A stretch of DNA of 64,000 bases from NCBI GenBank assembly GCA_964504715.1, contig CAZDEP010000003.1, positions 10,111 through 74,110 of the forward strand, written 5' to 3'. Shown here piece by piece: positions 1 through 64,000 of the stretch. Under the pieces are notes generated by a model, which saw nothing but the letters and a program-made list of their open reading frames with translations, was not told the origin of the DNA and did not search any database. The position numbers were made by a program, and so were the translations under genes. Every line of letters starts with the position of its first letter. Positions within the stretch are counted from its first letter, which is position 1. The DNA comes from an uncultured Candidatus Saccharibacteria bacterium (GTDB taxonomy: Bacteria > Patescibacteriota > Doudnabacteria > UBA920).

Positions 1-3
1 GTT

Positions 4-480
4 ATGTTTATTATCGGAATAGCAACATTTGTTAAACAGAAATTTCATCAACCAGTCGCTCAATCAGCCTCTTTAACACAAACTGTTACGAGTGAAACCC
101 AAGTTGTTACTCCCGCCGATGTAGCAACCTCTACTCCGGAAACTGTTACCACTTCTACCCCTGCCACAATCCGCAAACGCAAACCCGCACCCAGGCTTAG
201 TTACGGTGATGCAGTAGTAAAGTACGAAAACTTTCGCATACAATTTGCCCCAGGCTGCCTATGGGCTGTTCCCAGCCAAATGGTGGCTAAAAACCCGGTA
301 ACGCTTATGCTAGACAATCGTTCGGACAGCGGCCAAAAAATAACACTCGTCAAAACCACCTACACAATCAAGCCTTATGACTACGCCATAGTTACCCTGA
401 ACGAAAAAACCCTGCCACAAACTGTGGGTATTGCCTGTAATGGCCAGTACAACGTGGCGCAAATACTTTTACAGAAATAA
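4..480 (+). CDS. hypothetical protein, possibly 5'-truncated at the window edge; N-terminal hydrophobic segment and a Thr/Pro/Val-rich linker
   Basis: The ORF-track ORF starts 3 nt from the window edge. No recognisable motif. Confidence 0.35.
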   Translation: MFIIGIATFVKQKFHQPVAQSASLTQTVTSETQVVTPADVATSTPETVTTSTPATIRKRKPAPRLSYGDAVVKYENFRIQFAPGCLWAVPSQMVAKNPVTLMLDNRSDSGQKITLVKTTYTIKPYDYAIVTLNEKTLPQTVGIACNGQYNVAQILLQK

Positions 481-496
481 TTTTTTGAGCTTTTAT

Positions 497-994
497 TTAA
501 TAAGGTAAGTTTCGGATAAGGCTTCGCTCTTTAAAGCTTGTGTGAGCTTCTGCAGTTACTATTATGTGGTCCAAAACCTCTATGCCGAGTAATTTACCGG
601 CATCGACCAAACGTTTGGTAACGTGCAAATCTTCCGTAGAAGGTTCAAGGCTTCCGCTCGGGTGGTTATGAACAAAGATTACTGAACAAGAATTCTTTAG
701 AATAGCTGTCCTAAAACATTCCCTCGGATGAATCAGACTGGCGTTTAAAGTACCAACACTGACTATTTCCCTGCCTAAAATATGATTTTGAGTATCCAGG
801 AAAAAGACGCAGAAGTGTTCTTTACGGGCTTTCCTAAAACTCTTACATCTTAAAGCAATCCCTGCCGGACTAAGAACACAATCCTTCATAGCCTTAACTG
901 TGAGATTGTTAGCAATATACTGTTTGGCTTTCTCTTTAGCCTCGTCTTCACTCTCTGCCATAAACTGGTAGTTAATATTGATTTGGTATTCCAT
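497..994 (-). CDS. radC: RadC-like JAB/MPN-domain protein
   Basis: 165 aa with the JAMM-like motif HNHPSG...PS..D (VHNHPSGSLEPSTEDLHVTKRL), typical of the RadC/UPF0758 family. A strong RBS (AAAAGGAG) precedes the ATG. Confidence 0.85.
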   Translation of the reverse strand: MEYQININYQFMAESEDEAKEKAKQYIANNLTVKAMKDCVLSPAGIALRCKSFRKARKEHFCVFFLDTQNHILGREIVSVGTLNASLIHPRECFRTAILKNSCSVIFVHNHPSGSLEPSTEDLHVTKRLVDAGKLLGIEVLDHIIVTAEAHTSFKERSLIRNLPY

Positions 995-1007
995 AAAACT
1001 CCTTTTT

Positions 1008-1150
1008 GATTACTTATTATGGCGACCAAAAAACTCTGGAATGTTTCGGCAGTCAACGGGATTAAAACCGATTTATGGCTTACGGCAGATAAAGAGGTTT
1101 TACCCTTTACGGCCAAAAACCCAGAGTTAAAATGGGAAGCCCTAAGGAAG
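1008..1150. repeat. Copy A of a duplicated ~140 bp leader element with a 60-nt identical core (1048..1107), sitting immediately 5' of radC on the minus strand
   Basis: The core ggcagtcaacgggattaaaaccgatttatggcttacggcagataaagaggttttaccctt is identical at 1048-1107 and 1719-1778. The flanks are also similar (ttattatggcga; taaaatgGgaaGcc..aagcaaa). Confidence 0.8.
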
Positions 1151-1464
1151 CAAAAAAGTTTTTATTTGTATTTCAAGATAATTTACTATGGGACATGGAA
1201 AAAGCCACCCTGTAAAGGATGGCTTAATCTTGTTTTTATTTTAAACTTCCCATGTCTTGCTGATATAGAGATTAGAACCTCCGCATCCTGCACAGGAGAC
1301 TATGTCTAGGTCAATGACTTCCTGCCTGCTGGCAATCCAGCAATTCCGGCACGCCGGGCAGGAAATTAAGTATTGAATGTGAGCAGTTATTGTTTTTTGC
1401 ATAAATTTTTAAATTAAGGATTTAAAGAGAGTATTTTTGTTTTTGTTTGTATTTTTGTATTTGT

Positions 1465-1662
1465 TTAGAGTTGCTCTTTTACAGCGATATACGCCGAGAC
1501 TTTTTTCCCGAAATCGTAGTAGTCGCTGGAAGCCGGGTCTACAGAATTTCTCAACTCCATAAAGTAGTTGATACTTCTCTGCAAGGACGCTTTGATGATA
1601 TTTGACTTCATCTCCGGCGTTATTCCCTGTTTTTGGCTAACTGCCTTTTTGAATTTAGGCAT
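1465..1662 (-). CDS. small hypothetical protein (65 aa), basic N-terminus
   Basis: ORF preceded by the RBS AAAGGAG. It has the same conserved leader element upstream as radC. Confidence 0.45.
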   Translation of the reverse strand: MPKFKKAVSQKQGITPEMKSNIIKASLQRSINYFMELRNSVDPASSDYYDFGKKVSAYIAVKEQL

Positions 1663-1678
1663 ATTAACTCCTTTCTTT

Positions 1679-1830
1679 GCTTAATTATTATGGCGAAATA
1701 ACACTGGCCGCAGGTTATGGCAGTCAACGGGATTAAAACCGATTTATGGCTTACGGCAGATAAAGAGGTTTTACCCTTGACCGGCTATAAACGGCCAGTA
1801 AAATGAGAAACCATAAGAAAGCAAAGGCTG
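1679..1830. repeat. Copy B of the duplicated leader element (core 1719..1778), 5' of the 65-aa gene on the minus strand
   Basis: See copy A. The spacing from core to downstream start codon is the same (~55-58 nt). Confidence 0.8.
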
Positions 1831-2017
1831 TTTTAAAAGTCGCAGACAACAAAGAAGAGCGGTATGAAGACCGCTCTACATTTTTGTGGGTGTATTAAAA
1901 TTTATTCTTGCTTTGCCAAATTAAATGGTTCTTCTATCAAAGTCATTACATAATTAATATCCTCTAGCTTATTAAGATTTACTTCAGTAACCCCACCTCT
2001 ATAATGACCAATTCGAT

Positions 2018-2194
2018 TTATTTCCTTAAAAGTTTATAAGGCCAGAGCAGGATAAAAATTATGGCCGTGGCAACGCTGCGATCTTGAATAAAGCGAGGCG
2101 GGTCGTGCAAGGTATTATTAGGACGAAAATCCCAAAGTGCCATAGCCAACCCAATTAAAGTATAAATAAAAATAAGCCAAAGTAGTAAGTTCAT
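2018..2194 (-). CDS. possible small membrane protein (58 aa, MNLLLWLIFIYTLIGLAMALW...)
   Basis: ORF read manually; it is below the 60-aa ORF-track cutoff. Hydrophobic. There is no strong RBS evidence. Confidence 0.2.
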   Translation of the reverse strand: MNLLLWLIFIYTLIGLAMALWDFRPNNTLHDPPRFIQDRSVATAIIFILLWPYKLLRK

Positions 2195-2236
2195 ACGCCT
2201 TTGTAATACTTAGGAAATTTATTTAGCTAAACAATA

Positions 2237-2425
2237 TTAACTGTTCCTTTTGTGTATTCTATACATACCCCAACCATGCGACAATACCCCTATTATAATA
2301 AGCCAAAATTGCCAACCCCGTAAATAATCCGCTAGCCAAATACCTAAACCCAAGGCAATGCCGCAGGCTCCAAATAACGAAGCTTGCCATTCAATATATT
2401 TTGCTTTTGTGAGTTTTTCTTCCAT
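2237..2425 (-). CDS. small membrane protein (62 aa, two predicted TM segments)
   Basis: Hydrophobic ORF on the same strand as the metal cluster. Confidence 0.35.
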   Translation of the reverse strand: MEEKLTKAKYIEWQASLFGACGIALGLGIWLADYLRGWQFWLIIIGVLSHGWGMYRIHKRNS

Positions 2426-2565
2426 AGTTAAAAAAGTTTAATGATAGCGAAAATAACTAAGCCGACCAAGATAGGCCAGCAAACCCAGTAAAGCAAATTT
2501 TGAATAAATTTATTTTTATCCATTTTTGGAGAAAGGCTCCCTGGCATGGCCAAGGAGCCTTATTA

Positions 2566-2823
2566 TTAATCCTTTACTGACCGGTTAAATACCCAAGCGA
2601 ATAGCCAGCCTGCAATATGGCTGTATATAGCCATCTGTATCAAGCCGCCTATGAAGCCGCCGAAGGTATAACTCCTGCCATCTATGCTTGCTACATGGAG
2701 AAGCGACTGCATTAACCGCGCAGCAAATTCGGGGAATAGATAAACAAATAGTGAACATACGGCATACAAAAGTGCCGCTATTCCAGTAATTCCCCAAGCA
2801 AACTTAACTTTATTGAGTTGCAT
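2566..2823 (-). CDS. small integral membrane protein (85 aa)
   Basis: Two to three hydrophobic helices. It lies immediately downstream of the copA-like gene on the same strand. Confidence 0.5.
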   Translation of the reverse strand: MQLNKVKFAWGITGIAALLYAVCSLFVYLFPEFAARLMQSLLHVASIDGRSYTFGGFIGGLIQMAIYSHIAGWLFAWVFNRSVKD

Positions 2824-2870
2824 AATTTTGTTTCTGGTTAGTTTTTATCGACCTTTATATTTTAACACTT

Positions 2871-5800
2871 TTATTGAACAAAATCACTGGTAATATAATG
2901 GAAGTTGTCTAGAGGCGTTTTTGTTTCAGGCAATACTCCAGCCACAACCACATCCTTTCCAAAGAAGTTAGTTAGGGTATCACCTGGCTTTTGAAATAAC
3001 TTCTCAGCTTCCATAACTTGAGCTTCTTTGCTGCCAATATAAACTGGCAAATACCGCTTTGTTCCAAACGTTACCGGAAATAACCCGTCCCGATTAATGC
3101 TGCTACTATAAACGGCAGGGATAGTATTTTGATCTATTCCATAGAATAGCTTTAACTCATCTTTTGCCTGAGCTGCTGATGCGCCAGAAACCGAAGCGAT
3201 TTGGGTTTCAGTTTTCATGATATGGGTATTATCCAAAAATGTTCCGGTCGGTTTTAAAATACCCACAATCTTCATGCTTGGTATGCCAAAGAAATTGGCC
3301 AGGGTATCGCCAGGCTTCTCAAACAGTTTTTCTTTTTTCATCATTTCCGCCTCATCGTAGCCGATGATCATTTCGTCTTTTCCTAAATTTCCAGATCCTT
3401 CTGCCAACGGCATATCAATATTCCCTTGGTTAGTTTGCAAGAAGAATTTTGGATTATTCTCGGCAAAGTTTACCCTCATGACAGACTGCTTTATCAGGTT
3501 CTGGCTCTTTTGCGTAATCTCAGGAGATGCCTTAACAACAGTCATGGCTTTGGTTGGTTCTGCCATGCGCGAGCTGAATTGGGCGAACTCAAAGAATACA
3601 AGGGAAAAGAATACGGCCATGGCCACCGGAGCCAATGCGGATATCCAGTTGCGTTTGGTCGGCTTAAAGAACCGCAAGGTCAGGGAATTTGTAACAACCG
3701 AAACAGAGCTTAAAGCCATAGCTAGCCCAGCTAGTTCTGGCTTCAAGACCAACCCCAAACCCATAAATACGCGAGCAGCAATTGGGATGCCTACGACATT
3801 GTAGAATAACGCAAAGAACATATTTTGTTTAATTTTGCTCATGGTTTCGCGGGAGAGCTGGATGGAATTGACCACATCATTCAAGTCGCTTCTCATAATT
3901 ACGATGCCGCCGGTTTCCATGGCAACGTCAGTGCCATTGCCCATGGCAATACCGAGGTTAGCCTGCGCCAGTGCTGGTGCGTCATTAATGCCATCGCCAA
4001 CCATGGCAACTTTCTTGCCATCCGCTTGCAGCTTTTTCACCTCGTTGGCTTTATCTTCCGGCAATACCTCTGCCAGCACATTGGTAATACTGACTTGGGA
4101 AGCAATGGCTTTGGCCGTGCGTTCGTTGTCGCCGGTGATCATGTATACCGTAATACCCATTTTCTGAAGCTTTTCAACTGCAGCTTTGGAAGTGGCTTTT
4201 ACAGTATCTGCCACCGCCACTACCCCAAGCAAATTCTCATTTGTGCCGAGCAACATGGCAGTCTTACCAGCTTCTTCAAGCCTTGATTGTTTTTTTCCGA
4301 CTTTCTCCGGGTTAATGCCTGCAACATCAGACATCATTTTGCGGTTACCAAAATAGTAGGTAATGCCATAAATATCGCCCTGCACTCCATGTCCGGGAAC
4401 GGCCTTGAAGTTTTTGACTTCCAGCAAATCCACATCTTCGTCCTGCGCGTGGCTATAAATAGCTTCCGCTAACGGATGCTCGGAAAGCTTTTCCAAGCTG
4501 GCAGCAATCTGCAAAACATCATCTTCGTCTTTGTCTGCAAACGCAAGAATATCAGTTACCTCCGGTTTGCCGTAAGTTAACGTTCCGGTTTTATCAAAGA
4601 TAATAGTATTGATCTTGCAAGCGGCCTCCAAAGGTTCGCCGCCTTTAACCAATATGCCATTTTCCGCACCCTTGCCAGTGCCTACCATAATAGCCGTAGG
4701 AGTAGCAAGTCCCAAAGCGCAAGGACAAGCGATGACGATAACGGCTGTAAACGCCATCAAGGCAAAAGCTAACGTTGCGCCTAGGAAGAAATACCAAACC
4801 AAGAACGTGATGACTGCAATCACAATAACCGCCGGAACAAACCAGGCGGAAATTTTGTCTGCAACGGCCTGTATGGGAGCTTTGGATCCTTGGGCTTCTT
4901 CAACTAAGCGGATAATTTGCGCCAGCACGGTTTCGCTGCCGACCTTAGTAACTTCAAACTCAAAGCTGCCGGTCTTGTTAAGGGTTCCACCTGCCACGTT
5001 ATCTCCAACCTTTTTTTCTACGGGCAAGCTTTCACCGGTCAACATAGATTCATCAACGGCGGAGGATCCTTTAATAATACGTCCGTCAATTGGAATTTTT
5101 TCTCCGGGGCGCACGATGACAATGTCTTTATGGACAACTTGATCGATAGCGATATCCTGCGTGCCGCCATTGCGAATCACTCGGGCTGTTTTTGCCTGAA
5201 GACCCATTAATTTCTTAATGGAATCTGAGGTCTTGCCTTTGGTCCTGACTTCCAACCACTTACCCAAGATTACGAAGGTAATCAGAAATGCCGCGGTTTC
5301 AAAATATAAATCTTGAATTTTTCCGCCATTTAACCCGAGTAGAGTTTTATTTGCGACAGCGAAAAACACAAAAGTCACTAAGCTGTAAAAGTAAGCGGTA
5401 GAAGTGCCAATGGCTATTAAGCTATCCATGTTAAAGGTTTTCATCCGCAAGGCTGACCACATGCCCTTATAGAATCCCTTGCCAATAATGAACTGGACAG
5501 GTGTGGCAAGGATAAGGGAAACAATGCCTACATAAGGCAAAAGCTGCGCTTTGCCCGGCATCCAGCCAAAGAAGTCAAAGAACATGAAGTAAAGCATTGG
5601 CGCGCTCAAGATTGCGCTAAACAAAAATTTCTTCCAGTATGATCCAATTTCTGCCTGCCTTTTCTTGGCGTCGAACTCCGTATCTTTTGCATCAACCTCT
5701 TCGGCCTTATAACCAACTTTCTTTACTGCCGCGACAAGGTCTGAAATTTGAGTTTGGGAGTTATCGAATACAATTACGGCTTTTTCTGCCGCAAAATTTA

Positions 5801-6482
5801 CGCTAGCTTGGGAAACGCCCGAAACTTTCTTTAAAGACTTTTCAATAATGCCAGCACAAGAAGCGCAGTGCATGCCTGAAAGAGAAAGGCTGATTTTTCT
5901 GCTCTTGCTATTGCTCTCAATTGCGGCCGGAACGGCTGTCATGGCGACTGCCTGTGCCTGAGGTGACTGAATCCGCGGCGAATTTTGTTGTTCACTGCTG
6001 ACCTGATCAAAGACATTAAAGAACTTCGCGCTTTTCACTAATTGCTCTAAAAACCCTTTGGCCTCTTCTTGTCCTTCAGGAACAGCAATGTCAGCAGTTT
6101 TGTGGCTCGTATAAGTGCCTTCAAAATATGGCTTGCCAGTTTCTGATTCCATCACTTTCCCGTGCGCTTCCAAGCGAGTGTCCAATTTTACTGAAAAAGG
6201 TATTCCTTTTGCCACCCTGGTTTTTACTTCTATACTTTCGTTGGCAACAGGTTCTGAAGCTGTTCCTCCGCTGATTTCAGCGACATACCCCGCCCGCTTA
6301 ACAGCATCTGCAATTTGTTCTGTGGTAACCAGTTCAGGGTTTGCCTTGACTGTGCCTTTGCCTTCGGCAGCAGATATCTGGATTTCTCCTACGCCTGGCA
6401 ATTCTCTAAGTTCCTCCGTTATAAGTGTTTCGCAAGAGCTGCAATGCATCCCTTGAATGTTTAAATGTAAAGTATTTTCCAT
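2871..6482 (-). CDS. copA: copper-translocating P1B-type ATPase with two N-terminal HMA domains (GMHCSSC, GMHCASC) and an unusual C-terminal extension: one extra TM helix plus a tandem duplicated ~90-aa domain
   Basis: Motifs TGES, CPC ([12 protein letters not shown]), DKTGTLT and [10 protein letters not shown]. Two MxCxxC metal-binding domains. The C-terminal repeats share AEKLF.KPGDTL.NFFG...LDN.H. Confidence 0.9.
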
Positions 6483-6502
6483 ATCGGTTTATTAGTTACA
6501 GA

Positions 6503-6709
6503 TTATGCTGCGTGCACTTTGTATTGAGTGCCAGCAAGCGCTTCTTGCAATTCGTTAATTGTAATTTCCCTGTCAGCCTCCACTTCTCCTTGAGCCTCAT
6601 TGCCACTTTGCTCTAACTTTACGTTCCTGACTCCGCTAATTTTACTAATCTTCATGCGCGACACTTTGCCGCATGCATCGCAATTTAAATTTGTTAATAA
6701 AAATTTCAT
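6503..6709 (-). CDS. copZ: CopZ-like heavy-metal-associated (HMA) domain metallochaperone
   Basis: 68 aa, beta-alpha-beta-beta-alpha-beta-sized, with the CxxC metal-binding motif (LNCDACGKV). It sits directly upstream of the copA-like gene. Confidence 0.7.
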   Translation of the reverse strand: MKFLLTNLNCDACGKVSRMKISKISGVRNVKLEQSGNEAQGEVEADREITINELQEALAGTQYKVHAA

Positions 6710-6723
6710 AGTGTAATAGTTAA

Positions 6724-8409
6724 TTATTCTACGTTTATAATCCCGCGCTGCACTCCCATGGCGCAGGTGATGGGATATTCTCCCTTGTCCTTGGCGGTGA
6801 AGTCCAAAGCCAGTGTTTTATTTTTTTCGAGCAGCTCCGGTTGGTTATACAAGCCTGGAATCATTATGGTGCTCATACATCCATAGCCTTCGTCTTTTAC
6901 ATCAACTTCTAACCGCGCGGCTTGCCCAACTTTTACTGTGAATGTATTTGGTTCAATGTCATTATCAGTTCTATAGACTGTTTTTAATATTTGTGTGCCA
7001 GTTGCAGGTTCAGCGGTTTTTGCTTCAACTGCCGGTTGTGCTTGCTGGGGAGTTGAAGCCGGGGTAGCCTGAGACTGGACGGGGTTTGTGTCCTCAATGA
7101 CATTAAACGATCCTCTATACATTCCCATTGAACACGTAAAGCTTACGGTGCCGGTTTTAGTAGGAGTGAATTCAATAATATTTTCCCCTGATTTTAGCGG
7201 TTGGCTAATTTTATAAGCAGACATTACTATATAGCTTGAACATGAGTATTGGCTGGTAGAATTGATTATCCATTTTACCGGCCGTCCTTTGACCACAGTA
7301 AATGACTTTGGGCTGTAACCGCTGTCGCTTTGGGTCATTCTTACTTCTTGCGCTGGTCCCGTTGCCTGCGCTGTATTTGCCGTTTTCGTGCCTGGCGTGA
7401 ATACAATCCTGCTGGCGTTGGAAATATTAAATATTCCCAACACAATAACTGCTATGCCAGCGCCCATAAAGAAGATGCGGGCTTTTTGGCCTTTGAATAC
7501 ACTGGACAATCCTCCGATCCCTAAAAGTCCAGGAGCGGTGCCTAAGGCAAACAGCATCATAATTAATGCTCCTTTGGTAAGGCTCCCGGTGCTTACCGCA
7601 TACAGCTGCATGGCTTGTGTAAAACCGCATGGCAAGAAGAACGTCATGGCTCCGCCAATAAACGCAGACTTGTGGCTATACTCCTTGTTCTCATTGCGGA
7701 TGCCTAATGCGCGGGATATGAACTTTGGAAGGGTTATGGTTTTGTCCCGCAATGCCGGAAATATTTCAATGAGCTTAAGCCCCAGGAAGATCATCACCCC
7801 GCCCACAATAATAGTCATGATTCCCAAGGTGGAAGCAGAAGGTCTGAAAGCAGATCCCAACAGGCCAATTGCCCCGCCAAAGAAGGCATATCCTGCAATT
7901 CTCCCGACGTTAAAGAATATGTGCGGACGGAACTTTTGCGCTGCCGTCGCTTCTGGGTGAAGTTCGCTATGACGAGCCGCCAAACCTAATACTAATCCGC
8001 CGATTAAAGCCATACAGGACGAAAATCCGGCAACTAGCCCTACTAGAACAACCACGCCCATACTGCCGCCGCCTGTGCTGATGTTCACATTGAACAGCCC
8101 GGTAGAACTTGCGATAAAATACAGGACTGCAAGAATGGAACCGGCAAGCAGCAAGTAAAAGTAATCTCGCGGGTTGCGCGATATCCAAGGCAGTTTCTCT
8201 TTTTGCCCGATTTCATAACCCGCAGCCTGCACAGCATCCCTTATACTTTGTTTGGAAGGCGTTGGTCCTTCAAAATGGACTTTCGCTTTTCCGTCTTTAT
8301 AGCTTACATTGACTGATTTGACTCCCTTAACTTCTTTAAGGTTGTCTTCAATGAGGATTTCGCACGATCTACAGTGCATCCCTCTAATTGGAACAATAAA
8401 TTTTCCCAT
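6724..8409 (-). CDS. HMA-domain fused TauE/SafE(DsbD_2)-like polytopic membrane protein with a C-terminal tandem pair of ~55-aa C-x-M-G-M (cupredoxin-like?) domains; putative metal permease
   Basis: N-terminal GMHCRSCE HMA domain and ~8 TM helices with an LPCGFTQAMQ motif. The C-terminus has the repeats FTCSMGMYRGSFNV and ITCAMGVQRGIINV. Confidence 0.7.
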   Translation of the reverse strand: MGKFIVPIRGMHCRSCEILIEDNLKEVKGVKSVNVSYKDGKAKVHFEGPTPSKQSIRDAVQAAGYEIGQKEKLPWISRNPRDYFYLLLAGSILAVLYFIASSTGLFNVNISTGGGSMGVVVLVGLVAGFSSCMALIGGLVLGLAARHSELHPEATAAQKFRPHIFFNVGRIAGYAFFGGAIGLLGSAFRPSASTLGIMTIIVGGVMIFLGLKLIEIFPALRDKTITLPKFISRALGIRNENKEYSHKSAFIGGAMTFFLPCGFTQAMQLYAVSTGSLTKGALIMMLFALGTAPGLLGIGGLSSVFKGQKARIFFMGAGIAVIVLGIFNISNASRIVFTPGTKTANTAQATGPAQEVRMTQSDSGYSPKSFTVVKGRPVKWIINSTSQYSCSSYIVMSAYKISQPLKSGENIIEFTPTKTGTVSFTCSMGMYRGSFNVIEDTNPVQSQATPASTPQQAQPAVEAKTAEPATGTQILKTVYRTDNDIEPNTFTVKVGQAARLEVDVKDEGYGCMSTIMIPGLYNQPELLEKNKTLALDFTAKDKGEYPITCAMGVQRGIINVE

Positions 8410-8428
8410 GAAGTAATTAATTTAATTA

Positions 8429-9490
8429 TTAGACCCCGCAACCACCACCGCCCTTAGGTGCAACCGGCTCTACTTGGCTTCTAATTTGTTGGTATCCTTG
8501 GGCGCTGGAAAACGCTGCTCCCAATACTTCCTGCGGGTTGACCTGTTTCCAGTCAACTCCTTGGCTTTTTTTATACTTGGCTATTGTCAGGTAAGTATCC
8601 GGGAACCAATAAGAATTTACTGTTAGAGCATACTTATACATGTCCTGTTCGTTTACCCCTTGGGAAGCCATGAGTTCCAGCAAGCCCAGCATTGCCATCC
8701 CATGGTTGCAATCAGGGAAGTGGGTGGAATTGCCGCAGCAAGGGCGGAAGATTCCCCGCGAGACTTTATCTACAATCGCTTGCTGCTCTGCTGTTAAAGT
8801 TATAAAGCGATGTTTTGAATAGTGCTCCATGGCAGTTCCGCTGGCCAATGTCCATCCTCCCGTTGAGGCGAACTTTCCGGCATCGCCGCCGTATTGCTTA
8901 TCCCACATTTCGCCTTTATCCAGGATCTCATTTTTCTGTCCTAGTCCGAATGCCCAGAGAATATTTAACAGGCCGGAAGAATTTTGAGCGGTAAATTTGA
9001 TTTTCCCATTATTGCTTTCTGTCAGCATCTTTTTCATATCCGCTGGCATTCCGCCTCTTTGGGCATATAAGGCCTCTATTTTTTGCTGGTCAATTACTCC
9101 TTCTTTGACCAATTGCTTGCCTAAGTCTCCCCATACAACCGGCAATTCAAGGCCAGCGCTAGGTAAAACTTTTTCTTCCATATCTTTATCGATCGGAGCG
9201 GCGGCTGGCGCAGTTGAAGTTTGGGCTAAGGTCTGGGTGGTAACCGCCGTCTGTTGCGCCGGTTTGACACCCAATACTTTATTAAGCCAAGGTTTGCGTT
9301 TTACCGTAACCTGAAACTCAAAGGTAGAGGTTATGATAAGGATCGCGATTGCGGCCATTCCGGCCATTTCCAGATAGGAAAAGTCTTCCATGCGGGCATA
9401 TGTTTTTTTCAGAAACATTTTTATCCCGCTTTTTTCATGATGGTGTTCAGTAATTTTTTGCTCTTCACCGGGAACATGATGGTTTTCCAT
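8429..9490 (-). CDS. membrane-anchored hypothetical protein with a His-rich N-terminus (HHVPGEEQKITEHHHE) and a Cys/His cluster CCGNSTHFPDCNHGM; putative metal-binding exoprotein
   Basis: 353 aa, a single TM segment after the His-rich tail, and a conserved-looking Cys/His cluster. No family recognised. Confidence 0.55.
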   Translation of the reverse strand: MENHHVPGEEQKITEHHHEKSGIKMFLKKTYARMEDFSYLEMAGMAAIAILIITSTFEFQVTVKRKPWLNKVLGVKPAQQTAVTTQTLAQTSTAPAAAPIDKDMEEKVLPSAGLELPVVWGDLGKQLVKEGVIDQQKIEALYAQRGGMPADMKKMLTESNNGKIKFTAQNSSGLLNILWAFGLGQKNEILDKGEMWDKQYGGDAGKFASTGGWTLASGTAMEHYSKHRFITLTAEQQAIVDKVSRGIFRPCCGNSTHFPDCNHGMAMLGLLELMASQGVNEQDMYKYALTVNSYWFPDTYLTIAKYKKSQGVDWKQVNPQEVLGAAFSSAQGYQQIRSQVEPVAPKGGGGCGV

Positions 9491-9526
9491 AATCTTATTT
9501 TATTGTTTAATAATTTTAATTATTGA

Positions 9527-10045
9527 TTATTCCTGGCAACAGTCGACCAATTTGCTGACTATATCTTCTTTTGTCCACGGTTTATTCTCCCCATTTTGGT
9601 CGTGCTTATTAAGCTGGTTTTCTCCTATTTGCTTAATGTCACCGGTGTTAATAAGTTTTAGCCTTAATCCCCAAAACAGAGAATAGAGTTCGTAGGATTT
9701 GCCAAAAATGTCCTGCGCTTCTTCAGTTTTGCCGTTGCTTTGAAGCTTCGTGCCTACTTCCATAAGCCTCATTGAGGCGGCAAGCAAGTGTTTTGATATG
9801 CACCAAGTCTCGCCTTCATTTTTGTCCATCATGCGGCCGAGCAATTGCTTCCTAATTTCCCTCGTTTGCTCAAGTAGATTAAAGTATTCGGGTTTGCTGG
9901 TTTTTTGGCCGGTAAAGAAGAAGTGTTCTTCTAAGCTAATCAAGTTCATTATTGCCAAGCTTAGGTCTTCTTCGGTGGAAAGATCAACAGTGCCGCTGGC
10001 TTTAAGTTCCTCCACTTTTTTCATTAGCTCTTTTTGTGTAAGCAT
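9527..10045 (-). CDS. hypothetical cytoplasmic protein (172 aa)
   Basis: Clean ORF in an operon-like arrangement. No motif recognised. Confidence 0.5.
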   Translation of the reverse strand: MLTQKELMKKVEELKASGTVDLSTEEDLSLAIMNLISLEEHFFFTGQKTSKPEYFNLLEQTREIRKQLLGRMMDKNEGETWCISKHLLAASMRLMEVGTKLQSNGKTEEAQDIFGKSYELYSLFWGLRLKLINTGDIKQIGENQLNKHDQNGENKPWTKEDIVSKLVDCCQE

Positions 10046-10049
10046 AAGA

Positions 10050-10838
10050 TTACATTTTAAGGATTAATAGTCCCAAGAGGATCATAATGATCCCGCCAAT
10101 CCATCGCATTGCATTCAGGTGGTTTCGTTTCCAGTCTTGCATCTTAGTAAGCACGGTTTGTTCGCTTGCTACAAACAATACAGCCACCAATGGAGCTACG
10201 AATAAAATGTTATACCATATTAGATATCCCATTCCTCGGAATTTTGTCTGGGCATCGTGGAGAAGCCCTAGCACCATCAAGTATGGTCCGCCGGTGCAGG
10301 GAAACTCGCATAATCCCACAAGCGCGCCAAGCAGGAACACAGCGGGAATGGAAGTCTTTTCCATCAGGTCGGCAATTTTACCATGGACAGCATGAGGAAT
10401 TTGAAGCTTTACCGGAAACTTAGGAAAGAACTGGTTGATAATATTTAGAATGCCCATGCCAATAAGCAGATAGGCTCCCAGCACGCCCATAAAGTGGGGA
10501 GTGTTAAATAAGTGCAAAGCTCCTAAAATGCCAAGGCCAATAGCCAGATAGGCTATAAAGATTCCAAATATGTAAGCCCCGCCAATTTCTAACATTTTTC
10601 TCCTGCTAAAGGTTCCTAAGCTAAATAAGAAAGCTATAGTAAGCAGCAGTATGGAGAAAGCACAGGGGTTTATGCTGTCGATTAACGCCGCGAGGGAAAC
10701 CAATGGAAACAGTTTTGTGCCTCCACCGGATATGTTCCAGATTACTTGAGTGGCGGAAGAACTGGATTTGAGGAACAAGAGAATGCCGAAAGCCAATGCA
10801 ACCCCGCCTAACACAAAGAAAAATCTTTTATAGTTCAT
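10050..10838 (-). CDS. ccdA: CcdA/DsbD-family thiol:disulfide interchange membrane protein (cytochrome c biogenesis CcdA-like)
   Basis: Polytopic protein with conserved Cys-containing motifs (INPCAFSILL and LCEFPCTGGPYL), typical of CcdA/DsbD TM domains. Confidence 0.8.
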   Translation of the reverse strand: MNYKRFFFVLGGVALAFGILLFLKSSSSATQVIWNISGGGTKLFPLVSLAALIDSINPCAFSILLLTIAFLFSLGTFSRRKMLEIGGAYIFGIFIAYLAIGLGILGALHLFNTPHFMGVLGAYLLIGMGILNIINQFFPKFPVKLQIPHAVHGKIADLMEKTSIPAVFLLGALVGLCEFPCTGGPYLMVLGLLHDAQTKFRGMGYLIWYNILFVAPLVAVLFVASEQTVLTKMQDWKRNHLNAMRWIGGIIMILLGLLILKM

Positions 10839-10842
10839 AGGG

Positions 10843-11382
10843 TTATGGAGTTACCTGGGCTTTAAAGGCCAGGTTTAATTTGCCGCCGTCCGTGGTTTCA
10901 ACATAGATATCGCGGGCAATGGATCCGACGCCGGCCGGACCATGGGCTGCCGGGTCATATACAGCTTCTATGGTCGCCTCGACTCCGGGCGCTAGCGTTT
11001 CGGTGATAGTAGGGATTGCGCCATGCCCGGGCATGCCGAATGGCCCCGCTCTGCGATCGCCATTGTAGAGTGTGGCTTTAGTGCACATGCACGAAGTATA
11101 TATTTTGCTGATTGTAATCGTGTCAGAGGTTGGGTTTTTTATTTTGAAGCTTTTCTTAACCACACCTTTGGCCATTGAAATGGTTCCGAAGTCGTAAGCT
11201 TTTTCTAAAGCCTCAATAGGACTGGCTTTAGAAGATCCGGTCTGCGTTGAGGCAGCGGGAGAGGAAGAAGAGCTGGTAGAAAATACAAGCGAGCCTCCAA
11301 GCACTACAAAGAATAAGGCGATGCCAGCCACAACCCAATTCGCTTTCTTCTGAGTTTCTTTTATTTGATAACGATGTGACAT
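10843..11382 (-). CDS. DUF1573-domain protein, membrane anchored
   Basis: N-terminal TM segment, then YDFGTI....FxIKNxG...L.I..I.TSCMCT, characteristic of DUF1573 (often found with thioredoxin/CcdA systems). Confidence 0.65.
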   Translation of the reverse strand: MSHRYQIKETQKKANWVVAGIALFFVVLGGSLVFSTSSSSSPAASTQTGSSKASPIEALEKAYDFGTISMAKGVVKKSFKIKNPTSDTITISKIYTSCMCTKATLYNGDRRAGPFGMPGHGAIPTITETLAPGVEATIEAVYDPAAHGPAGVGSIARDIYVETTDGGKLNLAFKAQVTP

Positions 11383-11476
11383 AGTTTTTAATAAGCATTA
11401 ATAGAGACACTGTCTATATTAGTTCCTCAGCTCGCTTGTCTTTGTAAACAAAGACAGACTCGCTTACGTCACTAAT

Positions 11477-11508
11477 AAAAAACACCTTTGCAATCTGGTG
11501 CAAAGGGT
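11477..11508 (-). terminator. rho-independent terminator (hairpin cctttgc/gcaaagg followed by a U-tract on the minus strand)
   Basis: 7-8 bp GC-containing stem and a 7-nt loop. An A6 run on the plus strand gives U6 on the minus strand. It lies in the 184-bp gap after the 11567-12016 gene. Confidence 0.5.
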
Positions 11509-11566
11509 CTTGTATTAGCTTATGCTAAAACTATATCAAAAGTTTTAGTAAAAGTTAAAGACCGCC

Positions 11567-12016
11567 TTACACCAAAGCAAAGGCGTAGGAAGGATCTTTC
11601 TTTTGGGTAACGGCAATCCAAAATCCTAGTTGATTTTGGAAAACCCCTACAGTTTCTTCAAATAGTTGTCTAAGCCGAACTTTAATACGGCTGTAATAAA
11701 GGTTAGTTGAATCCAACAGCCCGAAAGCAACAAAAGCCAATAGAACAAAAAGCATTAAGCCTAGTATGCTCGCTCCAATGTTATTTGGAATAGCATTCGC
11801 CAAATTTTGCATAACGCCCAAATGGTAATTTAAACAAACACCGCTGTCTTTAGGTTGGGAGCAGTCGCCTCCATTTACCGAAACAGGGCAGTTTTCTGCT
11901 GCCATCATGGTATTGTGATTCATGGTTGCCATGCTAATAATCCCAATGCTCAAAACGCCCAAAGTAAGGACTGCGAGAACTGTGCGAGTTATAGGATTAT
12001 TGCCTAAGTAGTTCAT
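11567..12016 (-). CDS. hypothetical membrane protein with a Cys-rich extracytoplasmic segment (CPVSVNGGDCSQPKDSGVC)
   Basis: Two TM segments flank a Cys-containing loop. Confidence 0.5.
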   Translation of the reverse strand: MNYLGNNPITRTVLAVLTLGVLSIGIISMATMNHNTMMAAENCPVSVNGGDCSQPKDSGVCLNYHLGVMQNLANAIPNNIGASILGLMLFVLLAFVAFGLLDSTNLYYSRIKVRLRQLFEETVGVFQNQLGFWIAVTQKKDPSYAFALV

Positions 12017-12037
12017 ACTTTTTCTATTATATCATAT

Positions 12038-12475
12038 TTACAACTTATAGTCAATATCTGTATTTTTGCTTGATTTTACTAGGAGAATAGACACTATGCC
12101 GGTAACCATAAGTTGGATCAGGGGATATATCCCAATTTTTGTCCCTAGCAGTAGAGGCATTGAATCAGTATATGCCCACAGATTATTGGATAATGCACCC
12201 CGCTCCACTAAAAAGGCAATTGCCAGCTCAAACAGTAAAAATATAAATAGTTTTACTAATGTAGGATGTCTAAACCAGTTTACCTTCTTAATAGACATAT
12301 CTACCAGCCAATAACTAATCGAGATTGCAGCCGCATCGCCCAGCGCACCGAGAAAGCAAAATGGTAAATGATTCCAGAACCCGCCATAACCTTGATAAAG
12401 GGGAGCTTGTATATTCTCCCATACCACGTTCAATAAAAAACTTATACCTATTATAGCAGTAAAAATCTTTTTCAT
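12038..12475 (-). CDS. hypothetical polytopic membrane protein
   Basis: The ORF-track start (12514) overlaps the upstream ATPase gene. The internal Met (MKKIFTAIIG...) at 12475 is a more plausible start. Confidence 0.5.
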   Translation of the reverse strand: MKKIFTAIIGISFLLNVVWENIQAPLYQGYGGFWNHLPFCFLGALGDAAAISISYWLVDMSIKKVNWFRHPTLVKLFIFLLFELAIAFLVERGALSNNLWAYTDSMPLLLGTKIGIYPLIQLMVTGIVSILLVKSSKNTDIDYKL

Positions 12476-12479
12476 GAAA

Positions 12480-14663
12480 TTATGATAGGCTCTTGCGTCT
12501 AAGCATAACGGCATTTAATGCAACAATAACTGTGCTAAGCGACATAAATACTGCCGCTAAAGCAGGTTGCATTAATATTCCTTTTGAAGCCAGAACCCCA
12601 GCCGCCAGCGGCAATGCAACAACATTGTATCCAGTCGCCCAAAACAGGTTTTGAATCATCTTGGAGTAAGTCAGTTTTGAAAGTTTTATGACTTTAGGAA
12701 TATCGCGCGGGTCATTTTTGACTAAAATAATTCCAGCCGACTCAATTGCTACATTTGTTCCAGCACCAATGGCAATACCTAAGTCTGCCTGCGTCAGAGC
12801 CGGTGCGTCATTAATCCCGTCGCCGACCATGGCAACTTTTAAACCTTTGTCTTGCAATAATTTAACCTTACTAGCTTTTTGCTCAGGCAAAACCTTGGCA
12901 AAATATTCATCAATCTTCAGTTCTCCCGCAACCCAGGCAGCTACATCTTGAGAATCACCAGTAATCATCCCAACTCGGACACCCATGGCTTTTAACGACT
13001 TTATGGCTTCTCTTGATTCCTCACGAATAACATCTGCCAAGGCGATACTGCCAACCAGTTTTTTATCTACAATGACAAAGATAATAGTTTTACCTTGTTT
13101 TTCCGCTCGGCTGTTTTGTTCGACCAGCTGGCTATCCATCCCTGCCCCTGATTCTTGCAGAAGCGTGGCGCTACCAACAAAAACTTCTTTGCCGTCTACT
13201 ATTGCTTTTGTTCCTTTGCCTGGAATCCGCTGAAAGTCCAAAGCGGGACTAAACTGCAATTTCCTTTTTTCGACTTCCTGCATAATAGCTTTGGCAACCG
13301 GATGTTCGGAGTTAGCGTTGACTGAAGCGGCTAACTTAAGCACAAGTTCGGGACTGTTACCGGAAGAACCTATGAGCTTATCAATTCCATATTCGCCTTT
13401 AGTCAAGGTGCCGGTTTTATCAAATAATACAACATCAATATTCCTGGCGGCTTCTAAAGCTAAACGCTGCTTAACCAGCAGGCCATTCTTTGCCGCCATG
13501 TTTGTGGAAATAGAAGCGACCAAAGGAATGGCCAAACCTAAAGCGTGCGGACAGGCGACCACTAAAACCGCCACTGTTCTTTCCAGAGCAAAGTTAACCC
13601 CGGAACTATTTAATATCCAAATAATAAAAGTTAATATTCCGGACACCAGAGCGATTATGGTTAGATAAAAAGCGGCGCGATCTGAAAGCATTTGTAGCTT
13701 GGATTTGGAGCTTTGCGCTTCCGCGACTAATCGCATAACGCCGGAAAGAAAGGTTTTTTCTCCGATCTTGTCTACTTTTATCTTCAAACTACCATCACCG
13801 TTAATCGTACCGGCAATGGCTTCACTCCCAATGTCTTTACTAACCGGTTTAGACTCGCCGGAAACCATAGACTCGTTAACCTCCGATCTTCCTTCAGCAA
13901 TAGTCCCATCGGCTGGAATTTTTCCGCCCGGTTTAACTAAAATAACATCACCTTCTTTTAACTGCTCCAGCGGGATGATTTCGGTTTTGTTACCCCTTAC
14001 AACTTCCGCCGTGTCGGGTAAAAGCTTGGCCAGTTCCTTAAGCGCGCCTTGGGCGCCCTGGACGGCACGCATTTCCATCCAATGACCCAAAAGCATAATG
14101 GTAATTAGCGTGGTTAATTCCCAAAACAGGGTTTCGCCATTTAACAGTAATTTGGAATACAGACTATACACGTAAGCGACCGTAATCGCCATGCCAATCA
14201 AGGTCATCATACCCGGCTGTTTGGCTTTTAGTTCCCTGTAAGCTCCTTGCAAAAATACCCAACCGCCGTGAAAGAAGACAACTGAACCCAAAATTAAAGG
14301 AATATAACCTGACCCGGGGAAAACCGGAGCTGTAAACCCCAGCAGTTGGGTTACCATTTCAGAATACAAAACCACAAGCACGCTTAAAACAAGGCTCACC
14401 CAAAACTTATTTTTAAACACATTAACATTATGGCCTTCGTGCTTATTTACTCCTTCGTTGTGACCATTGTGTCCCATATGTTCTTCTGTTTCTGGGCCTT
14501 TTCTTTTTTCAGGCAATAATTGCATGCCGCAGCCCGGGCATTTGCCTGGCTGATTTTGCCGCACTTGCGGGTGCATTGGACAGGTATAAACAATATCCGA
14601 CTTCGGTTCTTCGATGTGATGCGTATGATTATGATGTTGGTGATTATTGTTATGCATAGTCAT
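12480..14663 (-). CDS. copB: CopB-type (P1B-3-like) copper P-type ATPase with a His-rich N-terminus and an N-terminal CPMHP-type heavy-metal-binding domain
   Basis: N-terminus HNNNHQHHNHTHH, then YTCPMHPQV...GKCPGCGM. Core motifs TGES-like, CPH (VVACPHALGLAIP), DKTGTLT and [10 protein letters not shown]. Confidence 0.85.
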   Translation of the reverse strand: MTMHNNNHQHHNHTHHIEEPKSDIVYTCPMHPQVRQNQPGKCPGCGMQLLPEKRKGPETEEHMGHNGHNEGVNKHEGHNVNVFKNKFWVSLVLSVLVVLYSEMVTQLLGFTAPVFPGSGYIPLILGSVVFFHGGWVFLQGAYRELKAKQPGMMTLIGMAITVAYVYSLYSKLLLNGETLFWELTTLITIMLLGHWMEMRAVQGAQGALKELAKLLPDTAEVVRGNKTEIIPLEQLKEGDVILVKPGGKIPADGTIAEGRSEVNESMVSGESKPVSKDIGSEAIAGTINGDGSLKIKVDKIGEKTFLSGVMRLVAEAQSSKSKLQMLSDRAAFYLTIIALVSGILTFIIWILNSSGVNFALERTVAVLVVACPHALGLAIPLVASISTNMAAKNGLLVKQRLALEAARNIDVVLFDKTGTLTKGEYGIDKLIGSSGNSPELVLKLAASVNANSEHPVAKAIMQEVEKRKLQFSPALDFQRIPGKGTKAIVDGKEVFVGSATLLQESGAGMDSQLVEQNSRAEKQGKTIIFVIVDKKLVGSIALADVIREESREAIKSLKAMGVRVGMITGDSQDVAAWVAGELKIDEYFAKVLPEQKASKVKLLQDKGLKVAMVGDGINDAPALTQADLGIAIGAGTNVAIESAGIILVKNDPRDIPKVIKLSKLTYSKMIQNLFWATGYNVVALPLAAGVLASKGILMQPALAAVFMSLSTVIVALNAVMLRRKSLS

Positions 14664-14669
14664 AAAGTT

Positions 14670-15446
14670 TTAATATCCTTTAAATTCTTCAGTTATAATA
14701 TTATTTTTACTAATACTTAATCCATTGAGTAATTTTCTCATAGCCGTTACCATGACTGGGGGTCCTGCCAAATAATAAATCAGGGTCTGAAAGTTGTCTA
14801 AATATCTCTCCAACATTGTTCGATCTATGTATCCGGTTTCTCCTTGCCATGTTTCCTTTGATTCGTGGAGTTCAGTCATGGTTGGAATTAATTTGAAATT
14901 TGGATTCTGCTTCGCCAGCTCTTCCAATTCTTTCAAAAAAGGAGCATCCTCCGGCTGCTTGTTGGAGTAGAAGAGAAACAGCTGATGGGGCAATTTTCTT
15001 TCTGCAACATCTTTAATTATTGAAAATACCGGGGTGATTCCTATGCCGCCAATCAGGAAAACTGCTGGTTTTGATTCATCATTATGCAGAGTAAATGACC
15101 CATGGATGTGTTCAACTATAACCTTACTTTCCGGGTTCATGCTCCCTAAAACTCTCTTAAACGCGGTATTTCGCATCCGTGTGGCAAAGAGCAGTTCTTT
15201 TTCCGCGGGTGAATTTGCCAGTGAAAAATGGCGGCTACTGCCTTCGTCGTCGGTTTCGGGTGGATTAATAAGCTTCATATTTAAATGCTGGCCTGCTCTA
15301 AAAGAAAATCCTTGCGGCTTTTCAAAAAAGAAAGCCATGGTGCCCTCCGCGACCTGTTTTTTTCCCTTTAGCGCCACTTCAAACACTCCGCCGCTGGCTT
15401 CGGGGTGGTGGTGTGTTTGATTATGATGGTGATGATCGTGATTCAT
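14670..15446 (-). CDS. ferredoxin-NADP+ reductase-like FAD/NAD(P)-binding oxidoreductase with a His-rich N-terminal tail
   Basis: The RHFS (RxYS-type FAD-binding) and GGIGITP (NAD(P)-binding) motifs of the FNR superfamily. N-terminus MNHDHHHHNQTHHH. Its stop lies 6 nt from the copB-like start. Confidence 0.75.
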   Translation of the reverse strand: MNHDHHHHNQTHHHPEASGGVFEVALKGKKQVAEGTMAFFFEKPQGFSFRAGQHLNMKLINPPETDDEGSSRHFSLANSPAEKELLFATRMRNTAFKRVLGSMNPESKVIVEHIHGSFTLHNDESKPAVFLIGGIGITPVFSIIKDVAERKLPHQLFLFYSNKQPEDAPFLKELEELAKQNPNFKLIPTMTELHESKETWQGETGYIDRTMLERYLDNFQTLIYYLAGPPVMVTAMRKLLNGLSISKNNIITEEFKGY

Positions 15447-15449
15447 AAA

Positions 15450-16142
15450 TTATGCAAATAAATATTTATAAAATAATTGAGATTGGTCTACTACGACCTG
15501 CAAAAAAGGATATTCATTGTCCAAATTACTTTCTGCTTTAGGAAGAATGAGAAAACCTTGCACCGTAATTTCTTCGTCTGAAGTCGGCACTACTTGAAAT
15601 TCGCCTAAGTCTTTAATATTTGAGGACTGATTTCTTGTTGACAGCAATTCGCGGTTGCCGACCCGCTGGGTTAACAGCACATAGTCGCCATTGGTATATA
15701 AAAATTCTTTGACAGTGCGCTGGGTGTCAATTTCCACAAACCGCAATAGCCCCCATTTGGCCTTGGCAATAGACACAATAGCAGAAGCCAATAGGTTATT
15801 GAATATTGTTTTCTTATGTTGCTTGGTATATTTTGAACTGGCCAACAACTCGCTGCTTAAGCGCTTGAACAATGGCAATCTGGTATTTACTGAACCAATA
15901 TACTTAAATGAATCCAATAATTTCCCCTGTGAAATCCGTAAATCTTCCTGCAATTTTTTACTCTTTTTAACCTCTTGTTGATGCAAATAATATATTGCAA
16001 CGCCCGCCCCAACAATAAATATTGTTACAAGGGATTCCGCATAAGCTTCGGGCAGTATCCCAATATGGTCGGGGACCAAGTGTGGGTGAATGACTAAACC
16101 GACAAACAGCAAGAAGTATATAATTTTTATAAATTTAGACAT
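15450..16142 (-). CDS. hypothetical membrane protein (two N-terminal TM segments plus a cytoplasmic domain)
   Basis: ORF in the operon. No motif recognised. Confidence 0.45.
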   Translation of the reverse strand: MSKFIKIIYFLLFVGLVIHPHLVPDHIGILPEAYAESLVTIFIVGAGVAIYYLHQQEVKKSKKLQEDLRISQGKLLDSFKYIGSVNTRLPLFKRLSSELLASSKYTKQHKKTIFNNLLASAIVSIAKAKWGLLRFVEIDTQRTVKEFLYTNGDYVLLTQRVGNRELLSTRNQSSNIKDLGEFQVVPTSDEEITVQGFLILPKAESNLDNEYPFLQVVVDQSQLFYKYLFA

Positions 16143-16144
16143 AT

Positions 16145-16801
16145 TTAGTGCATTCGTAAATTATTTTGAGGCTTCACTTCAATTTGGTAAGCGCCTTCGG
16201 GTTCTCTATAACTAATAAGCAAACCCGAGGCAACTGCCAAAAATATCATCCACAAATACGCTGCCAATTTCATTTTGCTTTTACCCAATACTTCCACCAT
16301 TCTGAAGATTCCTGCCAAAATCAAGGAGGCGCCCAAATATCTATGAATAATCACTGCATTCATTACAGCCTCCGAAGTGCCATGTTGTTGGTGAGCCAAA
16401 AATAAAAGTCCAATGATTAATAAACCTGCCGGGAAGGCAACTTTTGCCCACAATTTATCTGTTTTTATACTATAAAATTCCAATGCTGCCGCAACCGTTA
16501 CAATAATGGCTATATACAAATGCTGGCGCTGCTGCGCGTCATAAATAGTAGCTTTAAAGGCTAGCTCCATTTCATTCCAATGATGTGAAAACGAAAAAAT
16601 GGGTAAAAATAATCCGGCCGCAAGTATTAAGCTTGGCCAGACATACTTCAGCCAGCTTGCCCGGTAAATTCCTGTTGCCTGGACGAAAGCAATAATAACC
16701 ACCGCGGAAAAAAGCCCGCCCTCAATCCAGTGTGCCAAGTTAGAAAGATAAATCAATTCTTCCAGTGTATGTAATTGTAGAATAAGCGGTAAATTTTCCA
16801 T
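16145..16801 (-). CDS. polytopic membrane protein with conserved His residues (possibly CopD-like)
   Basis: ~6 TM helices with the motifs SHHWNEM and HQQHG. It is adjacent to a small secreted HH-containing protein (a CopC/CopD-like arrangement). The assignment is speculative. Confidence 0.45.
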   Translation of the reverse strand: MENLPLILQLHTLEELIYLSNLAHWIEGGLFSAVVIIAFVQATGIYRASWLKYVWPSLILAAGLFLPIFSFSHHWNEMELAFKATIYDAQQRQHLYIAIIVTVAAALEFYSIKTDKLWAKVAFPAGLLIIGLLFLAHQQHGTSEAVMNAVIIHRYLGASLILAGIFRMVEVLGKSKMKLAAYLWMIFLAVASGLLISYREPEGAYQIEVKPQNNLRMH

Positions 16802-16802
16802 A

Positions 16803-17273
16803 TTATTTAAGTTGCCAGATAAAGCTTCTTATTGCCACATCGCCCACTTTCAAAATCCTTATTTCAATTTCCTTTGGCAAAGACGTGATCGTATTAAAAA
16901 TCAAATTGCCCTCAATATGATGCCCGCCGGGACCCGGGCCTTCCCAGTTTACCGCCTTATATTCTTTGCCTTGTTCATCAAACAATGAAACGGCTTTGGT
17001 TAAATCGTAGTCTAATTCTACGGTGTGGGTGTCCAAAACAATATTAAATTTCCATAGCTTTGAGTTTTGTGATACATCAAGCGGAGTAACATCAACCTTA
17101 ACTGGGCCCTCCTCATTAGTTTTGGCTTCTAAACCTGTTTGGGATCCCAAACTTGTGATGGGATTTTGAATGCTATCCGGATTGCTGGCGGTTTTATTCC
17201 TAGATAATAAAAATAAGACGGCCAAAACGGCAATAAAAAATACTACGATAATTAAAATTTTGTTATTTTTCAT
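16803..17273 (-). CDS. membrane-anchored extracytoplasmic beta-rich protein (possibly a CopC/YcnI-like copper-binding protein)
   Basis: N-terminal TM anchor, then WEGPGPGGHHIEGNL. It overlaps the upstream gene by 4 nt (ATGA). Confidence 0.45.
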   Translation of the reverse strand: MKNNKILIIVVFFIAVLAVLFLLSRNKTASNPDSIQNPITSLGSQTGLEAKTNEEGPVKVDVTPLDVSQNSKLWKFNIVLDTHTVELDYDLTKAVSLFDEQGKEYKAVNWEGPGPGGHHIEGNLIFNTITSLPKEIEIRILKVGDVAIRSFIWQLK

Positions 17274-17716
17274 ACCTGTTGCCTAAATTTAATTATCTGT
17301 CTGCCAACATAAATTATTCCAAAAAGGTTAAAGGCCAATCCTGCCCAGAAAAATTGCACCTGGTATTGCGCCACTACTGCCAGAAAACCCGCAATGCCTA
17401 AAATGGGAACGATGTTAACCAAGTAATGAGCGCAGCAAGAAATCATGGTCAAAGTGGAAGTGGTGCCGGTAACGGCCACCGCTTGTTTAGCGTGCGTCAT
17501 GTTGTGGTTTTGAATGGCGTTTTTTAAATAAACATACATGCCGATTTGCAAGCCAAACCCTACAGCTAAGCTCACCAAAAAATACCAGTATTTTATAAAC
17601 TGCTCTTTGGCAAAACTTGGTTCGGTAATCAAACCAACCGCGATGAAATAAACTGCGACCAACAAAACTGTTGCCATGACCCCCCAAAATATAGGCTTTT
17701 TCAAATTGCTCATCAT
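17270..17716 (-). CDS. hypothetical 4-TM membrane protein with a CC motif (ISCCAHY)
   Basis: Hydrophobic ORF, translationally coupled to the next gene. Confidence 0.5.
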   Translation of the reverse strand: MMSNLKKPIFWGVMATVLLVAVYFIAVGLITEPSFAKEQFIKYWYFLVSLAVGFGLQIGMYVYLKNAIQNHNMTHAKQAVAVTGTTSTLTMISCCAHYLVNIVPILGIAGFLAVVAQYQVQFFWAGLAFNLFGIIYVGRQIIKFRQQV

Positions 17717-17722
17717 ATGGAA

Positions 17723-17968
17723 TTAATGATTATGGTCATGGGGTGCGTCTTCAACCGGTTTTGACTCTGATTCATCATCTTCCTTTTTACCATGTCGCAT
17801 GCCAAAAAGATGGAAAACCACCATAAGCCCGACAGCGCCTAATATAGCCCACTTAAACCAGGAACTGTCTCCACCCCGGCCGGCAAACACCAAAAGCAAA
17901 ATCGGCAAAGCGCACCCAATCATCATCCACCACATCATATTGGAATTGTTGTCATTGTGATTGTGCAT
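17723..17968 (-). CDS. DUF2933-like small membrane protein with His-rich termini
   Basis: 81 aa, MHNHNDNNSNMMWWMMIGCALPILLL...HDHNH. This small-protein type commonly flanks heavy-metal ATPases. Confidence 0.5.
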   Translation of the reverse strand: MHNHNDNNSNMMWWMMIGCALPILLLVFAGRGGDSSWFKWAILGAVGLMVVFHLFGMRHGKKEDDESESKPVEDAPHDHNH

Positions 17969-17980
17969 AAATTTAGATGA

Positions 17981-18250
17981 TTAATTTTTACCTACTAAAC
18001 TGGAATTGTGCATCCAGACCATGTAAGCCCCAAAGACCCAAGCTATAATGGCAATTAAAATTGCTCCCCAGATAAAGCTGCCAAAGCTTATCCACGTAAA
18101 ACCGGGCAGGGTTTCAAATAACTGATGATGCAATTCTACTGCTCTTTGGCTGCGAAAAGGCAGGAATCCGCCAACCAGGCAAAGCACGTAAGCTATCTCT
18201 GCTCCCAATACGCACTTCTTTACATAAGATTTAAAAGACAGTTTTTCCAT
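17981..18250 (-). CDS. small membrane protein (89 aa)
   Basis: Two hydrophobic helices in the same operon. Confidence 0.45.
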   Translation of the reverse strand: MEKLSFKSYVKKCVLGAEIAYVLCLVGGFLPFRSQRAVELHHQLFETLPGFTWISFGSFIWGAILIAIIAWVFGAYMVWMHNSSLVGKN

Positions 18251-18268
18251 ATATTTGCAGTTAGTTGA

Positions 18269-18505
18269 TTAGTTTTTGTTTAGTTCTAACTTTTTTGTTT
18301 CAAATTCCTCCTTGCTTATTTCGCCTTTGGCATAGCGTTCTTTAAGAATGTCGAGGGCAGAACCCGCATGAGTGGTAAGTTTACCGCTTGCTTCAATGGT
18401 CAGCCAGATTACAAAGAATATAATCCCCGTCCAAATCAGCATCATAAGAATATCTCCAAAAATACCCCAGCCGAGCATATGCCCAAAATAATAATTACCC
18501 ATCAT
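18269..18505 (-). CDS. SHOCT-domain small membrane protein
   Basis: TM helix followed by ALDILKERYAKGEISKEEFETKK, the characteristic short C-terminal (SHOCT) domain. Confidence 0.7.
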   Translation of the reverse strand: MMGNYYFGHMLGWGIFGDILMMLIWTGIIFFVIWLTIEASGKLTTHAGSALDILKERYAKGEISKEEFETKKLELNKN

Positions 18506-18519
18506 AAATAATCACCCCC

Positions 18520-18798
18520 TTATCTGTTGGCTAAATGGTAAATTTCTATCAGTTCCTTGACTGCCTTATCATTCTGCCCGGAGGTCTGCATTTGGTGCTT
18601 GACGTGGGTTCTAATGTGGTTTTCCAGCAAAAGCTGGTCAAGACTCTTAAGCGACCTTTGAATGGAAAGGGACTGGCGCAATATAAGGGGACAGTATTCC
18701 TCTTTGTCTATGGCTTTGATTAGGCCTTCCATTTGCCCTTTTAGTATTTTTGCCCTATGGAGAGTTTTTGCTTTTAGTTTTTGGTCTAATTGGTGCAT
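18520..18798 (-). CDS. csoR: CsoR/RcnR/FrmR-family (DUF156) metal-sensing transcriptional repressor
   Basis: 92 aa helical protein. HRAKILKGQMEGLIKAIDKEEYCPLILRQ plus downstream His residues match the CsoR Cys/His ligand pattern. It sits between the ATPase and the membrane-protein genes. Confidence 0.8.
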   Translation of the reverse strand: MHQLDQKLKAKTLHRAKILKGQMEGLIKAIDKEEYCPLILRQSLSIQRSLKSLDQLLLENHIRTHVKHQMQTSGQNDKAVKELIEIYHLANR

Positions 18799-18822
18799 AA
18801 ATAGGCTGTTTTGTTAATAGTC

Positions 18823-18866
18823 TATACCCCTATACCCTATTTTAGCAGGTTAAAAAAAATTGTCAA
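18823..18866 (-). promoter_or_regulatory. candidate sigma70-like promoter (TTGACA -16nt- TAAAAT) with an overlapping direct repeat tataccc-c-tataccc (candidate CsoR operator) upstream of csoR
   Basis: Read on the minus strand: ttgacaattttttttaacctgctaaaatagggtatagggggtatag. The -35 overlaps the stop codon of the upstream ATPase gene. Confidence 0.4.
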
Positions 18867-20734
18867 GCCTGGGCTAAGGAAAACAGTTTCAAGCTGTTAA
18901 ATATAACCAAAATTGCCATTCCTGAGTCGGCTCCGATGGCATACTCAAGATGAGTAAAACCAAACAAAGCAAGTATGAGAAAAAGCGCTTTAACCGCTAA
19001 TGCGGCCATAATATTTTGCTTGATGGTTTTAACTGTTTTCCTGCCCAAGTCTATCGCAAAAGGAATATTGAGGAGGTTATTGTTCATCAAAGCAATGTCA
19101 GCGGTTTCTATGGCTACATCGCTTCCACCGGCGCCCATAGCTATGCCAACGCTGGCCGTGGCTAAAGACGGCGCGTCGTTAACCCCATCTCCCACCATTG
19201 CCACAATGCCAAATTCTGCTTTCATGTTTTCAATTTTTTGCACTTTTTCATCTGGCAACAGCGAAGCATAAACTTTTTCAATACCCAGCTGTTTGGCAAC
19301 AAAATTTGCGCTGTGTTTGTTATCCCCACTCACAATGGCAGAGGTAATTTGCTTTTTGCTTAATTCATGAACACTTCGTTTTGCTTCCGGACGAATTTTG
19401 TCTGAAATGGCCAGCGCTCCCATAACAGTCTTGTCGCCGCTCACCAAAACTACGGTTTTGCCCTGCTTCTCCAAATTTTCTGCTTTTGTTAAGACTTCCT
19501 GGCTGACCGCACTGCTTGCGCCAATAAATTTTAAATTGCCTATACAATGATCTTTATCCTCGCAGACCAGACACACCGCCCGCCCGCCTTTGCCAGCGGT
19601 GTTTTGATAGTTTTCCATTTTATGCGGGGAAATGCCTTTTTGTTTGGCAAAATCTATGATGCTTTTGGACAAAGGGTGCGAAGAGAACTGCTCAATCCCT
19701 GCAGCATCTTCCAACACTTCTTTTTCAGTAAAACCATTAAAGGCAACGGCTTCGGATACATAAGGCTCCCCGACAGTTAAAGTTCTAGTTTTATCAAAAG
19801 CCACTGCCTTAATTTTGCCCAAAACTTCCAAAAATTTGCCGCCTTTAATCAAAATTCCTCTCTTGGAAGCTCCTCCGATCGCGGAAGCAATAGATACAGG
19901 AGTGGAAATAACCAGGGCGCAGGGGCAGGCAATGACCAAAAGCACTAAAGCCCGATACAACCAAGTTTCAAAGGGGGCATGAAACAGTAGCGGTGGAATA
20001 ACCGCAATTAAAAAAGCTACTGCAACAATTGCGGGAGTGTAATACCTGGCAAAACTATCAATAAACTCATGGGCGGGGGCGCGGGATGCCTGTGCCTGTT
20101 CTACCAATTTGATAATTTTTGCAAAAGTAGAATCCTTGCTTGCTTTCTCCACTTTAATTTCTAAATACCCGTGCTGGTTTATAGTTCCGGCAAAGACCAT
20201 GTCCCCTTCATGTTTATCTTTGGAAATAGATTCACCGGTAATAGTTGCCTCATCTACAGCCGAAAACCCTTTTACCACGGTTCCGTCCAAGGGAATAAGA
20301 TCTCCCGGACGGACAGCAATAACTGTTCCGATAGCAATTTGTTCAACAGGCAGCTTTTCTCCGTTCAATAAAATGGCTGTTTGAGGAGATTTTTTTATCA
20401 GGGCTTCCACGGCTTTTCGTGAACGTTCAATGCCAAATTCTTCAAAAAACTCTGCCAAAGAAAAGAAAAATACGACCGCGGCCGCTTCTGCCAGCTGATT
20501 TATGTATATGGCGCCAACGGCTGCCATGGTAACCAAAAAGTTGATATTCAAAAAACGCTGCTTTGTCAATCCTCGAACAGCAGTCATAAAGACAAAATAG
20601 CCGCCTGAAGCTATGGATAGGTAATACAAAAACATGGTTGCGGCGGGCGGCGTTTGCAGAAATTTTGCCGCCCATGCCGCAACCAGGCTCAAGCCCGAGA
20701 TGAAAGTAAGCAGTTTTTTTGTATTCATTCTCAA
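18863..20734 (-). CDS. P1B-type heavy-metal ATPase lacking an N-terminal metal-binding domain; CPC motif; TM7/TM8 residues (K..., DSGMAILV) resemble Zn/Cd/Pb-type (P1B-2) pumps
   Basis: [24 protein letters not shown] and GDGVNDAPSL. No HMA domain. Confidence 0.8.
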   Translation of the reverse strand: MRMNTKKLLTFISGLSLVAAWAAKFLQTPPAATMFLYYLSIASGGYFVFMTAVRGLTKQRFLNINFLVTMAAVGAIYINQLAEAAAVVFFFSLAEFFEEFGIERSRKAVEALIKKSPQTAILLNGEKLPVEQIAIGTVIAVRPGDLIPLDGTVVKGFSAVDEATITGESISKDKHEGDMVFAGTINQHGYLEIKVEKASKDSTFAKIIKLVEQAQASRAPAHEFIDSFARYYTPAIVAVAFLIAVIPPLLFHAPFETWLYRALVLLVIACPCALVISTPVSIASAIGGASKRGILIKGGKFLEVLGKIKAVAFDKTRTLTVGEPYVSEAVAFNGFTEKEVLEDAAGIEQFSSHPLSKSIIDFAKQKGISPHKMENYQNTAGKGGRAVCLVCEDKDHCIGNLKFIGASSAVSQEVLTKAENLEKQGKTVVLVSGDKTVMGALAISDKIRPEAKRSVHELSKKQITSAIVSGDNKHSANFVAKQLGIEKVYASLLPDEKVQKIENMKAEFGIVAMVGDGVNDAPSLATASVGIAMGAGGSDVAIETADIALMNNNLLNIPFAIDLGRKTVKTIKQNIMAALAVKALFLILALFGFTHLEYAIGADSGMAILVIFNSLKLFSLAQA

Positions 20735-20750
20735 ATCATGTTCTTTGCTC

Positions 20751-22361
20751 CTATTCTACCTTAAATTTCATCATCATGCCACTTTCTAGATGTTCAGCAA
20801 TATGACAATGCGCCATCCAAACGCCGGGATTGGTAACGTCCAAGAGGATTTCAACAGTGTCTCCGGTTTGAATAAGCGCCGTGTCTTTCCAGACCAGGTT
20901 GTCGTTTTTTACCCCGTTGGTCGAAAGCACCAGAAATCGCTGGCCGTGGAAATGAATGGGATGCTGCATCGGGTGCATGGCGTTGGGGTCGTTGAAAATC
21001 TTGATTTTAACCTTGTCGCCGACTTTAAATTTCCAGTCTATATCCATGTTCTTTTTGCCCGTAACGCTGTCAGTAAGTTGCCAAGTTAATGTTTTGGTTG
21101 TGGAATTGACGTTCATCATGTCCATGTCGTCTTCCCATTCGATTTTTTTGATGCCACCGGACATGCCCATGGCGTCATTGTCCATCATCATGCCGTTGCT
21201 CATCATATGCTGGCCCATTCCACTATTCATCATGCCGTTTTGAGATCCCATATTAACCGCCAGGGTCAGGGTCTTGTCCGGCTGTTTGTCGAAGTACGAC
21301 CTAAAGGGATCTATGCTGGCCTGCACATCTTTATTGGTTCTTAGCATGTTAAATTCCTGGGCGTAAGAAGGATTAGCAGAATCGGCTGAAACGTTTATTT
21401 TCGCCAGAGGGTAAGTTTGTGGCGAGCTCCTGTGCTCTAAGGTAAAACTGCCGGGCTGGGAAAATAACACGTCGACAATGGCGCGCTCGGACGGACTAAT
21501 GATAATATTTTCCACGAACTGCTCTTTTTCGTATTTGCCGCTGTCGCCGCCCACCAGCTTCATTTTTGCTCCCGGCAAGTTAACGTTAAAAGTACGGGTA
21601 TTGGCCGCGTTGGTCAGATACAGTCTGACCAACTCGCCCTTTTTGGCGCTGATTTGATAGTTGGTTTCGCCGTTGACCAGCATAACGTCGCCAAACCTGC
21701 CCATCAGAGTGTGGTCAGCGGTTTCAGCATTGAACGCTGTAATGCCATTATCGTCAAACAGAACGTCATCCAAAAATAGCGCCTGCTCCTGGTTTACCGG
21801 CGACCAATAATCAGGGTCGTTCGATGACACTAAGAAATTGCCGTAAAGTCCCATTTCCTGGGCATAATCTTCCCGGATGTGTGGATGATACCAATACATA
21901 CCTTCGTCCGGGAATTTGATTTTGTAAGCAAACGATTCGCCAATCCCGACTGCTTTCTGGGTCACGTCCGGCACGCCGTCAAAGGCATTGTCCAGCCTGA
22001 CGCCGTGGGAATGAATGGTCGTTGGCACGTCGGTGTTGTTGGTAAAATTTATGGTTACTTCCGAACCCTTAGCCGCTTTAATTAATGGCCCCGGCACAGA
22101 GCCGTTATAACCCAGCATCTTAACTTCTAAATTTCCGATTTTTTTTCTGACAATGTCCGCGGTCAAATTAAAAGTGTCGCCGTTTTTTAATTCCACGGTT
22201 TGCTGGGGTTTGGCTTCCGGCAGCTGGCCTAAAGATTGGCTGGAAAATTTAATTTGCGAACCGGCCGGTTTTGGACTTTGCGATTTGCTTTTTATCAGCC
22301 ATACGGAACCGGCCGCGACCAGCAAAACGGCAATTATTAAATATATGCTGTTTTTTTTCAT
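20751..22361 (-). CDS. multicopper oxidase (CueO/laccase-like) with a Met-rich insert
   Basis: Signal peptide. Copper-ligand motifs HSHG, WYHPH, HPIHFHG and HCHIAEHLESGMMM. Met-rich segment MGSQNGMMNSGMGQHMMSNGMMMDNDAMGM. Confidence 0.9.
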   Translation of the reverse strand: MKKNSIYLIIAVLLVAAGSVWLIKSKSQSPKPAGSQIKFSSQSLGQLPEAKPQQTVELKNGDTFNLTADIVRKKIGNLEVKMLGYNGSVPGPLIKAAKGSEVTINFTNNTDVPTTIHSHGVRLDNAFDGVPDVTQKAVGIGESFAYKIKFPDEGMYWYHPHIREDYAQEMGLYGNFLVSSNDPDYWSPVNQEQALFLDDVLFDDNGITAFNAETADHTLMGRFGDVMLVNGETNYQISAKKGELVRLYLTNAANTRTFNVNLPGAKMKLVGGDSGKYEKEQFVENIIISPSERAIVDVLFSQPGSFTLEHRSSPQTYPLAKINVSADSANPSYAQEFNMLRTNKDVQASIDPFRSYFDKQPDKTLTLAVNMGSQNGMMNSGMGQHMMSNGMMMDNDAMGMSGGIKKIEWEDDMDMMNVNSTTKTLTWQLTDSVTGKKNMDIDWKFKVGDKVKIKIFNDPNAMHPMQHPIHFHGQRFLVLSTNGVKNDNLVWKDTALIQTGDTVEILLDVTNPGVWMAHCHIAEHLESGMMMKFKVE

Positions 22362-22364
22362 GTT

Positions 22365-22922
22365 TTACCTCGCTAATGTTTCCGGCGATTTGTTCTTGTT
22401 CGCCTTAATGAATTCTAAAATTTTAGCTTCGTCATAATTTTCCATCTTTTGCAAGCGCCCCCAGGAAGCCAGGACGATTTTGGAATCATTTGCCGATCTT
22501 GGGGTCATTATAATACTGCTGGAATTGGCTTTAGTTATGGCTTCAAGGCTTGCTTTGGTCTGGTCGTCGATGTCGTTATAGGAAATCCAGATGCCGCCGT
22601 GTTCCAGATTGTGGATCATTTTAACGTCCGGCTGCACATCATCAAACACGCCCCACTTTTCCGCATACTCAAAATGCGGGCCGGAAGTCGGCGGATTGGA
22701 ATTATATTCGGCTTTAAAGTTAATGTCTTTGGTGTGATCCCGTCCCAAAATGGGAATTTCCTCTCCCACCTGGGGCAGATTGGAAGACGCCTCCCTCACA
22801 GCGAGCTTACTGGCTTTCTGGTCCTGCAAGAACAGTAAAACACCCAGTCCTAATGTGCCAACCACTATCAATATGATGATAATAATTTTTTTTCCGCCTC
22901 CAGCGGACATGGTTTTGTTCAT
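22365..22922 (-). CDS. DUF3105-domain membrane-anchored protein
   Basis: NSNPPTSGPH...HNLEHGGIWISY pattern typical of DUF3105. Its stop is 3 nt from the MCO start. Confidence 0.65.
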   Translation of the reverse strand: MNKTMSAGGGKKIIIIILIVVGTLGLGVLLFLQDQKASKLAVREASSNLPQVGEEIPILGRDHTKDINFKAEYNSNPPTSGPHFEYAEKWGVFDDVQPDVKMIHNLEHGGIWISYNDIDDQTKASLEAITKANSSSIIMTPRSANDSKIVLASWGRLQKMENYDEAKILEFIKANKNKSPETLAR

Positions 22923-22934
22923 AATGCTGTAAAA

Positions 22935-23369
22935 TTACTTTTTCAAATCCCCGATATAATATTGTTCCAGCATTTTTCTGGCGTTTTCCGAATGGGGAAT
23001 CTTGGAACCCATTGGCCTGGTTTCAAACAATTTCGTAGCATCTATGCCGCAGGCCTGGAAAATCAATTCTCCGCCGGGATGGCTATTACTGGCAAATTCC
23101 AGGATATCATAAACCCTACCATGGATAATAGCCCAACACTCCTCGGAGTCGGGATCAGCGCCATGAGCGGCTACTTCTTCCATAGTATAGGTTTTGGCCG
23201 GCATGGTGACGCTTTCCATTTCCGTTTTGGCGGTTTCTTGTTGAGACCTGGTCTGTTGCTCCATATTTTGTGTGGTATCTGATTTAACCCGGGTCTTATC
23301 CTTTTTGAAATACAGAACCGACAATATTGCCACTGCCAGAATTAATAAACCTATTGCAACCTTTTTCAT
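22935..23369 (-). CDS. cytochrome b5-like heme-binding domain protein, membrane anchored
   Basis: N-terminal TM segment. The C-terminal domain has the HPGG motif (FASNSHPGGELIF) and a Y..D.......HPGG pattern. Confidence 0.75.
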   Translation of the reverse strand: MKKVAIGLLILAVAILSVLYFKKDKTRVKSDTTQNMEQQTRSQQETAKTEMESVTMPAKTYTMEEVAAHGADPDSEECWAIIHGRVYDILEFASNSHPGGELIFQACGIDATKLFETRPMGSKIPHSENARKMLEQYYIGDLKK

Positions 23370-23884
23370 TGTTTATTGATTATTTTACAGACCTGCTCCG
23401 TGGGATAGGAAATTATCATGAAATACAACGTCATTAGCAATAAAACTATTGCCACGACAGATATTTCCGTTCCTTGGAAAGGAAAATACACTAGACTGCC
23501 ACTTAGTCCCAGCAAGGCAAGGATGGGCAGGCCACACAGGGCGCAACCGCTGCTGACAATCGCCAAAAGCGAACTACCTCCAACCATGATATGTAGCTTC
23601 CCGCCACCCCGCAATACAGATATCCGTAAACCAAGCAAAGTTAAATTAATTCCAGTTAAAACTGCGGTAAAAGCAAGTAGGAACAAAGAAACTTTAGTCA
23701 TTGCCGTCCACATTCCGCCAAGCAAGATGATGAGCAGTCTAAATTTATAAGATAGCGGAAAACTGCCAAAGATAGTGTCCTTTACCAAAATGAAATTCAT
23801 CAAGTAAACAGCCAAAATAATATATATAACGGCAATGCCTAAGCTTAAGCTCAAAAATTTTTTAGATAACAAGATTTCTCTCAT
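23366..23884 (-). CDS. hypothetical polytopic membrane protein with a CALC motif
   Basis: 5-6 TM helices. It overlaps the downstream gene by 4 nt. Confidence 0.5.
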   Translation of the reverse strand: MREILLSKKFLSLSLGIAVIYIILAVYLMNFILVKDTIFGSFPLSYKFRLLIILLGGMWTAMTKVSLFLLAFTAVLTGINLTLLGLRISVLRGGGKLHIMVGGSSLLAIVSSGCALCGLPILALLGLSGSLVYFPFQGTEISVVAIVLLLMTLYFMIISYPTEQVCKIINKQ

Positions 23885-23897
23885 CCGGATTTTTAGA

Positions 23898-24719
23898 TTA
23901 TTTTAGCTGCTGGTCAATTACGGTTTTAAACGCTGCATAAGGCTGGGCGCCGACTATTCTGGCGCCGTTAATTGTGCCGTTGGAAGTGGATTTGCCAATA
24001 AACCAAGTCGGTGTGCCAGAAGCGCCCGCCGCTGTGGCATCGGCGATATCCTTGTCTACTTCGGCCTTAAACTTTTCCGAATCCAAACATTGCTGGAATT
24101 GGCTTACGTTTAATCCTAAATCTTTTGCAATTACCGGCAATTGGTCTAACGCTATCCCGGTGCCGTTGGAAGTGGTTTTGGTGAAAATTTGGTCATGGTA
24201 TTTATAGTATGCCGAATCTCCGCCTTGCGTCCGGGCGCATTCAGCCGCTTGTGCCTCCTTGTGGGCGTTTTGGTGAAAGGCGAGCGGCAAGTCACGATAG
24301 ACGAACTTTACTTTTCCGGTATCAATATAATCCTTTTTTAAGTTAGAGATAACGTCATTAAAGGAGCGTTTGCAGAACGGGCATTCATAATCAGAAAATT
24401 CAATTATCGTTAGCGGCGCATTTTTGCTGCCCATAACAGGATCATCGTCCACAGAAACTTGAGCCGAGCCATCAGTCGGAGGGGTTTGTGCTGCTGCACT
24501 TGGAGCGTTCGGCGCTTGTTGCTGGTAACCAGCAAGTTGAGTAAGCCCCGAGCCTTTGGTTATAAACTGTTTGGTGTTATAGAAGATAGAACCTGAAATT
24601 AAGACTGCGCCAATAAGGATGGCCGCTGGTAGCATATAAGTAGTATTGTTTTCCGTTGTCTTGCTAACCGGCGGCGTATTTTCCGCCTCATGATGTTGGT
24701 GGTGCATGTGCTGTTCCAT
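23898..24719 (-). CDS. DsbA-family thiol:disulfide oxidoreductase (thioredoxin fold), membrane anchored, His-rich N-terminus
   Basis: CPFC active site (YECPFCKR). N-terminus MEQHMHHQHHE, then a TM anchor. Confidence 0.85.
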   Translation of the reverse strand: MEQHMHHQHHEAENTPPVSKTTENNTTYMLPAAILIGAVLISGSIFYNTKQFITKGSGLTQLAGYQQQAPNAPSAAAQTPPTDGSAQVSVDDDPVMGSKNAPLTIIEFSDYECPFCKRSFNDVISNLKKDYIDTGKVKFVYRDLPLAFHQNAHKEAQAAECARTQGGDSAYYKYHDQIFTKTTSNGTGIALDQLPVIAKDLGLNVSQFQQCLDSEKFKAEVDKDIADATAAGASGTPTWFIGKSTSNGTINGARIVGAQPYAAFKTVIDQQLK

Positions 24720-24750
24720 ATTTTATTGTTTGAAATTAATTGTTACCGCA

Positions 24751-24807
24751 AATAAAAAACCAGCGTAATATTTATTTCATAACAAAACAATAAATATTGG
24801 GAGCTGG
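24751..24807 (-). terminator. rho-independent terminator on the minus strand after the 24814-25236 gene
   Basis: Hairpin ccagc-gtaatatttatt...aataaatatt-gggagctgg. An A9 run on the plus strand gives a U-tract on the minus strand. Confidence 0.5.
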
Positions 24808-24813
24808 TTGAAA

Positions 24814-25236
24814 TTAAACGCTGTAGATTTTTGGATTCAAAATTCCTTGAGAAAAAGCTAAAAGCAAATAATTATGCAAAACAGATATGTTTTGCCGTAA
24901 GTAGTAAATTCTGGAAGCTATGAATTTTTCAGCTTGACCAAAAAGTTTAAGAAAAGAAATAAAGACCAGTCCCACCAAAAATATCATGCCGGAGCCAAAG
25001 TTTTTATTTTCTACGATGCTTGAGCCTAGTTGTTCAAAAAAGCTATTATTGGGCGCATGAATTTCACAACAGCTGGAGGAATCTTCAGATATCATCGGCA
25101 TTGTAGAATTTTCCTGTGCGTAAGCTACTGTGTGCATATCTCTGTTAAAAAGACTGCAAATACCCGAAAAGCCTCCTAAAAAGAGGCTTATAAAAATTAG
25201 GCTAAATAACGAATATTTTAATTTACTTGTCAACAT
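24814..25236 (-). CDS. hypothetical membrane protein (140 aa) with a CC motif
   Basis: ORF with a TM segment at each end. This is the first gene of the minus-strand cluster. Confidence 0.45.
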   Translation of the reverse strand: MLTSKLKYSLFSLIFISLFLGGFSGICSLFNRDMHTVAYAQENSTMPMISEDSSSCCEIHAPNNSFFEQLGSSIVENKNFGSGMIFLVGLVFISFLKLFGQAEKFIASRIYYLRQNISVLHNYLLLAFSQGILNPKIYSV

Positions 25237-25374
25237 TTATATTGTAAATGATAACATATTTTTGAAATCGTTTGAAGCACTGTAACAATGGAAATTGTAG
25301 TCCAAATGCGCACACAGCAGGTGGGTAGGACAAGCGCATTAACTCCTATTAAATTGTCTTTTAATTAACATACT

Positions 25375-25620
25375 GCAGTTGGGTTAGTAGGTCTGTATTT
25401 CTCGGTTTTTTGGCCTCTGTTTTGTGTCCTTGTTCCTTGGTTTCCACCCCCCCTCTTCTGTTTTTGGTTTTAGTTAGCTATTTGTATTTGGTATTTAGTT
25501 AGTTTAGTTGATTAGTATTAGTTAATAGATTTAAGTCTAGTTTAGAAGTATATATTGATGTTTTAGTATTGTTAGTATATATATTATTAGTCGTTCAGTT
25601 GATTCTCTGGTGAGATAGTA
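25375..25620. other. strongly composition-biased, non-coding tract (A-poor on plus, T/G-rich with degenerate TTAG(T) repeats)
   Basis: There is no ORF >=60 aa on either strand across 25237-25823. Visible strand skew, and repeated ttagtt/tatttag/tattag units. Confidence 0.5.
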
Positions 25621-25745
25621 GTCGCCACATTAGCCATAACAGAACATCAATATATACAGGTAGTTTAAGAGTTTTACTAGTACAATCGGGTTGAACTAGC
25701 TGTTGTACTAGTAAGACCGCCGGTTCCTTAGCCACAGCTTAAAAC

Positions 25746-25801
25746 AAAAATCCCTGATTAGCAAGAGGATGTCAAGGCTGGTTGCTAAGCTAGGGATTTT
25801 T
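25746..25801. terminator. terminator-like imperfect hairpin (aaatccct..ttagcaa / ttgctaa..agggattt), A/T flanked
   Basis: ~15 bp interrupted stem, lying just before the GIY-YIG gene at the end of the biased tract. Confidence 0.35.
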
Positions 25802-25823
25802 GGTAAAATAGGTTTTAGCCTCG

Positions 25824-26204
25824 TTGTATAGAGGCACCATTCGACTCGTTTTGATAAAACAAAACTCGCTCATGGTCTTCGACCCTATCCAAAATCAAAA
25901 CATCAATTTTAAATACTCACGAGTCGAATGCCCTGAGCATGTCGAAGGGCACCACTATTTTTATATTTTAGAATGCTCTGATAATTCATTGTATTGTGGT
26001 TCTTCAACTAAATTATCAGGACGTTTAATTGAACATCAAATCGGAAAAGCTGCCCATTGGACACGTTTGCGTCGCCCTGTACAGCTTATTTATTTTGAAA
26101 TATACGATAACCATTTGAAAGCACAACAGCGAGAGTTACAAATTAAAGGCTGGGTAAGAGAAAAGAAAGAGAATTTGATACTTGGAAAATGGGGTAAGCA
26201 ATAA
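25824..26204 (+). CDS. GIY-YIG nuclease superfamily protein (UPF0213/YhbQ-like)
   Basis: YFYILECSDNSLYCGSSTKLSGRLIEHQIGKAAHWTRLRRPVQLIY matches the GIY-YIG signature. The true start may be internal. Confidence 0.8.
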   Translation: MYRGTIRLVLIKQNSLMVFDPIQNQNINFKYSRVECPEHVEGHHYFYILECSDNSLYCGSSTKLSGRLIEHQIGKAAHWTRLRRPVQLIYFEIYDNHLKAQQRELQIKGWVREKKENLILGKWGKQ

Positions 26205-26382
26205 GCGTGAACGCTATTTTAAAACTACCACTGCTTCGCTAAAGCTACGCAGTGCAAGCAAAGGCAGGGCCACATTAAACAAATGCTGAGGGAATTTCTT
26301 AAATAACAGGCCATATCCAAATTTCATCCATATATTTAATACCCTCCTCTCCGGGCTAAAACCCCGGGATTTCCTGTAATAG

Positions 26383-26410
26383 AAAAAACCACCGCTTTGG
26401 CGGTGGTTTT
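26383..26410. terminator. bidirectional intrinsic terminator (aaaaaa-ccaccgc-tttg-gcggtgg-tttt)
   Basis: Perfect 7-bp GC-rich stem flanked by A6 and T4. Confidence 0.6.
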
Positions 26411-26414
26411 GCCT

Positions 26415-26510
26415 TTATGCAACAGGAGCTGCCGGTGTAGCCGGGGTTGCCGGAGTGGCGGGAGTTTCAGGAGTTGTCGGATTTTGAGGCACAGTTGTTT
26501 CGTCAGACAT
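26415..26510 (-). CDS. possible 31-aa Pro/Thr-rich peptide (MSDETTVPQNPTTPETPATPATPATPAAPVA)
   Basis: Manually read ORF with an AGGGA RBS ~5 nt upstream, ending at the terminator. Very speculative. Confidence 0.2.
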   Translation of the reverse strand: MSDETTVPQNPTTPETPATPATPATPAAPVA

Positions 26511-26778
26511 ATCATCCCTTTCGCTTCAGTACCTTATCCCAGGCAAGAAGATTAAGTTGTTAGAAGTTCCAATGGACAGAACAAGATCTTAACTTTAACA
26601 GCAATAACCCAATTAGTCAACCAATTTTGGGTAAAAACCACGTATTTGTTGAGATTGTTGACAAACAAACCCATTTATGTCATATTTAACCAGTAAAATC
26701 CTAAGTTTGGAAAAATCGTCGAGCTTCCCCTAGAACAAATTTTGCACTTAATTTTTAATTCCCAACAAAATTACTCAT

Positions 26779-26982
26779 ATGAATGGCGTAATCAAAAAGC
26801 TTATCTCGGACAAAGGCTTCGGCTTTATTTCCGTAGAAGGCCAGGAAAAAGATTTATTTTTCCACAGCAATTCTTTGGTAGACGTACAGTTCGCCGACCT
26901 TAAAGAAGGCGACAAAGTCACGTTCGAAATCGAAGACTCCCCCAAGGGCAAAAATGCTGTAAGCGTAAAGCTTGCAGAATAA
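26779..26982 (+). CDS. cspA: cold-shock protein (CspA family, S1-like cold-shock domain)
   Basis: 67 aa. RNP motifs KGFGFI and the consensus ...DLFFHSNSL...GDKVTFEIEDSPKG. Long AT-rich 5' UTR with a TTGACA promoter ~120 nt upstream. Confidence 0.9.
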   Translation: MNGVIKKLISDKGFGFISVEGQEKDLFFHSNSLVDVQFADLKEGDKVTFEIEDSPKGKNAVSVKLAE

Positions 26983-26997
26983 CCACCCTTTACTTTA

Positions 26998-27032
26998 AAT
27001 CCTCTCTATTTTTTATAGGGAGGATTTTTTGT
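26998..27032 (+). terminator. intrinsic terminator after csp (aatcctc...gaggatt + T6)
   Basis: Hairpin followed by tttttt, directly after the csp stop. Confidence 0.5.
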
Positions 27033-27287
27033 TTTAAAATAGACGAAGAAAAATGGGCAAGCCCTCCTTTCGCGTACTGGGTGTGCCAATATCCCTTACT
27101 TTTTCCACTTCTTTTTATGGCAATATTGGCATATAATACTTCCAGACATGGAAATTAAGCTTGTTGTAAGGGATATAAAAGGCGCAAAATCTGTGAACTA
27201 ATTCAGTCCGGATTTTGTATGCAAAGAAATTGTCATAAATTAAATTCATGACGGAAAAATTTTCTGACCGACTAATATAACTTTACT

Positions 27288-27575
27288 ATGGAAGACAGAA
27301 TTAAAAAATTGGAATCCGAAATGGAGGCGGTCAAACTGCGCAACGCGCGCGTGGAAGCGGACAAGGCCTGGGAAAGCAGTTGGATTAGGATAGGCTTGCT
27401 TACTTTGCTTACCTATTTGGCCGCAGCCCTGGTTTTGCGTTCCATTGGCGCGGAAAATTTCCTTTTCGCTTCGCTCGTCCCTGCGGCCGGCTTTTTCCTT
27501 TCCGTCCAAACCCTGCCGGTTTTAAAACGTTGGTGGATTAAAAAATATTACATTCCAGATCGCAACAAAAAATAA
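27288..27575 (+). CDS. hypothetical small membrane protein (95 aa) with an N-terminal amphipathic/coiled segment and two TM helices
   Basis: ORF-track ORF. No motif recognised. Confidence 0.45.
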   Translation: MEDRIKKLESEMEAVKLRNARVEADKAWESSWIRIGLLTLLTYLAAALVLRSIGAENFLFASLVPAAGFFLSVQTLPVLKRWWIKKYYIPDRNKK

Positions 27576-27616
27576 TTAACCCGCGCCCCCTACAGGGCGC
27601 GAGAAAACAAAAAAAT

Positions 27617-27787
27617 ATGGGCAACCGCAGCACTTCGGAAGCAGTATACGGTCTGGGCCTGATTGGCGCTGCCGTGTATTATTTGCAGCACGCCAGCGCA
27701 TTTTGGCCGGGCGTTTTGGGCCTGCTTAAGGCCATAGTCTGGCCGGCTTTTTTGGTCTACAGGCTCCTCGGATTTTTAGGCATGTAA
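27617..27787 (+). CDS. possible small 2-TM membrane protein (56 aa, MGNRSTSEAVYGLGLIGAAVYYLQHAS...)
   Basis: Manually read ORF between the upstream gene and the terminator, below the ORF-track size cutoff. Confidence 0.3.
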   Translation: MGNRSTSEAVYGLGLIGAAVYYLQHASAFWPGVLGLLKAIVWPAFLVYRLLGFLGM

Positions 27788-27803
27788 GCCTTATTAGCAA
27801 ATT

Positions 27804-27840
27804 AAAAACGGCCTTCTTACAAAACAAGAAGGCCGTTTTT
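27804..27840. terminator. bidirectional intrinsic terminator (aaaaa-cggccttctt-acaaaac-aagaaggccg-ttttt)
   Basis: Perfect 10-bp stem flanked by A5 and T5. It separates the convergent plus-strand small genes from the minus-strand pilin gene. Confidence 0.65.
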
Positions 27841-27865
27841 AATATATAACTAAAATTCCGAGTAA

Positions 27866-28486
27866 TTATTCGCACCGGCCGGTTATCCAACTGGCTTCCG
27901 GCTGCCAATCTCTTGCCGAGCAGCTCCAGCCGGGACTTTGCGGATTTTTACCGCTTGCCGATTCGGACGTTGTAAAACCCAAAACATAATAATACTTGCC
28001 GTTACAGGGATCGCAGTAAGCCGCCGCATGATAAGGGTTATAGCGGAAATACCTATACTGGTACTGCCCGCCGCAAGCCTCGCCGGACTTGGTCTTGGGG
28101 TCGGCAAGTTTTGTAGACAAAAAACCTTCGGTATTAAGGACTTTTAAAAATTCCCCGTCACCTTGGGTATCCCAACCTCCGCAAATTAAATTTACGCAGT
28201 CCCCCTGCGGGTCGCACGCCCCGTCGGGATATTGGCCGAATTTGTTGTAATACATTTCCAAAGCGGTCTGGATTTGCTCCATATCCGAAAGCCGCTTGGC
28301 ATCCCTAGCCTTCAGGCGGGCCCGATTAACGGATATCATTACAATTCCCGCGAGCGTACCAATAATAGCTACAACCACCAATACTTCTAAAAGCGTAAAG
28401 CCTTTTTGCGAAAACTTTTGAAATTTAAATATGGGAGATGGCCGTTTACTGAGCATGTACTTATTATACAAAATAAGCCGATTCAA
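27866..28486 (-). CDS. type IV pilin / pseudopilin-like protein with a prepilin N-terminal cleavage/methylation motif
   Basis: KGFTLLEVLVVVAIIGTLAGIV (G|FTLLE class III signal), then a Cys-containing globular domain. The start may be the internal Met (MLSKRP...). Confidence 0.85.
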   Translation of the reverse strand: MNRLILYNKYMLSKRPSPIFKFQKFSQKGFTLLEVLVVVAIIGTLAGIVMISVNRARLKARDAKRLSDMEQIQTALEMYYNKFGQYPDGACDPQGDCVNLICGGWDTQGDGEFLKVLNTEGFLSTKLADPKTKSGEACGGQYQYRYFRYNPYHAAAYCDPCNGKYYYVLGFTTSESASGKNPQSPGWSCSARDWQPEASWITGRCE

Positions 28487-28647
28487 TTCAAACAGAAATA
28501 AATAAAGCCGGCGTAAATTGCCATAAAAATAAAAATGTTCAAAATAATTTCATAACCCTTGTTTATATTTAAAAGGCGCCACTATTATAAAAAACAAAAC
28601 GCCCCCTCAGGCGTATAAAAAATCATAAATAATTAATAATTTAGCAA

Positions 28648-29790
28648 ATGCTAAAGAAAGGAAAACCCATGAATAAAACAACGAACAGGGCCAAAAACAG
28701 CATTATCGCTGCTTTAATTCTTGCCTTAGGAGCATTTACTTTCGGCAGAATTTCATTGGCGGTAGGTGCACCGCCCCAAACCCCCACCGACCTTAGCGTT
28801 AGTCCCGCCTCCAATACCGAAATGAATCTTTCCTGGACTGCCGCTACAGACCCCGACACCTCGGCTTCCAACCTGACTTACCTTGTATACCGCGACGGAA
28901 TCCAGGTAGCCACCACGACTGCGGGATCGATTAGTTATGCCGATACGGCCTTAAATGAGGGCACCAATTACTCCTACACACTCATTGCAGTTGATCCTGA
29001 AGGCAACCAATCTTCCGCCACCACTGACGTTGCGGGTTCAACTTACTATGGGGAAATTCCGGCAGCCCCTGCCAACCTCACCGCCACGCCCATGTCTTCC
29101 AGCGAAATTCATCTGGCCTGGGACGCGGCCGCCACAACTTCTACCAGCACTCTGGTTTCCGAATATCAAATATATCGGGGCGGGACCAAAGTCGCGACCT
29201 CAAGCTTAGCCAGCTACCACGACACGGGCCTCCTGCCTTCCACAATGTACAGCTATACAGTGACTGCAAAAACCCAGGGCGGCAACACTTCGGTAATGTC
29301 CGCAATCGTGAATGCCACGACTCTGGCATCTTCAACGCCCGAGACTCCGCCGGCCGGCGAGCCCACCACCACGCCGATGAATATTTCCGGCTGGATAGCC
29401 ATACCGCTTTCGGTTTATAACAGCGTTTGGAATGCAAGCTCCACTCCCGCCGGGAGCAGTACGCCTATTACTTATGACGCCCACAACTACCCCATGTGGA
29501 ACGGCCACTACATAACCTGCGAAGGCTTTATAGATGACGATATGGCACACCACACAACCCTCTCCACCGACACCGATCCGGCACACAACATAGGCAAAAA
29601 TTGCCCGGGCGGCGCGCCTCAACAGCCCGCCATAAACCAGTGGAATATGTGGAATATGATGCAGCACGATAACAACTGGCAAGGTGTAATGCCATTAAAA
29701 TTCTGGATGCATGACAACACCAGCCTGTCGGAATGGGTAGTAATCCCGCTTACCAAAGAAAGCCTGGGAAAACTATACAACCGAATGTAA
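28648..29790 (+). CDS. secreted protein with two fibronectin type III-like domains and a C-terminal Trp/His-rich domain
   Basis: Signal peptide. Two repeats with a P..P..L.......I.L.W......S....Y.VYR.G..V pattern. The start is probably at the internal MNKTTNRAK. Confidence 0.7.
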   Translation: MLKKGKPMNKTTNRAKNSIIAALILALGAFTFGRISLAVGAPPQTPTDLSVSPASNTEMNLSWTAATDPDTSASNLTYLVYRDGIQVATTTAGSISYADTALNEGTNYSYTLIAVDPEGNQSSATTDVAGSTYYGEIPAAPANLTATPMSSSEIHLAWDAAATTSTSTLVSEYQIYRGGTKVATSSLASYHDTGLLPSTMYSYTVTAKTQGGNTSVMSAIVNATTLASSTPETPPAGEPTTTPMNISGWIAIPLSVYNSVWNASSTPAGSSTPITYDAHNYPMWNGHYITCEGFIDDDMAHHTTLSTDTDPAHNIGKNCPGGAPQQPAINQWNMWNMMQHDNNWQGVMPLKFWMHDNTSLSEWVVIPLTKESLGKLYNRM

Positions 29791-29857
29791 ACTTTTACAC
29801 AAAATCCCCAAAGGAAACCTTTGGGGATTTTAGTTGGATTTCTCTTTAATTTGTGCC

Positions 29858-30001
29858 CTAGCTTTCCCCCTCGTCCTCGTTGCCCGCCTCCTCATGCGCT
29901 TCCGCGGCTTCCTTATGGGCCTTTGAAGCTTCATCTTGCGCTTTGGAAAGCTGCTCGTCAGCGTCGCTGACTTTTTGGTTCGCGTCTGCTAAATCCGCCA
30001 T
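29858..30001 (-). CDS. small acidic coiled-coil protein (~47 aa, MADLADANQKVSDADEQLSKAQDEASKAHKEAAEAHEEAG...)
   Basis: Internal ATG with an AGGAAA RBS. The upstream part of the ORF-track ORF is unlikely to be coding. Confidence 0.35.
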   Translation of the reverse strand: MADLADANQKVSDADEQLSKAQDEASKAHKEAAEAHEEAGNEDEGES

Positions 30002-30137
30002 ATATTTTCCTTTCTTTAAGCGGTCGTCACGACCGGCTATTAATAATAAGCGGTTAAGATTTACTGATCTCCATAATATAAATATAGCAAAACAGGATGA
30101 AAACATTCTTAACCCATCCAGGCGGCCTTTCTATACT

Positions 30138-31898
30138 TTACTCCTGATCGTTTACTATGCGGCTCGCGCCTGAAAGCTCTTGCTGAATTTCTTCGGTAGA
30201 AAGGTAATATACCTTCGAAGCGCCCGAAGCCTTCACCTGCAACTTTTGCAAATTTCCCATCCACGCCTTGCTCGCGCCGCTTAAATCCAATTCAGCATCG
30301 CGGATGGAGCCCGAAGCGGAATCAAACTGGCTGGCGCCGGAAGCTTTTAAAGAAACCTGTGTGGAAGTCCCGCTTATGCGGGCCTTGGAAGCTCCCGAAA
30401 GTCGAGCATTCATTTCAGCTATATCCACCTCCATATCGCCGCCCGAAGCTCCGGAAAAATCCAAATCCAGCCGCTCGGCTTTAAAACCCGAGGCCGTCAC
30501 GTGTGATGCGCCGCTCAAAAAAACTTTTTCCAGTTTGGGCATATGGATTTCCACATTGGCGCCCTTCCTTATGCAAAATAAACAGAAATTAAAATTATCC
30601 CGAGTGCCAAAAACCGCAGCGGGGCCTTCTTTCCTGATTTCCATAGCCTCTAATTCCCGGTTTGTACCCCGCGCGATTATTTTAAACTCGGGGCCGGGAA
30701 TAATTTGGGCATTGTAGCTGCCTCTCAAATCCACCTGGCTAAAATCATCCAAAGCAAAAACCTTTTCTTCCTTAGCCTGGGTTTGGTAAGTGTTTACGGC
30801 TGATTCAATTTGGGGAGCGAGCCTTATGCCTATGCCGGCCGTTAGGGCAATGGCGGCTATCCATATTCCGACCAAAAAGATGCTGCCAATTTTGCCGAAG
30901 GTGGATTTATAAGCGGCCAAGCTCGTGCCGATTAGCGTTAAAAATACCAAGGGCACAAACCCCACCAGAAAAGCGGAAATTACGGCTACATAAAGCAGCC
31001 CGCCCGCGGCGATTTCGCGCAAGGGAAAATCCACATAAGGCGAATTGGCGTTAAAGGCCACGCTTACGGCAGCCACAGCCAAACCCGCAATAGCCGCCAC
31101 GCCCGCCACTGTAATGACAACCCCAAGCAGCCTCGCAAAAAGCGGGAAAATATTTTTTACCGCCCGCCCTAATGCCCCGAGCGCCCTAAACGGGGCCGTT
31201 AGAGCGTTTTTTATTCCCGAACGGTCTTTTTTTTTACCCTCCCAAGCATTATTTCCCAGTGGGTAATCCGCCGAAGCTTTGGCGGAGGCGGATTCAGACT
31301 GATCACTGTCTTTAAAACGATGATGGATTTCGCTAATCCTTTCCTTAATATTTGCCTCAACATTCTTTAAGTTAATGGCCTCTCCCCGCATCTGCATTTT
31401 TTCCGTGTCGGTCTTGGCCTCAGGCACGATTATCCACAAAATGATATACAGCAATATTCCGAAGCCGCCGAAAAAAATCGAAAGCGCAAATATCAGCCTT
31501 ACCCACACCGCATCAATTCCTACATAGGCCGCAAGCCCGCTGCAAACGCCGGCAATAATAACATCGTCCGCATTCCTAAAAAGCTTCCTGCCTTTGGGTT
31601 GCTCGCCGGAGGCAGCCTTAAAATTTGAACCTCTCTCCGAACCGCCCATTTGCTCGGGCGTACCCATGGCCAAAATCAGCTCTTCAACCGTCTTCAGGCC
31701 TACTATTTTGGCAAGACCGGTTTTTGCCGAAAACTGGTCCGCTATCCGGTCTTCTATGTCGGAAACAATTTCCGTACTCTCCGGGTAAGAGGAAAAATGC
31801 TGCTTAATGGATTTCAAATAGTTATCCAAGCGCTCATAAGCATCTTCCTCTATTTGGAAGCTCATGCCGCCAATAGAAATGCTAATTGTCTTTTTCAT
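30138..31898 (-). CDS. PspC-domain membrane protein with a C-terminal DUF2807/DUF4097-like (putative adhesin / GIN) beta-repeat domain
   Basis: RKLFRNADDVIIAGVCSGLAAYVGIDAVWVRLIFAL....LLYIILWIIVP is the PspC signature. The C-terminus has repeated LSGAS/KASGAS beta-strand repeats. It lies downstream of padR. Confidence 0.8.
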   Translation of the reverse strand: MKKTISISIGGMSFQIEEDAYERLDNYLKSIKQHFSSYPESTEIVSDIEDRIADQFSAKTGLAKIVGLKTVEELILAMGTPEQMGGSERGSNFKAASGEQPKGRKLFRNADDVIIAGVCSGLAAYVGIDAVWVRLIFALSIFFGGFGILLYIILWIIVPEAKTDTEKMQMRGEAINLKNVEANIKERISEIHHRFKDSDQSESASAKASADYPLGNNAWEGKKKDRSGIKNALTAPFRALGALGRAVKNIFPLFARLLGVVITVAGVAAIAGLAVAAVSVAFNANSPYVDFPLREIAAGGLLYVAVISAFLVGFVPLVFLTLIGTSLAAYKSTFGKIGSIFLVGIWIAAIALTAGIGIRLAPQIESAVNTYQTQAKEEKVFALDDFSQVDLRGSYNAQIIPGPEFKIIARGTNRELEAMEIRKEGPAAVFGTRDNFNFCLFCIRKGANVEIHMPKLEKVFLSGASHVTASGFKAERLDLDFSGASGGDMEVDIAEMNARLSGASKARISGTSTQVSLKASGASQFDSASGSIRDAELDLSGASKAWMGNLQKLQVKASGASKVYYLSTEEIQQELSGASRIVNDQE

Positions 31899-31909
31899 AA
31901 TCGTAATTT

Positions 31910-32242
31910 TTAAAATGACTTCTTAATTAATGAATCAACGGATTTGGAAAGTTCTTCCCATGTTACATTCAGCTGTTCCAAAAATTTTTTTCCGTTCTCA
32001 GTCAGCTGGTAGTATTTGCGAGGCGGTCCGGCGGTGGATTCTTTCCAGGAATATTTTAACAGCTCCTCGGATTTCAATCGGGACAAAAGCGGATAAAGCG
32101 TGCCCTCCACGACAATTAAATTATCCTGCTTTAATTCTTTTAAAATATCGGATGCATAAATTTCTCCCCGCGCAATAGTCAGCAAAATTGCGTATTCCAA
32201 AATACCTTTTCGCATTTGAGCTTTGTTGTTTTCTATATCCAT
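31910..32242 (-). CDS. PadR-family transcriptional regulator
   Basis: 110 aa wHTH protein. GILEYAILLTIARGEIYASDILKEL....GTLYPLLSRLKSEELL is the typical PadR pattern. Confidence 0.85.
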   Translation of the reverse strand: MDIENNKAQMRKGILEYAILLTIARGEIYASDILKELKQDNLIVVEGTLYPLLSRLKSEELLKYSWKESTAGPPRKYYQLTENGKKFLEQLNVTWEELSKSVDSLIKKSF

Positions 32243-32652
32243 GGGTTAGTGGCAAGATTTAAAATTTAAATTTCCAGATTGAATATTGAAGATTAACTTT
32301 CAAACCTTTAAAAAAGATTCTTTAATCTCTAATCTTAAATCCTTAATCTAATTATATACCAAGCTACCTTTTTATGCAAGGTACTAGGTTGTGGATAAAT
32401 ATTTGAAGTTTTTATAGTTGGCTTATTCAGTAATGTCCTGACCCGCGCATGAAAGCAAACTTTATTTTCGGCCGACCGAAAGTCGGCCATACTAACCAAC
32501 TACTGTGGTCCCGCTTACAATCCCCTTTTTGCCCCATATTGCATTACAATTAGCTGGGTTTCTAGGAGGGAAAATGACAGGTTTCTGGAAATTAAATAAC
32601 GGCAACCCGGAAGGGACCGCCGTTATTTTAATTAAAGGAATTTGATTAATTC

Positions 32653-35600
32653 TTATTTTAGATTTCGCTTGGGTTCAAACTGCAGAATAAATGACAACGG
32701 TACTTCTTGAATCTGTTGAAAGTTAAATTCGGCTTTCATAAATTCAGCTGGGGTGGAAAAGGCATAGCTAGTGCCGTCACCGAATAAGGCGTAAACTGTC
32801 CTGTCATGTGCGGTTTTGACAACAGCCATAAGCCCTTTATAGTCGGGCAGTCCTTCCTTCAAAGTTAGGCTGAAAGTAGCACCCAACACAGCCGGGGTAT
32901 TTTCCAGGCTGCCGGCGGAAATGGCATAAGTGCTGGGTGCGAACTGTGCCTGCAGAGCAGCATAATCTTTTCCTCGGGCCACTGAAGAAATTCTCACCTC
33001 ATCAAAAATTCCGGCAGCAGGATACTGAGCTGAACCAATCCTAAGCACTTCCTGTCCCCTAACCATGGCCCTGCCGTCCAAGCGGTTGCGTAGAACCTCT
33101 TTGCCGTTTATATAAAGCACGTCAGTGCTGTCCGCGGAATGGCTAAACATAATATGATACCAGTTTCCGGCTTTCATTTCAGAATAGGCAGACGTGGTTA
33201 GCCGACCGTAACTGGGATAATAGCCGCCGGCCTTCAAATAACCGCGACTATAGCTAATGGCAATACCCGAGGAATCGTTCGGTGAAGAAAGCGAAAAAAT
33301 ATTCTTTAAATCGCTTGATGAATTCAAATCCTGGGAAGGACTGAACCAAAATTCCAAAGTTAGGTTGGAATCCTGATCACCAAACCCCGTGCTGCTGAGC
33401 AAGTCTGCGCCGGAACTTATTTCCCTTGCGTCAGCCGCCATGCCCGCCGCGGCTGCGGCATTTCCGGCTAAATTCCTACCCGACTTGGCATCTGAATCCG
33501 AACTTAAATGATATACTGCAACATAATCAGAAGCCCAAACAGAGGCGGAATTTTGCGGAGTCGCGGCGTTTGCGTTTCCCATATAAAGGTAAAATTCCAG
33601 GTTGCCTTTGGCTATGACAGGCTTTATCCAGGCGACCAGCTCGCCGGTTGCCGGATTGTATTTTTCTAACTCATAAGGGATTTGGGTTAAGCCGTCCGAT
33701 TCCGTGAAAAGTAAATCCGCGCCGGAATTGGATGCGACTTTGCCTCCATACGCCAGGGTCCGGAAATTTGCATTAGTCATTTTCACCAACACCGGCATGC
33801 CTGATAATTCGCCGGCCAAACCTGTGGAAATTGCTAACTTTTGCCTGGTAGGCCAATCGCGTGATACCCAATTGCCCACCGAAGGAGTCGGCGTAGGATT
33901 TGGAGTAGGTGTGGGAGTGGGAGTGGGAGTGGGGGTTGGTGTCGGCGTCGGGGCAGGAGTTGGATTTGGCGTAGGAGTGGGTGTAGGGGCTGGAACCGGA
34001 CTTGGTGTAGGTGTAGGTGTGGGTGTTGGCACAGGTGTCGGTACAGGAGAGGGTGTGGGCACAGGCGCAGGCAGATTGGGATTTACGGGCACTGCGGCGG
34101 AACTGTTCGTAACAAATATTTGGTCAATTTTTGAATTAACTTCCCTGCCTTTGAATAAAATTTTATGGGTGCCCGCCGTTAAATTAAGTATTCGAGGATT
34201 TAACGTTAAAGGTGCTGAACCGTTACGGCCATTGAGTTTTGTCCATTGCCAGTTAGCAGACCATGTACCTTCGGCATAGTCGTACACATCTTCCGAACCA
34301 TTATCCACGGAAACAAAGAATGAATCATTTGCCGAATCTTCTGCTTTAACTTTGCCCCATACATAGTAAGTTCCAGCGGTAGCGACATTTACAGTAAATT
34401 CTGCACTGCCTTGGTTGGCTGTTGGAAATTCTAAGTAAGAGCCTGCCGATGCGCCGGAGTCCGCCTTAACTACCGGACCCCCGGAATATTGAGACTGTTC
34501 AGCCTCTATATAAACAGAGATTATTTCGTTCGGAGTTGGGGTGGGGGTTGGGGTGGGCGCGGGAGTTGGGGCTGGAGGGGCTAGGTTAAAAGATTTGGGA
34601 CTGCCGGAGATCTGGACGTTATTGGCAGAATCAGACAAGTCTATGGCCCACATCCATACCTGGTGGCTTTTCCCATCTTTGTATTGTGCCGGTATGGCAA
34701 AATTAAACGCATGGTTTCCGACATCTGAACGGTAATCCCCTGCTTTAACCAAAATAGGAGAAGCTCCGCTAGTGCCCGCATTTTTGTCTATATATGCATG
34801 AACTTCAATAGCCTGGCTTGTATTGTCAGGATCTGCCGCCCATCCATACACAGTGCCATCGGCTTTAACCCCGTCAAAAGATCCGTTTGGTTTTTGGTTA
34901 ACGGGTTGAGGCACGGGGGTGGGCGCAGGCGTTGGTACAGGAGTCGGTGTCGGCACAGGGCTTGGCGCAGGCGTTGGCAAACCAGCCAAAGAACCCAAAA
35001 CGCCAAAGGGATTGGCAGAAACCTGGGTCGGTAAAACCACAAAACTGCCAAACTCCGCGCTGGTATGGGTAATGGGTTTAGCCGACAAACGGGGGTTTGC
35101 CGGATTGGAAACCAACGAGGCTACGGCGCTCAAATTCATAGGCACGTTAACCGGTTGGCCGTTATAAGTACCGGTCATTATAGCCGGACCGCTAAAATTT
35201 TGCGCGTCTTTAATCTGGTACGCGTCGCCAATTTTTAAACCGGCTTGGGAAAGGTCTACGGAAACCGAGTCCTGCTTGTCCCAGTTGAAGATTATAATAT
35301 TCGCCTGGCCCGGTTGGTATTTATTCGGCCGATAAAACACTTTTAACCCGGTTGGCCGCGTGGATGCATACGTATTGTTGGAATAACTGGAAGGCGAAAA
35401 TTCAGCCAAACCGCCGTAAAAGGTATTTCCCGACATGTCTTTAATGTTTACACAGTCCAGGTTTAAAGCCGTAGGCGCAACAAAGTAGTTGTTCTTTATA
35501 ATCGGGCCTTCGCACCCGTTATAGTGTATATCCAAGCCTTTGCCCGAACCACCCGCTGACATGTCGTAATAATTAAAGTTGTTAATGTATACAGGATTCA

Positions 35601-38010
35601 AGCCGCGGTAATTTAAGTCATTGTTCTGGCCGTATAAGAAACCCGCCTTAGGTTCGCCGGATGGCACGCCGCTATTTAAGGCAAGGTTACCCTCGTAATA
35701 TAAGTAGTCAACTAGGTAGTCGGGATTGGCTGGATTTTCACTGCCCTGGCCATAAGCATGGTAGCCATATTGCATGCCGTTTAAAACCATGTTGTCTATG
35801 AAATACTGATATTCACCGTTGGACTTAGTCCGCGAATTTTGTACATAAATTCCGTGGCCATGTCCGCGGGTACCCGGGTCCCATACGCCAACATTATAAA
35901 TAATGTTACCGTAAAATTCGCTGCCACCGGAAAGCTGCCAGGTATTTATGCCGGTGAAAATATCGTGGATGGTATTGTTAATAAACTTTATGTGGTGGCC
36001 AAAATTGTATATATCACCGCTCATATAGTTCCCATTCCCAATCGCATTGGAGTTGGTAAATTCCAAATCCCAAAACCATACATAACCCGAACCTTCATAA
36101 ATTTCCAGTCCCCTGCGCGCGTCATTTAGGTTATGGTCAAATATGGCTTTTTCTCCCGGGTAAGACCTAAAAATAATTGGCTGGGTTTTAGTGCCATTTA
36201 CATAACTCGTATATGAACCGGTATACCTGCCGCCGCGCAGCCAAACTACATCGCCCGGCTTTACGGATTTTTGGTTTGCAAATACGCTTTCCAAATTCCA
36301 AGGGTTGTTTATGCTGCCATCCCCTGCCGAACTGCCGTTGGGCGAGACATACCAGTACGTACCAGAAAGCTGCACTTTTTCTGCGCTAGGTGCAGGGGTC
36401 GGGGTTGGAGTAGGCGTCGGGGTTGGAACTGGCGCAGGAGTGGGAGTAGGGGTCGGGGTTGGAGTAGGCGTCGGCGTCGGCGCTGGAGCCGGGGTTGGCA
36501 CGGGGGCTGGAACCACAATTCCTGAAACGGGCAACACAACATACACATTAAATTCTTTGTCCGTGTGGGTAGGGGCAACAATAGTACCCACTGGGGTAGA
36601 CACGTTGCTGGGCACACCAACGGATTTATATACCGCCGTCATGGTAGTGGGTACGCTTACCTGACCGCCGGTATAGGTGCCACTAGCTATAGCACCACCA
36701 AAGAAATTTTGCGCGTCCCGGACTTCATATTTTGTGCCCGCAGGCATAAACGAAGAAAAATCCAGGTCAACGGTATTTTTGTTGTCCCAATTAAAGACAG
36801 TAATATAAGCGCGGCCATTTTCGTATTTGTTTGCGCGCACGGAAACTTTGGTGCCGGTGGGCCGGACGCTGCCGGTTGAATTATTGTATACCTGGGTGTT
36901 GTTTGGAAATGCGGACAAGTCAGACTTCATTTGGTAGACATTTCCGGGGTATAAGTCTTCAAACACCACCGGACCGACAAACACATTTCGGTTGAGTTTA
37001 AAATTCCTGCCCGTTTGGTTCTGCTGGACAAACTTGCTGGTGCCAACGACATAGTTGTCTTCCACGGTACCGTTTTGGCATTTGCCGTAAATTGAATAGC
37101 CAAAATTTAAACTCTGAGTTGTAAAACTGGAAAGCGGATAATATATGCTGTTGTTTTTTACTTGGTTGCCGTCGCAGGTTATGCCGCCGCCAACCAGCAA
37201 ATTTCTTTCAAAACCGCCTTGCATCACGCCGCTGTTAAAATATGTGTTGCCGTCAAACGTAATGTTATTGAGCCACGCGCCGTCGCCGGAACCGTACGCT
37301 TGGCTGCCGTGGTTAAACCCGTTAAAGAAAATATTATCGGCAATAGTTTTTGTTCCGCTTTGGTTTTGAATATACAAACCGTGGCCGTGTCCCCTGTCTG
37401 ATGCCAGGCCGCCGTTGTTAAAAACCAAGTTGCCATAAAATTCGGACGCGTCAGGCGTCGTGCCGGTAGACCAAAAACCGTTGCCGCCGGTATCATAAAT
37501 GGCAAGGTTTATATATTTATTTTTCGGGCCGTACGCGGCCAAACCATAGGGCCTAAGATCGTTAGCAAACGAACCCGGTTGCGTGGTCCAGCGCTGGCTC
37601 CAGGAGTTTGTAATTTCAAAACCCCAGTACCAGGTGTTGGAGCCATACACGTTTAAACTGCCGCCGGCATCTATGCCGGTTGCAGCTCGGTCTAAAATAA
37701 CCCGTTCACCCGGATACGCGCGCACAACAATGGGCGCCGTATCTGACCCTTTTAAATTTGAATCAAAGCGGCCAACATACGTGCCGCCCCTTAACCAAAT
37801 AGTATCACCGGGCTTGACGGCAGTAGGGTGGTTTAAAGCCGTCTTTAAGTCCCAAGGACTGTTAATGCTGCCGCTGCCCGATGGGCTGCCGCTCGTGGAA
37901 ACGTACCAATCACTTAAAGCTTTTGCCTGCTCTGCGAACGGGGGAAAAACGAACGAAGCGCTAACTAACACAAGAGCGCCCAAAAACGCAAAAATTTTAT
38001 TTTTATTCAT
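32653..38010 (-). CDS. giant (1785 aa) secreted surface protein: two right-handed beta-helix (pectin-lyase-fold) modules, several Pro-Thr linker tracts, CBM-like beta-sandwich domains and a C-terminal concanavalin A-like/LamG domain
   Basis: Signal peptide. Duplicated N-terminal module ([12 protein letters not shown]...[11 protein letters not shown] / [12 protein letters not shown]...[11 protein letters not shown]). PTPTPTPAP linkers. C-terminal LEFWFSPS...WYHIMFSH...LYINGKEV, LamG-like. Confidence 0.85.
33885..34080 (-). repeat. low-complexity coding repeat (GGNGTN)n encoding a Pro/Thr/Val/Ala linker
   Basis: ggagtgggagtgggagtggg... on the plus strand translates to PTPTPTP on the minus strand. 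Similar tracts occur at ~34530-34580, 34905-34990 and 36385-36500. Confidence 0.7.
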
Positions 38011-38238
38011 AGTTAAAATATCTAATTATTTTTTTATTTTAATGTGTTTTTGTTTCAAGGAAGTTGAATTCCTCTTCACCTTTCTATTTTAAGTATATCA
38101 CATTTTTCCTTAATTTACAAGGGATTCATTAAAATTTTCTTTTTTTAGAGGAGTTTTTTTGTTTATTAGCTGAGGGGCTGCTAATAGCCTTATTTTGTGT
38201 AAATTGTTTAATTATTTCCCAAGTTTCACAGCTCACTC

Positions 38239-38290
38239 TTGACAAAACAAAAAGGTTAAGATAATATTTAGATATACATCTAAATATCTA
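38239..38290 (+). promoter_or_regulatory. sigma70-like promoter (TTGACA -17- TAATAT) followed by an inverted repeat tagatat-N8-atatcta overlapping the transcription start; candidate ArsR/SdpR operator
   Basis: ttgacaaaacaaaaaggttaagataatatttagatatacatctaaatatctatATG. Palindromic arms of 7 bp. Confidence 0.5.
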
Positions 38291-38291
38291 T

Positions 38292-38555
38292 ATGTCTTTA
38301 ACCCAAACCTTCCAGGCTTTAAGTGAGCCAAATCGAAGAAAAATTATTGAACTTTTAAGGGAAACCGAAATGGCCGTCTCGGACATTGGGGCAAAATTGG
38401 CCATTACACTCCCTACTCTCTCCCACCACTTGGACGTACTTAAACGTGCCGGGCTTATTTTAAGCCGGCGCGACGGTCAAAAAATCCTTTACAGCATAAA
38501 TATGAGCGTATTAGAAGACATTACCGAACAAATAATTAAATTTTTAAAAAATTAA
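38292..38555 (+). CDS. ArsR/SmtB-family winged-helix transcriptional regulator (SdpR-like)
   Basis: LSEPNRRKIIELL...EMAVSDIGAKLAITLPTLSHHLDVLKRAGLI is the canonical ArsR HTH. It lies directly upstream of an SdpI-family gene. Confidence 0.85.
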   Translation: MSLTQTFQALSEPNRRKIIELLRETEMAVSDIGAKLAITLPTLSHHLDVLKRAGLILSRRDGQKILYSINMSVLEDITEQIIKFLKN

Positions 38556-38606
38556 TTATTTCTGGTCTCAAAAAAACTTTTTTAGGAGACCGGAAAAAAT
38601 AAATAT

Positions 38607-39272
38607 ATGACAAACCCACTCAAGTATGACTTTAAAACCGAAGCTCCTGCCCTGGCGATTCTTGCGGGCGCGGGAGTTTTAAGCTGGTATTTTTATGCAC
38701 ACTTTCCGGAAAAAGTAATCACCCATTGGAATTTTTACGGCCAGGCGGACGGCTTTTCAGGCAAAGCTTTTGGGGCATTCTATATGCCGCTGATTTTAGC
38801 AGCTATGTACATTTTGTTTTGGGTTTTGCCGTTTTTTGACCCGAAAAAAGAACGTTATGCCGACTTTGCTTCGGCCTATTTCCACTTTCGCTTCGCCCTC
38901 CTCTCTTGCATGTTTGCGGTATTTGCAGTGGCGGGTTTTAGCAACCTGGGCTATAAAATTCCCATGGATAAAACCATAACTGTAATTATTGGATTGCTCT
39001 TCATGTATATGGGCAACCTCATGGGCAAAATAAAAAACAACTGGTTTGTCGGGATTAAAACTCCCTGGACGCTTTCCTCGGAAAATGTTTGGAACAAAAC
39101 CCACCGCTTTGGCGGATACGCTTTTGTAATTTTTGGACTGATGCTTATTCTTATCCCCTATTTGGGCAAAACTTTGGGCCTGGTGGCTTTTATAAGCGGC
39201 CTTGCGCTTTTGGTCTTCGGTACCACCGCGTATTCCTATCTTATCTACAGGCGCGAACAAAAACGCATGTGA
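38607..39272 (+). CDS. sdpI: SdpI/YhfL-family membrane protein (immunity/signal-transduction protein family)
   Basis: Polytopic protein with GIKTPWTLSSENVWNKTHR, matching the SdpI family signature. It is paired with an ArsR-family regulator, as in Bacillus sdpRI. Confidence 0.7.
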   Translation: MTNPLKYDFKTEAPALAILAGAGVLSWYFYAHFPEKVITHWNFYGQADGFSGKAFGAFYMPLILAAMYILFWVLPFFDPKKERYADFASAYFHFRFALLSCMFAVFAVAGFSNLGYKIPMDKTITVIIGLLFMYMGNLMGKIKNNWFVGIKTPWTLSSENVWNKTHRFGGYAFVIFGLMLILIPYLGKTLGLVAFISGLALLVFGTTAYSYLIYRREQKRM

Positions 39273-39284
39273 TATAATTTAGCT

Positions 39285-39995
39285 ATGAACATTCATAGCT
39301 ACAAAACGCTGCCGGAAGCAACCGCCGCGGCCGGCGAACATTTAAACGAACTTTTAACGGACAATAAAAAATCCCAAATTTTGCTTTTACTTTCGGGCGG
39401 TTCTTCGCTTGCGATTTTGGATTATATGAGCAGTTCCGGCTTGGGAGAAAACCTCACCATTACCATGCTGGACGAACGCTTCAGCCAGGAAGCGGAAATT
39501 AACAACTTCCTTAAGCTGCAAAAACTGGATTTTTATTCAGGCGCGCTGGCTGCGGGCGCGAATTTTATTGGCACGCTCCCCAGGCCCGGCGAAAATGTGG
39601 AAGATATGCGCTACCGCATGGAAACCAACCTGCGCTCATGGCAAAAAGACCACCCCCGGGGAAAAATTTTTGCGGTATTCGGCATGGGCCCAGACGGTCA
39701 TACTGCCGGCATTTTCCCTTTTGAGGAAGATGCGCAGTTTTTCTCGGAAAATTTTGAAAACCAGCACTACGTCGCCGGCTACAAAGCCGAAGGCAAGCAT
39801 AAATATCCCGAACGCCTAACAGCCACGTTTCCTTTTTTTAAAAATATTGACGAAGCTATTTTATTTGCCTGCGGACAAGAAAAAAAAGAAGCTTTAAACA
39901 AACTTATAAAAGGCGCCGAACAACCCCACCGCCTACCGGCCTTAGGCATTTACGAAACCAAAAACTTTTCAATCTTTACCGATATTGCACAATAA
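39285..39995 (+). CDS. pgl: 6-phosphogluconolactonase (NagB/Pgl family sugar-phosphate isomerase-like fold)
   Basis: LLLSGGSS and FGMGPDGHTAGIFP match the Pgl/DevB signature. Confidence 0.75.
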   Translation: MNIHSYKTLPEATAAAGEHLNELLTDNKKSQILLLLSGGSSLAILDYMSSSGLGENLTITMLDERFSQEAEINNFLKLQKLDFYSGALAAGANFIGTLPRPGENVEDMRYRMETNLRSWQKDHPRGKIFAVFGMGPDGHTAGIFPFEEDAQFFSENFENQHYVAGYKAEGKHKYPERLTATFPFFKNIDEAILFACGQEKKEALNKLIKGAEQPHRLPALGIYETKNFSIFTDIAQ

Positions 39996-39996
39996 A

Positions 39997-41283
39997 TTAC
40001 AGAGGCTTGCTGGGCTTGTAACGCCCAAGCTGCAAGTTGCCAGGGCCGCCTATGGACAACACTTCCTTTATGGCTTTTATTGGGTTTTGCACTTTAAGCT
40101 TGCCGATATTTTCTTTTACGTGACTGTAAGCATCCCTAAAAGGCATCCCCTCTTTTACCAGGCGGTTGGCTTCGTGGACCGCAAAAAATTCCGGCGCCAA
40201 TGACTTTATAAGTACTTTCCTGTTGGGCTTAACTTTCCCCATCACGAGCGCGCAAACTTCCAGGCTGCGCCTTGCAATCCCCAAGCCTTTTATGAGTGGC
40301 TCTTTGGTCAGCTGCGTATCGCGGTTATAGCCGGAAATAAGGCCGGTGGAAATGTCCTTTACCTGGGTTTGAAGAGCCACGATTACGCGCACATTGCTCC
40401 TCATAATTTCAAAAATATCTGGATTCCGTTTTTGCGGCATAATGGAGGAGCCGGTGGTAAATTCCCAGGGCAAGTCAAAAAAATTAAATTCCGGCGTGGT
40501 GAACCAGATCATTTCGTTGGCCAGGCGCCCGAGCGTCATCATAATTTTTGTCAGCACGGAAAGCAAATGCGCTTCCGTGGTGCCGCGGCTGTTTACGGCG
40601 TAAAGCGAATTAATTTGAAGGCGCTTAAATCCCAAAAGCCGTGTGGTCAATTCCCTATCGAGCGGCAAGTTTATTCCAAAGCCCGCGGCCGCCCCAAGCG
40701 GGTTCTGATCGTTTAAATCATACGCGGCCTCGAGCAATCTATGGTCGTTAATCAGCTCTTCCACATAAGCGGCCGCCCAATGGCCCACGCTGGAGGGCAT
40801 GGCCCGCCGCGTGTGAGTGTAGCCGGGCATGGGCACAAATTCATTGGCCTTGGCCATTTTTAAAAACACATTTTGCAGCTTTATTAATTCCGCGCTTATC
40901 TGCTTTAATTTTTTCCGCGTGTAAAGCCTGGTGGCCACCAGCACCTGGTCGTTCCGGGAGCGGCCGGTGTGGATTTTTTTTCCCAAATCACCCAACTTTT
41001 CCACCAAATATCCTTCAATCGCGGTATGACAGTCTTCGTCCGACTGTTTAATTTCAAATTTTCCGGCGGCATGGAGCTTTAGAATTTCGTTTAAAGCCTT
41101 GTTTAATTTTTGGTATTCGCCCGCAGTTAAAATTTTGGCCTTTACCAGCGCCTGCGCATGGGCTTTGCTCGCTTCAATGTCAAAAGGCAACAGCCTCAAA
41201 TCCAAAATATAGTCGTTGCCGACCGTGTATTTTTCCACCAAAGGATGAAGCTTGGTGGATTTAGATTGCCAAAGTTTGGCCAT
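39997..41283 (-). CDS. argH: argininosuccinate lyase
   Basis: The N-terminus KLWQ, TGRSRNDQV, and the fumarate-lyase signature GSSIMPQKRNPD. Start placed at the internal MAKLW. Confidence 0.9.
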   Translation of the reverse strand: MAKLWQSKSTKLHPLVEKYTVGNDYILDLRLLPFDIEASKAHAQALVKAKILTAGEYQKLNKALNEILKLHAAGKFEIKQSDEDCHTAIEGYLVEKLGDLGKKIHTGRSRNDQVLVATRLYTRKKLKQISAELIKLQNVFLKMAKANEFVPMPGYTHTRRAMPSSVGHWAAAYVEELINDHRLLEAAYDLNDQNPLGAAAGFGINLPLDRELTTRLLGFKRLQINSLYAVNSRGTTEAHLLSVLTKIMMTLGRLANEMIWFTTPEFNFFDLPWEFTTGSSIMPQKRNPDIFEIMRSNVRVIVALQTQVKDISTGLISGYNRDTQLTKEPLIKGLGIARRSLEVCALVMGKVKPNRKVLIKSLAPEFFAVHEANRLVKEGMPFRDAYSHVKENIGKLKVQNPIKAIKEVLSIGGPGNLQLGRYKPSKPL

Positions 41284-41290
41284 AAAATTA

Positions 41291-41365
41291 TTAGTTGTAA
41301 GTTGTAAGTAAATAAGTAGCAAGCAACTTACAACTCTACAACTTACTACTTACAACTTAAATTAC
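41291..41365. repeat. cluster of octamer repeats gttgtaag (x2 forward) / cttacaac (x3 reverse) able to form a long hairpin, between the amidohydrolase gene end and the argH start
   Basis: ttagttgtaagttgtaagtaaataagtagcaagcaacttacaactctacaacttactacttacaactt. Confidence 0.4.
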
Positions 41366-42336
41366 TTGTATTCCAAAAGCTTTCTTCCATTCGCCGTCGC
41401 AATTTCAACCAGCTGGTCAAAATCATAAAACCTGCACGCTTCCTGCAATATGCGCATTTCGGTCCAGAGGTCGCCATCTATGAAAGGCTGATAAAAATCG
41501 GCGACATTATCAACGCCCATTCCTACAAGCACTCCGGCTTCGAGCATTTCCGGCACATTGGCAATGCTGTTATGCACGCCGGACTGCAAATCGTTTAACT
41601 GGCGCATGGATAGCCCGGCCGACGGGCAGGTTACCGCGGCAACCCCCAAACCTTTCATCCGCTTGTAAATTTGGCTGCGGTAAGTTTTAGGCTGGGCTGA
41701 AACCGACAAAACATGCACGCCCACTACTCGGCCCTCGTAGCCGTATTTTTCCGTAAAATCCAAAAGTTTTTCCGTGTCTTTTTCTTCCGGGTTATTTTCC
41801 TGGTCAATATGCACATGCAGCGGCTTGTTTAAATTTTTTGCGATGCTAAAAAGCAATTCATAATTTTCCAAATCCCTGGGACGGTCTTTGGAAGGCAGGC
41901 CCCCGGCAATATCCGCTTTGGCGGTAATGGCTTCATATAAATCACGTTCGGCTTTATCAACCAACCCGCCCAAAGGCTGGGTGATGGTTAAGAGTTTTAT
42001 TTTTTCCTGATATTCGTCTTTAACCTTATTGGCCGCGTCTATGGCTTTGTGGCCCACCGCAGAATACGCATCTACAAAAGTACAGGTGGTTTTGCAGCCC
42101 TGAGCAACTAAAATATCCAAGGCTGTCCTAATGCGTTCCTCAATTTGCGCTTGGGTGGATGCCCGCTTCATATCGTCCGACATGCGCCACTTGGTTTCCA
42201 TATCGACCATAGATTTGTCCAAACCCTCCTTGGTAATATAAAACGCCTTGTCAAAATGAGCGTGGCAGTTTACAAAGCCGCCTTTGGCCGCAATTGCTTC
42301 CAGCATTTGTGATTTTAGGTCCCAAAGTTTATTCAT
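41362..42336 (-). CDS. metal-dependent amidohydrolase-superfamily protein (cytosine/aminohydrolase-like)
   Basis: HxH motif near the N-terminus (VNCHAHFDK), then HVHIDQ, VGVHV and a late Asp (MGVDNVADF), consistent with a TIM-barrel amidohydrolase metal-ligand pattern. The exact substrate is unknown. Confidence 0.55.
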   Translation of the reverse strand: MNKLWDLKSQMLEAIAAKGGFVNCHAHFDKAFYITKEGLDKSMVDMETKWRMSDDMKRASTQAQIEERIRTALDILVAQGCKTTCTFVDAYSAVGHKAIDAANKVKDEYQEKIKLLTITQPLGGLVDKAERDLYEAITAKADIAGGLPSKDRPRDLENYELLFSIAKNLNKPLHVHIDQENNPEEKDTEKLLDFTEKYGYEGRVVGVHVLSVSAQPKTYRSQIYKRMKGLGVAAVTCPSAGLSMRQLNDLQSGVHNSIANVPEMLEAGVLVGMGVDNVADFYQPFIDGDLWTEMRILQEACRFYDFDQLVEIATANGRKLLEYK

Positions 42337-42467
42337 ATATATTTGATACTTAACTATTTGATAAAAAATATTTTAATCGATTTTTTAAATATCTTTTTCC
42401 GGGTCCAGATTTAAGAAATTTTTCCCTAGTCCTTGCATCTTGTGGATTAATACATACCTCGTAATTT

Positions 42468-42533
42468 ACCCCGTTAGAAGTCAGTCGCCTAAGGCGACTG
42501 CCGATGCCCTTGGCATCGGACTTCTAACGGGGT
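42468..42533. other. perfectly nested Y-shaped (three-way) hairpin: a 14-15 bp outer stem enclosing two hairpins (7 bp and 8 bp, triloops)
   Basis: accccgttagaagtc | agtcgcc-taa-ggcgact | g | ccgatgcc-ctt-ggcatcgg | a cttctaacggggt. All arms are perfectly complementary. Confidence 0.6.
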
Positions 42534-42541
42534 AAAAAAAT

Positions 42542-42571
42542 AACCCCATTTCCCTATGTAGGGATGGGGTT
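42542..42571. other. second hairpin (aaccccat..ccct / agggatggggtt) immediately following the Y-shaped element
   Basis: aaccccatttccctatgtagggatggggtt. Confidence 0.45.
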
Positions 42572-42685
42572 GAAACGAGCAAATTTGAAGTGAAAAATTA
42601 AATTCATCCCCTTAACAATACCAAAGTGGAAAACTGCAGTCAACCCCCTTAAAATATGTTATAATATGGCTATAAAGGAGAGGAT

Positions 42686-44062
42686 GTGCCCACGAAACCA
42701 ATACCAAATCCACAAATCCCCTACACGCCGCAAAAAAACCCATCACCCGGAAAAACCGGCACTTTTGGCAATGGCCTAAAAAACGCCGTGGAGGCTCCGC
42801 TTAAAGGTGCGGGCAAGTTCTGGGAAGCCTTAGGCCCGGGCTTTACCACCGGCGCGGCAGACGACGACCCTTCGGGCATTGCCACCTATTCCCAAACCGG
42901 CGCCGGCTTTGGCAACAAGCTTTTGTGGCTCGCGCCTTTTTCTTTCCCGCTTATGGCCGTGGTGCAGGAAATGTGCGCGCGCATTGGCCTGGTTACCGGC
43001 AGGGGTTTGGCCGGCAACATTAAAAAGTTTTATTCCAAAAAATTTCTCTACCTGGTTTCCGGCTTACTGTTTTTTGCCAACGCCTTTAACATAGGGGCCG
43101 ATTTGGGCGCCATGGCCGCGGCCACGCGCCTGCTTTTACCCGGCCTTAATTTCAATTTTTTGGTCAGCGTCTTTGCCATAATTTGCGCAAGCCTGCAAAT
43201 TTACATTTCTTACCGGACCTATTCCAAATATTTAAAATGGCTCGCCCTAATTTTGCTGGCCTATGTTTTTGCGGCCCTAAACCTAAATTTGGATTGGACG
43301 CAAATTTTCCGCCAGGGCATTATCCCGCACCTGAATTTCAGCCGCTCGGAAATAGTTTTGGTATGCGCCATTTTGGGCACGACCATTTCACCCTACCTGT
43401 TCTTTTGGCAAACTTCGCAGGAAGTGGAAGAAGAAATTTTGCAGGGCAAAACTACGCTAAAAATCAGGCAAAGCGAAACCCATCCGGCTGAAATAAAAAA
43501 AATGCGCGCAGACGTGTGGTGGGGTATGTTTTTCTCCAACTTGGTAATGTTCTTTATTATAGTCACCACGGCCGCCACCCTGTTTAAAAACGGCATTACT
43601 GACATAAATACCGCTTCCGAAGCCGCGGCCGCGCTTAAGCCTTTCGCCGGCAAATATGCTTCCTGGCTGTTTACCTTTGGCATAATCGGCACCGGCCTCT
43701 TGGCCGTACCCGTCTTAGCCGGCAGCGCATCTTACGCGCTTTCGGAGGCCTTCGGCTGGCGCGCGGGCCTGTTTAAAAAACTCCGGCAAGCCAAAGCTTT
43801 TTACGGCACCATAATTGCGGCCATGGTTTTTGGGCTGCTCATGAATTTTTTAAACATTAATCCTATTAAAACCCTGATTTTGTCCGCGGTAATAAATGGC
43901 CTGGTCGCGCCTTTAATTTTAGTGCCAATTGTCCAGTTAAGCGATAATCCCAAACTTATGGGCAATTGGGTAAACAGCCGGCCGATTTCAGTCTTAGGGT
44001 GGATAATTTGCATAATTATGATTTTGGTGGGAGTCGCCACAGTCGCCACTCTTCTGTTTTGA
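42686..44062 (+). CDS. mntH: NRAMP-family divalent metal (Mn2+/Fe2+) transporter
   Basis: GPGFTTGAADDDPSGIATYSQTGAGFG...LLW and MAVVQEMCARIGLVTG match the Nramp consensus motifs. ~11 TM helices. Confidence 0.85.
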   Translation: MPTKPIPNPQIPYTPQKNPSPGKTGTFGNGLKNAVEAPLKGAGKFWEALGPGFTTGAADDDPSGIATYSQTGAGFGNKLLWLAPFSFPLMAVVQEMCARIGLVTGRGLAGNIKKFYSKKFLYLVSGLLFFANAFNIGADLGAMAAATRLLLPGLNFNFLVSVFAIICASLQIYISYRTYSKYLKWLALILLAYVFAALNLNLDWTQIFRQGIIPHLNFSRSEIVLVCAILGTTISPYLFFWQTSQEVEEEILQGKTTLKIRQSETHPAEIKKMRADVWWGMFFSNLVMFFIIVTTAATLFKNGITDINTASEAAAALKPFAGKYASWLFTFGIIGTGLLAVPVLAGSASYALSEAFGWRAGLFKKLRQAKAFYGTIIAAMVFGLLMNFLNINPIKTLILSAVINGLVAPLILVPIVQLSDNPKLMGNWVNSRPISVLGWIICIIMILVGVATVATLLF

Positions 44063-44165
44063 CAAATTTGGCTAGATATACTAGAATATACCAGTAAATT
44101 CACCCTCCTTAAGCCTTAAAGTCCTTTAAATGGACTGGGCTTAATTTAGAGGCAAACAAAAAACA

Positions 44166-44672
44166 TTGCTTAAAGTAAGGATTAACCACCAAATAAAAGC
44201 TTCAGAAGTCCGCGTTGTCACTGAAGAAGGTGAACAATTGGGGATTATGAAGCTTTCGCAGGCCCTGGGATTGGCCAATGAACACGGCCTCGATTTAATA
44301 GAGGTCGCGCCCAATGCCCAGCCGCCTGTTTGTAAAATTATAGATTTCGCCAAGTACAAGTACCAGCAAAAAAAAGCCGAAAGCGAAGCCAGGAAGAAGG
44401 CGAAAAAGACCGAGGTTAAGACCATCTGGCTGTCCATGAGGATTGGTCAGCACGACATGGAGGTTAAATCCAAAAAAGTGGACGAATTCCTAGAAGGCGG
44501 CGATGTCGTCAGGATTGAACTTCGGATGCGCGGGCGCGAACAAGCCTTTCCCGATTTGGCCAGACAGCAGCTTGAAGGCTTTTTAAAACTCGTTTCCAAA
44601 CCTTACCGCGTGGACGTGCCCATAAAAAAAATGGGCGGAACCTTTTCATTAACAATCGCACCAAGTAAATAA
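44166..44672 (+). CDS. infC: translation initiation factor IF-3, with a non-AUG (TTG) start codon
   Basis: INHQIKASEVRVVTEEGEQLGIM...LDLIEVAPNAQPPVCKIIDF aligns with the IF3 N- and C-domains. The start codon at 44166 is ttg. Confidence 0.9.
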   Translation: MLKVRINHQIKASEVRVVTEEGEQLGIMKLSQALGLANEHGLDLIEVAPNAQPPVCKIIDFAKYKYQQKKAESEARKKAKKTEVKTIWLSMRIGQHDMEVKSKKVDEFLEGGDVVRIELRMRGREQAFPDLARQQLEGFLKLVSKPYRVDVPIKKMGGTFSLTIAPSK

Positions 44673-44784
44673 TTTTTGATGCGAGGCCTCGACTTTACGT
44701 CGGGCCGAGCAAACAATATAGGGAAAAAGATAAGACTTGAAAAGAAAAAACCGTTAGGTTTTGTCTTTTCAAAAAAACAATCCT

Positions 44785-44979
44785 ATGCCTAAAGTAAAAA
44801 CTCACAAAGGTACCGTAAAAAGAATTAAAAAAACCAAGCGCGGCAAACTGATTGCTAGGAGCACGGGCCAGGACCATTTTAATTCGCGCGAATCCGGCAA
44901 GACGACCAAAAACAAGCGCCGGGATTTAGTACTGCACCCCAGCCACAATAAACTGAAATCATTAATACCGTATAAATAA
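44785..44979 (+). CDS. rpmI: 50S ribosomal protein L35
   Basis: MPKVKTHKGTVKRIKKTKRGK...H is the L35 signature. The ORF-track start at 44761 was replaced by the internal ATG. Confidence 0.9.
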   Translation: MPKVKTHKGTVKRIKKTKRGKLIARSTGQDHFNSRESGKTTKNKRRDLVLHPSHNKLKSLIPYK

Positions 44980-45058
44980 CTGTAGCATGTATCATGTAGC
45001 AAGTATTAAGGGCGAACCTTTTGCTTGATACTTGATACTTAATACTTGATACTAATTT

Positions 45059-45400
45059 ATGACCAGAATCAAACGCGGCGTAGCCGCCAACAAACGAAGA
45101 AAAAACCTTTTAAAGCGCGCCAAAGGCTTTACTAACCGCCGCTCCACTAATTTTGTCTATGCGCGCCAAGCCCTGCTTAAGGCCGACAGCTATTCCTACC
45201 GCGACCGTCGGAATAAAAAGCGCGATATGCGCGCCCTTTGGCTCATAAGGGCCAACGCCGCCTTAAGGGACAGCGGCACCACTTGGAGCAAGTTTGCAGG
45301 CAAACTCAAAAAAGCCAACATTACTATAAACCGCAAAATGCTTTCCGAATTGGCCATCCGTCACCCCGAAGCTTTTGACCGCTTGGTAAAATCGGTATAA
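45059..45400 (+). CDS. rplT: 50S ribosomal protein L20
   Basis: MTRIKRGVAANKRRKNLLKRAKGF...RDRRNKKRDMRALWLIRANAA. It is the last gene of the conserved infC-rpmI-rplT operon. Confidence 0.9.
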   Translation: MTRIKRGVAANKRRKNLLKRAKGFTNRRSTNFVYARQALLKADSYSYRDRRNKKRDMRALWLIRANAALRDSGTTWSKFAGKLKKANITINRKMLSELAIRHPEAFDRLVKSV

Positions 45401-45421
45401 AAGCGCATGCTTTAAAAATTT

Positions 45422-45453
45422 AAAAGGGCATCCCGTATGGGATGCCCTTTTGT
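45422..45453. terminator. bidirectional intrinsic terminator (aaaa-gggcatccc-gtat-gggatgccc-tttt)
   Basis: Perfect 9-bp GC-rich stem with A/T flanks, between convergent rplT and the 45465-46034 gene. Confidence 0.65.
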
Positions 45454-45464
45454 TATGTACAGAA

Positions 45465-46034
45465 TTACTGTAACGGCTGCTGCTGGCCTTGGGGGGCTGC
45501 CTGCTGTTGCTGCTGGGGGGCTGCCTGGCTGCCTTGGGGGTTAGCCTTGTATTCCTTTATGGCCTGGACTACGCGGCCGTCGGACTTCAAGTCTTCCCAG
45601 AACAAAACCTGCGATCGGTTTATGTACATTTCGTCCACCGGACCGTGCAATTCCTGGCCTAACTTAACCAAGGAGATTTGCGGCTGCTGGTTAGCCTGGG
45701 CCTGCTGCTGTTCCGGCGTGCCCTGGAGAGGCTGCTGCTGGATAACCTGGAGGTAAAATATATCTTTCAGCCTTATAACGTCCCGATCCGTTTTTGATAC
45801 CTGCCCGAAGTATACCTGGCCGTTGGTCAAAAAGACTGCCTGGTATTTGTCGCCGGATTCTTTTTTAGAAGAGAAGAGTTTGTCGCGGAAAAGCACGCCT
45901 AAGACTACCACAACTACCACAACCACAGCCAGTACGATCCAGGGCAATTTGGAAGATGAAGGGGCGGACTGGGGCATTAAAACCGGTTCGGGCCTTGGAG
46001 TTACCGGCCTGTTCACTTTGATTTCTTCTGACAT
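45465..46034 (-). CDS. hypothetical membrane-anchored protein with a poly-Val TM segment and a Gln-rich C-terminus
   Basis: TM LAVVVVVVVVLGVLF. C-terminus PQQQQQAAPQGQQQPLQ. Confidence 0.5.
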   Translation of the reverse strand: MSEEIKVNRPVTPRPEPVLMPQSAPSSSKLPWIVLAVVVVVVVVLGVLFRDKLFSSKKESGDKYQAVFLTNGQVYFGQVSKTDRDVIRLKDIFYLQVIQQQPLQGTPEQQQAQANQQPQISLVKLGQELHGPVDEMYINRSQVLFWEDLKSDGRVVQAIKEYKANPQGSQAAPQQQQQAAPQGQQQPLQ

Positions 46035-46095
46035 AATATAGATTTTATTGTTTAATTAGTAATATATTGTTCAAGATAAAGCCACAACCTCCGGC

Positions 46096-46689
46096 TCAGC
46101 ACCGCATTATTGCGAGCTCCTCAAGCGAAAATATTTTTCGGGTAAAAATTCGGCCGGTTTTTTTGGCCGGCTGCCTTCCGAGCCGGCGGTACCACAACAG
46201 CGGCACAAACGAAGCATAAATTAAGGGCGCCTGATTAAAATCGGCACGGGAATTTTCACCTTGGTTTAAATTTTGCAGAGAAAACGCAGAACCCACCACC
46301 CTGACTTTTGCCGCGGAATAATCAAACATTAACGGCCTTACCGACAGGGCGTAGGTGATCGGCGCGGCGGCGGAAAAGGACAGGCTAAAACAGGAAGCCG
46401 GCTGGTTTAAATTAATAACCCCGGCCGATTGCACGGCCATAAAAGCGCCCGCCTGGCCGGCCACACAGCCGTTTTCCAAAACCGGGGAGGAAACCGCTTT
46501 AACTTCTCCCGGGCGAGCAACTATAATATTAACCGAGCCCGCAGCTTGGGAAACTGAACCCGCGGTTGCCATTTGCACAGGCAAAACTTCCGCCTGCGGC
46601 AAATCGGCCATAAAGCGCAAAAAAGGCGTTATGGATAATATTGCCACAAGTAATCCCATCAATTTTGGATTTTTTATGTATTTCAACAT
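46096..46689 (-). CDS. hypothetical protein (membrane-anchored; start uncertain)
   Basis: ORF-track ORF. Hydrophobic N-terminal region. Confidence 0.4.
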   Translation of the reverse strand: MLKYIKNPKLMGLLVAILSITPFLRFMADLPQAEVLPVQMATAGSVSQAAGSVNIIVARPGEVKAVSSPVLENGCVAGQAGAFMAVQSAGVINLNQPASCFSLSFSAAAPITYALSVRPLMFDYSAAKVRVVGSAFSLQNLNQGENSRADFNQAPLIYASFVPLLWYRRLGRQPAKKTGRIFTRKIFSLEELAIMRC

Positions 46690-46862
46690 TTTTTAGCCGT
46701 TTAGGCTGGAACAATTACATTTAATTATACCATAAATTAACGCCTTAATTAAAACTTTTCTATTTTTTTTATACCTTAAAAACATGGGCTTTTGGACCCT
46801 ATTTTTTATTTATCCACAAACCAACCCATAGCATAGTTTACGACCCTAAAGTATTAAAATGC

Positions 46863-46938
46863 TAGTATGATAAAATGTTTAGATAATATTGTGATAAAAT
46901 GATAGTATGATAAAATGTTAGCATGTTAACCCCCCAGC
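46863..46938 (+). promoter_or_regulatory. three direct repeats of gataaaatg (two extended to 17 nt tagtatgataaaatgtt) plus agcatgt x2, immediately upstream of the PaaX-like regulator gene; candidate operator/iterons
   Basis: gctagtatgataaaatgtttagataatattgtgataaaatgatagtatgataaaatgttagcatgttaaccccccagcATG. Confidence 0.45.
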
Positions 46939-47442
46939 ATGTCCCGTCCTTTTGACCCCACAACCCTTAATATTTTGGCCGAACTTGCCGACAAACCGTC
47001 CGTAAGTTTTTTGGAACTCCGAAAAAACATTTGCCCCCAAAAATCCTATAAAGAATTTTACAATACGCTTTACAGGCTCCATTCCGAAGGCCTTATAAAA
47101 AAAAGCGGCGACCAGGGGACGCTTAAAGCGGAAATTACCCACGAAGGCAAAACTTTGCTTATGAGAAAAACCCCGCGCCGCGACGGCGTGTGGAAACTTG
47201 TAATTTTTGACATTCCGGAAAAACACAAATACGTCAGAAGCGTCCTGAGGGCCAAATTAAAAAGCCTGCTATTTAAAAAATGGCAAAACAGCATTTGGGT
47301 TTCGCCTTACGCGCTGGACAAAGAATTGGAAGAAGAAATGAAGCAGCTGGCAAAAAAATATTTTGTCCGCCTCATCCGCGCCGCTGACATTAACGAAATG
47401 TCGGATTTGGAAAGAATGTTTAAATCTGATTTTACTGCTTAA
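46939..47442 (+). CDS. PaaX-like transcriptional regulator (N-terminal wHTH plus PaaX_C-like C-terminal domain)
   Basis: C-terminal WKLVIFDIPEKHKYVRSVLRAKLKSLLFKKWQNSIWVSPY resembles the PaaX C-terminal signature (W.LV.....E..R..R..LR..L...GF..L..S.W..P). Confidence 0.55.
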   Translation: MSRPFDPTTLNILAELADKPSVSFLELRKNICPQKSYKEFYNTLYRLHSEGLIKKSGDQGTLKAEITHEGKTLLMRKTPRRDGVWKLVIFDIPEKHKYVRSVLRAKLKSLLFKKWQNSIWVSPYALDKELEEEMKQLAKKYFVRLIRAADINEMSDLERMFKSDFTA

Positions 47443-47581
47443 TACAAACCAAAAAAACTTTTTTTGGTTTAACTACGCAATAATTTCGCACGATATATTC
47501 TACCGTCCCTCTAAGCATGCTAAAATATTAGAGGAGGCTTTTTGTTTAGATAAAAATTCCAACTATTTAAAACTACACAAC

Positions 47582-48928
47582 ATGCCTCAGAATGATACTG
47601 TCATCAAACATTATAAATCCGGCGTAGAGCTGGAACATTTTATTTTAGACCGCAAAGGAAATGTTTCGAACTGGGCAAACGAACTAATTTCAAAAATCAA
47701 AAAACTCGACCCGACCAACGGCGTCAAGCACGAAATAGCAGCAGGCATGGTGGAAATTGCCACCGAAGCGGAACTCAATATACCCTATATTGGGCGCCAA
47801 CTGTGCTCCGACTTGGAATTGCTAATTAAAACCGCCGAAGCCAATGACTTGAGCCTTTACCCCTTCGGGACGTATCCCGGCGCTTTCATGCCGGAAATCT
47901 TTGACACGCCCAGGTATGCCGCGCAACAAAAAATTTTTGGCAAGCAACGGCTGGCTATAGCAGGGCGCGTTGCCGGGCTCCACTGCCATTTTACCCTGCC
48001 AAAAGGCGTTTTTGATGAAAACCGCAGGCAAATAAAAAACTTAATATTTTCCAAGCATAAAGAAAGCCTTATTAACATTTTTAACCTTTTTACCGCTTTG
48101 GATCCGGCTTTAACCTGTTTTGCCCAAAGTTCGCCTTTCTATCAGGGCGATCATTTGGCTAAAGACAGCCGGCTGGTTGTATACCGCGGTGGCGAGGTCT
48201 TTAATTACCCTCAGGGATGCTGCGCGATATTTGACGGAAAATATGGGGGTCTCCAGCCGTATCTGGCTACCGGCACGGACTTACTCCACTTCATTGAACG
48301 GCAATTTGATTTTTTCAAAAAACTCTTAAAAGAACTGGAAATCAATATAAAAACCTTCCTGAAGCACGGGTCGATCCTAAGCGTCACTTGGGCGCCAGTA
48401 AGGATAAACGCCCATGGCACCACCGAACATCGGGGCATGGACAGCAATTTGCCGTCGATTGTCATTGCACTCTCTCTGCTCATAAAATACATAGCCAAAG
48501 AAGTTCAGGAAAAGTTTATTTCGGTCGTAGCTTCGGACGAAGCCATAAACAACCCCTTTGCCTATGACGGAAAAAAAATTATCATCCCCCCGGCTTCAAT
48601 TGTAAGGTCGCACCTCCAGCCCAAAAGCGCATTTGAAGGCCTGTCTAACCCGGATATATTCCGCTATTGCCAGGCTCTTTTAAAACTGGGAAAGAGCCTA
48701 ATACCCGAGGACAGGCTGCCCTTTCTATCGCCTTTGGATAATATGTTAAAAAGCGGAGAAACTATTTCTGATAAGTTGATAAAACTTGCCAAAGAGTCAG
48801 GCTGGAATGGCAAAAGCAGTTTAAACCCCGAGCTCTGCAGACATCTGGCCTTAAGTTCCGCAGAAATGCTAAAAACGGATTTGACCTCATTAAAACAGCC
48901 GCTTGTAGATTTTACCCCAAAAAACTGA
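47582..48928 (+). CDS. glutamate-cysteine ligase family 2 (GCS2) / carboxylate-amine ligase YbdK-like protein
   Basis: The N-terminal GVELEHFILD motif and overall size (~450 aa) fit GCS2. The start was chosen at MPQNDTV, to avoid overlap with the upstream regulator gene. Confidence 0.6.
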   Translation: MPQNDTVIKHYKSGVELEHFILDRKGNVSNWANELISKIKKLDPTNGVKHEIAAGMVEIATEAELNIPYIGRQLCSDLELLIKTAEANDLSLYPFGTYPGAFMPEIFDTPRYAAQQKIFGKQRLAIAGRVAGLHCHFTLPKGVFDENRRQIKNLIFSKHKESLINIFNLFTALDPALTCFAQSSPFYQGDHLAKDSRLVVYRGGEVFNYPQGCCAIFDGKYGGLQPYLATGTDLLHFIERQFDFFKKLLKELEINIKTFLKHGSILSVTWAPVRINAHGTTEHRGMDSNLPSIVIALSLLIKYIAKEVQEKFISVVASDEAINNPFAYDGKKIIIPPASIVRSHLQPKSAFEGLSNPDIFRYCQALLKLGKSLIPEDRLPFLSPLDNMLKSGETISDKLIKLAKESGWNGKSSLNPELCRHLALSSAEMLKTDLTSLKQPLVDFTPKN

Positions 48929-48988
48929 ACAGCAATTACCGCTTAATAAAGCCTATCAGCAAAGGCAGGACAGGCTTCGATTAACACA

Positions 48989-49025
48989 CAAAGATCATCT
49001 TTGCTTAAAGCAAAGATGATCTTTG
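48989..49025. terminator. perfect 16-bp hairpin (caaagatcatctttgc-ttaaa-gcaaagatgatctttg) between convergent genes
   Basis: Perfect inverted repeat. The flanks are not strongly U-rich, so terminator function is only an inference. Confidence 0.45.
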
Positions 49026-49060
49026 TAATAATATGCTTGAACCTATAGGAAAAATAATTT

Positions 49061-50167
49061 TTATTCGACTATTCGCTTTGTGACGTTTTCCCCCACCGGC
49101 AGCAGCCTGTCTGCACTGTTGGCTGGGACTACGGCAGAAAAGTCATTGTCAGGATTCCAGGAATTGTAGACGTCCAAGGAAGGATAAGGGTGGCGCGCCG
49201 TCGCTGTCAGGTAGTAAATGGTGCCGTTGTCGCTAATGTTTAGGCCGGGTTTGTGGCGGACGGTACCTTGGGACAAAATGTCGCCCAAAGGCAGGCCATC
49301 CAGCTCAGGAGCGGTAACTACCAGGACGGAAGAGAACTTAAAGCCCAATGTACTAAAGACCTGGGAAGAGACAAAACCGTGCTTTTGGCCTTCGGCTATT
49401 AAGTACACTGTGGGATTAGTGGGAGATTTAACAAGGCTGCCGCTGCCGGGCTTTAAAAGGGTGCCTTCGGGTACGCTTAAGTCTACGGAACTTGCCGGCT
49501 TGGCGTCTTTGAATTCCAAGCCATAGGATTTAAGCATGCCGGGGTTGGTTACGCCCTGCCTTTGGCCGTTTTGGATGACGTAGAAAGTACCGGAGTTGTT
49601 GATGAGTTTAATTGAATACGCGGAACCGTAAGTATTGCCTGAAGAGCCGGTTAATGACGATCCGCCGCTCGAAGATCCCGATGAAGATCCTCCCCCGCCG
49701 CTAGAAGACCCTGACCCGCCTGAGCTGTATGATCCTCCGCCGCCTCCCCCGCCGCCGCCTGATGATCCCGAGCCTTCCGAAAGTACCGGGGGATTTGACC
49801 CGCCTTGGGTGCCGCCCGTCTGGCTGTCAGCCGGCGTGGTGAAGGAAAATTTTTCCGGCCCCACCCAGCCGCCTGACTTATCGTAGGAAAATAAGGAATA
49901 ATAATAAGCCGTCCCGCCGGCAACGGTCGAATCGGTATAAGTGCTTGAACCGCAGACCAAGGTTGTCAAAGGCTGTTCGTTACCCGGCGAGCTTAGGTGG
50001 CCGAACGTCGAACGGAAAATTTTCATGCTGGCACAATCTTCGTCTTCTGTGAGTTCCCATTCCAAAGTAACAGGCGCCGCGGCAAGCGCAGGCCGGATTA
50101 AACTGAATACCAAAAAACAAAAGCTGAAGGAAGCCAAACCAAGGAAAAATTTTCTGTTCATAATCAT
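49061..50167 (-). CDS. secreted protein: N-terminal FN3-like domain, Gly/Ser-rich linker, and a ~190-aa C-terminal domain nearly identical to the C-terminus of the 54673-58173 protein
   Basis: Signal peptide. GGGGGGGGSYSSGGSGSSS linker. C-terminus SIKLINNSGTFYVIQNGQRQGVTNPGMLKSYGLEFKDAKPAS... is shared with the other gene. Confidence 0.7.
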   Translation of the reverse strand: MIMNRKFFLGLASFSFCFLVFSLIRPALAAAPVTLEWELTEDEDCASMKIFRSTFGHLSSPGNEQPLTTLVCGSSTYTDSTVAGGTAYYYSLFSYDKSGGWVGPEKFSFTTPADSQTGGTQGGSNPPVLSEGSGSSGGGGGGGGGSYSSGGSGSSSGGGGSSSGSSSGGSSLTGSSGNTYGSAYSIKLINNSGTFYVIQNGQRQGVTNPGMLKSYGLEFKDAKPASSVDLSVPEGTLLKPGSGSLVKSPTNPTVYLIAEGQKHGFVSSQVFSTLGFKFSSVLVVTAPELDGLPLGDILSQGTVRHKPGLNISDNGTIYYLTATARHPYPSLDVYNSWNPDNDFSAVVPANSADRLLPVGENVTKRIVE

Positions 50168-50181
50168 TAATTATGGATTTC

Positions 50182-53100
50182 TTAAGGCCGAGGCAAAAAC
50201 GCCCATTTAGGCGAACCGTTAAATCGGTCCTGATAACCTATGTGCGTCCTATACCACTCCCAGGCATCCAAGCCCGAGCGGCCGTTATAAGAGAATTTGG
50301 TTAAGAAGGAGGAAGCGCCGTAGCTCAACACCGAATAGCCGCCCTCGTAATCGCCGTCATTAACAAAGCCCGAAGTCCTGAGCTGGTACTGCAACTGCAT
50401 GGCATCTTTAACCTGTGCCCAGGTCTGGAAATAATTCCCGCTTAAGTCCATGGAAGGCGTGCGGTAATCCTGCGTGTAATAGGGGCTGTAAGAAGGATCA
50501 AAAACCTGCCCGAGCAAATTCTGGGCAAACCTTTCGCGCATAGGGCCAATTTGCGGATAGCCTAATTCTTCAATATGCCCAAACACCACGTGCAGAAAGG
50601 CATTTTGGAAAGGAATGCTCACGCGCGAAGCTTTGCTGGTGTCAGCTTCGCCATCCGCGCCATAGCCGCCGCTTAGGAAATTTAAAGGATTCGGGAATTT
50701 ATTAAAGGCGTTTTTGCCGATGCACCAAATAGAAGTTTCAGCCATCTTGTTAAACGGATTGGTTGAACACGGCTGGTAGAAATAACCATTGGTTACATTA
50801 AACGAACCTTCACGAACAGCCAAGTTATTCATTAACTTGTCGGTAAAATATTTCTTTTCCGGCGTACCGTCCGGCGCTATAGATGCCGTCTCGGCTATGC
50901 TTCTAAATGCCCAAGCCACGCCCCTGTCTTCATGCGCGAACAAGCCTTTGTTATTTAGGCGCGTATTGGGATTCGGCACCATTAAGTCGTAACCCGCCAC
51001 ATTGTATAAGCTTTCCAATATATACCAATCCCCGCTCAAAAGATACGGGATATAGTAATAGTTCGGTTCGTGGGTAACATCGGGTGTCCAACCCGGAGTT
51101 TGGTCGTCATCGACAGCGAACATATAATCACCGTCCTGGTCCGCGCTTTTGCTTGTGTTGCCGTAAGTCTTGGGCCGCGCATCCAAGGAAATACTGCGGC
51201 CGAACATATCGTCGCTCATGCCAGAGACATACGCTTTGCCCGTCTTAAGTTCCCGCGCCTGCAAAGGTACCTGGTTGGCAGCTTCCACGTTGCCCATTAG
51301 TTCAGAAAAAAGTTCCGGATTCCTGCTGTCTTGCGACTTCATGGAATACAAATAAACCATTTGCCAGGTAGTGAACAGGCCAATGTCGGGACGTTGGCCG
51401 GCGGCGGGCTGATTTTTCCAAATTTGTCCCTGCACGCCCAATGTAGGATTGTAGCCAATGTCGCCCTTGTCGCTATTGCGCCAGCCTGGCGTGTGGCCTT
51501 CCGAATGTGAATAGCCGGTATCCAGCATGGCGTTTATGGCGCCATCGGTAATATTCAAATTGGTGTTAAAATTCGGAATGGCTTTACTGTAAACCAAATA
51601 GGGCAAATTGTAATCTATATAAGAAGTTCCCGGCGTTTGGCCAATATAGAAAGTCTTGCGCCAGCGCGTGCGCGCCAGCTGGGTAATGTTGGCCTTGGAA
51701 TAGACCGGCGTTAAGCCGGCACCCAGCTTTAATGTTAAGTCATACTTTTGATTCTGCAATTTCTGCGTCCACATATTTTCCAAAATCATTTCGACTTTGG
51801 TGGAATTTGGGGTTTTGGGAGTAAAGGTTGCCACAAAAATCGGATGCATGGCTTTAAACAAGGAGGTGTCCGCCGCGCGCCAGCCACTAACGCCTTCTAC
51901 AGTACCAAGCGCGCCCCAGGCGGCAACGCTGAGTTCCGGCGTACCGCCGTATTTGCGGCCGTCCGCATTCGGGCAAGAGCTCACCCCAATTTTTAAAGTA
52001 TTGCCGGTCTTGCCGCAAATTCTTATTCTTTCTCCAAACAGGTTTACTACCGAAGGCACCGGAATATCGCTGGCATCCAGCACGTTCATGGTCGTATCCC
52101 CGGCTCTAAAATAGCCGTTGGGCGTGGCCAAAAACGAAGTTTTATTTTTATAGCCAAAATCGTACTTTAAGGCCGTACTTCTGTCTTCCAAAATTATTTG
52201 CGTAACAATAGACCCTTTTAGCCAATACCTGAAATCCCCGTTTTGGAGCATTGTACGGGCACTGGCTGACTGTGTGCTTCCGTCTTTACTGGTTTCAATC
52301 TGAGCATCAAAATTATATCCGGCCGCGAGCATTTGGTCTTTGGTCAGGGCCTGCGCTGTGCCGCAATTGCAGTTCGACTGGTTTACGAAATCTACATTTA
52401 ACGAACCATTGCCCGGCAAAGTAGCCACAAAAGAAATAATAACATGTTTTACGCTGCCGTCCTCGTAGCGGCTCATTACATCTGCCTGGGTAAGAGTTGC
52501 CGAGCCATTCACCCTCGCCTGCGGATAATTGGTTATTTCACCTTTGGCAAATACGCGCGAGATGGAAAAAGTCCGCTGTTCCGATTGCGCGGCCCCGCTT
52601 TTTATAGTTACGCCATTAGAAGAGGGCATGGGATTAACTATGGCCGGCACGGTGGAACCGTATGTTGGTATGGTAGAAGAAGTGGTAGAAGTGGGTGTTG
52701 GATTGGGCGTGGGGGTGGAAATAGGCGGGGAGATCACCGCTTCTTTTTTCATCCAGGACAATTTTGCCACGGCATCAACGGCATTTTCAAAATATTCCAT
52801 TTTTACCGTGTGGGTGCCGGCTGTTAAAGTTTTGGTATAGCTGTAAGTCGTTGCCGACTGGTTTATCCATTTGTCTATAATTGCCTGGCCGTCCACATAC
52901 ACTCTTACGCCGTCGTCTGCCGTCGCTGCAAAAATATAATCAGCCGCTTCAAAATTAAATTTGCCTTCGTAAGTAGCGGAAAATTTGTCCGCCGGCACGA
53001 GGGAGGAAGGGCTGCCGCCGGCCCAGTCAAAATTAATGGAATTAACCGTGGAAGTGGCTTTTAAAGTTTCAAAATTCATGCCCGCGTAGTAGCAAGCAGT

Positions 53101-54444
53101 AAAAGCGTTGGTAGCCGCGGAAGGACACACAAACTGGGGAGGAGATGAAGTCGGGGGTGTAGATACCGGGGGATCGGTTGAGATGGGAGTGGTAGTGGCC
53201 GCTGACTGGTCCAAGGCCGTATAATATTTGCGTGCAAGCAAAACACCCTTGCCATTGGGTTCGCTGTAAAATTCCACCTTGACCCTGGATTTGGGCGAAA
53301 TAACATACCCCGAATAAGCCGAACCCTCTTTCGGGGCGTTAGCTAAAATTGCGGCGCCGTTTACATACAAAGAACCGGAGCGGTCCAAAGTCCTTTGCCA
53401 CTCAACTCGGTAATTCCAAAAATTATTTTGGTAGCTTGCGGCTGTCACGGAAATTTTTAAAGACCGGTTATTTACAAGTTGGCGGGTGTAAATCACCGTA
53501 TCGTTTGTTGTGGTAGTCGGGGTGGAAGTTGGCCCCGAAGCCTGGGCGGGCGGCTGGGTGGTAGTGGTGGGGGTAGATGTAGCAGGGGGGGTGGTCGGCG
53601 TGGTAACGACAGGCTGGTTCGGGCTCGTGGCGGGCGCGCCGGCAAAAGCGTAAATGTCGGAAACTTCCTGGCCGCTTAAAGCGCGGTTATAAATCCTCAG
53701 TTCGTCCAGTTCGCCGTAGTATGGGTTGCGTGGCGAATCGTCTTTGTCTCCCAGGGTGATGTTGGGATTGCTGCTTAAAGCAAGCGTGGTAGCCGTACGG
53801 GTAGCCTGCAAAGCGCCGTTTATGAACAAAGACAAAAGTCCGGTAGATTTGGCACGCTCGGCGCAAAAATGCTGCCAGGCGTCGTTGCTGACTTGGGAAG
53901 TGCTGCGGATACTTTTGTCTATGTTAATATCCGGACTGGCGCCGCCAACGCCAAAGACAAACCTGCCCCATGCGTCCACTCCCATCCCGAAGTCCTGTCC
54001 TATCCCCCTCGATTCCGAAGTGACTATGGCGGTGGATTGGTAATGTTCGGCGTCAGTGCCTTCGGCGTCGGTTTTTATCCAGGCACAAATTGTAAAGTCA
54101 TCCTGGACCGGCTTTTTAAAAATTATTTTCTGCGTGCCGTTGCCGTCAAAGCTCGCGGCCTTGCCTATTTTCCCTTCAGCCTGGCTGGCGGTATTGGTTG
54201 TCGGCTTGTATTCGTCGGAAACCAAAAATCCGCCCTCAAAAGGAGCGGATTGATTTTCAAAAGGCAAATATACCACCAAGCCGCTGGTAGTCACCTCGCC
54301 CAAAACACGGGGATTCTTAACAATTGATGCGGCTGTCTGGGCGGCCAGGTTGTCTACGTAAAGGCTGGTCAAAAAACCCTGGTAGCCCACGGTCAGCATG
54401 CACAGAGAAGCAAATACCCAAACGGTAAATAATCGGCGGTTCAT
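50182..54444 (-). CDS. giant (1420 aa) secreted protein with an N-terminal LamG/concanavalin A-like domain and a PA14-like domain, followed by a ~800-aa uncharacterised (possibly polysaccharide-active) region
   Basis: Signal peptide. LamG signature ...GELDELRIYNRALSGQEV. PA14-like YYAGMNFETL...FSATYEGKF...FAATADDGVRVYVDGQAIIDKW. Confidence 0.75.
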   Translation of the reverse strand: MNRRLFTVWVFASLCMLTVGYQGFLTSLYVDNLAAQTAASIVKNPRVLGEVTTSGLVVYLPFENQSAPFEGGFLVSDEYKPTTNTASQAEGKIGKAASFDGNGTQKIIFKKPVQDDFTICAWIKTDAEGTDAEHYQSTAIVTSESRGIGQDFGMGVDAWGRFVFGVGGASPDINIDKSIRSTSQVSNDAWQHFCAERAKSTGLLSLFINGALQATRTATTLALSSNPNITLGDKDDSPRNPYYGELDELRIYNRALSGQEVSDIYAFAGAPATSPNQPVVTTPTTPPATSTPTTTTQPPAQASGPTSTPTTTTNDTVIYTRQLVNNRSLKISVTAASYQNNFWNYRVEWQRTLDRSGSLYVNGAAILANAPKEGSAYSGYVISPKSRVKVEFYSEPNGKGVLLARKYYTALDQSAATTTPISTDPPVSTPPTSSPPQFVCPSAATNAFTACYYAGMNFETLKATSTVNSINFDWAGGSPSSLVPADKFSATYEGKFNFEAADYIFAATADDGVRVYVDGQAIIDKWINQSATTYSYTKTLTAGTHTVKMEYFENAVDAVAKLSWMKKEAVISPPISTPTPNPTPTSTTSSTIPTYGSTVPAIVNPMPSSNGVTIKSGAAQSEQRTFSISRVFAKGEITNYPQARVNGSATLTQADVMSRYEDGSVKHVIISFVATLPGNGSLNVDFVNQSNCNCGTAQALTKDQMLAAGYNFDAQIETSKDGSTQSASARTMLQNGDFRYWLKGSIVTQIILEDRSTALKYDFGYKNKTSFLATPNGYFRAGDTTMNVLDASDIPVPSVVNLFGERIRICGKTGNTLKIGVSSCPNADGRKYGGTPELSVAAWGALGTVEGVSGWRAADTSLFKAMHPIFVATFTPKTPNSTKVEMILENMWTQKLQNQKYDLTLKLGAGLTPVYSKANITQLARTRWRKTFYIGQTPGTSYIDYNLPYLVYSKAIPNFNTNLNITDGAINAMLDTGYSHSEGHTPGWRNSDKGDIGYNPTLGVQGQIWKNQPAAGQRPDIGLFTTWQMVYLYSMKSQDSRNPELFSELMGNVEAANQVPLQARELKTGKAYVSGMSDDMFGRSISLDARPKTYGNTSKSADQDGDYMFAVDDDQTPGWTPDVTHEPNYYYIPYLLSGDWYILESLYNVAGYDLMVPNPNTRLNNKGLFAHEDRGVAWAFRSIAETASIAPDGTPEKKYFTDKLMNNLAVREGSFNVTNGYFYQPCSTNPFNKMAETSIWCIGKNAFNKFPNPLNFLSGGYGADGEADTSKASRVSIPFQNAFLHVVFGHIEELGYPQIGPMRERFAQNLLGQVFDPSYSPYYTQDYRTPSMDLSGNYFQTWAQVKDAMQLQYQLRTSGFVNDGDYEGGYSVLSYGASSFLTKFSYNGRSGLDAWEWYRTHIGYQDRFNGSPKWAFLPRP

Positions 54445-54672
54445 TATTTTTTTGTTAAAAACAAATAGTTAAAATTTTTATCTTTACAACGACTACGCAA
54501 AAAACTTCGGAACCAAAAAAACCTTGCAAAAAAACTTAAGGAGCCGGCTCCTCGGACCAAAATATTTTATTGTATTTTTGTTTGCTTTTATTTCAAATCC
54601 GAAACTCAAACTGTATATATTATAGCACATCTAGAAAATTTTGTCCAATGGAAATTCTCGCTTATTGATGCT

Positions 54673-57600
54673 TTATTCCACCACCCTCTTTGCCACCACA
54701 TCGCCTATGGGTATTTGCCGGTCGGCTTCGTTAGCCGGGACTACGGCGGAAAAGTCATTGTCCGCGTTCCAGGAGTTGTAGACATCCAAAGAGGGATAAG
54801 GCAGCCTGTGGGTGTCGGTCAGGTAATAAACGGTGCCATTGTCGCTGATGTTAAGGCCGGCTTTGTGGCGGGCAGTACCTTGGGACAAGATTTCTCCCAA
54901 AGACATACTGTCAAGTTCCGGAGCCGTAACCACCAGTACGGAAGAGAACTTAAAGCCTAAAGCCGAGAAAACCTGGGAAGAGACAAAACCGTGCTTTTGG
55001 CTGTTGGCAATCAGGTAGACTGTGGGATTTAATGGGGATTTGACCAAGCTGCCGTCTGCGGGCTTAAGTAGCGAGCCTTCGGCCACGCCTAAGTCCACGG
55101 GACTGGCAGGCTTGGCGTCTTTAAATTCCAAACCGTAAGTCTTGAGCATGCCCGGGTTGGTAACGCCCTGGCGCTGGCCGTTTTGGACTACATAAAAAGT
55201 GCCGGAGTTGTTGATGAGTTTAATTGAATCGCCCAAACTTTGGCGCGGCAAAACTGACGGCGAGGCGGGCATAACCCCAAACGATCCCCCACTCCCGCCC
55301 GATCCGCCAGATGCGGACGAAGGACCGGAAGATCCCGCTCCGCCTGAAACGGGCGGAAGATTAGGCCCAAGTTGGGCGGGAGGAATTGGGGCCGAAGACG
55401 GAGGAGTTGAAGTGGCTAATGGAATTCCGCTAACAGTGGAAGGCGGAGTGCCGGAGGCGTTTGGCGCGGGAGGGTTATTCGGAAGTGCCGCAGAAGTTGA
55501 TGTTGCTGCCGGCGCGGCAGGTGGCGTGATGACAACCGGCGGAACTGCCGGCGCAGCGGGTAAAGTTCCGCCGACCGAATACGCAAAATCCAAAGGCCCG
55601 TAAGTTGCATTGGTAATGCCGGTCGGGTACCAGGTATTTTGAGAAGTGAAATACACGCCGCTGTTTGCAAAAGCGTCGCCCGTGGTAACCACGCGGCTGT
55701 CCAAATCGCGCCATGTATCCCCTGCCGCCCTTTCCTGGCTGACCAGGTAATAAGTTTTATTGGCGGACAAAACCACCGGCGCGGAAAGCTGCGCGTAGGC
55801 AAACTGGCCGGACGCAAAATTGGCGAGGTTAATACTGACCTGCGTGCCGCTTACGTCCTGCCCGGCTGAGGCATCAACAATTTTTAATTGATGATTTTCA
55901 ATGCTGCCGCTTTCTACAAATCTTGCCAGGGCTTTGATTGTCAAATTAGCGCTGCCGACAGTAAACTTCGTCCCCACCCAGCCGGTGTAGTCGCTGCGCA
56001 GCGTGCCTAAAGTTTTACCGGTTACAAAAATTTGGCTGCCGGAAGGAGGAGTTGATATCGTTCCCAAAGGGGCGGGAGCCGGCGACGGGGCAGGAACAGG
56101 AGCGGGTGGAACAACGGGAGTTGATGTGGCAACCGGCGCAGGGGCGGGAGTGGGAGCAGGAGCCGGCGCAGGGATGGGGCTGGGCGCGGGAGCGGGCGGC
56201 GGAGTGGTGGGGCTAGGGGGCGTGCCCACATAATATTTAAAATCCACGGGAACATAAGACGTCCTTGAAATGCCGGTGGTGCTGTAACCTGAACCGTTGT
56301 AATATACGCCGTTATTTACCGCTGCGTCGGTTTTCGTGCTTAAAATAGTGTTGCCATTGTTATGCCACTGGTCCCCCAAGATGGTTTCCTGGCTTACTAT
56401 ATAGTAAGACGTATTCGCGGAAAGAGTAACCGGCGAGGACACATCTGTATAAGCAAACTGGCCCGCGGTTTTTCCAGATGTTGTTACCGTGGCCGAACCC
56501 AAATCGGAGGCGTCAGAAGCGCGGACAATTTTCACGGCATGATTTTGGCTGTTGCCCGTTACCACATAGCGACCCAGGGCAGTTAAAGTAATAGGCTGGC
56601 TGCCCACAGTCATGGAAAAACCCACCCAGCCCGAATAATCGTTCCGGAGTGAATCAAAAGAATTTACGGAAGTTACAAAGCCGGCCGAAGAGGTTACGGG
56701 CGAAGGCGCGGGAGCCGGGGCGGGGCTGGGGGCGGGAGCGGGAGAAGGGCTGGGAGAGGCGGCCGCGGTTAGGGTTATGTTGGAACTTGTCTGGTTGCCG
56801 TTGCCGGAAAAAACATTGCCTGAGCCGCTAACGCCGGAAAAAGCGGCAGAGCCCGCGCCGGACACGGCGTAAGAGGCGTTGCCGGAAAAATTGTTGTCGG
56901 AAATTACCACACCCTGGGACTGCGCTGGCGTGTTCCAAAAAGTTATCCCGTCGCGCGAATGGCCGCTAAAGCTGTTCGAGCTTATGTTGAAGCCGTTTAA
57001 ATTTGCGTTGCCGCCAAAAACTATCCCGGCAAGCTGGGGCTGGGAAGCGTTGGTGCTGGAAAAGGTATTGCCAGAAACAGTGACGTTCTGCCCCCCGTTG
57101 TTGAAATACAGTCCGCCTGTCAAGTTGGAGCTTTTGTTGTTGCGGATAGTATTTCCGGAGAAACTTGAATTGCGCAAAATTTCCGAAGAGGCGCCGTCTT
57201 CATTTACCACATAAATGCCCGACTGGGTATTTTCCTCAAATATGTTATTGCTGACGGTTACGTTGCGCGCGCCGTAATTTAAGGTTACCTGCAAACCATG
57301 GCAATCGTTCCGGTTTGCGGTGTTGCCGGAAATTAGGCCGGTGGAATTCGCGTTATAATACCCATCCATTAAAACTTTAAGTCCGGCGCAGCCGGTGTCA
57401 TTGGCCGTGTTGTTTTGTACTTTTACGGTGCCCGTGCCCTGAACCACAATGCCGGAGTGGCCCGTTTTGTAGACAAAGTTGCCTTCCACAGTCGGATCGG
57501 TCTCTATTGCCGACTGCCACCAGTTGCCCAGCCACATGCCGCGCATGACCCGAACGCTTGGCTGCGGCAGGTTGGTGGTATCGCGGTCTATGGTAATATT

Positions 57601-58173
57601 TCGGTAAATATTACCTCTGTTTCCCGAAGCCTCAAAAACCGCGGTCGCCGCGCTGTCGGGCCCGCACTGCATGTTCATGTTGCGTATGGTAATGTCGGAA
57701 AAAACCGCGTTGGTGTTGTTGGTGGCGCCAAAAGCCGCAGCGCAATAATTGCTGTTGCCATCAACATTCAAATTTTTTATGGTACAGTTGGCGCAGCTTC
57801 GGACATCGAACAAAATTCCGCCGCTTATCCCGTTGGAAGCTGTCCCGATGCCAGTAACTTTAAAACCGCCGCCGTTTACTCCCTGCACTGTAATCCCGCT
57901 TCGGTTGCTTAAAGTTACGGTGCTGCCCAAATTCGCCTGGCAGTCGAAATTCACCGTGCCGTTGTCGGCTACGGCCGAGAATGCCTGGGCAATGGCGCTT
58001 GCGGCATCGCCCGCGCCGCACGCGCCGAAGCTGCTTATGTTAACGCTGGTGGCCGTGCCTTTTACCTGGCCCGATATTTCGGCATAGGTTAAGGCCCAAA
58101 GCGGTTGAAGTGGCATGAGCGCGGCGAGTAAAAGAGATGCGGTTGTCACTATACGAAAAAATTTTTTTTGCAT
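54673..58173 (-). CDS. large (1166 aa) secreted right-handed beta-helix repeat protein with Pro/Ala-rich linkers, two copies of a ~170-aa beta-sandwich domain, and the shared C-terminal domain
   Basis: Signal peptide. Repetitive N..GN.....N......G (PbH1-like) turns. Linkers SPSPSPAPAPSPAPAPAPSP. Duplicated domain (SDYTGWVG...QFAY...LSANKTYY). The C-terminal ~190 aa is ~85% identical at the DNA level to 49061-49650. Confidence 0.8.
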   Translation of the reverse strand: MQKKFFRIVTTASLLLAALMPLQPLWALTYAEISGQVKGTATSVNISSFGACGAGDAASAIAQAFSAVADNGTVNFDCQANLGSTVTLSNRSGITVQGVNGGGFKVTGIGTASNGISGGILFDVRSCANCTIKNLNVDGNSNYCAAAFGATNNTNAVFSDITIRNMNMQCGPDSAATAVFEASGNRGNIYRNITIDRDTTNLPQPSVRVMRGMWLGNWWQSAIETDPTVEGNFVYKTGHSGIVVQGTGTVKVQNNTANDTGCAGLKVLMDGYYNANSTGLISGNTANRNDCHGLQVTLNYGARNVTVSNNIFEENTQSGIYVVNEDGASSEILRNSSFSGNTIRNNKSSNLTGGLYFNNGGQNVTVSGNTFSSTNASQPQLAGIVFGGNANLNGFNISSNSFSGHSRDGITFWNTPAQSQGVVISDNNFSGNASYAVSGAGSAAFSGVSGSGNVFSGNGNQTSSNITLTAAASPSPSPAPAPSPAPAPAPSPVTSSAGFVTSVNSFDSLRNDYSGWVGFSMTVGSQPITLTALGRYVVTGNSQNHAVKIVRASDASDLGSATVTTSGKTAGQFAYTDVSSPVTLSANTSYYIVSQETILGDQWHNNGNTILSTKTDAAVNNGVYYNGSGYSTTGISRTSYVPVDFKYYVGTPPSPTTPPPAPAPSPIPAPAPAPTPAPAPVATSTPVVPPAPVPAPSPAPAPLGTISTPPSGSQIFVTGKTLGTLRSDYTGWVGTKFTVGSANLTIKALARFVESGSIENHQLKIVDASAGQDVSGTQVSINLANFASGQFAYAQLSAPVVLSANKTYYLVSQERAAGDTWRDLDSRVVTTGDAFANSGVYFTSQNTWYPTGITNATYGPLDFAYSVGGTLPAAPAVPPVVITPPAAPAATSTSAALPNNPPAPNASGTPPSTVSGIPLATSTPPSSAPIPPAQLGPNLPPVSGGAGSSGPSSASGGSGGSGGSFGVMPASPSVLPRQSLGDSIKLINNSGTFYVVQNGQRQGVTNPGMLKTYGLEFKDAKPASPVDLGVAEGSLLKPADGSLVKSPLNPTVYLIANSQKHGFVSSQVFSALGFKFSSVLVVTAPELDSMSLGEILSQGTARHKAGLNISDNGTVYYLTDTHRLPYPSLDVYNSWNADNDFSAVVPANEADRQIPIGDVVAKRVVE

Positions 58174-58190
58174 ACATTCTTAATTAATTA

Positions 58191-58244
58191 GGACTAATAG
58201 GTCGAATAGGTCGCATGAGACTTATAAGTCCTATAAATTTATAG
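58191..58244 (-). promoter_or_regulatory. conserved upstream element: palindromic CTTATAAG followed by tandem GACCTAT(T)C repeats, ~20-65 nt upstream of the start codon; it recurs upstream of the next two genes on this strand
   Basis: Minus-strand reading: tataggacttataagtctcatgcgacctattcgacctattagtcc...ATG. Similar copies occur at 60937-60967 and 63037-63100. Confidence 0.4.
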
Positions 58245-58248
58245 TAGC

Positions 58249-60360
58249 TTATTTGCCCAAAGTATAAAGACGGTAGACTTCGGCGGCGGTAAGGGAGCGG
58301 GAATATACGCGCACGTCGTCCAGACTGCCGTCAAAGTCGCCGGCATCGCCTGCGCACGAACCCGTAGAGTATGCTAGCCATAGATAATTACTTAAGCCAC
58401 TGGCAATGTACGTAGCCTGGGAAGTGGTATTTTCCAAAGAACCATTGACGTAAATTTTCAAGCCGCCGCTCGCGTCCCAGGTATTTACTATGTGCGTCCA
58501 AACTCCGCTGCTTATGGTGGATGTGCCGGTTACCGAAACCCCTCCCCCATTCCAACTGTAGCCGCGGGCATAGCCCGATACAATTGCCATTGGCGGCAGG
58601 CACCAACCTAAGGCGTCAGCTCGAGAAGACATGTGAATTATATTCCCGTCGGTTTCCCCGCTGTTCGGCCTTACCCAAGCCGCGAAAGTATAGTCTCGGT
58701 TGGAAGTGCCCGCTTCGCTAAAACCGCTTGCGGTAGTGTACTGGCCGCTGCCCGTAAAATTCATGCCCTGGCCAACTTTCCCAATGGCCGGGGCAGGACT
58801 GCCCGTAAGAGTTGAATTTCGCGCGTTGCCGCTGCGGTCGTAAACTGTGGCGCCGGAAACGTCGGGACCGTCAAAACTCCACAGGCCCACCAGGCCTTCC
58901 GTCATTTTGCTGTTTTGCGACGCGTTAACTTTGGTTTCATTCTGCGTATAAAGCGCGGCAATTTCGGCAGCCGACAACGCGCGGTTGTAAACGCGAACGT
59001 CGTCTATTATTCCGTTAAAATAGGCGTAAGTTCCACCTCCTAAATTAACATCTAAGCGCCCCATTTCAGGTTTTGAATCGGTAATGTTGGGCGACTGATC
59101 GCCCCCCACATCAAAATAGGCTGCGCCGGTTACCAACGAACCATCTACATATATTTTACTTGTCGATGCTATTAGGCCGGGAGTTTTAGTCATAACTACA
59201 AAATGCCATTCTGCGGTTGATAAAGCGTTATCGGCTTTAAATCTTTTTTGATAGAAATCCAAAGCTGGCCTTCCCCCATATAAAGTCATTGATAAACCCT
59301 GAGCTGTTGCATAGCGCTGTATTGAAATTGGCGCTGCATAATTAGAGTACCACTGACTTGCTTTTACCCACAGACTTAAAGTTAATGTTGCATCTCCCGA
59401 AATCCCTAAATTTTGACTTCCAACAATGTAGTTAGTGCTGCCGTTAAAATTAAGTGCGCCGCCTTTTTTACCAGTGGTCCAAGTTGCAGATGTTATTATT
59501 CCTGTGTTGCCGTTTCCGCTTGAGTCGCCGGCATGTCCGCCCGAGCCTTCATTCATTGGCCAGTAGCCCACTAGGCCGGAATTGGAAACCAATTTTCTGG
59601 TAACCTGCCCGCTTTGGTAAAGCGCGGTGATTTCGGTGGCGCTTAACTCACGGCTATAAAGCCTCAAGTCATCTATTTTGCCGTTAAAAAAAGCTTGTTC
59701 GTTTACGCCTGTGGGGGCATCAACGCCAATATATAGAGGAGCCGATGTGGTTTCGGTGTTTAAGAGCCCGCTTACTGCGCCGTCCGCCACTCCGTCCAAA
59801 TAAAATGTTCCTGTCTTTGCCGCATTGTTAAAAACAAACGCCACATGATGCCAGGTGTTGAGGCTGGGGGATGTGTTGCTTGTCCTTAAAGCGGACCCGC
59901 CAAACTCCTGATACCAAATTAATTTATTCCCATTTGAAAGGCCAAATTCGTAAGTAGGCGAATTTAAACCATCGTTCTTGCTAATAATAATTCTATATGT
60001 GCCTGCTCCGCCAGCTATGTATATCCAGGCTGCCGTAGTTATGTCAGTACTTATCATATCCAAAGCCGGAGTGGTAGATGCGGCAATGTAGTCGCTGCTG
60101 CCGTTAAAATTCAAAGCACCGCCTTTTTTACCAGTTGTCCAAGTCCCGCCGGTTATTGTTCCGGCGTTGCCGTTGCCGCTTGCGTCGCCGGCTTTGTAGC
60201 CGGTGGCGTCGTCAAGCGGCCAGTAGCCCACGAGGCCGAGGTTGCTCGGCGGTTTGCCTATGGTGGCGGCCAAGGCTGTTTTGGGCAATGGGAAAAAGGC
60301 GGCGAGAATGGCCAAAAGGAGGAAAAGGGTGAAATGGGTTTTAAAAGGTGAAAGGGGCAT
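58249..60360 (-). CDS. secreted protein with four tandem concanavalin A-like lectin/LamG (Laminin_G_3-type) domains
   Basis: Signal peptide, then four repeats of LVGYWP(L/M)(D/N)...GDSSGNGN.G.I....W..G..G.AL.FNG...YI ... DDVRVYNRALSAAEI. Confidence 0.8.
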   Translation of the reverse strand: MPLSPFKTHFTLFLLLAILAAFFPLPKTALAATIGKPPSNLGLVGYWPLDDATGYKAGDASGNGNAGTITGGTWTTGKKGGALNFNGSSDYIAASTTPALDMISTDITTAAWIYIAGGAGTYRIIISKNDGLNSPTYEFGLSNGNKLIWYQEFGGSALRTSNTSPSLNTWHHVAFVFNNAAKTGTFYLDGVADGAVSGLLNTETTSAPLYIGVDAPTGVNEQAFFNGKIDDLRLYSRELSATEITALYQSGQVTRKLVSNSGLVGYWPMNEGSGGHAGDSSGNGNTGIITSATWTTGKKGGALNFNGSTNYIVGSQNLGISGDATLTLSLWVKASQWYSNYAAPISIQRYATAQGLSMTLYGGRPALDFYQKRFKADNALSTAEWHFVVMTKTPGLIASTSKIYVDGSLVTGAAYFDVGGDQSPNITDSKPEMGRLDVNLGGGTYAYFNGIIDDVRVYNRALSAAEIAALYTQNETKVNASQNSKMTEGLVGLWSFDGPDVSGATVYDRSGNARNSTLTGSPAPAIGKVGQGMNFTGSGQYTTASGFSEAGTSNRDYTFAAWVRPNSGETDGNIIHMSSRADALGWCLPPMAIVSGYARGYSWNGGGVSVTGTSTISSGVWTHIVNTWDASGGLKIYVNGSLENTTSQATYIASGLSNYLWLAYSTGSCAGDAGDFDGSLDDVRVYSRSLTAAEVYRLYTLGK

Positions 60361-60372
60361 AAAAGGGGTTAA

Positions 60373-60927
60373 TTACCAATTCCAGCTGGTTAAAATGTCG
60401 CTGACTAATTGCTGGTTTTCAATTTTTGCCGAAATTTGGTACAAATGCCCGCTATGGACAAACCACACTTCCCGCGTTTTGCTTCCGCCCGCATCACTTT
60501 CAAACGCCACGGCCGGTTCGCCGTCGACCATTACATCCATAGTTTGCTCCATTGGCATATCGGGCAAATCCTGCGAAATTTTTTGCGCGGTGAGCGGGCC
60601 TTTTTCACTGAACTCCGTAACATATATTTGCGTTTGGCGGTTTTGCTCCCCTGTTAATTTTACCATAAGCATTTCGCCTTCGCCTTCGGGAAAAGTGCCG
60701 GTGCTGAATTTTTCGGCAAGCGAAAAGGTAAAGCCAAAAAGCGGATGGGTGTAGCTAAAACTTTCCGCGGAATTTTTTTGCGGTTGCAATAAGGCTGCGG
60801 GGTTTTGGAAAATGGTTTTTTCCGTGTTTGAGGCTTGGTCGGTTTTTTTACTTTTATCCCAAACAAACGTCCCGGCCGCTAAGGCTAAGATAATGGCGAT
60901 TAAGATATAAGGGAGATTTTTTTTCAT
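60373..60927 (-). CDS. hypothetical membrane-anchored extracytoplasmic protein (184 aa)
   Basis: N-terminal TM anchor with a soluble domain. It is inserted between two LamG paralogs and has the same upstream motif. Confidence 0.5.
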   Translation of the reverse strand: MKKNLPYILIAIILALAAGTFVWDKSKKTDQASNTEKTIFQNPAALLQPQKNSAESFSYTHPLFGFTFSLAEKFSTGTFPEGEGEMLMVKLTGEQNRQTQIYVTEFSEKGPLTAQKISQDLPDMPMEQTMDVMVDGEPAVAFESDAGGSKTREVWFVHSGHLYQISAKIENQQLVSDILTSWNW

Positions 60928-60936
60928 AAAAATTTT

Positions 60937-60967
60937 AATAGGTCCAATAGGACTTATAAGCCCTATT
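60937..60967 (-). promoter_or_regulatory. second copy of the CTTATAAG / (G)GACCTATT-repeat upstream element (upstream of the 60373-60927 gene; it overlaps the stop codon of the 60963-63083 gene)
   Basis: Minus-strand reading: aatagggcttataagtcctattggacctattaaaatttttATG. Confidence 0.4.
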
Positions 60968-63083
60968 TTCCTAAATTATAAAGCTGCTTAATTTCCGCGG
61001 CCGAAAGGGCGCGGTTGTAAATGCGGACTTCGTCTAAAATCCCGTTAAAATAATACCCCGCTATTCCCGCAATACTGCCAAGGGTAATATCCACATTGCT
61101 TGTCCAGCTGTAAGAAAGCGTACCGCTCCCGTCAGCCGTGCCGTTTAAATAAAAAGTGGCACTTGTTCCGTTTATTGAAACCGCGGCGTGATACCATTCG
61201 TCTGTATTTAAAATCGTGTTAGCGTAAATAGCCGGACCGCCGGAGTCAAACAATGCCAGTCTTTGATAGTTGGCCTCGGGGCTGCCGTTAATTCCGGTGA
61301 CAACAAAATTCAAACCAGGCCGGCGGCTTACTATTCCGGCCCTATACGAACTCGTAAACGCAGAGACTTTTATCCAGGCCGAAAAAGTCATGGCACTAAG
61401 CCCATTGAAACTCGCCTTCTGTCCGACATTAATAGTGTCGTCCACTCCGTCAAAACTCCAACCCTGGCCGATTCTGCCGGCGTCCGCGCGGCCGCCGGAA
61501 TTGTCGCCGTTGTTGCCCTGGCCGCTCATATCCAAAATTTCCGCGGTGGTAGACGCCATATTTAAATTATTCCCGTTAAAGCTCCACAAACCCACCAGGC
61601 CGTCGGTGAGCCGGTTGTTGGTATTGGCGTTCAGCGTAGTTTCGTTTTGTCTGTAAAGATTTTGGATTTCGGCTGCGGAGAGCGCGCGGTTGTAAAAGCG
61701 GAGGTCGTCATACTTTCCGGTAAAAGGTATACCATGTCCATACCCAATACGGGCAGAAGAATCTACGGTGGCCTGAAAATTTGCGTTACTCCTGGAAGTT
61801 ACTAGTGCGCCATTTACATACACAGCCATTGTATCATTGGCCACGGCATCGGAAGTGCCCGACCAAGTAAAGGCTATGTAAGACCATTGATTTTGGGGTA
61901 TATAAGATGAAGTGGTAAAAGTTAAATCATTACTGCAACAGTCTGAACCGTTGCCCATGCGAAAATAAAATGTTCCGCCCCAATAATTAAACATAGAAAT
62001 CCAATCCACCCAGTTTTGGCTGGCAGAATCGTGGGTTTGCCAGAAGCCCCACTGCGCGGCTGTCGGATAAACCCATCCGGCAACCGTGCCATTGGTAGAA
62101 CTTATACCTGTGGTATTGTGAGTCAGGTACGTGTCGCCTCCCGCGAAATTTAATCCATTACTCCGTTTGCCATTTATCCAGGTAGGGAGAGCCCCGCCCG
62201 CAAACGTGGCAGTATTAGCTTTTCCACTGCTGTCCCCCGCCACGGTGCCGCGGTTTTCGTTAAAAGGCCAATACCCCACAAGGCCTCGTTCGCTGACGGA
62301 TTTTCTTGTCACCTGTCCGGAACGGTAAAGAGTTGCAACGTCGGCTGCCGACAAAGCGCGATTGTATACGCGCACGTCGTCTATTTGTCCGTCAAAATGA
62401 TGTCCGGTAGCGCAACAATAGGCCAATTTGCCGATTGTGAACGGATTGGAATCGTAAGATATGGAAGCTACTGTGTGAGAATGCGTGCCCACCTGCACCC
62501 CATTAACGTACAAATATAAATTGCCTGAAGCGGAATAGGTACCAACCACATGATACCATTGTCCGACCGGCAATAGGACAGATACGCTGTCATATGACCC
62601 ATCACCAACTTCAAAAATAAATGAGTTACTGGCCGTGTAATAACCAAAAAAATACCCTGTCCCGCTGTTTAAATTCCCGCCACTCTCCACTACCGGTCCC
62701 CATTCATTATCTACAGCATCCGGCTTAATCCAAGCAGATACTGTTAAGGCTGTTGTGGGATTTAACACTGACGATGCAGTGACTGATACATGTTGGTCTG
62801 TGCCGTTAAAATCTAAAGCTTTCCCCCTCTTCCCGCTTGCCCAACTTGCGCCGGTAATTGTGCCGGTGTTGCCGTTGCCGGAAGAGTCGCTGGCAATTAC
62901 GCCACTGGCGTCGTCAAGCGGCCAGTAGCCCACGAGCCCAAGATTGCTCGGGGCTTTGGTGAGGGTGGCGGCGCGGACGGGGAGGGGTCGGGCGAAGGGC
63001 GCGGTTAAAATAGCGGCGATGATTATAGTCAACGCAAGATAAGTCTTATAAGTCGTATTGGTCGCATAGGTCTTATTTGTCAT
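60963..63083 (-). CDS. secreted protein with four tandem LamG/concanavalin A-like domains; paralog of 58249-60360
   Basis: Same repeat signature (LVGYWPLDDASG...SSGNGNTGTITGASW..GKRGKALDFNG...; DDVRVYNRALSAADV; DEVRIYNRALSAAEI). Confidence 0.8.
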   Translation of the reverse strand: MTNKTYATNTTYKTYLALTIIIAAILTAPFARPLPVRAATLTKAPSNLGLVGYWPLDDASGVIASDSSGNGNTGTITGASWASGKRGKALDFNGTDQHVSVTASSVLNPTTALTVSAWIKPDAVDNEWGPVVESGGNLNSGTGYFFGYYTASNSFIFEVGDGSYDSVSVLLPVGQWYHVVGTYSASGNLYLYVNGVQVGTHSHTVASISYDSNPFTIGKLAYCCATGHHFDGQIDDVRVYNRALSAADVATLYRSGQVTRKSVSERGLVGYWPFNENRGTVAGDSSGKANTATFAGGALPTWINGKRSNGLNFAGGDTYLTHNTTGISSTNGTVAGWVYPTAAQWGFWQTHDSASQNWVDWISMFNYWGGTFYFRMGNGSDCCSNDLTFTTSSYIPQNQWSYIAFTWSGTSDAVANDTMAVYVNGALVTSRSNANFQATVDSSARIGYGHGIPFTGKYDDLRFYNRALSAAEIQNLYRQNETTLNANTNNRLTDGLVGLWSFNGNNLNMASTTAEILDMSGQGNNGDNSGGRADAGRIGQGWSFDGVDDTINVGQKASFNGLSAMTFSAWIKVSAFTSSYRAGIVSRRPGLNFVVTGINGSPEANYQRLALFDSGGPAIYANTILNTDEWYHAAVSINGTSATFYLNGTADGSGTLSYSWTSNVDITLGSIAGIAGYYFNGILDEVRIYNRALSAAEIKQLYNLGK

Positions 63084-63101
63084 ATAGGTCGTATTGGTCC
63101 T

Positions 63102-64000
63102 TTACCTAATTTTCACCTGGCCACGGACTTTTATGGCCGGGGCTGTGCCTGTGCCGCCGGCGCCGGATTTGGAGCTGGTTTGTGTGGCGCCAAAGGAATA
63201 AAAAGTAGCCGGATTGCTTTGGTTGTTATATTCGGTAGCAACCCAGTCGGGACCGCGGGCCATGCCCTTGCTTAAACGGATTTCGTCCCCATACCCACTC
63301 AACATTTCACTGGCGACATCTTGCGTGTTAAAAAGCACCAGGGTATCTACGTCGGTAACCGGCGCGGCGTTACCGGTGTTGGCCCACGCGCCGGTAACTT
63401 GAACACCATCCACATATAATTTTGCGGTTGTGCTGCTGGCAAAAGTATAAGTGAAAACATAATGATGATACGCCGTAATATCCGTATCGGCCACGTTATG
63501 GTAATACGCCGCCCACGAAACATCGCCCGACTCGCGGTAATGAAAACTAATGGAATTAGAAACAGATTCCCCCACCCCGCCACCATTAAAGTCAAATTCC
63601 AAATTACGCTTGCTGCTAGAGCCGGCTTTTACCAGAGAAATTATTGGCCTATAACTAGTCGTGCCAATCCGCTTAATCCAAGCTTCTATGGTTATAATGT
63701 CCGCGGAATTATATGCCAGGGCGCCCATGGCAGAACGCTTGGCAAAAGCCGAAGTACTTGTAGCGCTGGCACCTCCATCTATATAGCCCGCAGCCGGGTA
63801 GACCGTGCTGTTATTGGTTAAATTATAAGCGTTAGTGGTTGAATCGTTAAGCGAAAGGGTTGTGCCGTTGGCTAAATGGTACACGGCCTTATAATAACTA
63901 TCCCACGTGGAAGTCGCATTCTGCTGGTCGGCGGCGCCGCTGTTGCCGTAATATAAATATAAAACCGTATCAGATGTGCCTGAAAGCGTGGGCACGTTTA
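63102..64000 (-). CDS. C-terminal part of another large LamG/jelly-roll-like secreted protein (the gene continues beyond the window end)
   Basis: The ORF runs to the window edge. Its composition is similar to the neighbours (N.S/T-rich, ...YHHYVFTY...LYVDGVQV). Confidence 0.55.
   Translation of the reverse strand, partial: NVPTLSGTSDTVLYLYYGNSGAADQQNATSTWDSYYKAVYHLANGTTLSLNDSTTNAYNLTNNSTVYPAAGYIDGGASATSTSAFAKRSAMGALAYNSADIITIEAWIKRIGTTSYRPIISLVKAGSSSKRNLEFDFNGGGVGESVSNSISFHYRESGDVSWAAYYHNVADTDITAYHHYVFTYTFASSTTAKLYVDGVQVTGAWANTGNAAPVTDVDTLVLFNTQDVASEMLSGYGDEIRLSKGMARGPDWVATEYNNQSNPATFYSFGATQTSSKSGAGGTGTAPAIKVRGQVKIR

What the first reader, a model, noticed from the sequence alone, without database searches (positions are those of the whole stretch)
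6724..7230. HMA-permease fusion ending in two C-x-M-G-M beta-sandwich repeats
The 561-aa protein combines an N-terminal MxCxxC HMA domain, a TauE/SafE(DsbD_2)-like 8-TM core, and a C-terminal pair of ~55-aa repeats (..FTCSMGMYRGSFNV / ..ITCAMGVQRGIINV). The Cys-Met-Gly-Met spacing with conserved Gly/Phe looks like a thioether-rich Cu(I) site on a cupredoxin-like fold without the usual His. This may be a novel metal-delivery architecture: cytoplasmic HMA, channel, then extracytoplasmic Cu(I) sites.
Basis: partly seen in the sequence, partly recalled or inferred. Interest (0 to 1): 0.55.

Follow-up and report, generated by a model that had tools for sequence, protein, structure and literature searches.

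The report
Membrane copper relay with CupA-like domains
The two C-terminal repeats are copies of a known copper(I)-binding domain (CupA of Streptococcus pneumoniae), here predicted to sit outside the cell on a membrane permease that is the usual, unstudied partner of the copper pump CopA in Patescibacteria.

Summary
ORF 6724..8409 (-) encodes 561 aa: an HMA domain, one extra TM helix, a 6-TM DsbD_2 core and two cupredoxin domains of about 88 aa each.

The Cys/Met site is not a new kind of site. Domain 1 has all four ligands. Domain 2 has V/I in place of the second Met.

These residues are conserved in 77-79 of 80 species-level homologues. The family occurs in at least 590 GTDB species, mostly Patescibacteria; a sister lineage is in Clostridia and an uncultured archaeon. 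A Cu-type P1B ATPase lies directly downstream in 75/80 loci, often with copZ-like and csoR genes.

Charge bias and the AlphaFold model give HMA inside, 7 TM helices and cupredoxins outside, the opposite side from CupA. The protein has exactly four Cys pairs.

Best reading: a Cu(I) thiol relay across the membrane. The main rival is a DsbD-like electron conduit. I found no paper on this architecture.

The parts
6724..8409 (-). Whole gene: 561-aa HMA / TM0 / DsbD_2 core / 2 x CupA-like cupredoxin protein (stop codon 6724-6726)
8212..8394 (-). N-terminal HMA domain, residues 6-66, motif G-M-H-C-R-S-C (C13, C16); predicted cytoplasmic
   Evidence: Pfam 51 bits. M11/H12/C13/C16 are conserved in 76-78 of 80 species homologues. 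Profile hits to CopZ, ATP7B and MerP structures.
8104..8172 (-). Extra transmembrane helix TM0 (residues 80-102) that takes the chain from the cytoplasm to the outside
   Evidence: Helix 80-102 in the AF2 model. K+R per loop is 3.0 before it and 0.1 after it.
7399..8064 (-). Six-TM DsbD_2 core (residues 116-337). TM1 and TM4 are broken helices.
   Evidence: Pfam DsbD_2 E 1.5e-32. AF2 helices 118-129/131-149, 156-184, 192-213, 246-258/262-274, 277-304, 307-337. Half-versus-half hhalign aligns C132 with C261, E 0.012, weak.
8014..8016 (-). Codon of invariant intramembrane Cys132 (TM1 break, S-S-C-M; M133 follows)
   Evidence: 80/80 species homologues. Also invariant in the Clostridia/archaeal lineage, where the motif is H-C-x-x-M-C-G-G.
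7627..7629 (-). Codon of invariant intramembrane Cys261 (TM4 break, L-P-C-G-F-T-Q-A-M-Q)
   Evidence: 80/80. P-C-G-x-x-Q-x-M-Q is shared by both lineages.
7096..7356 (-). Cupredoxin domain 1 (residues 352-438), CupA-like, predicted extracytoplasmic
   Evidence: phmmer against 4F2F gives 2e-8 and against CupA 4.6e-7. The profile gives 5.8e-14. Foldseek against 4F2E: TM 0.90, rmsd 1.5 A over 98 columns.
7240..7242 (-).
   Evidence: Alignment; 79/80 conserved.
7120..7134 (-). C426-S-M428-G-M430, aligned with CupA C111-x-M113-x-M115
   Evidence: conserved 78/78/77 of 80; CxMxM in 146/149 representatives clustered at 50% identity.
6997..7095 (-). Low-complexity Pro/Gln/Ala/Thr linker (residues 439-471), pLDDT < 50
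   Evidence: Many homologues carry a Cys/Gly-rich linker here instead.
6727..6996 (-). Cupredoxin domain 2 (residues 472-561), a diverged CupA-like copy
   Evidence: Internal repeat E 8e-11. AF2 beta domain 473-560, pLDDT 83-96. Present in 40/80 species homologues.
6877..6879 (-). Codon of Cys511, the domain-2 equivalent of C390 (followed by M512)
   Evidence: 40/40 where domain 2 exists; M512 in 37/40.
6751..6765 (-). C549-A-M551-G-V553: bis-thiolate pair kept, second Met replaced
   Evidence: C549 39/40, M551 38/39; position 553 is V in 26, I in 9, M in 2, A in 2.
6503..6709 (-). Partner gene: 68-aa CopZ-like protein (N-L-N-C-D-A-C), 14 nt downstream
   Evidence: Weak HMA hit, 5.9e-4. The same small gene sits between the family gene and the ATPase in 37/80 loci.
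2871..6482 (-). Partner gene: CopA-type P1B ATPase (2 HMA domains, CPC motif, 1203 aa)
   Evidence: Pfam. A P1B ATPase lies directly downstream on the same strand in 75/80 related loci.

Best explanation
The gene encodes a three-compartment Cu(I) relay that belongs to the copper-resistance (cop) operon of Patescibacteria.

Proposed path:
1. A cytoplasmic HMA domain (C13-x-x-C16) binds Cu(I), alone or from the small CopZ-like protein encoded next door.
2. The metal passes by ligand exchange to an intramembrane Cys/Met site. This site is formed at the breaks of TM1 (C132-M133) and TM4 (P-C261...M267) of a CcdA-like 3+3 TM core.
3. The metal is handed to one or two extracytoplasmic CupA-type cupredoxin domains. 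In domain 1, C390 + C426 would form the high-affinity bis-thiolate S1 site, and C390 + M428 + M430 the S2 site. Domain 2 keeps the Cys pair and one Met.
4. Outward transfer, in parallel with CopA, is the most likely direction. Outside, copper would be held, released or oxidised.

Shown here: the domain identities, homology to CupA in sequence and fold, conservation of the ligands, and gene linkage to CopA, a CopZ-like gene and csoR.
Predicted: the topology.
Inferred: Cu(I) binding by these particular domains, passage through the membrane core, and the direction.
For: Domains: Pfam HMA, DsbD_2 and Cupredoxin_1 x2.

CupA homology: phmmer against 4F2F gives 2e-8 and against CupA 4.6e-7, with C390/C426/M428/M430 aligned to CupA C74/C111/M113/M115. 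The profile gives 5.8e-14. Foldseek against 4F2E gives TM 0.90 and rmsd 1.5 A; against 4F2F, TM 0.86 and rmsd 1.3 A. The CupA S1/S2 ligand assignment is taken from PMC5646241 and PMC7558416.

Conservation: C390 79/80, C426 78/80, M428 78/80, M430 77/80; C132 and C261 80/80; M206, M267, M284, H163, Q265 and Q268 in at least 76/80. CxMxM is present in 146/149 representatives clustered at 50% identity.

Intramembrane ligands: the sister lineage has an even more metal-like TM1 motif, H-C-x-x-M-C-G-G, with the same P-C-G-x-x-Q-x-M-Q in TM4.

Cysteines: the protein has exactly 8 Cys, forming 4 pairs, one pair per module.

Topology: K+R per loop alternates 3.0 / 0.1 / 3.2 / 0.5 / 6.4 / 0 / 2.4 across 120 homologues. 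AF2 gives 7 TM helices. Stand-alone tandem homologues with signal-peptide or lipobox N-termini show that the module is used outside cells.

Gene context: a Cu-type P1B ATPase lies directly downstream in 75/80 loci, a CopZ-like gene lies between them in 37/80, and csoR (PF02583) lies directly upstream in 28/80. In the window the gaps between the genes are 14-20 nt.

Superfamily: most LysE-superfamily families are secondary metal or amino-acid exporters (PMC4608589).
Against: - No experiment exists on any member of this family.
- The TM core belongs to the clan of CcdA/DsbD, which carry electrons and not metals. The four Cys pairs fit a thiol-disulfide cascade equally well.
- The direction of transfer cannot be read from sequence.
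- A second Cu(I) exporter beside an ATP-driven CopA has no obvious energetic reason.
- I could not inspect model coordinates, so the C132-C261 distance and the docking of the domains are unknown.
- The TM-core model found no solved structural neighbour.
- Topology rests on prediction only.
- CupA itself works on the cytoplasmic side.
Confidence: 0.5

Rival explanations
1. DsbD/ScsB-like electron conduit. The TM Cys pair (C132/C261) carries reducing equivalents outward. This keeps the external CupA-like Cys pairs reduced in an oxidising environment, or lets them reduce Cu(II) to Cu(I). The external domains then trap copper, for example copper expelled by CopA. No metal crosses the core.
For: - The core is Pfam DsbD_2, and relatives also hit DsbD_TM/CcdA.
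- The two invariant Cys sit at the breaks of TM1 and TM4, in equivalent positions of the 3+3 repeat.
- Four Cys pairs in series resemble the DsbD cascade.
- CupA reduces Cu(II) in vitro through C74/C111, and its reductant is unknown (PMC5646241).
- The DsbD family is linked to copper and mercury resistance (PMC4608589).
- DsbA-like and CcdA-like genes recur nearby (17 and 11 of 80 loci).
Against: - An HMA domain is a metal binder, not a known thioredoxin substitute, and DsbD-type cores need no fused cytoplasmic donor.
- Invariant intramembrane Met, His and Gln (M133, M206, M267, M284, H163; H-C-x-x-M-C in the sister lineage) are what metal coordination would need. Thiol-disulfide exchange would not need them.
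- Separate CcdA-like genes in the same islands suggest that the reductant role is already filled.
Confidence: 0.22
2. Inward relay of the MerP-MerT-NmerA type. The external CupA-like domains capture Cu(I), Ag(I) or Hg(II) at the cell surface. They pass it through the TM Cys pair to the cytoplasmic HMA. From there it goes to CopZ/CopA for controlled disposal, or serves copper nutrition.
For: - The best NCBIfam hits of the HMA domain are MerTP and MerP-like models, all well below their cutoffs.
- Relay from one thiol pair to the next across a membrane is how the Mer system works (my own knowledge).
- One LysE-superfamily family catalyses metal uptake (PMC4608589).
Against: - The gene is linked to csoR and to a Cu-exporting ATPase, which points to detoxification. 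Import followed by export would be a futile cycle.
- No merA or merR was identified among the window genes or the recurrent neighbour families that I annotated.
Confidence: 0.12
3. All soluble domains are cytoplasmic because the TM count is even. The protein would then be a membrane-tethered CupA-plus-CopZ chaperone that feeds CopA, as CupA does in S. pneumoniae. The membrane part would be only an anchor.
For: - CupA and the CopA metal-binding domain act in the cytoplasm (PMC7558416).
- Cytoplasm-facing TM-anchored CupA-like proteins occur in some related loci.
Against: - Seven helices appear in two AF2 models.
- Loop charges alternate strongly over 120 homologues.
- A mere anchor would not keep about 20 invariant intramembrane residues.
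- The neighbouring CopA has HMA domains, not a matching cupredoxin domain.
Confidence: 0.08

Closest known systems
[quoted passage not shown]
   Same: - Homologous in sequence (E 5.8e-14 with the profile).
- Same fold (TM 0.90, rmsd 1.5 A).
[quoted passage not shown]
- Encoded in a cop operon with a Cu(I) P1B ATPase.
   Different: - CupA is a 1-TM-anchored, cytoplasm-facing single domain that feeds a CopA carrying a matching cupredoxin domain.
- Here the domain is C-terminal to a 7-TM permease, predicted to be outside the cell, often duplicated, and paired with a CopA that has HMA domains.
- Domain 2 has V/I in place of the second Met.
DsbD / CcdA / ScsB transmembrane thiol-disulfide electron carriers (TC 5.A.1, LysE superfamily)
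   Same: - Same Pfam clan.
- 3+3 TM core with one essential-looking Cys in TM1 and one in TM4.
- An extracytoplasmic beta-sandwich domain bearing a Cys pair is fused to the core.
- The family is linked to copper tolerance (ScsB is from my own knowledge; PMC4608589).
   Different: - The fused domains are metal binders (HMA, CupA-like), not thioredoxin-like.
- Extra invariant intramembrane Met, His and Gln are present.
- Pfam assigns DsbD_2, not DsbD_TM.
- No structural match to a solved CcdA was obtained.
MerP - MerT - NmerA mercury relay
   Same: A soft metal is passed from one Cys pair to the next across the membrane, with an HMA domain at one end (my own knowledge).
   Different: - The HMA is on the cytoplasmic side here.
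- The outer module is a cupredoxin, not an HMA.
- The membrane core is not homologous to MerT.
- The gene context is copper (CsoR/CopA), not mer.
CopZ - CopA - CusF/CopC type Cu(I) hand-off chains
   Same: A cytoplasmic HMA donor, a membrane step, and an extracytoplasmic Met/Cys Cu(I) acceptor.
   Different: Here all three steps are in one polypeptide, and the membrane step is a small LysE-superfamily core, not an ATPase or an RND pump.
Type-1 blue copper proteins (plastocyanin, nitrosocyanin)
   Same: Cupredoxin beta-sandwich; the C-terminal loop Cys lies in the ligand loop. Sequence matches are weak: E 0.086 to nitrosocyanin and 0.26 to plastocyanin.
   Different: Both His ligands are absent, since there is no His after residue 246. 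The site is a Cys2/Met2 binuclear Cu(I) site, not a redox Cu(II)/Cu(I) centre.

Membership tests
CupA-like Cu(I)-binding cupredoxin (CupA / CopA metal-binding domain subfamily of Pfam Cupredoxin_1) | Sequence homology to CupA / CopA metal-binding domain and a Cupredoxin_1 match above threshold | tested here: met
   Pfam 64.1 bits against a cutoff of 27. phmmer 2e-8 and 4.6e-7. Profile 5.8e-14 and 5.8e-12.
CupA-like Cu(I)-binding cupredoxin (CupA / CopA metal-binding domain subfamily of Pfam Cupredoxin_1) | Eight-stranded cupredoxin beta-barrel of about 100 aa | tested here: met
   AF2 domain pLDDT about 80-93. Foldseek against 4F2E: TM 0.90, rmsd 1.5 A. Against 4F2F: TM 0.86, rmsd 1.3 A.
CupA-like Cu(I)-binding cupredoxin (CupA / CopA metal-binding domain subfamily of Pfam Cupredoxin_1) | [quoted passage not shown] | tested here: met
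   Domain 1: C390, C426, M428 and M430 align with the CupA ligands and are conserved in 77-79 of 80 homologues. Domain 2 meets it only in part: C511, C549, M551, then V553.
CupA-like Cu(I)-binding cupredoxin (CupA / CopA metal-binding domain subfamily of Pfam Cupredoxin_1) | Binds a binuclear Cu(I) cluster (S1 bis-thiolate site, S2 Met-rich site) | not testable with these tools
   Needs metal titration, XAS or crystallography.
CupA chaperone proper (the protein, not just the domain) | Single N-terminal TM anchor, cytoplasm-facing domain, and a partner CopA with a matching cupredoxin metal-binding domain | tested here: not met
   The domain follows 7 TM helices and is predicted to be outside. 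The adjacent CopA has two HMA domains.
DsbD_2 (PF13386), LysE superfamily | Match to the family HMM above the gathering score | tested here: met
   113.6 bits against 24.9, covering 197 of 199 profile positions.
DsbD/CcdA-type transmembrane electron carrier | 3+3 TM repeat with one conserved Cys in TM1 and one in TM4 | tested here: met
   C132 and C261 are invariant. Both lie at helix breaks. The two halves align with the Cys in register, but only weakly, E 0.012.
DsbD/CcdA-type transmembrane electron carrier | Structural similarity to a solved CcdA/DsbD membrane domain | tested here: inconclusive
DsbD/CcdA-type transmembrane electron carrier | Thioredoxin-dependent transfer of reducing equivalents to an extracytoplasmic thiol-disulfide partner | not testable with these tools
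   Needs in vivo redox-state assays.
HMA (PF00403) metallochaperone-like domain | [quoted passage not shown] | tested here: met
   51 bits against 24.8. AF2 secondary structure E2-9, H14-25, E30-36, E41-46, H53-62. The motif is conserved in 76-78 of 80.
TauE/SafE sulfite/sulfoacetate exporter (the name attached to homologues in databases) | Match to the TauE Pfam model | tested here: not met
   No TauE family appears among Pfam hits at E <= 0.1, and there is no TM-domain hit in NCBIfam. The name comes only from automatic annotation.
Type-1 blue copper protein | His2-Cys-Met copper ligand set | tested here: not met
   No His anywhere in residues 247-561.

The most novel reading that the evidence does not exclude
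[quoted passage not shown] It would move Cu(I) across the membrane along four successive Cys pairs (HMA, TM1/TM4, cupredoxin 1, cupredoxin 2). It would be the standard companion of CopA in Patescibacteria, and also present in Clostridia and Archaea. The CupA-type binuclear site would then be a widespread extracellular Cu(I) acceptor, not a streptococcal curiosity.
Probability: 0.4. Interest if true: 0.7.

Novelty: new variant of a known kind. Interest (0 to 1): 0.5.

Why it matters
Reviews describe CupA-type copper sites as confined to a few streptococci and as acting in the cytoplasm (PMC7558416). Here the same site is conserved in thousands of proteins from Patescibacteria, Clostridia and Archaea. 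It is predicted to face the outside and is fused to a CcdA-like membrane core with invariant intramembrane Cys and Met residues. The gene sits next to copA in 75 of 80 species examined.

If the relay model holds, it adds a new transporter class to bacterial copper homeostasis. It would also assign a function to a very common gene now labelled 'sulfite exporter TauE/SafE family protein' in genome-reduced, uncultured bacteria. If the electron-conduit model holds instead, it would identify the missing reductant route for CupA-type cupric reduction. Both models can be tested with standard heterologous assays.

Tried and rejected
1. TauE/SafE membership: no Pfam or NCBIfam support. Rejected as a label.
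2. Classical blue-copper (electron-transfer) site: rejected, because there are no His ligands and the matches to plastocyanin and nitrosocyanin are marginal.
4. My first count of CopA adjacency gave only 16/80. It required one long HSP starting after residue 250, so it undercounted. All-against-all clustering of neighbour ORFs gave 75/80, and I use that number.
5. Literature searches found no paper on this architecture. The terms tried were DsbD_2 + cupredoxin, PF13386, PF13473, Patescibacteria + cupredoxin, and TauE/copper/CopZ/cupredoxin. Fu et al. 2016 (PMC4720546) is not held.
6. Source organism: the exact-protein look-up returned only unnamed metagenome contigs. The assignment to Patescibacteria rests on the nearest homologues.
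7. I could not read model coordinates, so Cys-Cys distances and domain docking were not measured.
Full report
**What is there**

The minus-strand ORF 6724..8409 encodes a 561-aa protein. Pfam assigns three domains:
- HMA, residues 6-66, 51 bits.
- DsbD_2, residues 120-326, 113.6 bits, E 1.5e-32.
- Cupredoxin_1, two stretches, E 1.4e-17.

The two C-terminal segments are true repeats of each other (BLASTP 28% identity over 81 aa, E 8e-11).

Four details need correcting:
- The repeats are whole cupredoxin domains of about 88 aa (352-438 and 472-561), not 55 aa.
- There are 7 TM helices, not 8.
- No TauE/SafE model matches. That name is only the automatic label of homologues.

**What the repeats are**

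A sequence search of the PDB with the C-terminal 220 aa hits two proteins:
- The metal-binding domain of the S. pneumoniae Cu(I) ATPase CopA (4F2F, E 2e-8).
- The copper chaperone CupA (2MRY/4F2E, E 4.6e-7).

A profile of 111 homologues raises these to 5.8e-12 and 5.8e-14.

The AlphaFold model of the full protein has mean pLDDT 81.8 and pTM 0.65. Its first beta domain superposes on CupA with TM 0.90 and rmsd 1.5 A over 98 columns, and on the CopA metal-binding domain with TM 0.86 and rmsd 1.3 A. The other top Foldseek hits are two-domain nitrite reductases and laccases, with TM below 0.3 and rmsd of 15 A or more.

In the alignments, C390, C426, M428 and M430 fall on CupA C74, C111, M113 and M115. 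In CupA:
- C74 + C111 form the high-affinity bis-thiolate S1 Cu(I) site.
- C74 + M113 + M115 form the S2 site.
- Together they hold a binuclear cluster bridged by C74 (PMC5646241, PMC7558416; motif also quoted in PMC5552934).

Its upstream bridging Cys was overlooked. Domain 2 keeps the Cys pair (C511, C549) and M551, but has V553 in place of the second Met.

**Conservation and spread**

The word-indexed search scored a capped set of candidates and found 5,120 proteins at E <= 1e-5. All of the best 120 carry the two core domains, and all but three also carry HMA.

Nearly all are from Patescibacteria (CPR): Magasanik-, Levy-, Roizman-, Gottesman-, Falkow-, Moranbacteria, Saccharibacteria, Gracilibacteria, WWE3 and Berkelbacteria.

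In the 80 loci kept (about 40-63% identity), conservation is as follows:

| Residue(s) | Conserved |
|---|---|
| C390 | 79/80 |
| C426 | 78/80 |
| M428 | 78/80 |
| M430 | 77/80 |
| HMA motif (M11, H12, C13, C16) | 76-78/80 |
| C132, C261 | 80/80 |
| M206, M267, M284, H163, Q265, Q268 | at least 76/80 |

Half of the proteins have one cupredoxin domain (about 437-528 aa) and half have two (about 570-634 aa). Where domain 2 exists, C511 is present in 40/40, C549 in 39/40 and M551 in 38/39. Position 553 is V or I in 35 of 39.

A profile of domain 1 searched against 1.84 billion cluster representatives finds 4,576 clusters at E <= 1e-3. Among the best 149, 146 have C-x-M-x-M.

A second lineage, with the motif C-W-M-G-M, has the same HMA + DsbD_2 + 2 x cupredoxin architecture. 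It occurs in an uncultured archaeon and in Thermotaleaceae (Clostridia).

**Topology**

Over 120 homologues, the mean number of K+R in successive loops is 3.0, 0.1, 3.2, 0.5, 6.4, 0 and 2.4. That is a clean positive-inside pattern. It puts the HMA domain and the charged loops in the cytoplasm and the C-terminal domains outside.

Both AlphaFold models give TM0 (residues 80-102) plus six helices. TM1 and TM4 are each broken just before their Cys: 118-129/131-149 and 246-258/262-274. A half-against-half profile alignment puts C132 opposite C261, but it is weak (E 0.012).

Some tandem homologues have signal-peptide or lipobox N-termini (for example P0151, P0169, P0229, P0240), so this module is used outside cells elsewhere. 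This is the opposite side of the membrane from CupA and the CopA metal-binding domain (PMC7558416).

**Gene context**

In the window the gene lies in a tight same-strand row, with gaps of 14-20 nt:
- A 353-aa unknown protein (8429..9490).
- This gene.
- A 68-aa CopZ-like protein (6503..6709).
- A 1203-aa CopA (2871..6482).

In the 80 related loci:

| Neighbour | Loci |
|---|---|
| P1B ATPase with HMA and CPC motifs, directly downstream | 75 |
| CopZ-like gene between the two | 37 |
| CsoR-family repressor (PF02583), directly upstream | 28 |
| DsbA-like | 17 |
| DUF1573 | 15 |
| The 353-aa family | 12 |
| CcdA-like (CC motif) | 11 |

The window itself is a metal island. It holds two more P1B ATPases, a multicopper oxidase, a CsoR-like gene and a DsbA-like gene.

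**How it most likely works**

The protein has exactly eight Cys, in four pairs, one pair per module: 13/16, 132/261, 390/426 and 511/549.

The best-supported reading is a Cu(I) relay by ligand exchange:
1. Cytoplasmic HMA.
2. An intramembrane Cys/Met site at the TM1/TM4 breaks.
3. External CupA-type sites.

It would work alongside CopA in copper detoxification.

The membrane ligands argue for metal and not only electrons. M133, M206, M267, M284 and H163 are near-invariant, and the sister lineage has H-C-x-x-M-C-G-G in TM1 with the same P-C-G-x-x-Q-x-M-Q in TM4. An outward direction is favoured for two reasons:
- The linkage to csoR and copA.
- Most LysE-superfamily families are exporters (PMC4608589).

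Direction, metal passage and Cu(I) binding by these domains are all inferences.

**Rivals**

- **DsbD/ScsB-like electron conduit (main rival).** The core belongs to the clan of CcdA/DsbD. The Cys pairs could form a thiol-disulfide cascade that keeps the external sites reduced or reduces Cu(II). CupA does reduce Cu(II) in vitro, with an unknown reductant (PMC5646241).
- **Mer-like inward relay.** Less likely.
- **All-cytoplasmic tethered chaperone.** Less likely.

**Novelty**

I found no paper describing this architecture. Reviews state that CupA occurs in only a few streptococci (PMC7558416).

The domains are known kinds. The combination, the predicted outside location and its status as the default CopA partner in Patescibacteria appear to be undescribed. 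I rate it a new variant of a known kind, of moderate interest, and directly testable.

Noticed in passing
window 2871-6482 (-), last ~270 codons (about 2871-3690): This CopA is 1203 aa, whereas its Patescibacteria neighbours are about 800 aa. After an extra C-terminal TM helix it carries an extension of about 240 aa with an internal repeat (..[16 protein letters not shown].. / ..[16 protein letters not shown].., 54% identity over 48 aa, E 2e-14). The extension has no Pfam match. By helix count it would lie outside the cell.
   Followed up: partly
window 8429-9490 (-): A 353-aa protein directly upstream has no Pfam or NCBIfam hit. It has an N-terminal TM helix, the motif F-R-P-C-C-G-N-S-T-H-F-P-D-C-N-H-G-M-A and a C-terminal G-G-G-G-C-G-V. 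The same family lies near the HMA-DsbD_2-cupredoxin gene in 12 of 80 related loci.
   Followed up: partly
homologues of window 6997-7095 (linker), alignment A1: Many homologues have a Cys/Gly-rich linker (consensus C-G-x-x-G-G-G-C-x-G-C-G-G-G) between the two cupredoxin domains. The window protein has a Pro/Gln/Ala/Thr linker instead. A similar G-G-G-C-G motif ends the 353-aa neighbour.
   Followed up: no
L014 2036-4450; L044 8454-8813; L043 8440-8799; L051 8345-8704; L007 9305-9691; L059 8342-8701: Patescibacteria also encode stand-alone TM-anchored CupA-like proteins (119-128 aa, C...C-G-M-N/G-M), with the charge pattern of a cytoplasm-facing domain. One CopA (804 aa) has an N-terminal TM helix plus a cupredoxin domain (C-D-M-S-M). 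The streptococcal CupA/CopA pairing therefore exists outside the Lactobacillales.
   Followed up: partly
proteins P0151, P0169, P0229, P0240: Stand-alone proteins with two CupA-like domains (C-W-M-G-M type) and signal-peptide or lipobox-like N-termini. They are probably secreted or lipid-anchored copper binders. P0169 gets no Pfam hit at all.
   Followed up: no
window 10050-25000: The surroundings form a metal and thiol-redox island:
- weak CcdA/DsbD_TM-like gene, 10050-10838
- DUF1573, 10843-11382
- second P1B ATPase with an HMBD domain, 12480-14663
- SHOCT-domain-like protein (sequence similarity to a Pfam-confirmed homologue; not itself scanned), 18269-18505
- CsoR-like repressor, 18520-18798
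- third P1B ATPase, 18863-20734
- multicopper-oxidase-like protein with a Met-rich stretch, 20751-22361 (read from the sequence; not scanned against Pfam)
- DsbA-like protein, 23898-24719
.
   Followed up: partly
protein P0217: A histidine-phosphatase (His_Phos_1) domain fused to a C-terminal CupA-like cupredoxin with C-S-M-G-M. This is an unexpected pairing.
   Followed up: no

What the first reader, a model, noticed from the sequence alone, without database searches (positions are those of the whole stretch)
14663..15446. His-tagged FNR-like NAD(P)H oxidoreductase translationally coupled to the CopB-type ATPase
A ferredoxin-NADP reductase-fold protein (RHFS, GGIGITP motifs) with an MNHDHHHHNQTHHH N-terminus ends 6 nt before the start of the His-rich CPH-motif ATPase. 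A cytoplasmic flavin reductase tethered to a copper pump suggests NAD(P)H-driven Cu(II)->Cu(I) (or Fe(III)) reduction prior to export. I do not know this pairing as a described system.
Basis: inference. Interest (0 to 1): 0.6.

Follow-up and report, generated by a model that had tools for sequence, protein, structure and literature searches.

The report
His-tailed flavin reductase in copper-efflux operon
A small NAD(P)H-dependent flavoprotein with a histidine-rich metal-catching tail sits directly in front of a copper-export pump, and its close relatives recur in copper-resistance gene clusters, which makes it a candidate for the dedicated bacterial copper-reducing enzyme that has so far been missing, although its activity is untested.

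Summary
ORF 14670-15446 (- strand, 258 aa) is a confident FNR-fold flavoprotein with RHFS and GGIGITP motifs and a disordered tail, MNHDHHHHNQTHHH. It stops 6 nt before the first ATG of a His-rich, HMBD-bearing CPH/YN(x)4P/MSxST (CopB-type) ATPase. The gap is 12 nt if the public gene call is used.

Both genes lie in a roughly 7-kb same-strand gene string behind a CsoR-like repressor. That string sits inside a metal-resistance island with three P1B ATPases and a multicopper oxidase.

The linkage recurs, but only in part of the family.
- **Close relatives.** These are the His-tailed short form and a sister form with a two-helix membrane anchor. They occur mostly in Saccharibacteria-type MAGs and in Mesorhizobium. 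They lie within 6 kb of a P1B ATPase, CsoR or multicopper oxidase in 21 of 30 loci, with variable gene order and variable partner pump.
- **Bare relatives.** The abundant tail-less ~240-aa form, 50-59% identical, never shows this linkage (0 of 97).

The His-rich tail is conserved in composition in at least 40 cluster representatives.

I found no description of this pairing. The best reading is a copper-regulon NAD(P)H:Cu(II) reductase or metal-handling flavoprotein that feeds Cu(I) pumps. This function is inferred and has not been shown. "Tethered" and "translationally coupled" overstate the evidence.

The parts
14670..15446 (-). H-type FNR-like NAD(P)H flavoprotein reductase, 258 aa (stop codon 14670-14672)
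   Evidence: ORF; Pfam and NCBIfam; AF2 model pLDDT 90.5; Foldseek matches to NqrF, Fre and b5 reductase.
15387..15446 (-). His/Asp-rich N-terminal tail (residues 1-20, 8 His), predicted disordered
   Evidence: Sequence. pLDDT is below 50 for residues 1-18. Tails of the same composition are present in at least 40 of the 120 best cluster representatives.
15087..15386 (-). Flavin-binding beta-barrel domain (residues 21-120). It carries PPETD (62-66), RHFS (72-75) and the clade-specific invariant His54.
   Evidence: Secondary structure; invariant columns; His54 is specific to the H and L clades.
14673..15086 (-). NAD(P)H-binding Rossmann domain (residues 121-258). It carries GGIGITP (133-139), YYLAGPP (224-230) and a C-terminal EEFKGY with an aromatic lid.
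   Evidence: Pfam PF00175 over residues 131-238. The alignment to NqrF includes the Phe corresponding to NqrF F406.
14664..14669 (-). 6-nt spacer between the FNR stop codon and the first ATG of the ATPase (12 nt to the second ATG used by a public gene call)
12480..14663 (-). CopB-type P1B ATPase, 727 aa: His-rich N-terminus, HMBD (residues 25-51), CPH (371), DKTGT (415), YN(x)4P (679), MSLST (707)
15450..16142 (-). 230-aa protein with 2 predicted TM helices and no family match. It ends 3 nt before the FNR start codon.
   Evidence: The same gene order is present in L171-L173.
16145..16801 (-). 218-aa six-helix membrane protein with four invariant His on the outer face. It is a recurrent component of CsoR/HMBD-ATPase operons.
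   Evidence: It is adjacent to H-type FNR in L004, L008, L009 and L169.
16803..18505 (-). Five small membrane or secreted proteins of the same gene string: 156 aa, 148 aa, an 81-aa protein with His-rich ends, an 89-aa DUF5676-like protein, and a 78-aa SHOCT protein
   Evidence: Synteny with L008.
18520..18798 (-). CsoR/RcnR-family metal-responsive repressor with Tyr35-Cys36...His61...His65
   Evidence: Pfam PF02583, E=1e-16; fingerprint.
18839..18866 (-). Best sigma-70-like promoter match of the region (TTGACA-16-TG-TAAAAT), followed by GGGTATAGGGGTATAG
   Evidence: This is a consensus match only.
11485..11506 (-). Intrinsic-terminator-like hairpin plus T-run; probable end of the gene string
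   Evidence: This is a consensus match only.
20751..22361 (-). Multicopper oxidase (island context)
22935..23369 (-). Signal-anchored cytochrome b5 (HPGG motif), predicted to face outwards. It recurs near H-type FNR genes.

Best explanation
**What it is.** The gene encodes a soluble, cytoplasmic, two-domain FNR-fold flavoprotein that oxidises NAD(P)H. It carries a flexible N-terminal tail of about 20 residues, rich in His and Asp, that captures divalent metal.

**Where it sits.** It belongs to a copper-stress operon that appears to start at a CsoR-type repressor and includes a CopB-type Cu pump.

**Most likely mechanism.**
1. Cu(II) bound to the tail, or to the equally His-rich N-terminus of the pump, receives one electron from the reduced flavin and becomes Cu(I).
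2. Cu(I) is the form that P1B copper pumps transport.
3. The pump exports Cu(I), and the island's extracytoplasmic multicopper oxidase turns it back into the less toxic Cu(II).

**Shown.**
- The fold and the cofactor and nucleotide motifs.
- The disordered, conserved His tail.
- The operon-like arrangement.
- Clade-specific, recurrent linkage to copper-resistance genes.

**Inferred.**
- That the enzyme acts on copper at all.
- The direction of electron flow to copper.
- Any hand-over of copper to the pump.
- Co-regulation by CsoR.
For: **Fold and motifs.**

**Operon-like arrangement.**
- The gaps are 2, 3 and 6 nt around the gene.
- The best promoter-like site lies just upstream of csoR, and a terminator-like hairpin lies at 11485-11506.

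**Recurrence of the linkage (distinct sequences with at least 2.5 kb of flank).**

| Type | P1B ATPase within 6 kb | Any of ATPase / CsoR / MCO within 6 kb |
|---|---|---|
| H (His-tailed) | 9/11 | 10/11 |
| L (membrane-anchored) | 8/19 | 11/19 |
| Bare | 0/97 | 0/97 |

Fisher P is 2e-13 to 3e-17. These figures are not corrected for phylogenetic relatedness.

**Selection for proximity.**
- Gene order varies: FNR before the ATPase in the window, L008 and L088, and after it in L004, L005 and L170.
- Pump types differ: CPH or CPD.
- This argues for selection on proximity rather than one frozen synteny block.

**Links to copper regulators.**
- L-type genes directly follow csoR, with gaps of 1 nt or less, in L013-L015.
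- Some of these regulators have the canonical Cu(I) C-H-C site (L004, L170).
- A 34%-identical, tail-less FNR sits in yet another CsoR copper operon.

**The tail.** It is conserved in composition across at least 40 cluster representatives.

**Phylogeny.** The H and L types form neighbouring clades apart from the bare type. They share an invariant His54 that is Phe in most bare forms. By strand pairing, beta3 (54-59) with beta4 (71-76), His54 lies next to the flavin-contacting Ser75. This placement is an inference.

**Electron-donor precedent in the family.** Family members are fused to a ferric-reductase haem domain or to a Rieske domain. The module therefore feeds one-electron acceptors.

**Literature.**
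- CPH (P1B-3) pumps have been reclassified as Cu(I) transporters.
- Specific bacterial cupric reductases are nearly unknown.
- Both points come from PMC7558416.
Against: - No biochemical data exist for any member.
- The catalytic core is 50-59% identical to abundant tail-less relatives that have no copper linkage. Apart from His54 and the tail, nothing marks it as a metal enzyme.
- There are no Cys or Met Cu(I) ligands.
- No fusion to a pump or chaperone appears among the best 150 representatives.
- Neighbours are sometimes a CDF, a permease or DUF4396 rather than an ATPase.
- His-rich N-termini occur on four proteins of this island, including a DsbA-like protein. The tail may therefore be a general metal-buffering trait and not a device for delivering substrate.
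- Cytoplasmic Cu(II) is thought to be reduced non-enzymatically, and Cu(I) is the more toxic form.
- The regulator here has C-H-H in place of C-H-C, so its metal specificity cannot be read from the sequence.
- The loci counted are related to one another, and most come from one phylum.
Confidence: 0.4

Rival explanations
1. The protein is an electron donor to a protein partner of the envelope or copper-stress response and does not act on copper itself. It would be a two-component NOX-like or cytochrome b5 reductase-like chain. The FNR module would pass electrons, directly or through a membrane partner, to the outward-facing cytochrome b5 or to another redox protein of the island, for example to repair copper-oxidised envelope proteins.
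For: - A signal-anchored HPGG cytochrome b5 gene recurs 1-8 kb from H-type genes (window, L004, L007, L169, L170).
- Cytochrome b5 reductases are among the structural matches.
- One family member is fused to a ferric-reductase haem TM domain.
- The sister L-type carries two TM helices with invariant His.
- A Fre-MsrQ precedent exists (from my own knowledge).
Against: - The window protein is soluble, while the b5 domain is predicted to lie outside the membrane.
- The conserved His of the neighbouring 218-aa membrane protein all lie on one face, so it does not look like a transmembrane di-haem wire.
- That membrane protein also occurs in copper operons without any FNR.
- This model does not explain the His tail.
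Confidence: 0.2
2. The protein is a general copper-induced flavin, quinone or nitro-type reductase that limits oxidative damage or restores reduced cofactors or Fe-S proteins during copper stress. It would be analogous to the copper-induced nitroreductase CinD of Lactococcus lactis. The His tail would only buffer or sense metal.
For: - The best family-level similarity is to the free-flavin reductase Fre.
- The bare relatives are widespread stand-alone enzymes in variable contexts.
- His tails are an island-wide trait.
- Copper-regulon flavoenzymes, and Cu(II)-binding flavin reductases such as NfoR, have been described.
Against: - It does not explain why only the tailed and anchored clades are tied so closely to pumps and regulators.
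- It does not explain why two paralogous forms flank the same pump in L004, L005 and L170.
- It does not explain the clade-specific His54.
Confidence: 0.2
3. The protein is a passenger or a metal sponge. The gene would travel with a mobile metal-resistance island without a redox role in copper handling. The tail would simply add metal-binding capacity, and the adjacency would reflect compact genomes.
For: - The islands are evidently exchanged between phyla. Identity is 50-60% between Saccharibacteria and Mesorhizobium forms.
- The genomes are gene-dense, with tiny gaps everywhere.
- Transposase and recombinase genes lie near some loci.
Against: - The flavin and NAD(P)H motifs are invariant across the clade, which implies purifying selection on catalysis.
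- The linkage persists through rearrangements and with different pumps.
- Bare relatives give 0 of 97.
Confidence: 0.1

Closest known systems
Fre / LuxG NAD(P)H:flavin reductases and the NqrF FAD-NADH module (FNR superfamily)
   Same: - Two-domain fold.
- RxFS flavin motif.
- GGxGxxP nucleotide motif.
- C-terminal aromatic lid.
- These are the best sequence and structure matches.
- Fre-type enzymes reduce metals indirectly through flavins (own knowledge).
   Different: - Only about 20-23% identity.
- All curated family cut-offs are missed.
- None of these enzymes has a His-rich tail or lies in copper operons.
CcoG, the specific bacterial cupric reductase (Rhodobacter capsulatus)
   Same: The proposed role is the same: enzymatic Cu(II) to Cu(I) conversion that supplies a P1B ATPase pathway (PMC7558416).
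   Different: CcoG is a membrane protein with two [4Fe-4S] clusters and an unknown electron donor, and it acts in cbb3 oxidase assembly. The protein here is a soluble NAD(P)H flavoprotein in a resistance operon. The two are not homologous.
MerA with its NmerA metal-recruiting domain
   Same: The design principle is the same. An NAD(P)H flavoenzyme in a metal-resistance operon carries a flexible N-terminal metal-binding appendage that hands the ion to the catalytic core (own knowledge).
   Different: - MerA is a pyridine-nucleotide disulfide oxidoreductase with redox-active cysteines.
- MerA has an HMA-fold appendage.
- MerA reduces Hg(II) to volatile Hg(0).
- Here the fold is FNR, the appendage is an unstructured His/Asp tail, and no catalytic Cys is present.
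S. aureus copB-mco and other CsoR-controlled CopB operons
   Same: A CsoR-family repressor, a His-rich CPH pump and a multicopper oxidase occur in one resistance locus (PMC10233261).
   Different: Those loci contain no flavoprotein reductase.
NOX/FRE ferric-cupric reductases and the Fre-MsrQ two-component system
   Same: - An FNR-like dehydrogenase module donates electrons towards metal or haem acceptors.
- One family member is fused to a Ferric_reduct TM domain.
- The SpNOX dehydrogenase domain is among the structural hits.
   Different: The window protein has no TM or haem domain, and no haem partner could be identified.

Membership tests
FNR-fold (ferredoxin-NADP reductase superfamily) flavoprotein | N-terminal six-stranded flavin-binding beta-barrel followed by a Rossmann-type NAD(P)H domain | tested here: met
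   AF2 pLDDT 90.5 with strand and helix order as expected. Foldseek E 1e-17 to 1e-20 and TM 0.75-0.8 to NqrF, Fre, b5R and flavohaemoglobin reductase domains.
FNR-fold (ferredoxin-NADP reductase superfamily) flavoprotein | R-x-[YF]-[ST] flavin phosphate motif and G-G-x-G-x-x-P nucleotide motif | tested here: met
   RHFS at 72-75 and GGIGITP at 133-139. R72, G133, G134, G136 and P139 are invariant in 50 sequences.
FNR-fold (ferredoxin-NADP reductase superfamily) flavoprotein | Bound flavin and NAD(P)H oxidation | not testable with these tools
   Requires purified protein.
Fre (NF005963) NAD(P)H-flavin reductase equivalog | Score above the curated cut-off (230 bits) | tested here: not met
   91 bits. 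The protein resembles Fre but is not a member.
Ferredoxin-NADP(+) reductase proper (NF008178) / 'ordinary ferredoxin reductase' | Curated family score; ferredoxin or flavodoxin partner | tested here: not met
   25 bits against a cut-off of 390. No ferredoxin gene was seen in the island.
Bacterial cupric reductase (functional class) | Catalysed Cu(II) to Cu(I) reduction | not testable with these tools
   There is only contextual support.
Bacterial cupric reductase (functional class) | Recurrent genetic association with copper homeostasis genes | tested here: met
   H type 10/11, L type 11/19 and bare type 0/97 within 6 kb.
P1B-3 / CopB-type ATPase (the partner gene) | TM4 CPH, TM5 YN(x)4P, TM6 MSxST, and a His-rich N-terminus in place of CxxC HMA domains | tested here: met
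   CPH at 371, YNVVALP at 679, MSLST at 707, N-terminus MTMHNNNHQHHNHTHH, plus an HMBD domain.
Cu(I)-sensing CsoR (the regulator) | x-C-H-C first-shell fingerprint with Tyr ('A') and Glu ('B') second shell | tested here: inconclusive
   The window regulator has Tyr35-Cys36, His61 and His65 (C-H-H). Related operons have either C-H-H or C-H-C. The fingerprint does not predict the metal (PMC4235346).
Two-component NOX-like system (FNR module plus haem b membrane partner) | Membrane partner with His pairs placed near both membrane faces to bind haems | tested here: not met
   All invariant His of the 218-aa neighbour map to the same, non-positive face. It has no fold match to cytochromes. It also occurs without FNR.

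The most novel reading that the evidence does not exclude
The His-tailed (H) form and the membrane-anchored (L) form would be the long-missing dedicated cupric reductases of bacterial copper efflux. They would couple NAD(P)H to Cu(II) to Cu(I) conversion at the entrance of CopB-type and related pumps, making export redox-gated. A redox relay would then run from the reductase to the Cu(I) pump to the outer multicopper oxidase.

In the boldest version, the L form's two His-bearing helices dimerise around haem to form a minimal NOX-like transmembrane wire.
Probability: 0.3. Interest if true: 0.75.

Novelty: new variant of a known kind. Interest (0 to 1): 0.58.

Why it matters
Copper pumps of the P1B class, now including the His-rich CopB type, transport Cu(I). 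Much of the incoming copper, and the copper held by His-rich sites, is Cu(II).

A recent review calls the apparent absence of specific bacterial cupric reductases an inconsistency in the field and names only CcoG (PMC7558416).

A CsoR-linked NAD(P)H flavoprotein with a metal-catching tail, sitting next to the pump, is a concrete and easily expressed candidate for that missing step. It comes with a natural negative control, the 55%-identical tail-less relatives.

The finding also shows that ultra-small Saccharibacteria-type genomes invest in elaborate metal islands, and that these are shared with soil rhizobia.

Tried and rejected
1. **Genome scan with the single protein.** It found nothing. 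Repeating it with an alignment worked.
2. **Conserved neighbour for the tail-less relatives.** I looked for one to infer an ancestral function. Only a DUF488 gene recurs, in 19 loci, and the rest of the context is variable. This was not informative.
3. **Split NOX model with the 218-aa His-rich membrane neighbour.** Rejected because:
   - all conserved His lie on one face;
   - there is no fold match in the PDB;
   - the protein occurs in copper operons without FNR.
4. **Direct cytochrome b5 reductase role.** This is weakened because the b5 domain is signal-anchored and predicted to lie outside the membrane.
5. **Plasmid collection.** It gave only generic 'FAD-dependent oxidoreductase' names at 45% identity or less.
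6. **Fusion ('Rosetta stone') search among the best 150 representatives.** There was no fusion to pumps or chaperones. The only fusions were to a ferric-reductase TM domain and to a Rieske domain.
7. **Resources not available.**
   - The Purohit 2018 paper was not held. The Cu(I) reclassification is therefore cited through the review.
8. **Model coordinates.** They are not exposed, so I could not measure the distance from His54 to the flavin.
Full report
**1. What is in the sequence**

On the minus strand, ORF 14670-15446 encodes 258 residues beginning MNHDHHHHNQTHHHPEASGG.
- It has eight histidines in the first 14 positions. The window-wide His frequency is 1.7%, so this is not chance (P about 2e-11).
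- The first possible internal start, Met37, would cut into the first beta-strand. The tail must therefore be translated.
- RHFS (residues 72-75) and GGIGITP (133-139) are present.
- The stop codon at 14670-14672 is followed after 6 nt by ATG 14663, the start of a 727-residue ORF. A public gene call of the identical sequence uses the second ATG, 12 nt after the stop.
- An AAGGA element lies 12 nt before the first ATG. Co-transcription is very likely. Translational coupling is only an inference.

**2. Identity of the two proteins**

*The 258-aa protein.*
- It matches Pfam NAD_binding_1 (3e-20).
- Its best NCBIfam similarity is to the flavin reductase Fre, then BenC, flavohaemoprotein, MmoC and NqrF. 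All of these fall far below the family cut-offs.
- Against PDB sequences, the best hits are the NqrF FAD/NADH module and Fre.
- An AlphaFold2 model built on 50 homologues has mean pLDDT 90.5, and only residues 1-18 are disordered.
- Foldseek finds NqrF, flavohaemoglobin, benzoate dioxygenase reductase, cytochrome b5 reductases, Fre and the NOX dehydrogenase domain, at E 1e-17 to 1e-20 and TM about 0.75-0.8.
- It is therefore an FNR-fold NAD(P)H flavoprotein. It belongs to no curated family and is not an ordinary ferredoxin-NADP reductase (25 bits against a cut-off of 390).

*The downstream protein.*
- It is a P1B ATPase (TIGR01511, 587 bits).
- It has the complete CopB-type signature: CPH in TM4, YN(x)4P, MSLST, a His-rich N-terminus, and an HMBD CxxC/CPxC domain.

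**3. Surroundings**

- Everything from about 24.7 kb down to 8.4 kb is on the minus strand and concerns metals or the envelope redox state. The components are:
  - a DsbA-like protein;
  - a signal-anchored cytochrome b5;
  - DUF3105;
  - a multicopper oxidase;
  - a CPC ATPase without a metal-binding domain;
  - a CsoR/RcnR-family repressor;
  - five small membrane proteins;
  - a 218-aa six-helix membrane protein;
  - a 230-aa unknown protein;
  - the FNR-like protein;
  - the CopB-type pump;
  - further membrane proteins, DUF1573 and a DsbD-like protein.
- A third pump, a 1203-aa CopA with two HMA domains, lies at 2871-6482.
- The strongest promoter-like site of the region (TTGACA-16-TG-TAAAAT) sits immediately upstream of the repressor gene, and a terminator-like hairpin lies at 11485-11506. 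Both are consensus matches only.
- Gaps between genes in the string are 2-14 nt.
- The repressor has Tyr35-Cys36, His61 and His65. This is a C-H-H first shell with the CsoR-type Tyr second shell. Published work stresses that this fingerprint does not by itself predict the metal sensed (PMC4235346).

**4. Is the pairing recurrent?**

The protein has thousands of homologues (4310 at E<=1e-3; 1627 50%-cluster representatives at E<=1e-30).

I collected 176 loci from genome, metagenome and assembly collections. These include three copies of the window's own locus (L171-L173) and three loci fetched for the 218-aa neighbour. The relatives fall into three forms.

| Form | Size | Distinguishing features | Where found |
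|---|---|---|---|
| H | ~255 aa | His/Asp/Glu-rich tail of 12-30 residues, as in the window | Where named, in 'Candidatus Saccharibacteria' MAGs |
| L | ~350 aa | N-terminus M.Q.NHNMHGHFP and two C-terminal TM helices carrying invariant His | Saccharimonadia MAGs and cultivated Mesorhizobium |
| B (bare) | ~240 aa | No tail or anchor | Acidobacteriota, many Proteobacteria including Legionella and methylotrophs, Nitrospira and others |

- A neighbour-joining tree of the cores puts H and L in adjacent clades, separate from B.
- Among distinct sequences with at least 2.5 kb of flank, the linkage counts are as follows.

| Form | P1B ATPase within 6 kb | ATPase within 300 nt | ATPase, CsoR or MCO within 6 kb |
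|---|---|---|---|
| H | 9/11 | 4/11 | 10/11 |
| L | 8/19 | 5/19 | 11/19 |
| B | 0/97 | 0/97 | 0/97 |

- The remaining H locus carries an HMBD protein, a CDF transporter and a rhodanese gene.
- These counts are not phylogenetically independent, so the small Fisher P values overstate the certainty.
- Several features argue against a single frozen block:
  - the gene lies upstream of the pump in some loci and downstream in others;
  - the pumps are CPH/MSxST in some loci and CPD/MSxSS in others, and CPC CopA in Mesorhizobium;
  - in three loci an L form and an H form flank the same CPH pump behind one CsoR gene;
  - L genes also follow csoR directly when the transporter is an ArsP-like permease or DUF4396/DUF305;
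  - a 34%-identical, tail-less FNR lies in yet another CsoR operon that also encodes a cupredoxin-domain protein, with a Csp copper-storage gene just upstream.
- The constant theme is therefore the copper regulon. It is not the CPH pump specifically.

**5. The tail**

- In the 120 best 90%-identity cluster representatives, 40 are short forms with at least 4 His before the core. Most of the rest are L forms with their own His-containing N-terminus.
- The composition is conserved but the sequence is not, which fits a flexible metal-binding appendage.
- In the window, the same kind of N-terminus is found on only three other proteins, all in the island: the pump, a 353-aa protein and the DsbA-like protein. 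This can be read either as a shared way of recruiting metal or as general buffering.

**6. Mechanism**

*Best-supported model (confidence about 0.4).*
- NAD(P)H reduces the flavin.
- The flavin reduces Cu(II) held by the tail, or by the pump's His-rich N-terminus, to Cu(I).
- The pump exports Cu(I).
- The outer multicopper oxidase re-oxidises it.

*Support from outside the sequence.*
- The review PMC7558416 lists P1B-3 pumps as reclassified Cu(I) transporters.
- It lists as known bacterial Cu(II)-reducing activities only CcoG, NDH-2, unspecific quinol-mediated reduction in Lactococcus lactis, and an uncharacterised cell-free activity in Pseudomonas. In its text it also mentions CupA and an archaeal CopZ-FeS protein.
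- It notes that the presumed lack of specific reductases is odd.

*Support from inside the family.*
- An invariant His54 is specific to the H and L clades.
- It is predicted, by beta3/beta4 pairing, to sit next to the flavin-contacting Ser75.
- Members of the family are fused to a ferric-reductase haem domain or to a Rieske domain. This shows that the module serves one-electron acceptors.

*Evidence against.*
- There is no biochemistry for any member.
- There are no soft Cu(I) ligands.
- There are no fusions to pumps.
- The partners are variable.
- The cytoplasm already reduces Cu(II).
- Cu(I) is the more toxic form.

**7. Rival explanations**

- **Electron donor to a protein partner.**
  - A signal-anchored HPGG cytochrome b5 recurs near H genes, but it is predicted to lie outside the membrane.
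  - The obvious membrane neighbour has all its invariant His on one face.
  - That neighbour has no cytochrome-like fold match and occurs without FNR.
- **General copper-induced flavin or quinone reductase of the CinD/NfoR kind.** This does not explain the clade-specific tight linkage or the paralogue pairs.
- **Passenger on a mobile island.** This is contradicted by invariant catalytic motifs and by linkage that survives rearrangement.

**8. Comparison with known systems, and novelty**

- In fold, this is an FNR-superfamily enzyme closest to Fre and NqrF. It fails every curated family threshold.
- In design, it resembles MerA with its NmerA metal-recruiting appendage.
- In proposed role, it parallels CcoG. 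It is unrelated to MerA and to CcoG.
- CsoR-CopB-MCO loci are well known, for example in S. aureus (PMC10233261), but none contains a flavoprotein.
- Full-text searches for cupric reductases, CsoR regulons, Saccharibacteria or CPR copper resistance found no description of this pairing.
- I therefore rate it a new variant of a known kind: a copper-island-specific, His-tailed or membrane-anchored subfamily of FNR-like reductases. The function is still to be demonstrated.

**9. Verdict**

The linkage is real and clade-specific. It is broader than 'CPH pump', and the activity is untested.
- The candidate is worth a bench test, because a simple in vitro assay with built-in controls (tail deletion, H54F, a bare homologue) would decide it.

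Noticed in passing
window 16145-16801 (-): This is a 218-aa six-helix membrane protein from a small family (43 hits). It has four invariant and four near-invariant His, a QQxQH motif and a C-terminal YREPEGAY, all on the predicted outer face. The AF2 model has pLDDT 93, but there is no fold match in the PDB. One member is fused to a CupA-like cupredoxin (CGMNM). It sits next to HMBD-ATPases in CsoR operons, with or without FNR. It is a likely new copper-handling membrane protein.
   Followed up: partly
L007:104-2332, L008:10677-12965, L009:2348-5065, L088:1221-3626: The P1B ATPases that pair with H-type FNR genes in these loci have an unusual TM4 motif, CPD, where CPC or CPH would be expected. 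They also have MSxSS in TM6 and an HMBD N-terminus. I could not place this motif combination in the usual P1B subgroups.
   Followed up: no
L004:4657-5673, L013:2564-3583, L015:9947-11002 and other L-type loci: The sister L form ends in two TM helices with an invariant His inside helix 1, an NP motif in the loop, and an invariant FK.KH after helix 2. A dimer could bind haem and act as a minimal NOX-like membrane reductase. This is pure speculation and is untested.
   Followed up: no
P0199 and P0266: Members of the same FNR core family are fused to a Ferric_reduct haem TM domain (451 aa) or to a C-terminal Rieske domain (357 aa).
   Followed up: partly
window 8429-9490, 12480-14663, 14670-15446, 23898-24719 (all -): Only four ORFs of the window have at least 4 His in their first 20 residues, and all four lie in the metal island. 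They include a DsbA-like protein and a 353-aa protein with a CCGNSTHFPDCNHG motif.
   Followed up: partly
window 18520-18798 (-) and 18799-18866: The CsoR-family repressor has a C-H-H first shell in place of C-H-C, together with the CsoR-type Tyr35. The same is seen in most related Saccharibacteria-type operons, while L004 and L170 have C-H-C. Just after the promoter-like -10 element lies GGGTATAGGGGTATAG, which resembles CsoR half-sites (GGGGTAT).
   Followed up: partly
window 2871-6482 (-): This 1203-aa CopA-type ATPase has two HMA domains, CPC, and a C-terminal extension of about 330 residues after the last TM helix. The extension contains an internal duplication (…[15 protein letters not shown]… / …[15 protein letters not shown]…).
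   Followed up: no
window 22365-24719 (-); L004:12439-15389; L007:12204-14555: A conserved block of DsbA-like, unknown, cytochrome b5 (HPGG, signal-anchored) and DUF3105 genes accompanies the copper genes in several Saccharibacteria-type contigs.
   Followed up: partly
L032, L034, L039, L042 and 15 further bare-type loci: The tail-less ~240-aa relatives are followed after about 19 nt by a DUF488 gene in 19 loci. Otherwise their context is variable and their function is unknown.
   Followed up: no
window 15450-16142 (-): A 230-aa protein with two N-terminal TM helices and no family match is wedged between the 218-aa membrane protein and the FNR gene. The gaps are 2 and 3 nt. It is seen only in the window's own lineage (L171-L173).
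   Followed up: no

What the first reader, a model, noticed from the sequence alone, without database searches (positions are those of the whole stretch)
49061..64000. Minus-strand array of giant secreted beta-helix / LamG / PA14 proteins with paralog expansion
Six consecutive large exported proteins (368, 1420, 1166, 703, 706 and >297 aa) plus one 184-aa protein are all on the minus strand. They combine right-handed beta-helix repeats, concanavalin A-like/LamG repeats (two paralogs with exactly four LamG units each), a PA14 domain, Pro/Ala/Thr linkers and a shared C-terminal module. With the 1785-aa beta-helix/LamG protein at 32.6-38 kb and the type IV pilin-like gene at 27.9 kb, this looks like a dedicated cell-surface adhesion or glycan-processing locus. 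Such loci are typical of surface-attached or episymbiotic uncultivated bacteria and are largely uncharacterised.
Basis: partly seen in the sequence, partly recalled or inferred. Interest (0 to 1): 0.65.

Follow-up and report, generated by a model that had tools for sequence, protein, structure and literature searches.

The report
Saccharibacteria surface lectin and glycan-enzyme array
A soil Saccharibacteria (TM7) genome carries a row of seven exported genes for sugar-binding and probably sugar-cutting surface proteins; the type is expected for these episymbionts, but two building blocks belong to large families that the Pfam and NCBIfam libraries do not cover.

Summary
Seven co-directional minus-strand genes (49061-64000) encode proteins whose N-termini look like export signals. 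They carry LamG, PA14 and right-handed beta-helix domains and Pro/Ala/Thr linkers. The two LamG paralogues have three units each, not four. Only p368 and p1166 share the C-terminal module.

The organism is a Candidatus Saccharibacteria MAG. Lectin-rich surface arrays are a known feature of this group.

Two parts go beyond existing annotation:
- **p1420 residues 610-1420.** This region has no Pfam, NCBIfam or PDB sequence match. Its model is confident (pLDDT 91.8), and its closest solved fold is the PL26 exo-rhamnogalacturonan lyase. In Acidobacteriota and Alphaproteobacteria, relatives are stand-alone exported proteins inside Wzx/Wzy polysaccharide-synthesis clusters. In Saccharibacteria the domain is fused to LamG, with or without PA14, and has no such neighbours. 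A rough tree suggests it was acquired horizontally.
- **The 184-residue C-terminal module.** It consists of three repeats resembling the EccB periplasmic repeats. The family has 4302 cluster representatives, usually with the module at the extreme C-terminus. Multi-repeat relatives sit in Amidase_2/SpoIID proteins, so it is probably a cell-wall-binding anchor.

My best reading is a wall-tethered toolkit for binding and cutting glycans. No activity or substrate has been tested.

The parts
63102..64000 (-). p297+: the C-terminal 297+ aa of a larger exported protein whose 5' end is cut by the window end. Weak DUF2341 followed by a LamG domain.
   Evidence: ORF. Laminin_G_3 at 41.3 bits. DUF2341 at E 0.014. 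25% identity to p1785 residues 1473-1687.
60963..63083 (-). p706: exported protein made of three tandem LamG (Laminin_G_3) units.
   Evidence: Pfam 271.8 bits in 3 stretches. Units align to each other and to the p703 units at 28-40% identity.
60373..60927 (-). p184: small protein with an N-terminal membrane anchor and a weak full-length PsbP_2-like match.
   Evidence: Sequence. PsbP_2 at E 0.0011 and 19.4 bits, below the cut-off of 27.
58249..60360 (-). p703: second three-unit LamG protein, a paralogue of p706 at 35% identity.
   Evidence: Pfam 241.2 bits in 3 stretches. Full-length BLASTP match to p706 at E 7e-99. Unit alignments.
54673..58173 (-). p1166: signal peptide, right-handed beta-helix head, two DUF4082-like beta-domains separated by Pro/Ala linkers, and the C-terminal three-repeat module.
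   Evidence: The head has only 3 homologues in the word-indexed search of 5.8 billion proteins.
56794..58092 (-). p1166 residues 28-460: right-handed parallel beta-helix.
   Evidence: PF13229 at 55.5 bits in 3 stretches. TIGR03804 repeat.
55573..56655 (-). p1166 residues 507-867: two DUF4082-like units (507-645 and 717-867), 43% identical to each other, joined by a Pro/Ala linker.
   Evidence: DUF4082 at E 2.9e-5 and 24.5 bits, below the cut-off of 28.4. Internal duplication at E 1.7e-38.
54676..55227 (-). p1166 residues 983-1166: C-terminal module of three EccB-repeat-like units, a candidate cell-wall anchor.
   Evidence: 83% identical to p368 residues 185-368. Three repeats with i-E values of 1e-19 to 1e-23.
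54619..54647 (-). Promoter-like site TGGACA-17-TATAAT with an upstream TG, in the 228-bp gap ahead of p1420.
   Evidence: 11 of 12 matches. This is a consensus match only.
50182..54444 (-). p1420: signal or anchor, LamG, unassigned beta-domain, PA14, then an 811-aa PL26-like enzyme-type region.
53650..54297 (-). p1420 residues 50-265: LamG domain.
   Evidence: Laminin_G_3 at 79.8 bits over residues 114-262. An N-terminal LamG was also found in six of the eight related Saccharibacteria loci scanned.
52744..53100 (-). p1420 residues 449-567: PA14 domain.
   Evidence: PF07691 at 67.3 bits. Absent in L004, L005 and L006 and duplicated in L001 and L002.
50185..52617 (-). p1420 residues 610-1420: N-terminal beta domains followed by an alpha-helical toroid-like domain. 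A remote PL26 (PcRGLX-like) relative and a candidate polysaccharide lyase or hydrolase.
   Evidence: No Pfam, NCBIfam or PDB sequence match. AF2 model with pLDDT 91.8 and pTM 0.92. Foldseek top hits are 5xq3/5xqg, PL26 (E 3e-5, prob 1.0, TM 0.34). 6 of 36 relatives weakly hit PcRGLX_1st. Invariant residues: W741, G744, P868, W928, N946, Y949, S1086, H1125, G1138, R1174, W1178, G1213.
49061..50167 (-). p368: signal peptide, fn3-like domain (by eye), Gly/Ser linker, and the C-terminal three-repeat module.
   Evidence: Sequence. Linker at residues 117-187. Homologue P0076 carries fn3. No Pfam hit at E <= 1.
49064..49615 (-). p368 residues 185-368: C-terminal module of three EccB-repeat-like units, a candidate cell-wall anchor.
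   Evidence: AF2 model with pLDDT 92.6. Foldseek matches EccB periplasmic repeats at E 4e-5. 4302 cluster representatives. Usually at the extreme C-terminus. Multi-repeat relatives sit in Amidase_2/SpoIID proteins, and one is above the Pfam EccB cut-off.

Best explanation
The array is an exported set of surface proteins from a soil Candidatus Saccharibacteria bacterium. It binds polysaccharide and probably also cuts it.

**Shown**
- All seven products begin with a basic-then-hydrophobic N-terminus that looks like a Sec signal or anchor.
- Eight LamG units, one PA14 and two DUF4082-like units supply lectin-type binding surfaces.
- p1166 has a right-handed beta-helix.
- p1420 ends in an 811-aa domain whose closest known structure is the PL26 exo-rhamnogalacturonan lyase.
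- p368 and p1166 end in a conserved three-repeat module.

**Inferred**
1. The three-repeat module binds cell wall. This would tether p1166 and p368 non-covalently to peptidoglycan or a wall polymer, of the bacterium itself or of its host. The repeats have the fold of EccB periplasmic repeats. One multi-repeat relative scores above the Pfam EccB cut-off. Multi-repeat relatives lie between Amidase_2 and SpoIID catalytic domains, the usual position of wall-binding repeats.
2. The p1420 C-terminal domain is a carbohydrate-active enzyme for an acidic exopolysaccharide-type polymer, most likely a lyase. Its free-living relatives are exported proteins encoded inside Wzx/Wzy polysaccharide-synthesis clusters, and its fold relative works by beta-elimination. 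In Saccharibacteria the domain has no such neighbours and is fused to LamG, with or without PA14. These would act as targeting modules.
3. The likely role is to attach to, loosen or feed on the extracellular polysaccharide or envelope glycans of host or neighbouring cells.
4. The enzyme domain probably entered Saccharibacteria by horizontal transfer from Acidobacteriota-like donors, long enough ago that its codon composition now matches the genome.
For: **Organism.** The closest loci, L001-L006 (51-84% identity), are all Candidatus Saccharibacteria MAGs.

**Domains.** Pfam hits are above the cut-offs.

**Enzyme domain**
- The model is confident: pLDDT 91.8, pTM 0.92, beta domains followed by about 12 helices.
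- The only Foldseek PDB hits with E < 1e-3 are five chains of PL26 PcRGLX.
- Pfam PcRGLX_1st is weakly hit by 6 of 36 family members, and 9 of 36 carry dockerin.
- 12 columns are invariant across 36 diverse members and are kept in the window protein.
- Purifying selection is strong.

**Genomic context of relatives**
- All seven non-Saccharibacteria places read with gene tables are carbohydrate-related. Four lie inside or beside polysaccharide-synthesis clusters with Wza/Bac_transf/Wzz or Wzx/Wzy genes, two lie next to a single Wzy_C or GT4 gene, and one directly follows a PL8 lyase.
- 17 of 21 Bryobacterales, Terriglobia and Solibacter loci have such genes within 10 kb. None of 8 Saccharibacteria loci does.
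- Acidobacterial members have signal peptides followed immediately by the domain.
- The LamG fusion was detected in six of the eight related Saccharibacteria loci scanned, and in the window.
- In the NJ tree the main Saccharibacteria clade nests within the Terriglobia/Bryobacterales group. GC3 equals that of the rest of the genome.

**Module**
- The model has pLDDT 92.6.
- EccB repeat domains are the top 11 PDB hits. EccB1 repeats resemble the wall-binding PlyCB (PMC4769845).
- The family has 4302 representatives.
- In 99 of the top 147 the module lies within 10 residues of the C-terminus, and 115 of 137 have a hydrophobic N-terminus.
- Heads vary: Beta_helix, fn3, Big_7, DUF3472.
- P0089, with 16 repeats, hits PF05108 EccB at 39.3 bits against a cut-off of 27. 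Of 17 multi-repeat relatives, 9 carry SpoIID and 7 carry Amidase_2.
- dN/dS between the two window copies is 0.12.

**Literature.** Glycan-binding or glycan-degrading surface proteins are essential for epibiotic growth of a cultured Saccharibacterium (PMC10633639). Soil Saccharibacteria carry enlarged CAZyme sets (PMC6031116).
Against: - No activity, substrate or localisation has been measured for any of these proteins.
- Location inside biosynthetic clusters fits a polymer-modifying enzyme, such as an epimerase or a chain-length trimmer, as well as it fits a depolymerase.
- The EccB-type fold match also has low TM (0.29), and the wall-binding role of EccB repeats is itself untested.
- The module profile has no direct sequence hit to any PDB chain.
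- The taxonomic range of the module family could not be established.
- Conservation of the array is limited to one relative.
- The LamGx3 proteins carry no recognisable anchor.
- Signal peptides were judged by eye.
Confidence: 0.55

Rival explanations
1. The array is a saprotrophic foraging set. The proteins degrade plant or necromass polysaccharides such as pectin or rhamnogalacturonan in soil for carbon, and host attachment plays no part.
For: - The closest fold relative is a pectin (RG-I) lyase (PMC13501991).
- Soil Saccharibacteria are reported to have enlarged CAZyme repertoires, including pectin degradation (PMC6031116).
- 9 of 36 family members carry dockerins, as cellulosome-type degraders do.
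- One relative directly follows a PL8 lyase.
- p1785 in the same window has two pectate-lyase-like beta-helix units by eye.
Against: - No sugar transporters, downstream catabolic genes or other recognised GH or PL families lie next to the array.
- Most free-living relatives sit in biosynthetic, not catabolic, clusters.
- Wall-tethering modules and rapidly diverging LamG arrays (35-38% identity against 65-73% for neighbouring genes) look more like surface-interaction proteins.
Confidence: 0.2
2. The function is directed at the cell itself. The PL26-like protein trims or modifies the bacterium's own extracellular polysaccharide, as its relatives in Wzx/Wzy clusters presumably do. The other proteins are structural components of the cell's own coat.
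For: - The family is embedded in Wzx/Wzy/GT clusters in Acidobacteriota and Alphaproteobacteria.
- Saccharibacteria can make an EPS that contributes to growth on the host (PMC10633639).
- The wall-binding module would suit a coat protein.
Against: - None of the 8 Saccharibacteria loci, nor the window itself, has Wzx, Wzy, GT4, Wzz or Bac_transf genes within 10 kb of the gene.
- The Saccharibacteria versions have gained lectin domains (LamG, PA14), which is typical of enzymes that must find an external substrate.
Confidence: 0.15
3. The proteins are adhesins without catalysis. The beta-helix and the PL26-like domain are inactive scaffolds used only for binding, and the array is a lectin coat.
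For: - LamG, PA14 and DUF4082-like domains dominate.
- CPR genomes are known for concanavalin-type lectins thought to mediate attachment (bioRxiv 10.1101/2025.02.25.640227).
- The beta-helix head has no match to a catalytic family.
Against: - The PL26-like domain keeps all 12 invariant columns and the near-invariant polar residues shared with 35 distant relatives (N946, Y949, H1125, Y1134, D1139, R1174, E1212).
- It evolves under strong constraint. That pattern is expected of an active site.
Confidence: 0.1

Closest known systems
PL26 exo-rhamnogalacturonan lyase (PcRGLX of Penicillium chrysogenum, PDB 5XQ3/5XQG; Pfam PcRGLX_1st, PF19501)
   Same: - It is the best and only significant structural match for p1420 residues 610-1420 (Foldseek E 3e-5, prob 1.0).
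- Domain order is the same: beta domains first, helical toroid-like domain last.
- Six relatives weakly match the PL26 N-terminal RIFT-barrel model.
   Different: - There is no significant sequence similarity for the window protein, and global TM is only 0.34.
- Genomic context is Wzx/Wzy EPS synthesis clusters in bacteria rather than pectin degradation.
- Here the domain is fused to LamG and PA14.
- Catalytic residues were not compared.
EccB periplasmic repeat domains of the mycobacterial type VII (ESX) secretion system (PDB 4KK7, 5EBC, 7NP7; Pfam PF05108)
   Same: - The repeat fold of the C-terminal module matches EccB repeats (E 4e-5 to 1e-3, prob about 1).
- A 16-repeat member of the same family scores above the Pfam EccB cut-off.
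- Both lie outside the membrane in the cell envelope.
   Different: - The module has no EccB transmembrane helix or central domain, and no ESX genes are nearby.
- It has three repeats at the C-terminus of unrelated secreted proteins.
- The window proteins have no Pfam EccB hit, and the arrangement differs (TM 0.29).
Cell-wall-binding repeat modules of Gram-positive surface proteins and peptidoglycan hydrolases (SLH, CWB2, LysM, SH3b, PlyCB)
   Same: - Terminal position on exported proteins with interchangeable heads.
- Tandem repeats, and co-occurrence with Amidase_2 and SpoIID catalytic domains.
- EccB1 repeats were reported to resemble PlyCB (PMC4769845).
   Different: - None of those families matches by sequence.
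- Binding has not been tested, and the ligand is unknown.
Concanavalin A-like/LamG lectin surface proteins of CPR/Patescibacteria, and the glycan-binding surface proteins essential in Southlakia epibionticum
   Same: - They share the organism group, export and lectin-type domains.
- They share the proposed role in attachment to host glycans or their degradation.
   Different: - The domain families named in Southlakia are different (VCBS, dockerin, fn3).
- No orthology was shown.
- This genome is a soil-type lineage with an unknown host.
Enzymes encoded inside exopolysaccharide synthesis clusters (AlgL-type lyases; PslG- and BcsZ-type hydrolases)
   Same: These are exported enzymes encoded in the same orientation as Wzx, Wzy and GT genes, as most free-living relatives of the p1420 domain are. 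The comparison to AlgL, PslG and BcsZ comes from my own knowledge.
   Different: - There is no sequence or fold relation to those families.
- The Saccharibacteria copies have left the biosynthetic context.

Membership tests
PL26 (PcRGLX-like polysaccharide lyase) | Significant sequence similarity to PL26 members or to the Pfam PcRGLX domain models | tested here: not met
   The window protein has 0 Pfam families at E <= 1. phmmer and a family profile against PDB sequences, which include 5XQ3, find nothing at E <= 1 and E <= 10. Only 6 of 36 relatives hit PcRGLX_1st, best E 0.0019.
PL26 (PcRGLX-like polysaccharide lyase) | Three-domain fold: N-terminal barrel, beta-sandwich, helical toroid | tested here: inconclusive
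PL26 (PcRGLX-like polysaccharide lyase) | Conserved catalytic residues and beta-elimination of Rha-(1->4)-GalA bonds | not testable with these tools
   Neither model coordinates nor a PL26 alignment was available, and no biochemistry was possible. The activity of PL26 is taken from PMC13501991.
Laminin_G_3 / LamG (concanavalin A-like) | Pfam PF13385 above the gathering score | tested here: met
   p1420 79.8 bits, p703 241.2 bits, p706 271.8 bits and p297 41.3 bits, against a cut-off of 27.6.
PA14 | Pfam PF07691 above the gathering score | tested here: met
   p1420 residues 449-567 score 67.3 bits against a cut-off of 24.
Right-handed parallel beta-helix (PF13229) | Pfam Beta_helix above the gathering score | tested here: met
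   p1166 scores 55.5 bits against 25.9, in 3 stretches. This was not met for p1785.
DUF4082 | Pfam PF13313 above the gathering score | tested here: inconclusive
   p1166 residues 525-640 score 24.5 bits against a cut-off of 28.4, E 2.9e-5. A second copy is 43% identical.
T7SS EccB (PF05108) | Full EccB architecture: N-terminal transmembrane helix, central domain and four repeats, within an ESX locus | tested here: not met
   p368 and p1166 have no PF05108 hit, and no ESX genes lie in the window. Only the repeat fold matches, and one distant multi-repeat relative passes the cut-off.
Cell-wall-binding repeat (functional class) | Binding to peptidoglycan or a wall polymer | not testable with these tools
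   Support is by association only: Amidase_2 and SpoIID partners, terminal position and the EccB/PlyCB resemblance.
TafC fimbrial protein (NF052521) | NCBIfam score above the cut-off of 410 | tested here: not met
   p703 scores 117 bits and p706 126 bits. Only the LamG part of the model (positions about 150-364 of 373) matches.
PsbP_2 (PF18933), for p184 | Pfam score above the gathering score of 27 | tested here: inconclusive
   19.4 bits, E 0.0011, covering nearly the full length.
Type IV pilin (N_methyl), gene at 27866-28486 | N-terminal methylation motif | tested here: met
   PF07963 scores 33.3 bits against 21.2. The motif KGFTLLEVLVVVAIIG is present. No link to the array was shown.

The most novel reading that the evidence does not exclude
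**Enzyme family.** The 811-aa domain would define a new polysaccharide lyase family, or possibly an epimerase family, distantly derived from PL26. It would be a regular but unrecognised component of Wzx/Wzy exopolysaccharide clusters in Acidobacteriota and Alphaproteobacteria. Saccharibacteria would have captured it at least twice, fused it to lectin domains, and now use it to breach or feed on the extracellular polysaccharide of other bacteria.

**Anchor module.** The EccB-like triple repeat would be a new, widespread peptidoglycan-binding anchor. Its fold is otherwise seen in actinobacterial EccB and in actinophage proteins. It might therefore recognise the actinobacterial (host) wall rather than the symbiont's own.
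Probability: 0.25. Interest if true: 0.7.

Novelty: new variant of a known kind. Interest (0 to 1): 0.45.

Why it matters
How Saccharibacteria and other CPR bacteria recognise, hold and exploit host cells is still largely unknown. Genetics in one cultured strain points to glycan-binding or glycan-degrading surface proteins (PMC10633639).

This locus offers two concrete, testable parts:
- **A candidate enzyme.** Its domain boundaries and conserved residues are defined, and it comes from a family with no entry in the Pfam or NCBIfam libraries. The same family would also fill a gap in the annotation of acidobacterial exopolysaccharide clusters.
- **A candidate wall anchor.** It has 4302 cluster representatives and no entry in either library. 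A model for it would improve annotation of many large secreted proteins.

The LamG, PA14 and beta-helix content is itself ordinary for this group.

Tried and rejected
- **Source contig.** Exact-sequence look-ups of p1420 and p703 returned nothing. The cluster look-up gave no names. The window's own genome was therefore not identified, and the phylum is inferred from its closest relatives.
- **First genome scan.** The scan with the 36-sequence alignment failed for lack of conserved stretches. It was repeated with 14 sequences.
- **PDB sequence searches.** p1166, p1785 and p703 gave only low-complexity or LamG-level matches. The module profile gave nothing against PDB sequences.
- **Extra module copy in p1785.** Its C-terminus looks by eye like one module repeat. 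The whole-module HMM and the single-repeat HMM were not significant (i-E 65), so I rejected this.
- **TafC fimbrial subunit reading of p703 and p706.** Rejected: the scores are far below the cut-off and only the LamG part matches.
- **Viral contigs.** The module found nothing. The enzyme found 5 IMG/VR contigs at 27-35% identity, one from the same sample as an acidobacterial EPS-cluster contig. These are probably proviral or misassigned, and I did not pursue them.
- **RNA genes.** Rfam (whole window) and tRNA scans found nothing.
- **Literature.** Searches for Saccharibacteria with EccB or LamG found no paper. The primary PL26 structure paper is not in the library.
- **Recent transfer.** Rejected, because GC and GC3 of the enzyme part equal those of the rest of the genome.

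Full report
**1. What is in the sequence**

ORF listing confirms seven co-directional minus-strand ORFs between 49061 and 64000:
- p368: 49061-50167
- p1420: 50182-54444
- p1166: 54673-58173
- p703: 58249-60360
- p184: 60373-60927
- p706: 60963-63083
- an ORF of at least 297 aa that runs off the window end (63102-64000)

The gaps between genes are 18, 35, 12, 75, 228 and 14 bp. The only long gap lies ahead of p1420. It holds an 11-of-12 sigma-70-like site with an extended -10 TG. Two transcription units are therefore plausible.

Each complete product starts with a short basic stretch followed by a hydrophobic stretch. I judged this by eye; no signal-peptide predictor was available.

**2. Domains**

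Pfam hits above the curated cut-offs:
- Laminin_G_3 in p1420, p703, p706 and p297
- PA14 in p1420
- Beta_helix in p1166

Other features:
- p1166 also has two DUF4082-like units just below the cut-off. They are 43% identical to each other.
- p703 and p706 each consist of three LamG units of about 220 aa, not four. They are 35% identical over their full length.
- Pro/Ala/Thr/Ser/Gly-rich linkers separate the domains in p368, p1420 and p1166.
- p368 and p1166, and only those two, share a 184-residue C-terminal module. It is 83% identical in protein and 78% in DNA, with dN/dS 0.12 and dS about 1. Both copies are therefore old and constrained.
- p184 is a small membrane-anchored protein with a sub-threshold PsbP_2 match.
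- NCBIfam adds only sub-threshold matches. These include the LamG part of the haloarchaeal TafC fimbrial model, which does not amount to membership.

**3. Organism and conservation**

A genome-collection scan with the p1420 C-terminal family returned eight Candidatus Saccharibacteria MAGs. Six are close relatives at 51-84% identity. The rest of the window fits a small genome of that kind: IF3, Nramp, DsbA, a pilin and a copper-resistance island.

One relative, L003/L083, keeps the order LamGx3 -> p1420-like -> p368-like -> PaaX-like -> small genes -> IF3. It has no p1166.

Four other relatives with enough flanking sequence keep only the LamG-enzyme gene, in other surroundings. The array is therefore only partly conserved.

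The LamGx3 proteins are 35-38% identical between the two genomes, whereas flanking housekeeping genes are 65-73% identical. That is the pattern expected of fast-evolving surface proteins.

**4. The 811-aa C-terminal region of p1420**

This region has no match in Pfam, NCBIfam or PDB sequences.

A word-indexed search found 72 relatives. Most are stand-alone proteins of 720-850 aa without any Pfam domain, and some carry dockerins.

The AlphaFold2 model built on 36 sequences is confident (pLDDT 91.8, pTM 0.92). It shows beta domains over residues 1-335 of the fragment, then about twelve helices over 410-811.

In Foldseek against the PDB, the only matches below E 1e-3 are five chains of the PL26 exo-rhamnogalacturonan lyase PcRGLX (E 3e-5, prob 1.0). 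The global TM-score is low, at 0.34. Weaker matches are beta-sandwich plus (alpha/alpha)6 enzymes: GH94, GH63, GH88 and GH105.

Independent of the fold search, 6 of the 36 family members weakly match Pfam PcRGLX_1st.

Twelve columns are invariant across the family and are kept in the window protein. In p1420 numbering they are W741, G744, P868, W928, N946, Y949, S1086, H1125, G1138, R1174, W1178 and G1213. Near-invariant residues include Y1134, D1139, R1162, R1181 and E1212. A conserved His, Tyr, Arg and Asn set is compatible with beta-elimination chemistry. This is my inference; it has not been shown.

**5. Genomic context of that family**

I read seven non-Saccharibacteria places with gene tables. 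All seven are carbohydrate-related.
- Two lie inside clusters containing Wzx, Wzy_C, GT2 or GT4, asparagine-synthase-like and acyltransferase genes.
- One lies between GT4 genes and beside a Wzx flippase gene.
- One is next to Wza, Bac_transf, Wzz/GNVR and tyrosine-kinase genes.
- One is next to Wzy_C.
- One is next to a GT4 gene.
- One directly follows a PL8 lyase.

A tblastn survey found such biosynthesis genes within 10 kb in 17 of 21 Bryobacterales, Terriglobia and Solibacter loci. Alphaproteobacterial loci had Wzy_C or GT4. None of the 8 Saccharibacteria loci had any.

The acidobacterial proteins have signal peptides, and the domain starts immediately after them.

In Saccharibacteria the domain is preceded by LamG in six of the eight loci scanned, and in the window. 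PA14 is optional.

A rough NJ tree without support values places the main Saccharibacteria clade inside the Terriglobia/Bryobacterales group. One further Saccharibacteria sequence falls elsewhere. GC3 matches the rest of the genome, so any transfer is old.

**6. The C-terminal module**

The word-indexed search found only 13 close relatives. An exhaustive profile search found 4302 cluster representatives at E <= 1e-3, and 1862 at E <= 1e-10.

Among the best 147:
- 99 carry the full module within 10 residues of the C-terminus
- 9 carry it at the N-terminus
- 23 are multi-repeat arrays
- 115 of the 137 that start with Met have a hydrophobic N-terminus

The N-terminal parts ("heads") of these proteins vary: Beta_helix, fn3, Big_7, DUF3472 and GH141_M.

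The module splits into three repeats of about 57 aa. Its model has pLDDT 92.6.

The eleven best PDB matches are all EccB periplasmic repeat domains of ESX type VII secretion systems. Those repeats have been compared to the wall-binding PlyCB, without experimental proof (PMC4769845).

In BFVD the best matches are small uncharacterised proteins of a Rhodococcus phage and a Streptomyces phage.

Two results strengthen the wall-binding reading:
- A 16-repeat family member scores above the Pfam EccB cut-off (39.3 bits against 27).
- Of 17 multi-repeat relatives, 9 carry SpoIID and 7 carry Amidase_2, usually arranged as Amidase_2 - repeats - SpoIID.

I could not determine the taxonomic range of the family.

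**7. Interpretation**

The array is best read as exported lectin-type proteins plus two candidate glycan-active proteins. Two of the seven are tethered to the wall by a new type of anchor.

This matches what is already proposed for Saccharibacteria. Tn-seq in Southlakia found surface proteins with glycan-binding or glycan-degrading domains essential for epibiotic growth. Its authors suggested that host glycans are the target (PMC10633639). CPR lectins are a recognised feature. Soil Saccharibacteria have enlarged CAZyme sets (PMC6031116).

The evidence cannot separate three alternatives:
- host-directed action
- saprotrophic feeding
- action on the cell's own coat

It also cannot separate a lyase from a hydrolase or an epimerase.

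**8. Verdict**

The general interpretation is reasonable, but the claim of a 'dedicated locus' is weak.

The LamG, PA14 and beta-helix content is ordinary for the group. The added value lies in two families with no entry in the Pfam or NCBIfam libraries:
- a remote PL26-like enzyme family associated with Wzx/Wzy clusters
- an EccB-repeat-like terminal module

Both are new variants of known kinds, not new kinds. My interest score is moderate, at 0.45.

Noticed in passing
window 2871-24719 (minus strand): A copper or heavy-metal resistance island. It holds three P-type ATPases (2871-6482 with two HMA domains, 12480-14663 with HMBD, and 18863-20734). It also holds a DsbD_2-cupredoxin-HMA protein (6724-8409), a multicopper oxidase (20751-22361), DUF3105 (22365-22922) and DsbA (23898-24719). 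This is a large investment for a small Saccharibacteria genome.
   Followed up: partly
window 32653-38010 (minus strand), p1785: By eye it has two near-duplicate N-terminal pectate-lyase-like beta-helix units (about aa 30-380 and 575-960; motifs WYVS..GS..G.GSI..PW and GHGHG.Y.QN). Each unit is followed by a beta-sandwich. A CBM-like region, DUF2341 and a LamG-like end follow. Pfam detects only DUF2341 and Melibiase_C. The last 60 aa look like one module repeat, but the HMM match is not significant.
   Followed up: partly
L077 6403-10205; L078 8001-18412; L080 and L084: In Acidobacteriota the PL26-like family gene overlaps the end of a PL8 lyase gene in one genome. In others it sits in the same orientation inside Wzx/Wzy/GT clusters. 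This looks like a regular but unannotated component of acidobacterial exopolysaccharide loci.
   Followed up: partly
proteins P0201, P0203, P0209, P0212, P0215, P0222, P0224: A recurring architecture of Amidase_2, then 4-7 EccB-like repeats, then SpoIID. One also has two PA14 domains. This suggests a family of large peptidoglycan hydrolases that use the same repeat. Their organisms are unknown.
   Followed up: partly
BFVD entries A0A1I9SA71 (Rhodococcus phage Weasels2) and A0A345MGB2 (Streptomyces phage LukeCage): These small uncharacterised actinophage proteins are the best viral structural matches to the module (TM on target 0.71-0.72, 21-26% identity). Together with EccB, they tie the fold to Actinobacteria, the known hosts of cultured Saccharibacteria.
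   Followed up: no
window 58249-63083 compared with L003 2-2014: The LamGx3 proteins are only 35-38% identical to the syntenic orthologue. Neighbouring PaaX-like, small-protein and IF3 genes are 65-73% identical. The lectin genes appear to evolve unusually fast.
   Followed up: partly
L001 3054-8525, L004 8957-13387, L005 8948-14077: In these Saccharibacteria relatives the ORF continues 230-480 aa past the end of the PL26-like domain, so they carry extra C-terminal domains absent from the window protein. In L002 and L006 the gene is split into two overlapping ORFs, either a frameshift or an assembly error.
   Followed up: no
window 25824-26204 (+) and 26779-26982 (+): By eye, a small ORF with a GIY-YIG-like motif and a 67-aa cold-shock-like protein lie in the otherwise ORF-poor 24.8-27.8 kb stretch. 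Neither was tested against any library.
   Followed up: no
window 47363-48928 (+): A GCS2 (glutamate-cysteine ligase family 2) gene sits between the PaaX-like gene and p368. It is absent from the syntenic relative L003/L083, so it is a lineage-specific insertion next to the array.
   Followed up: no
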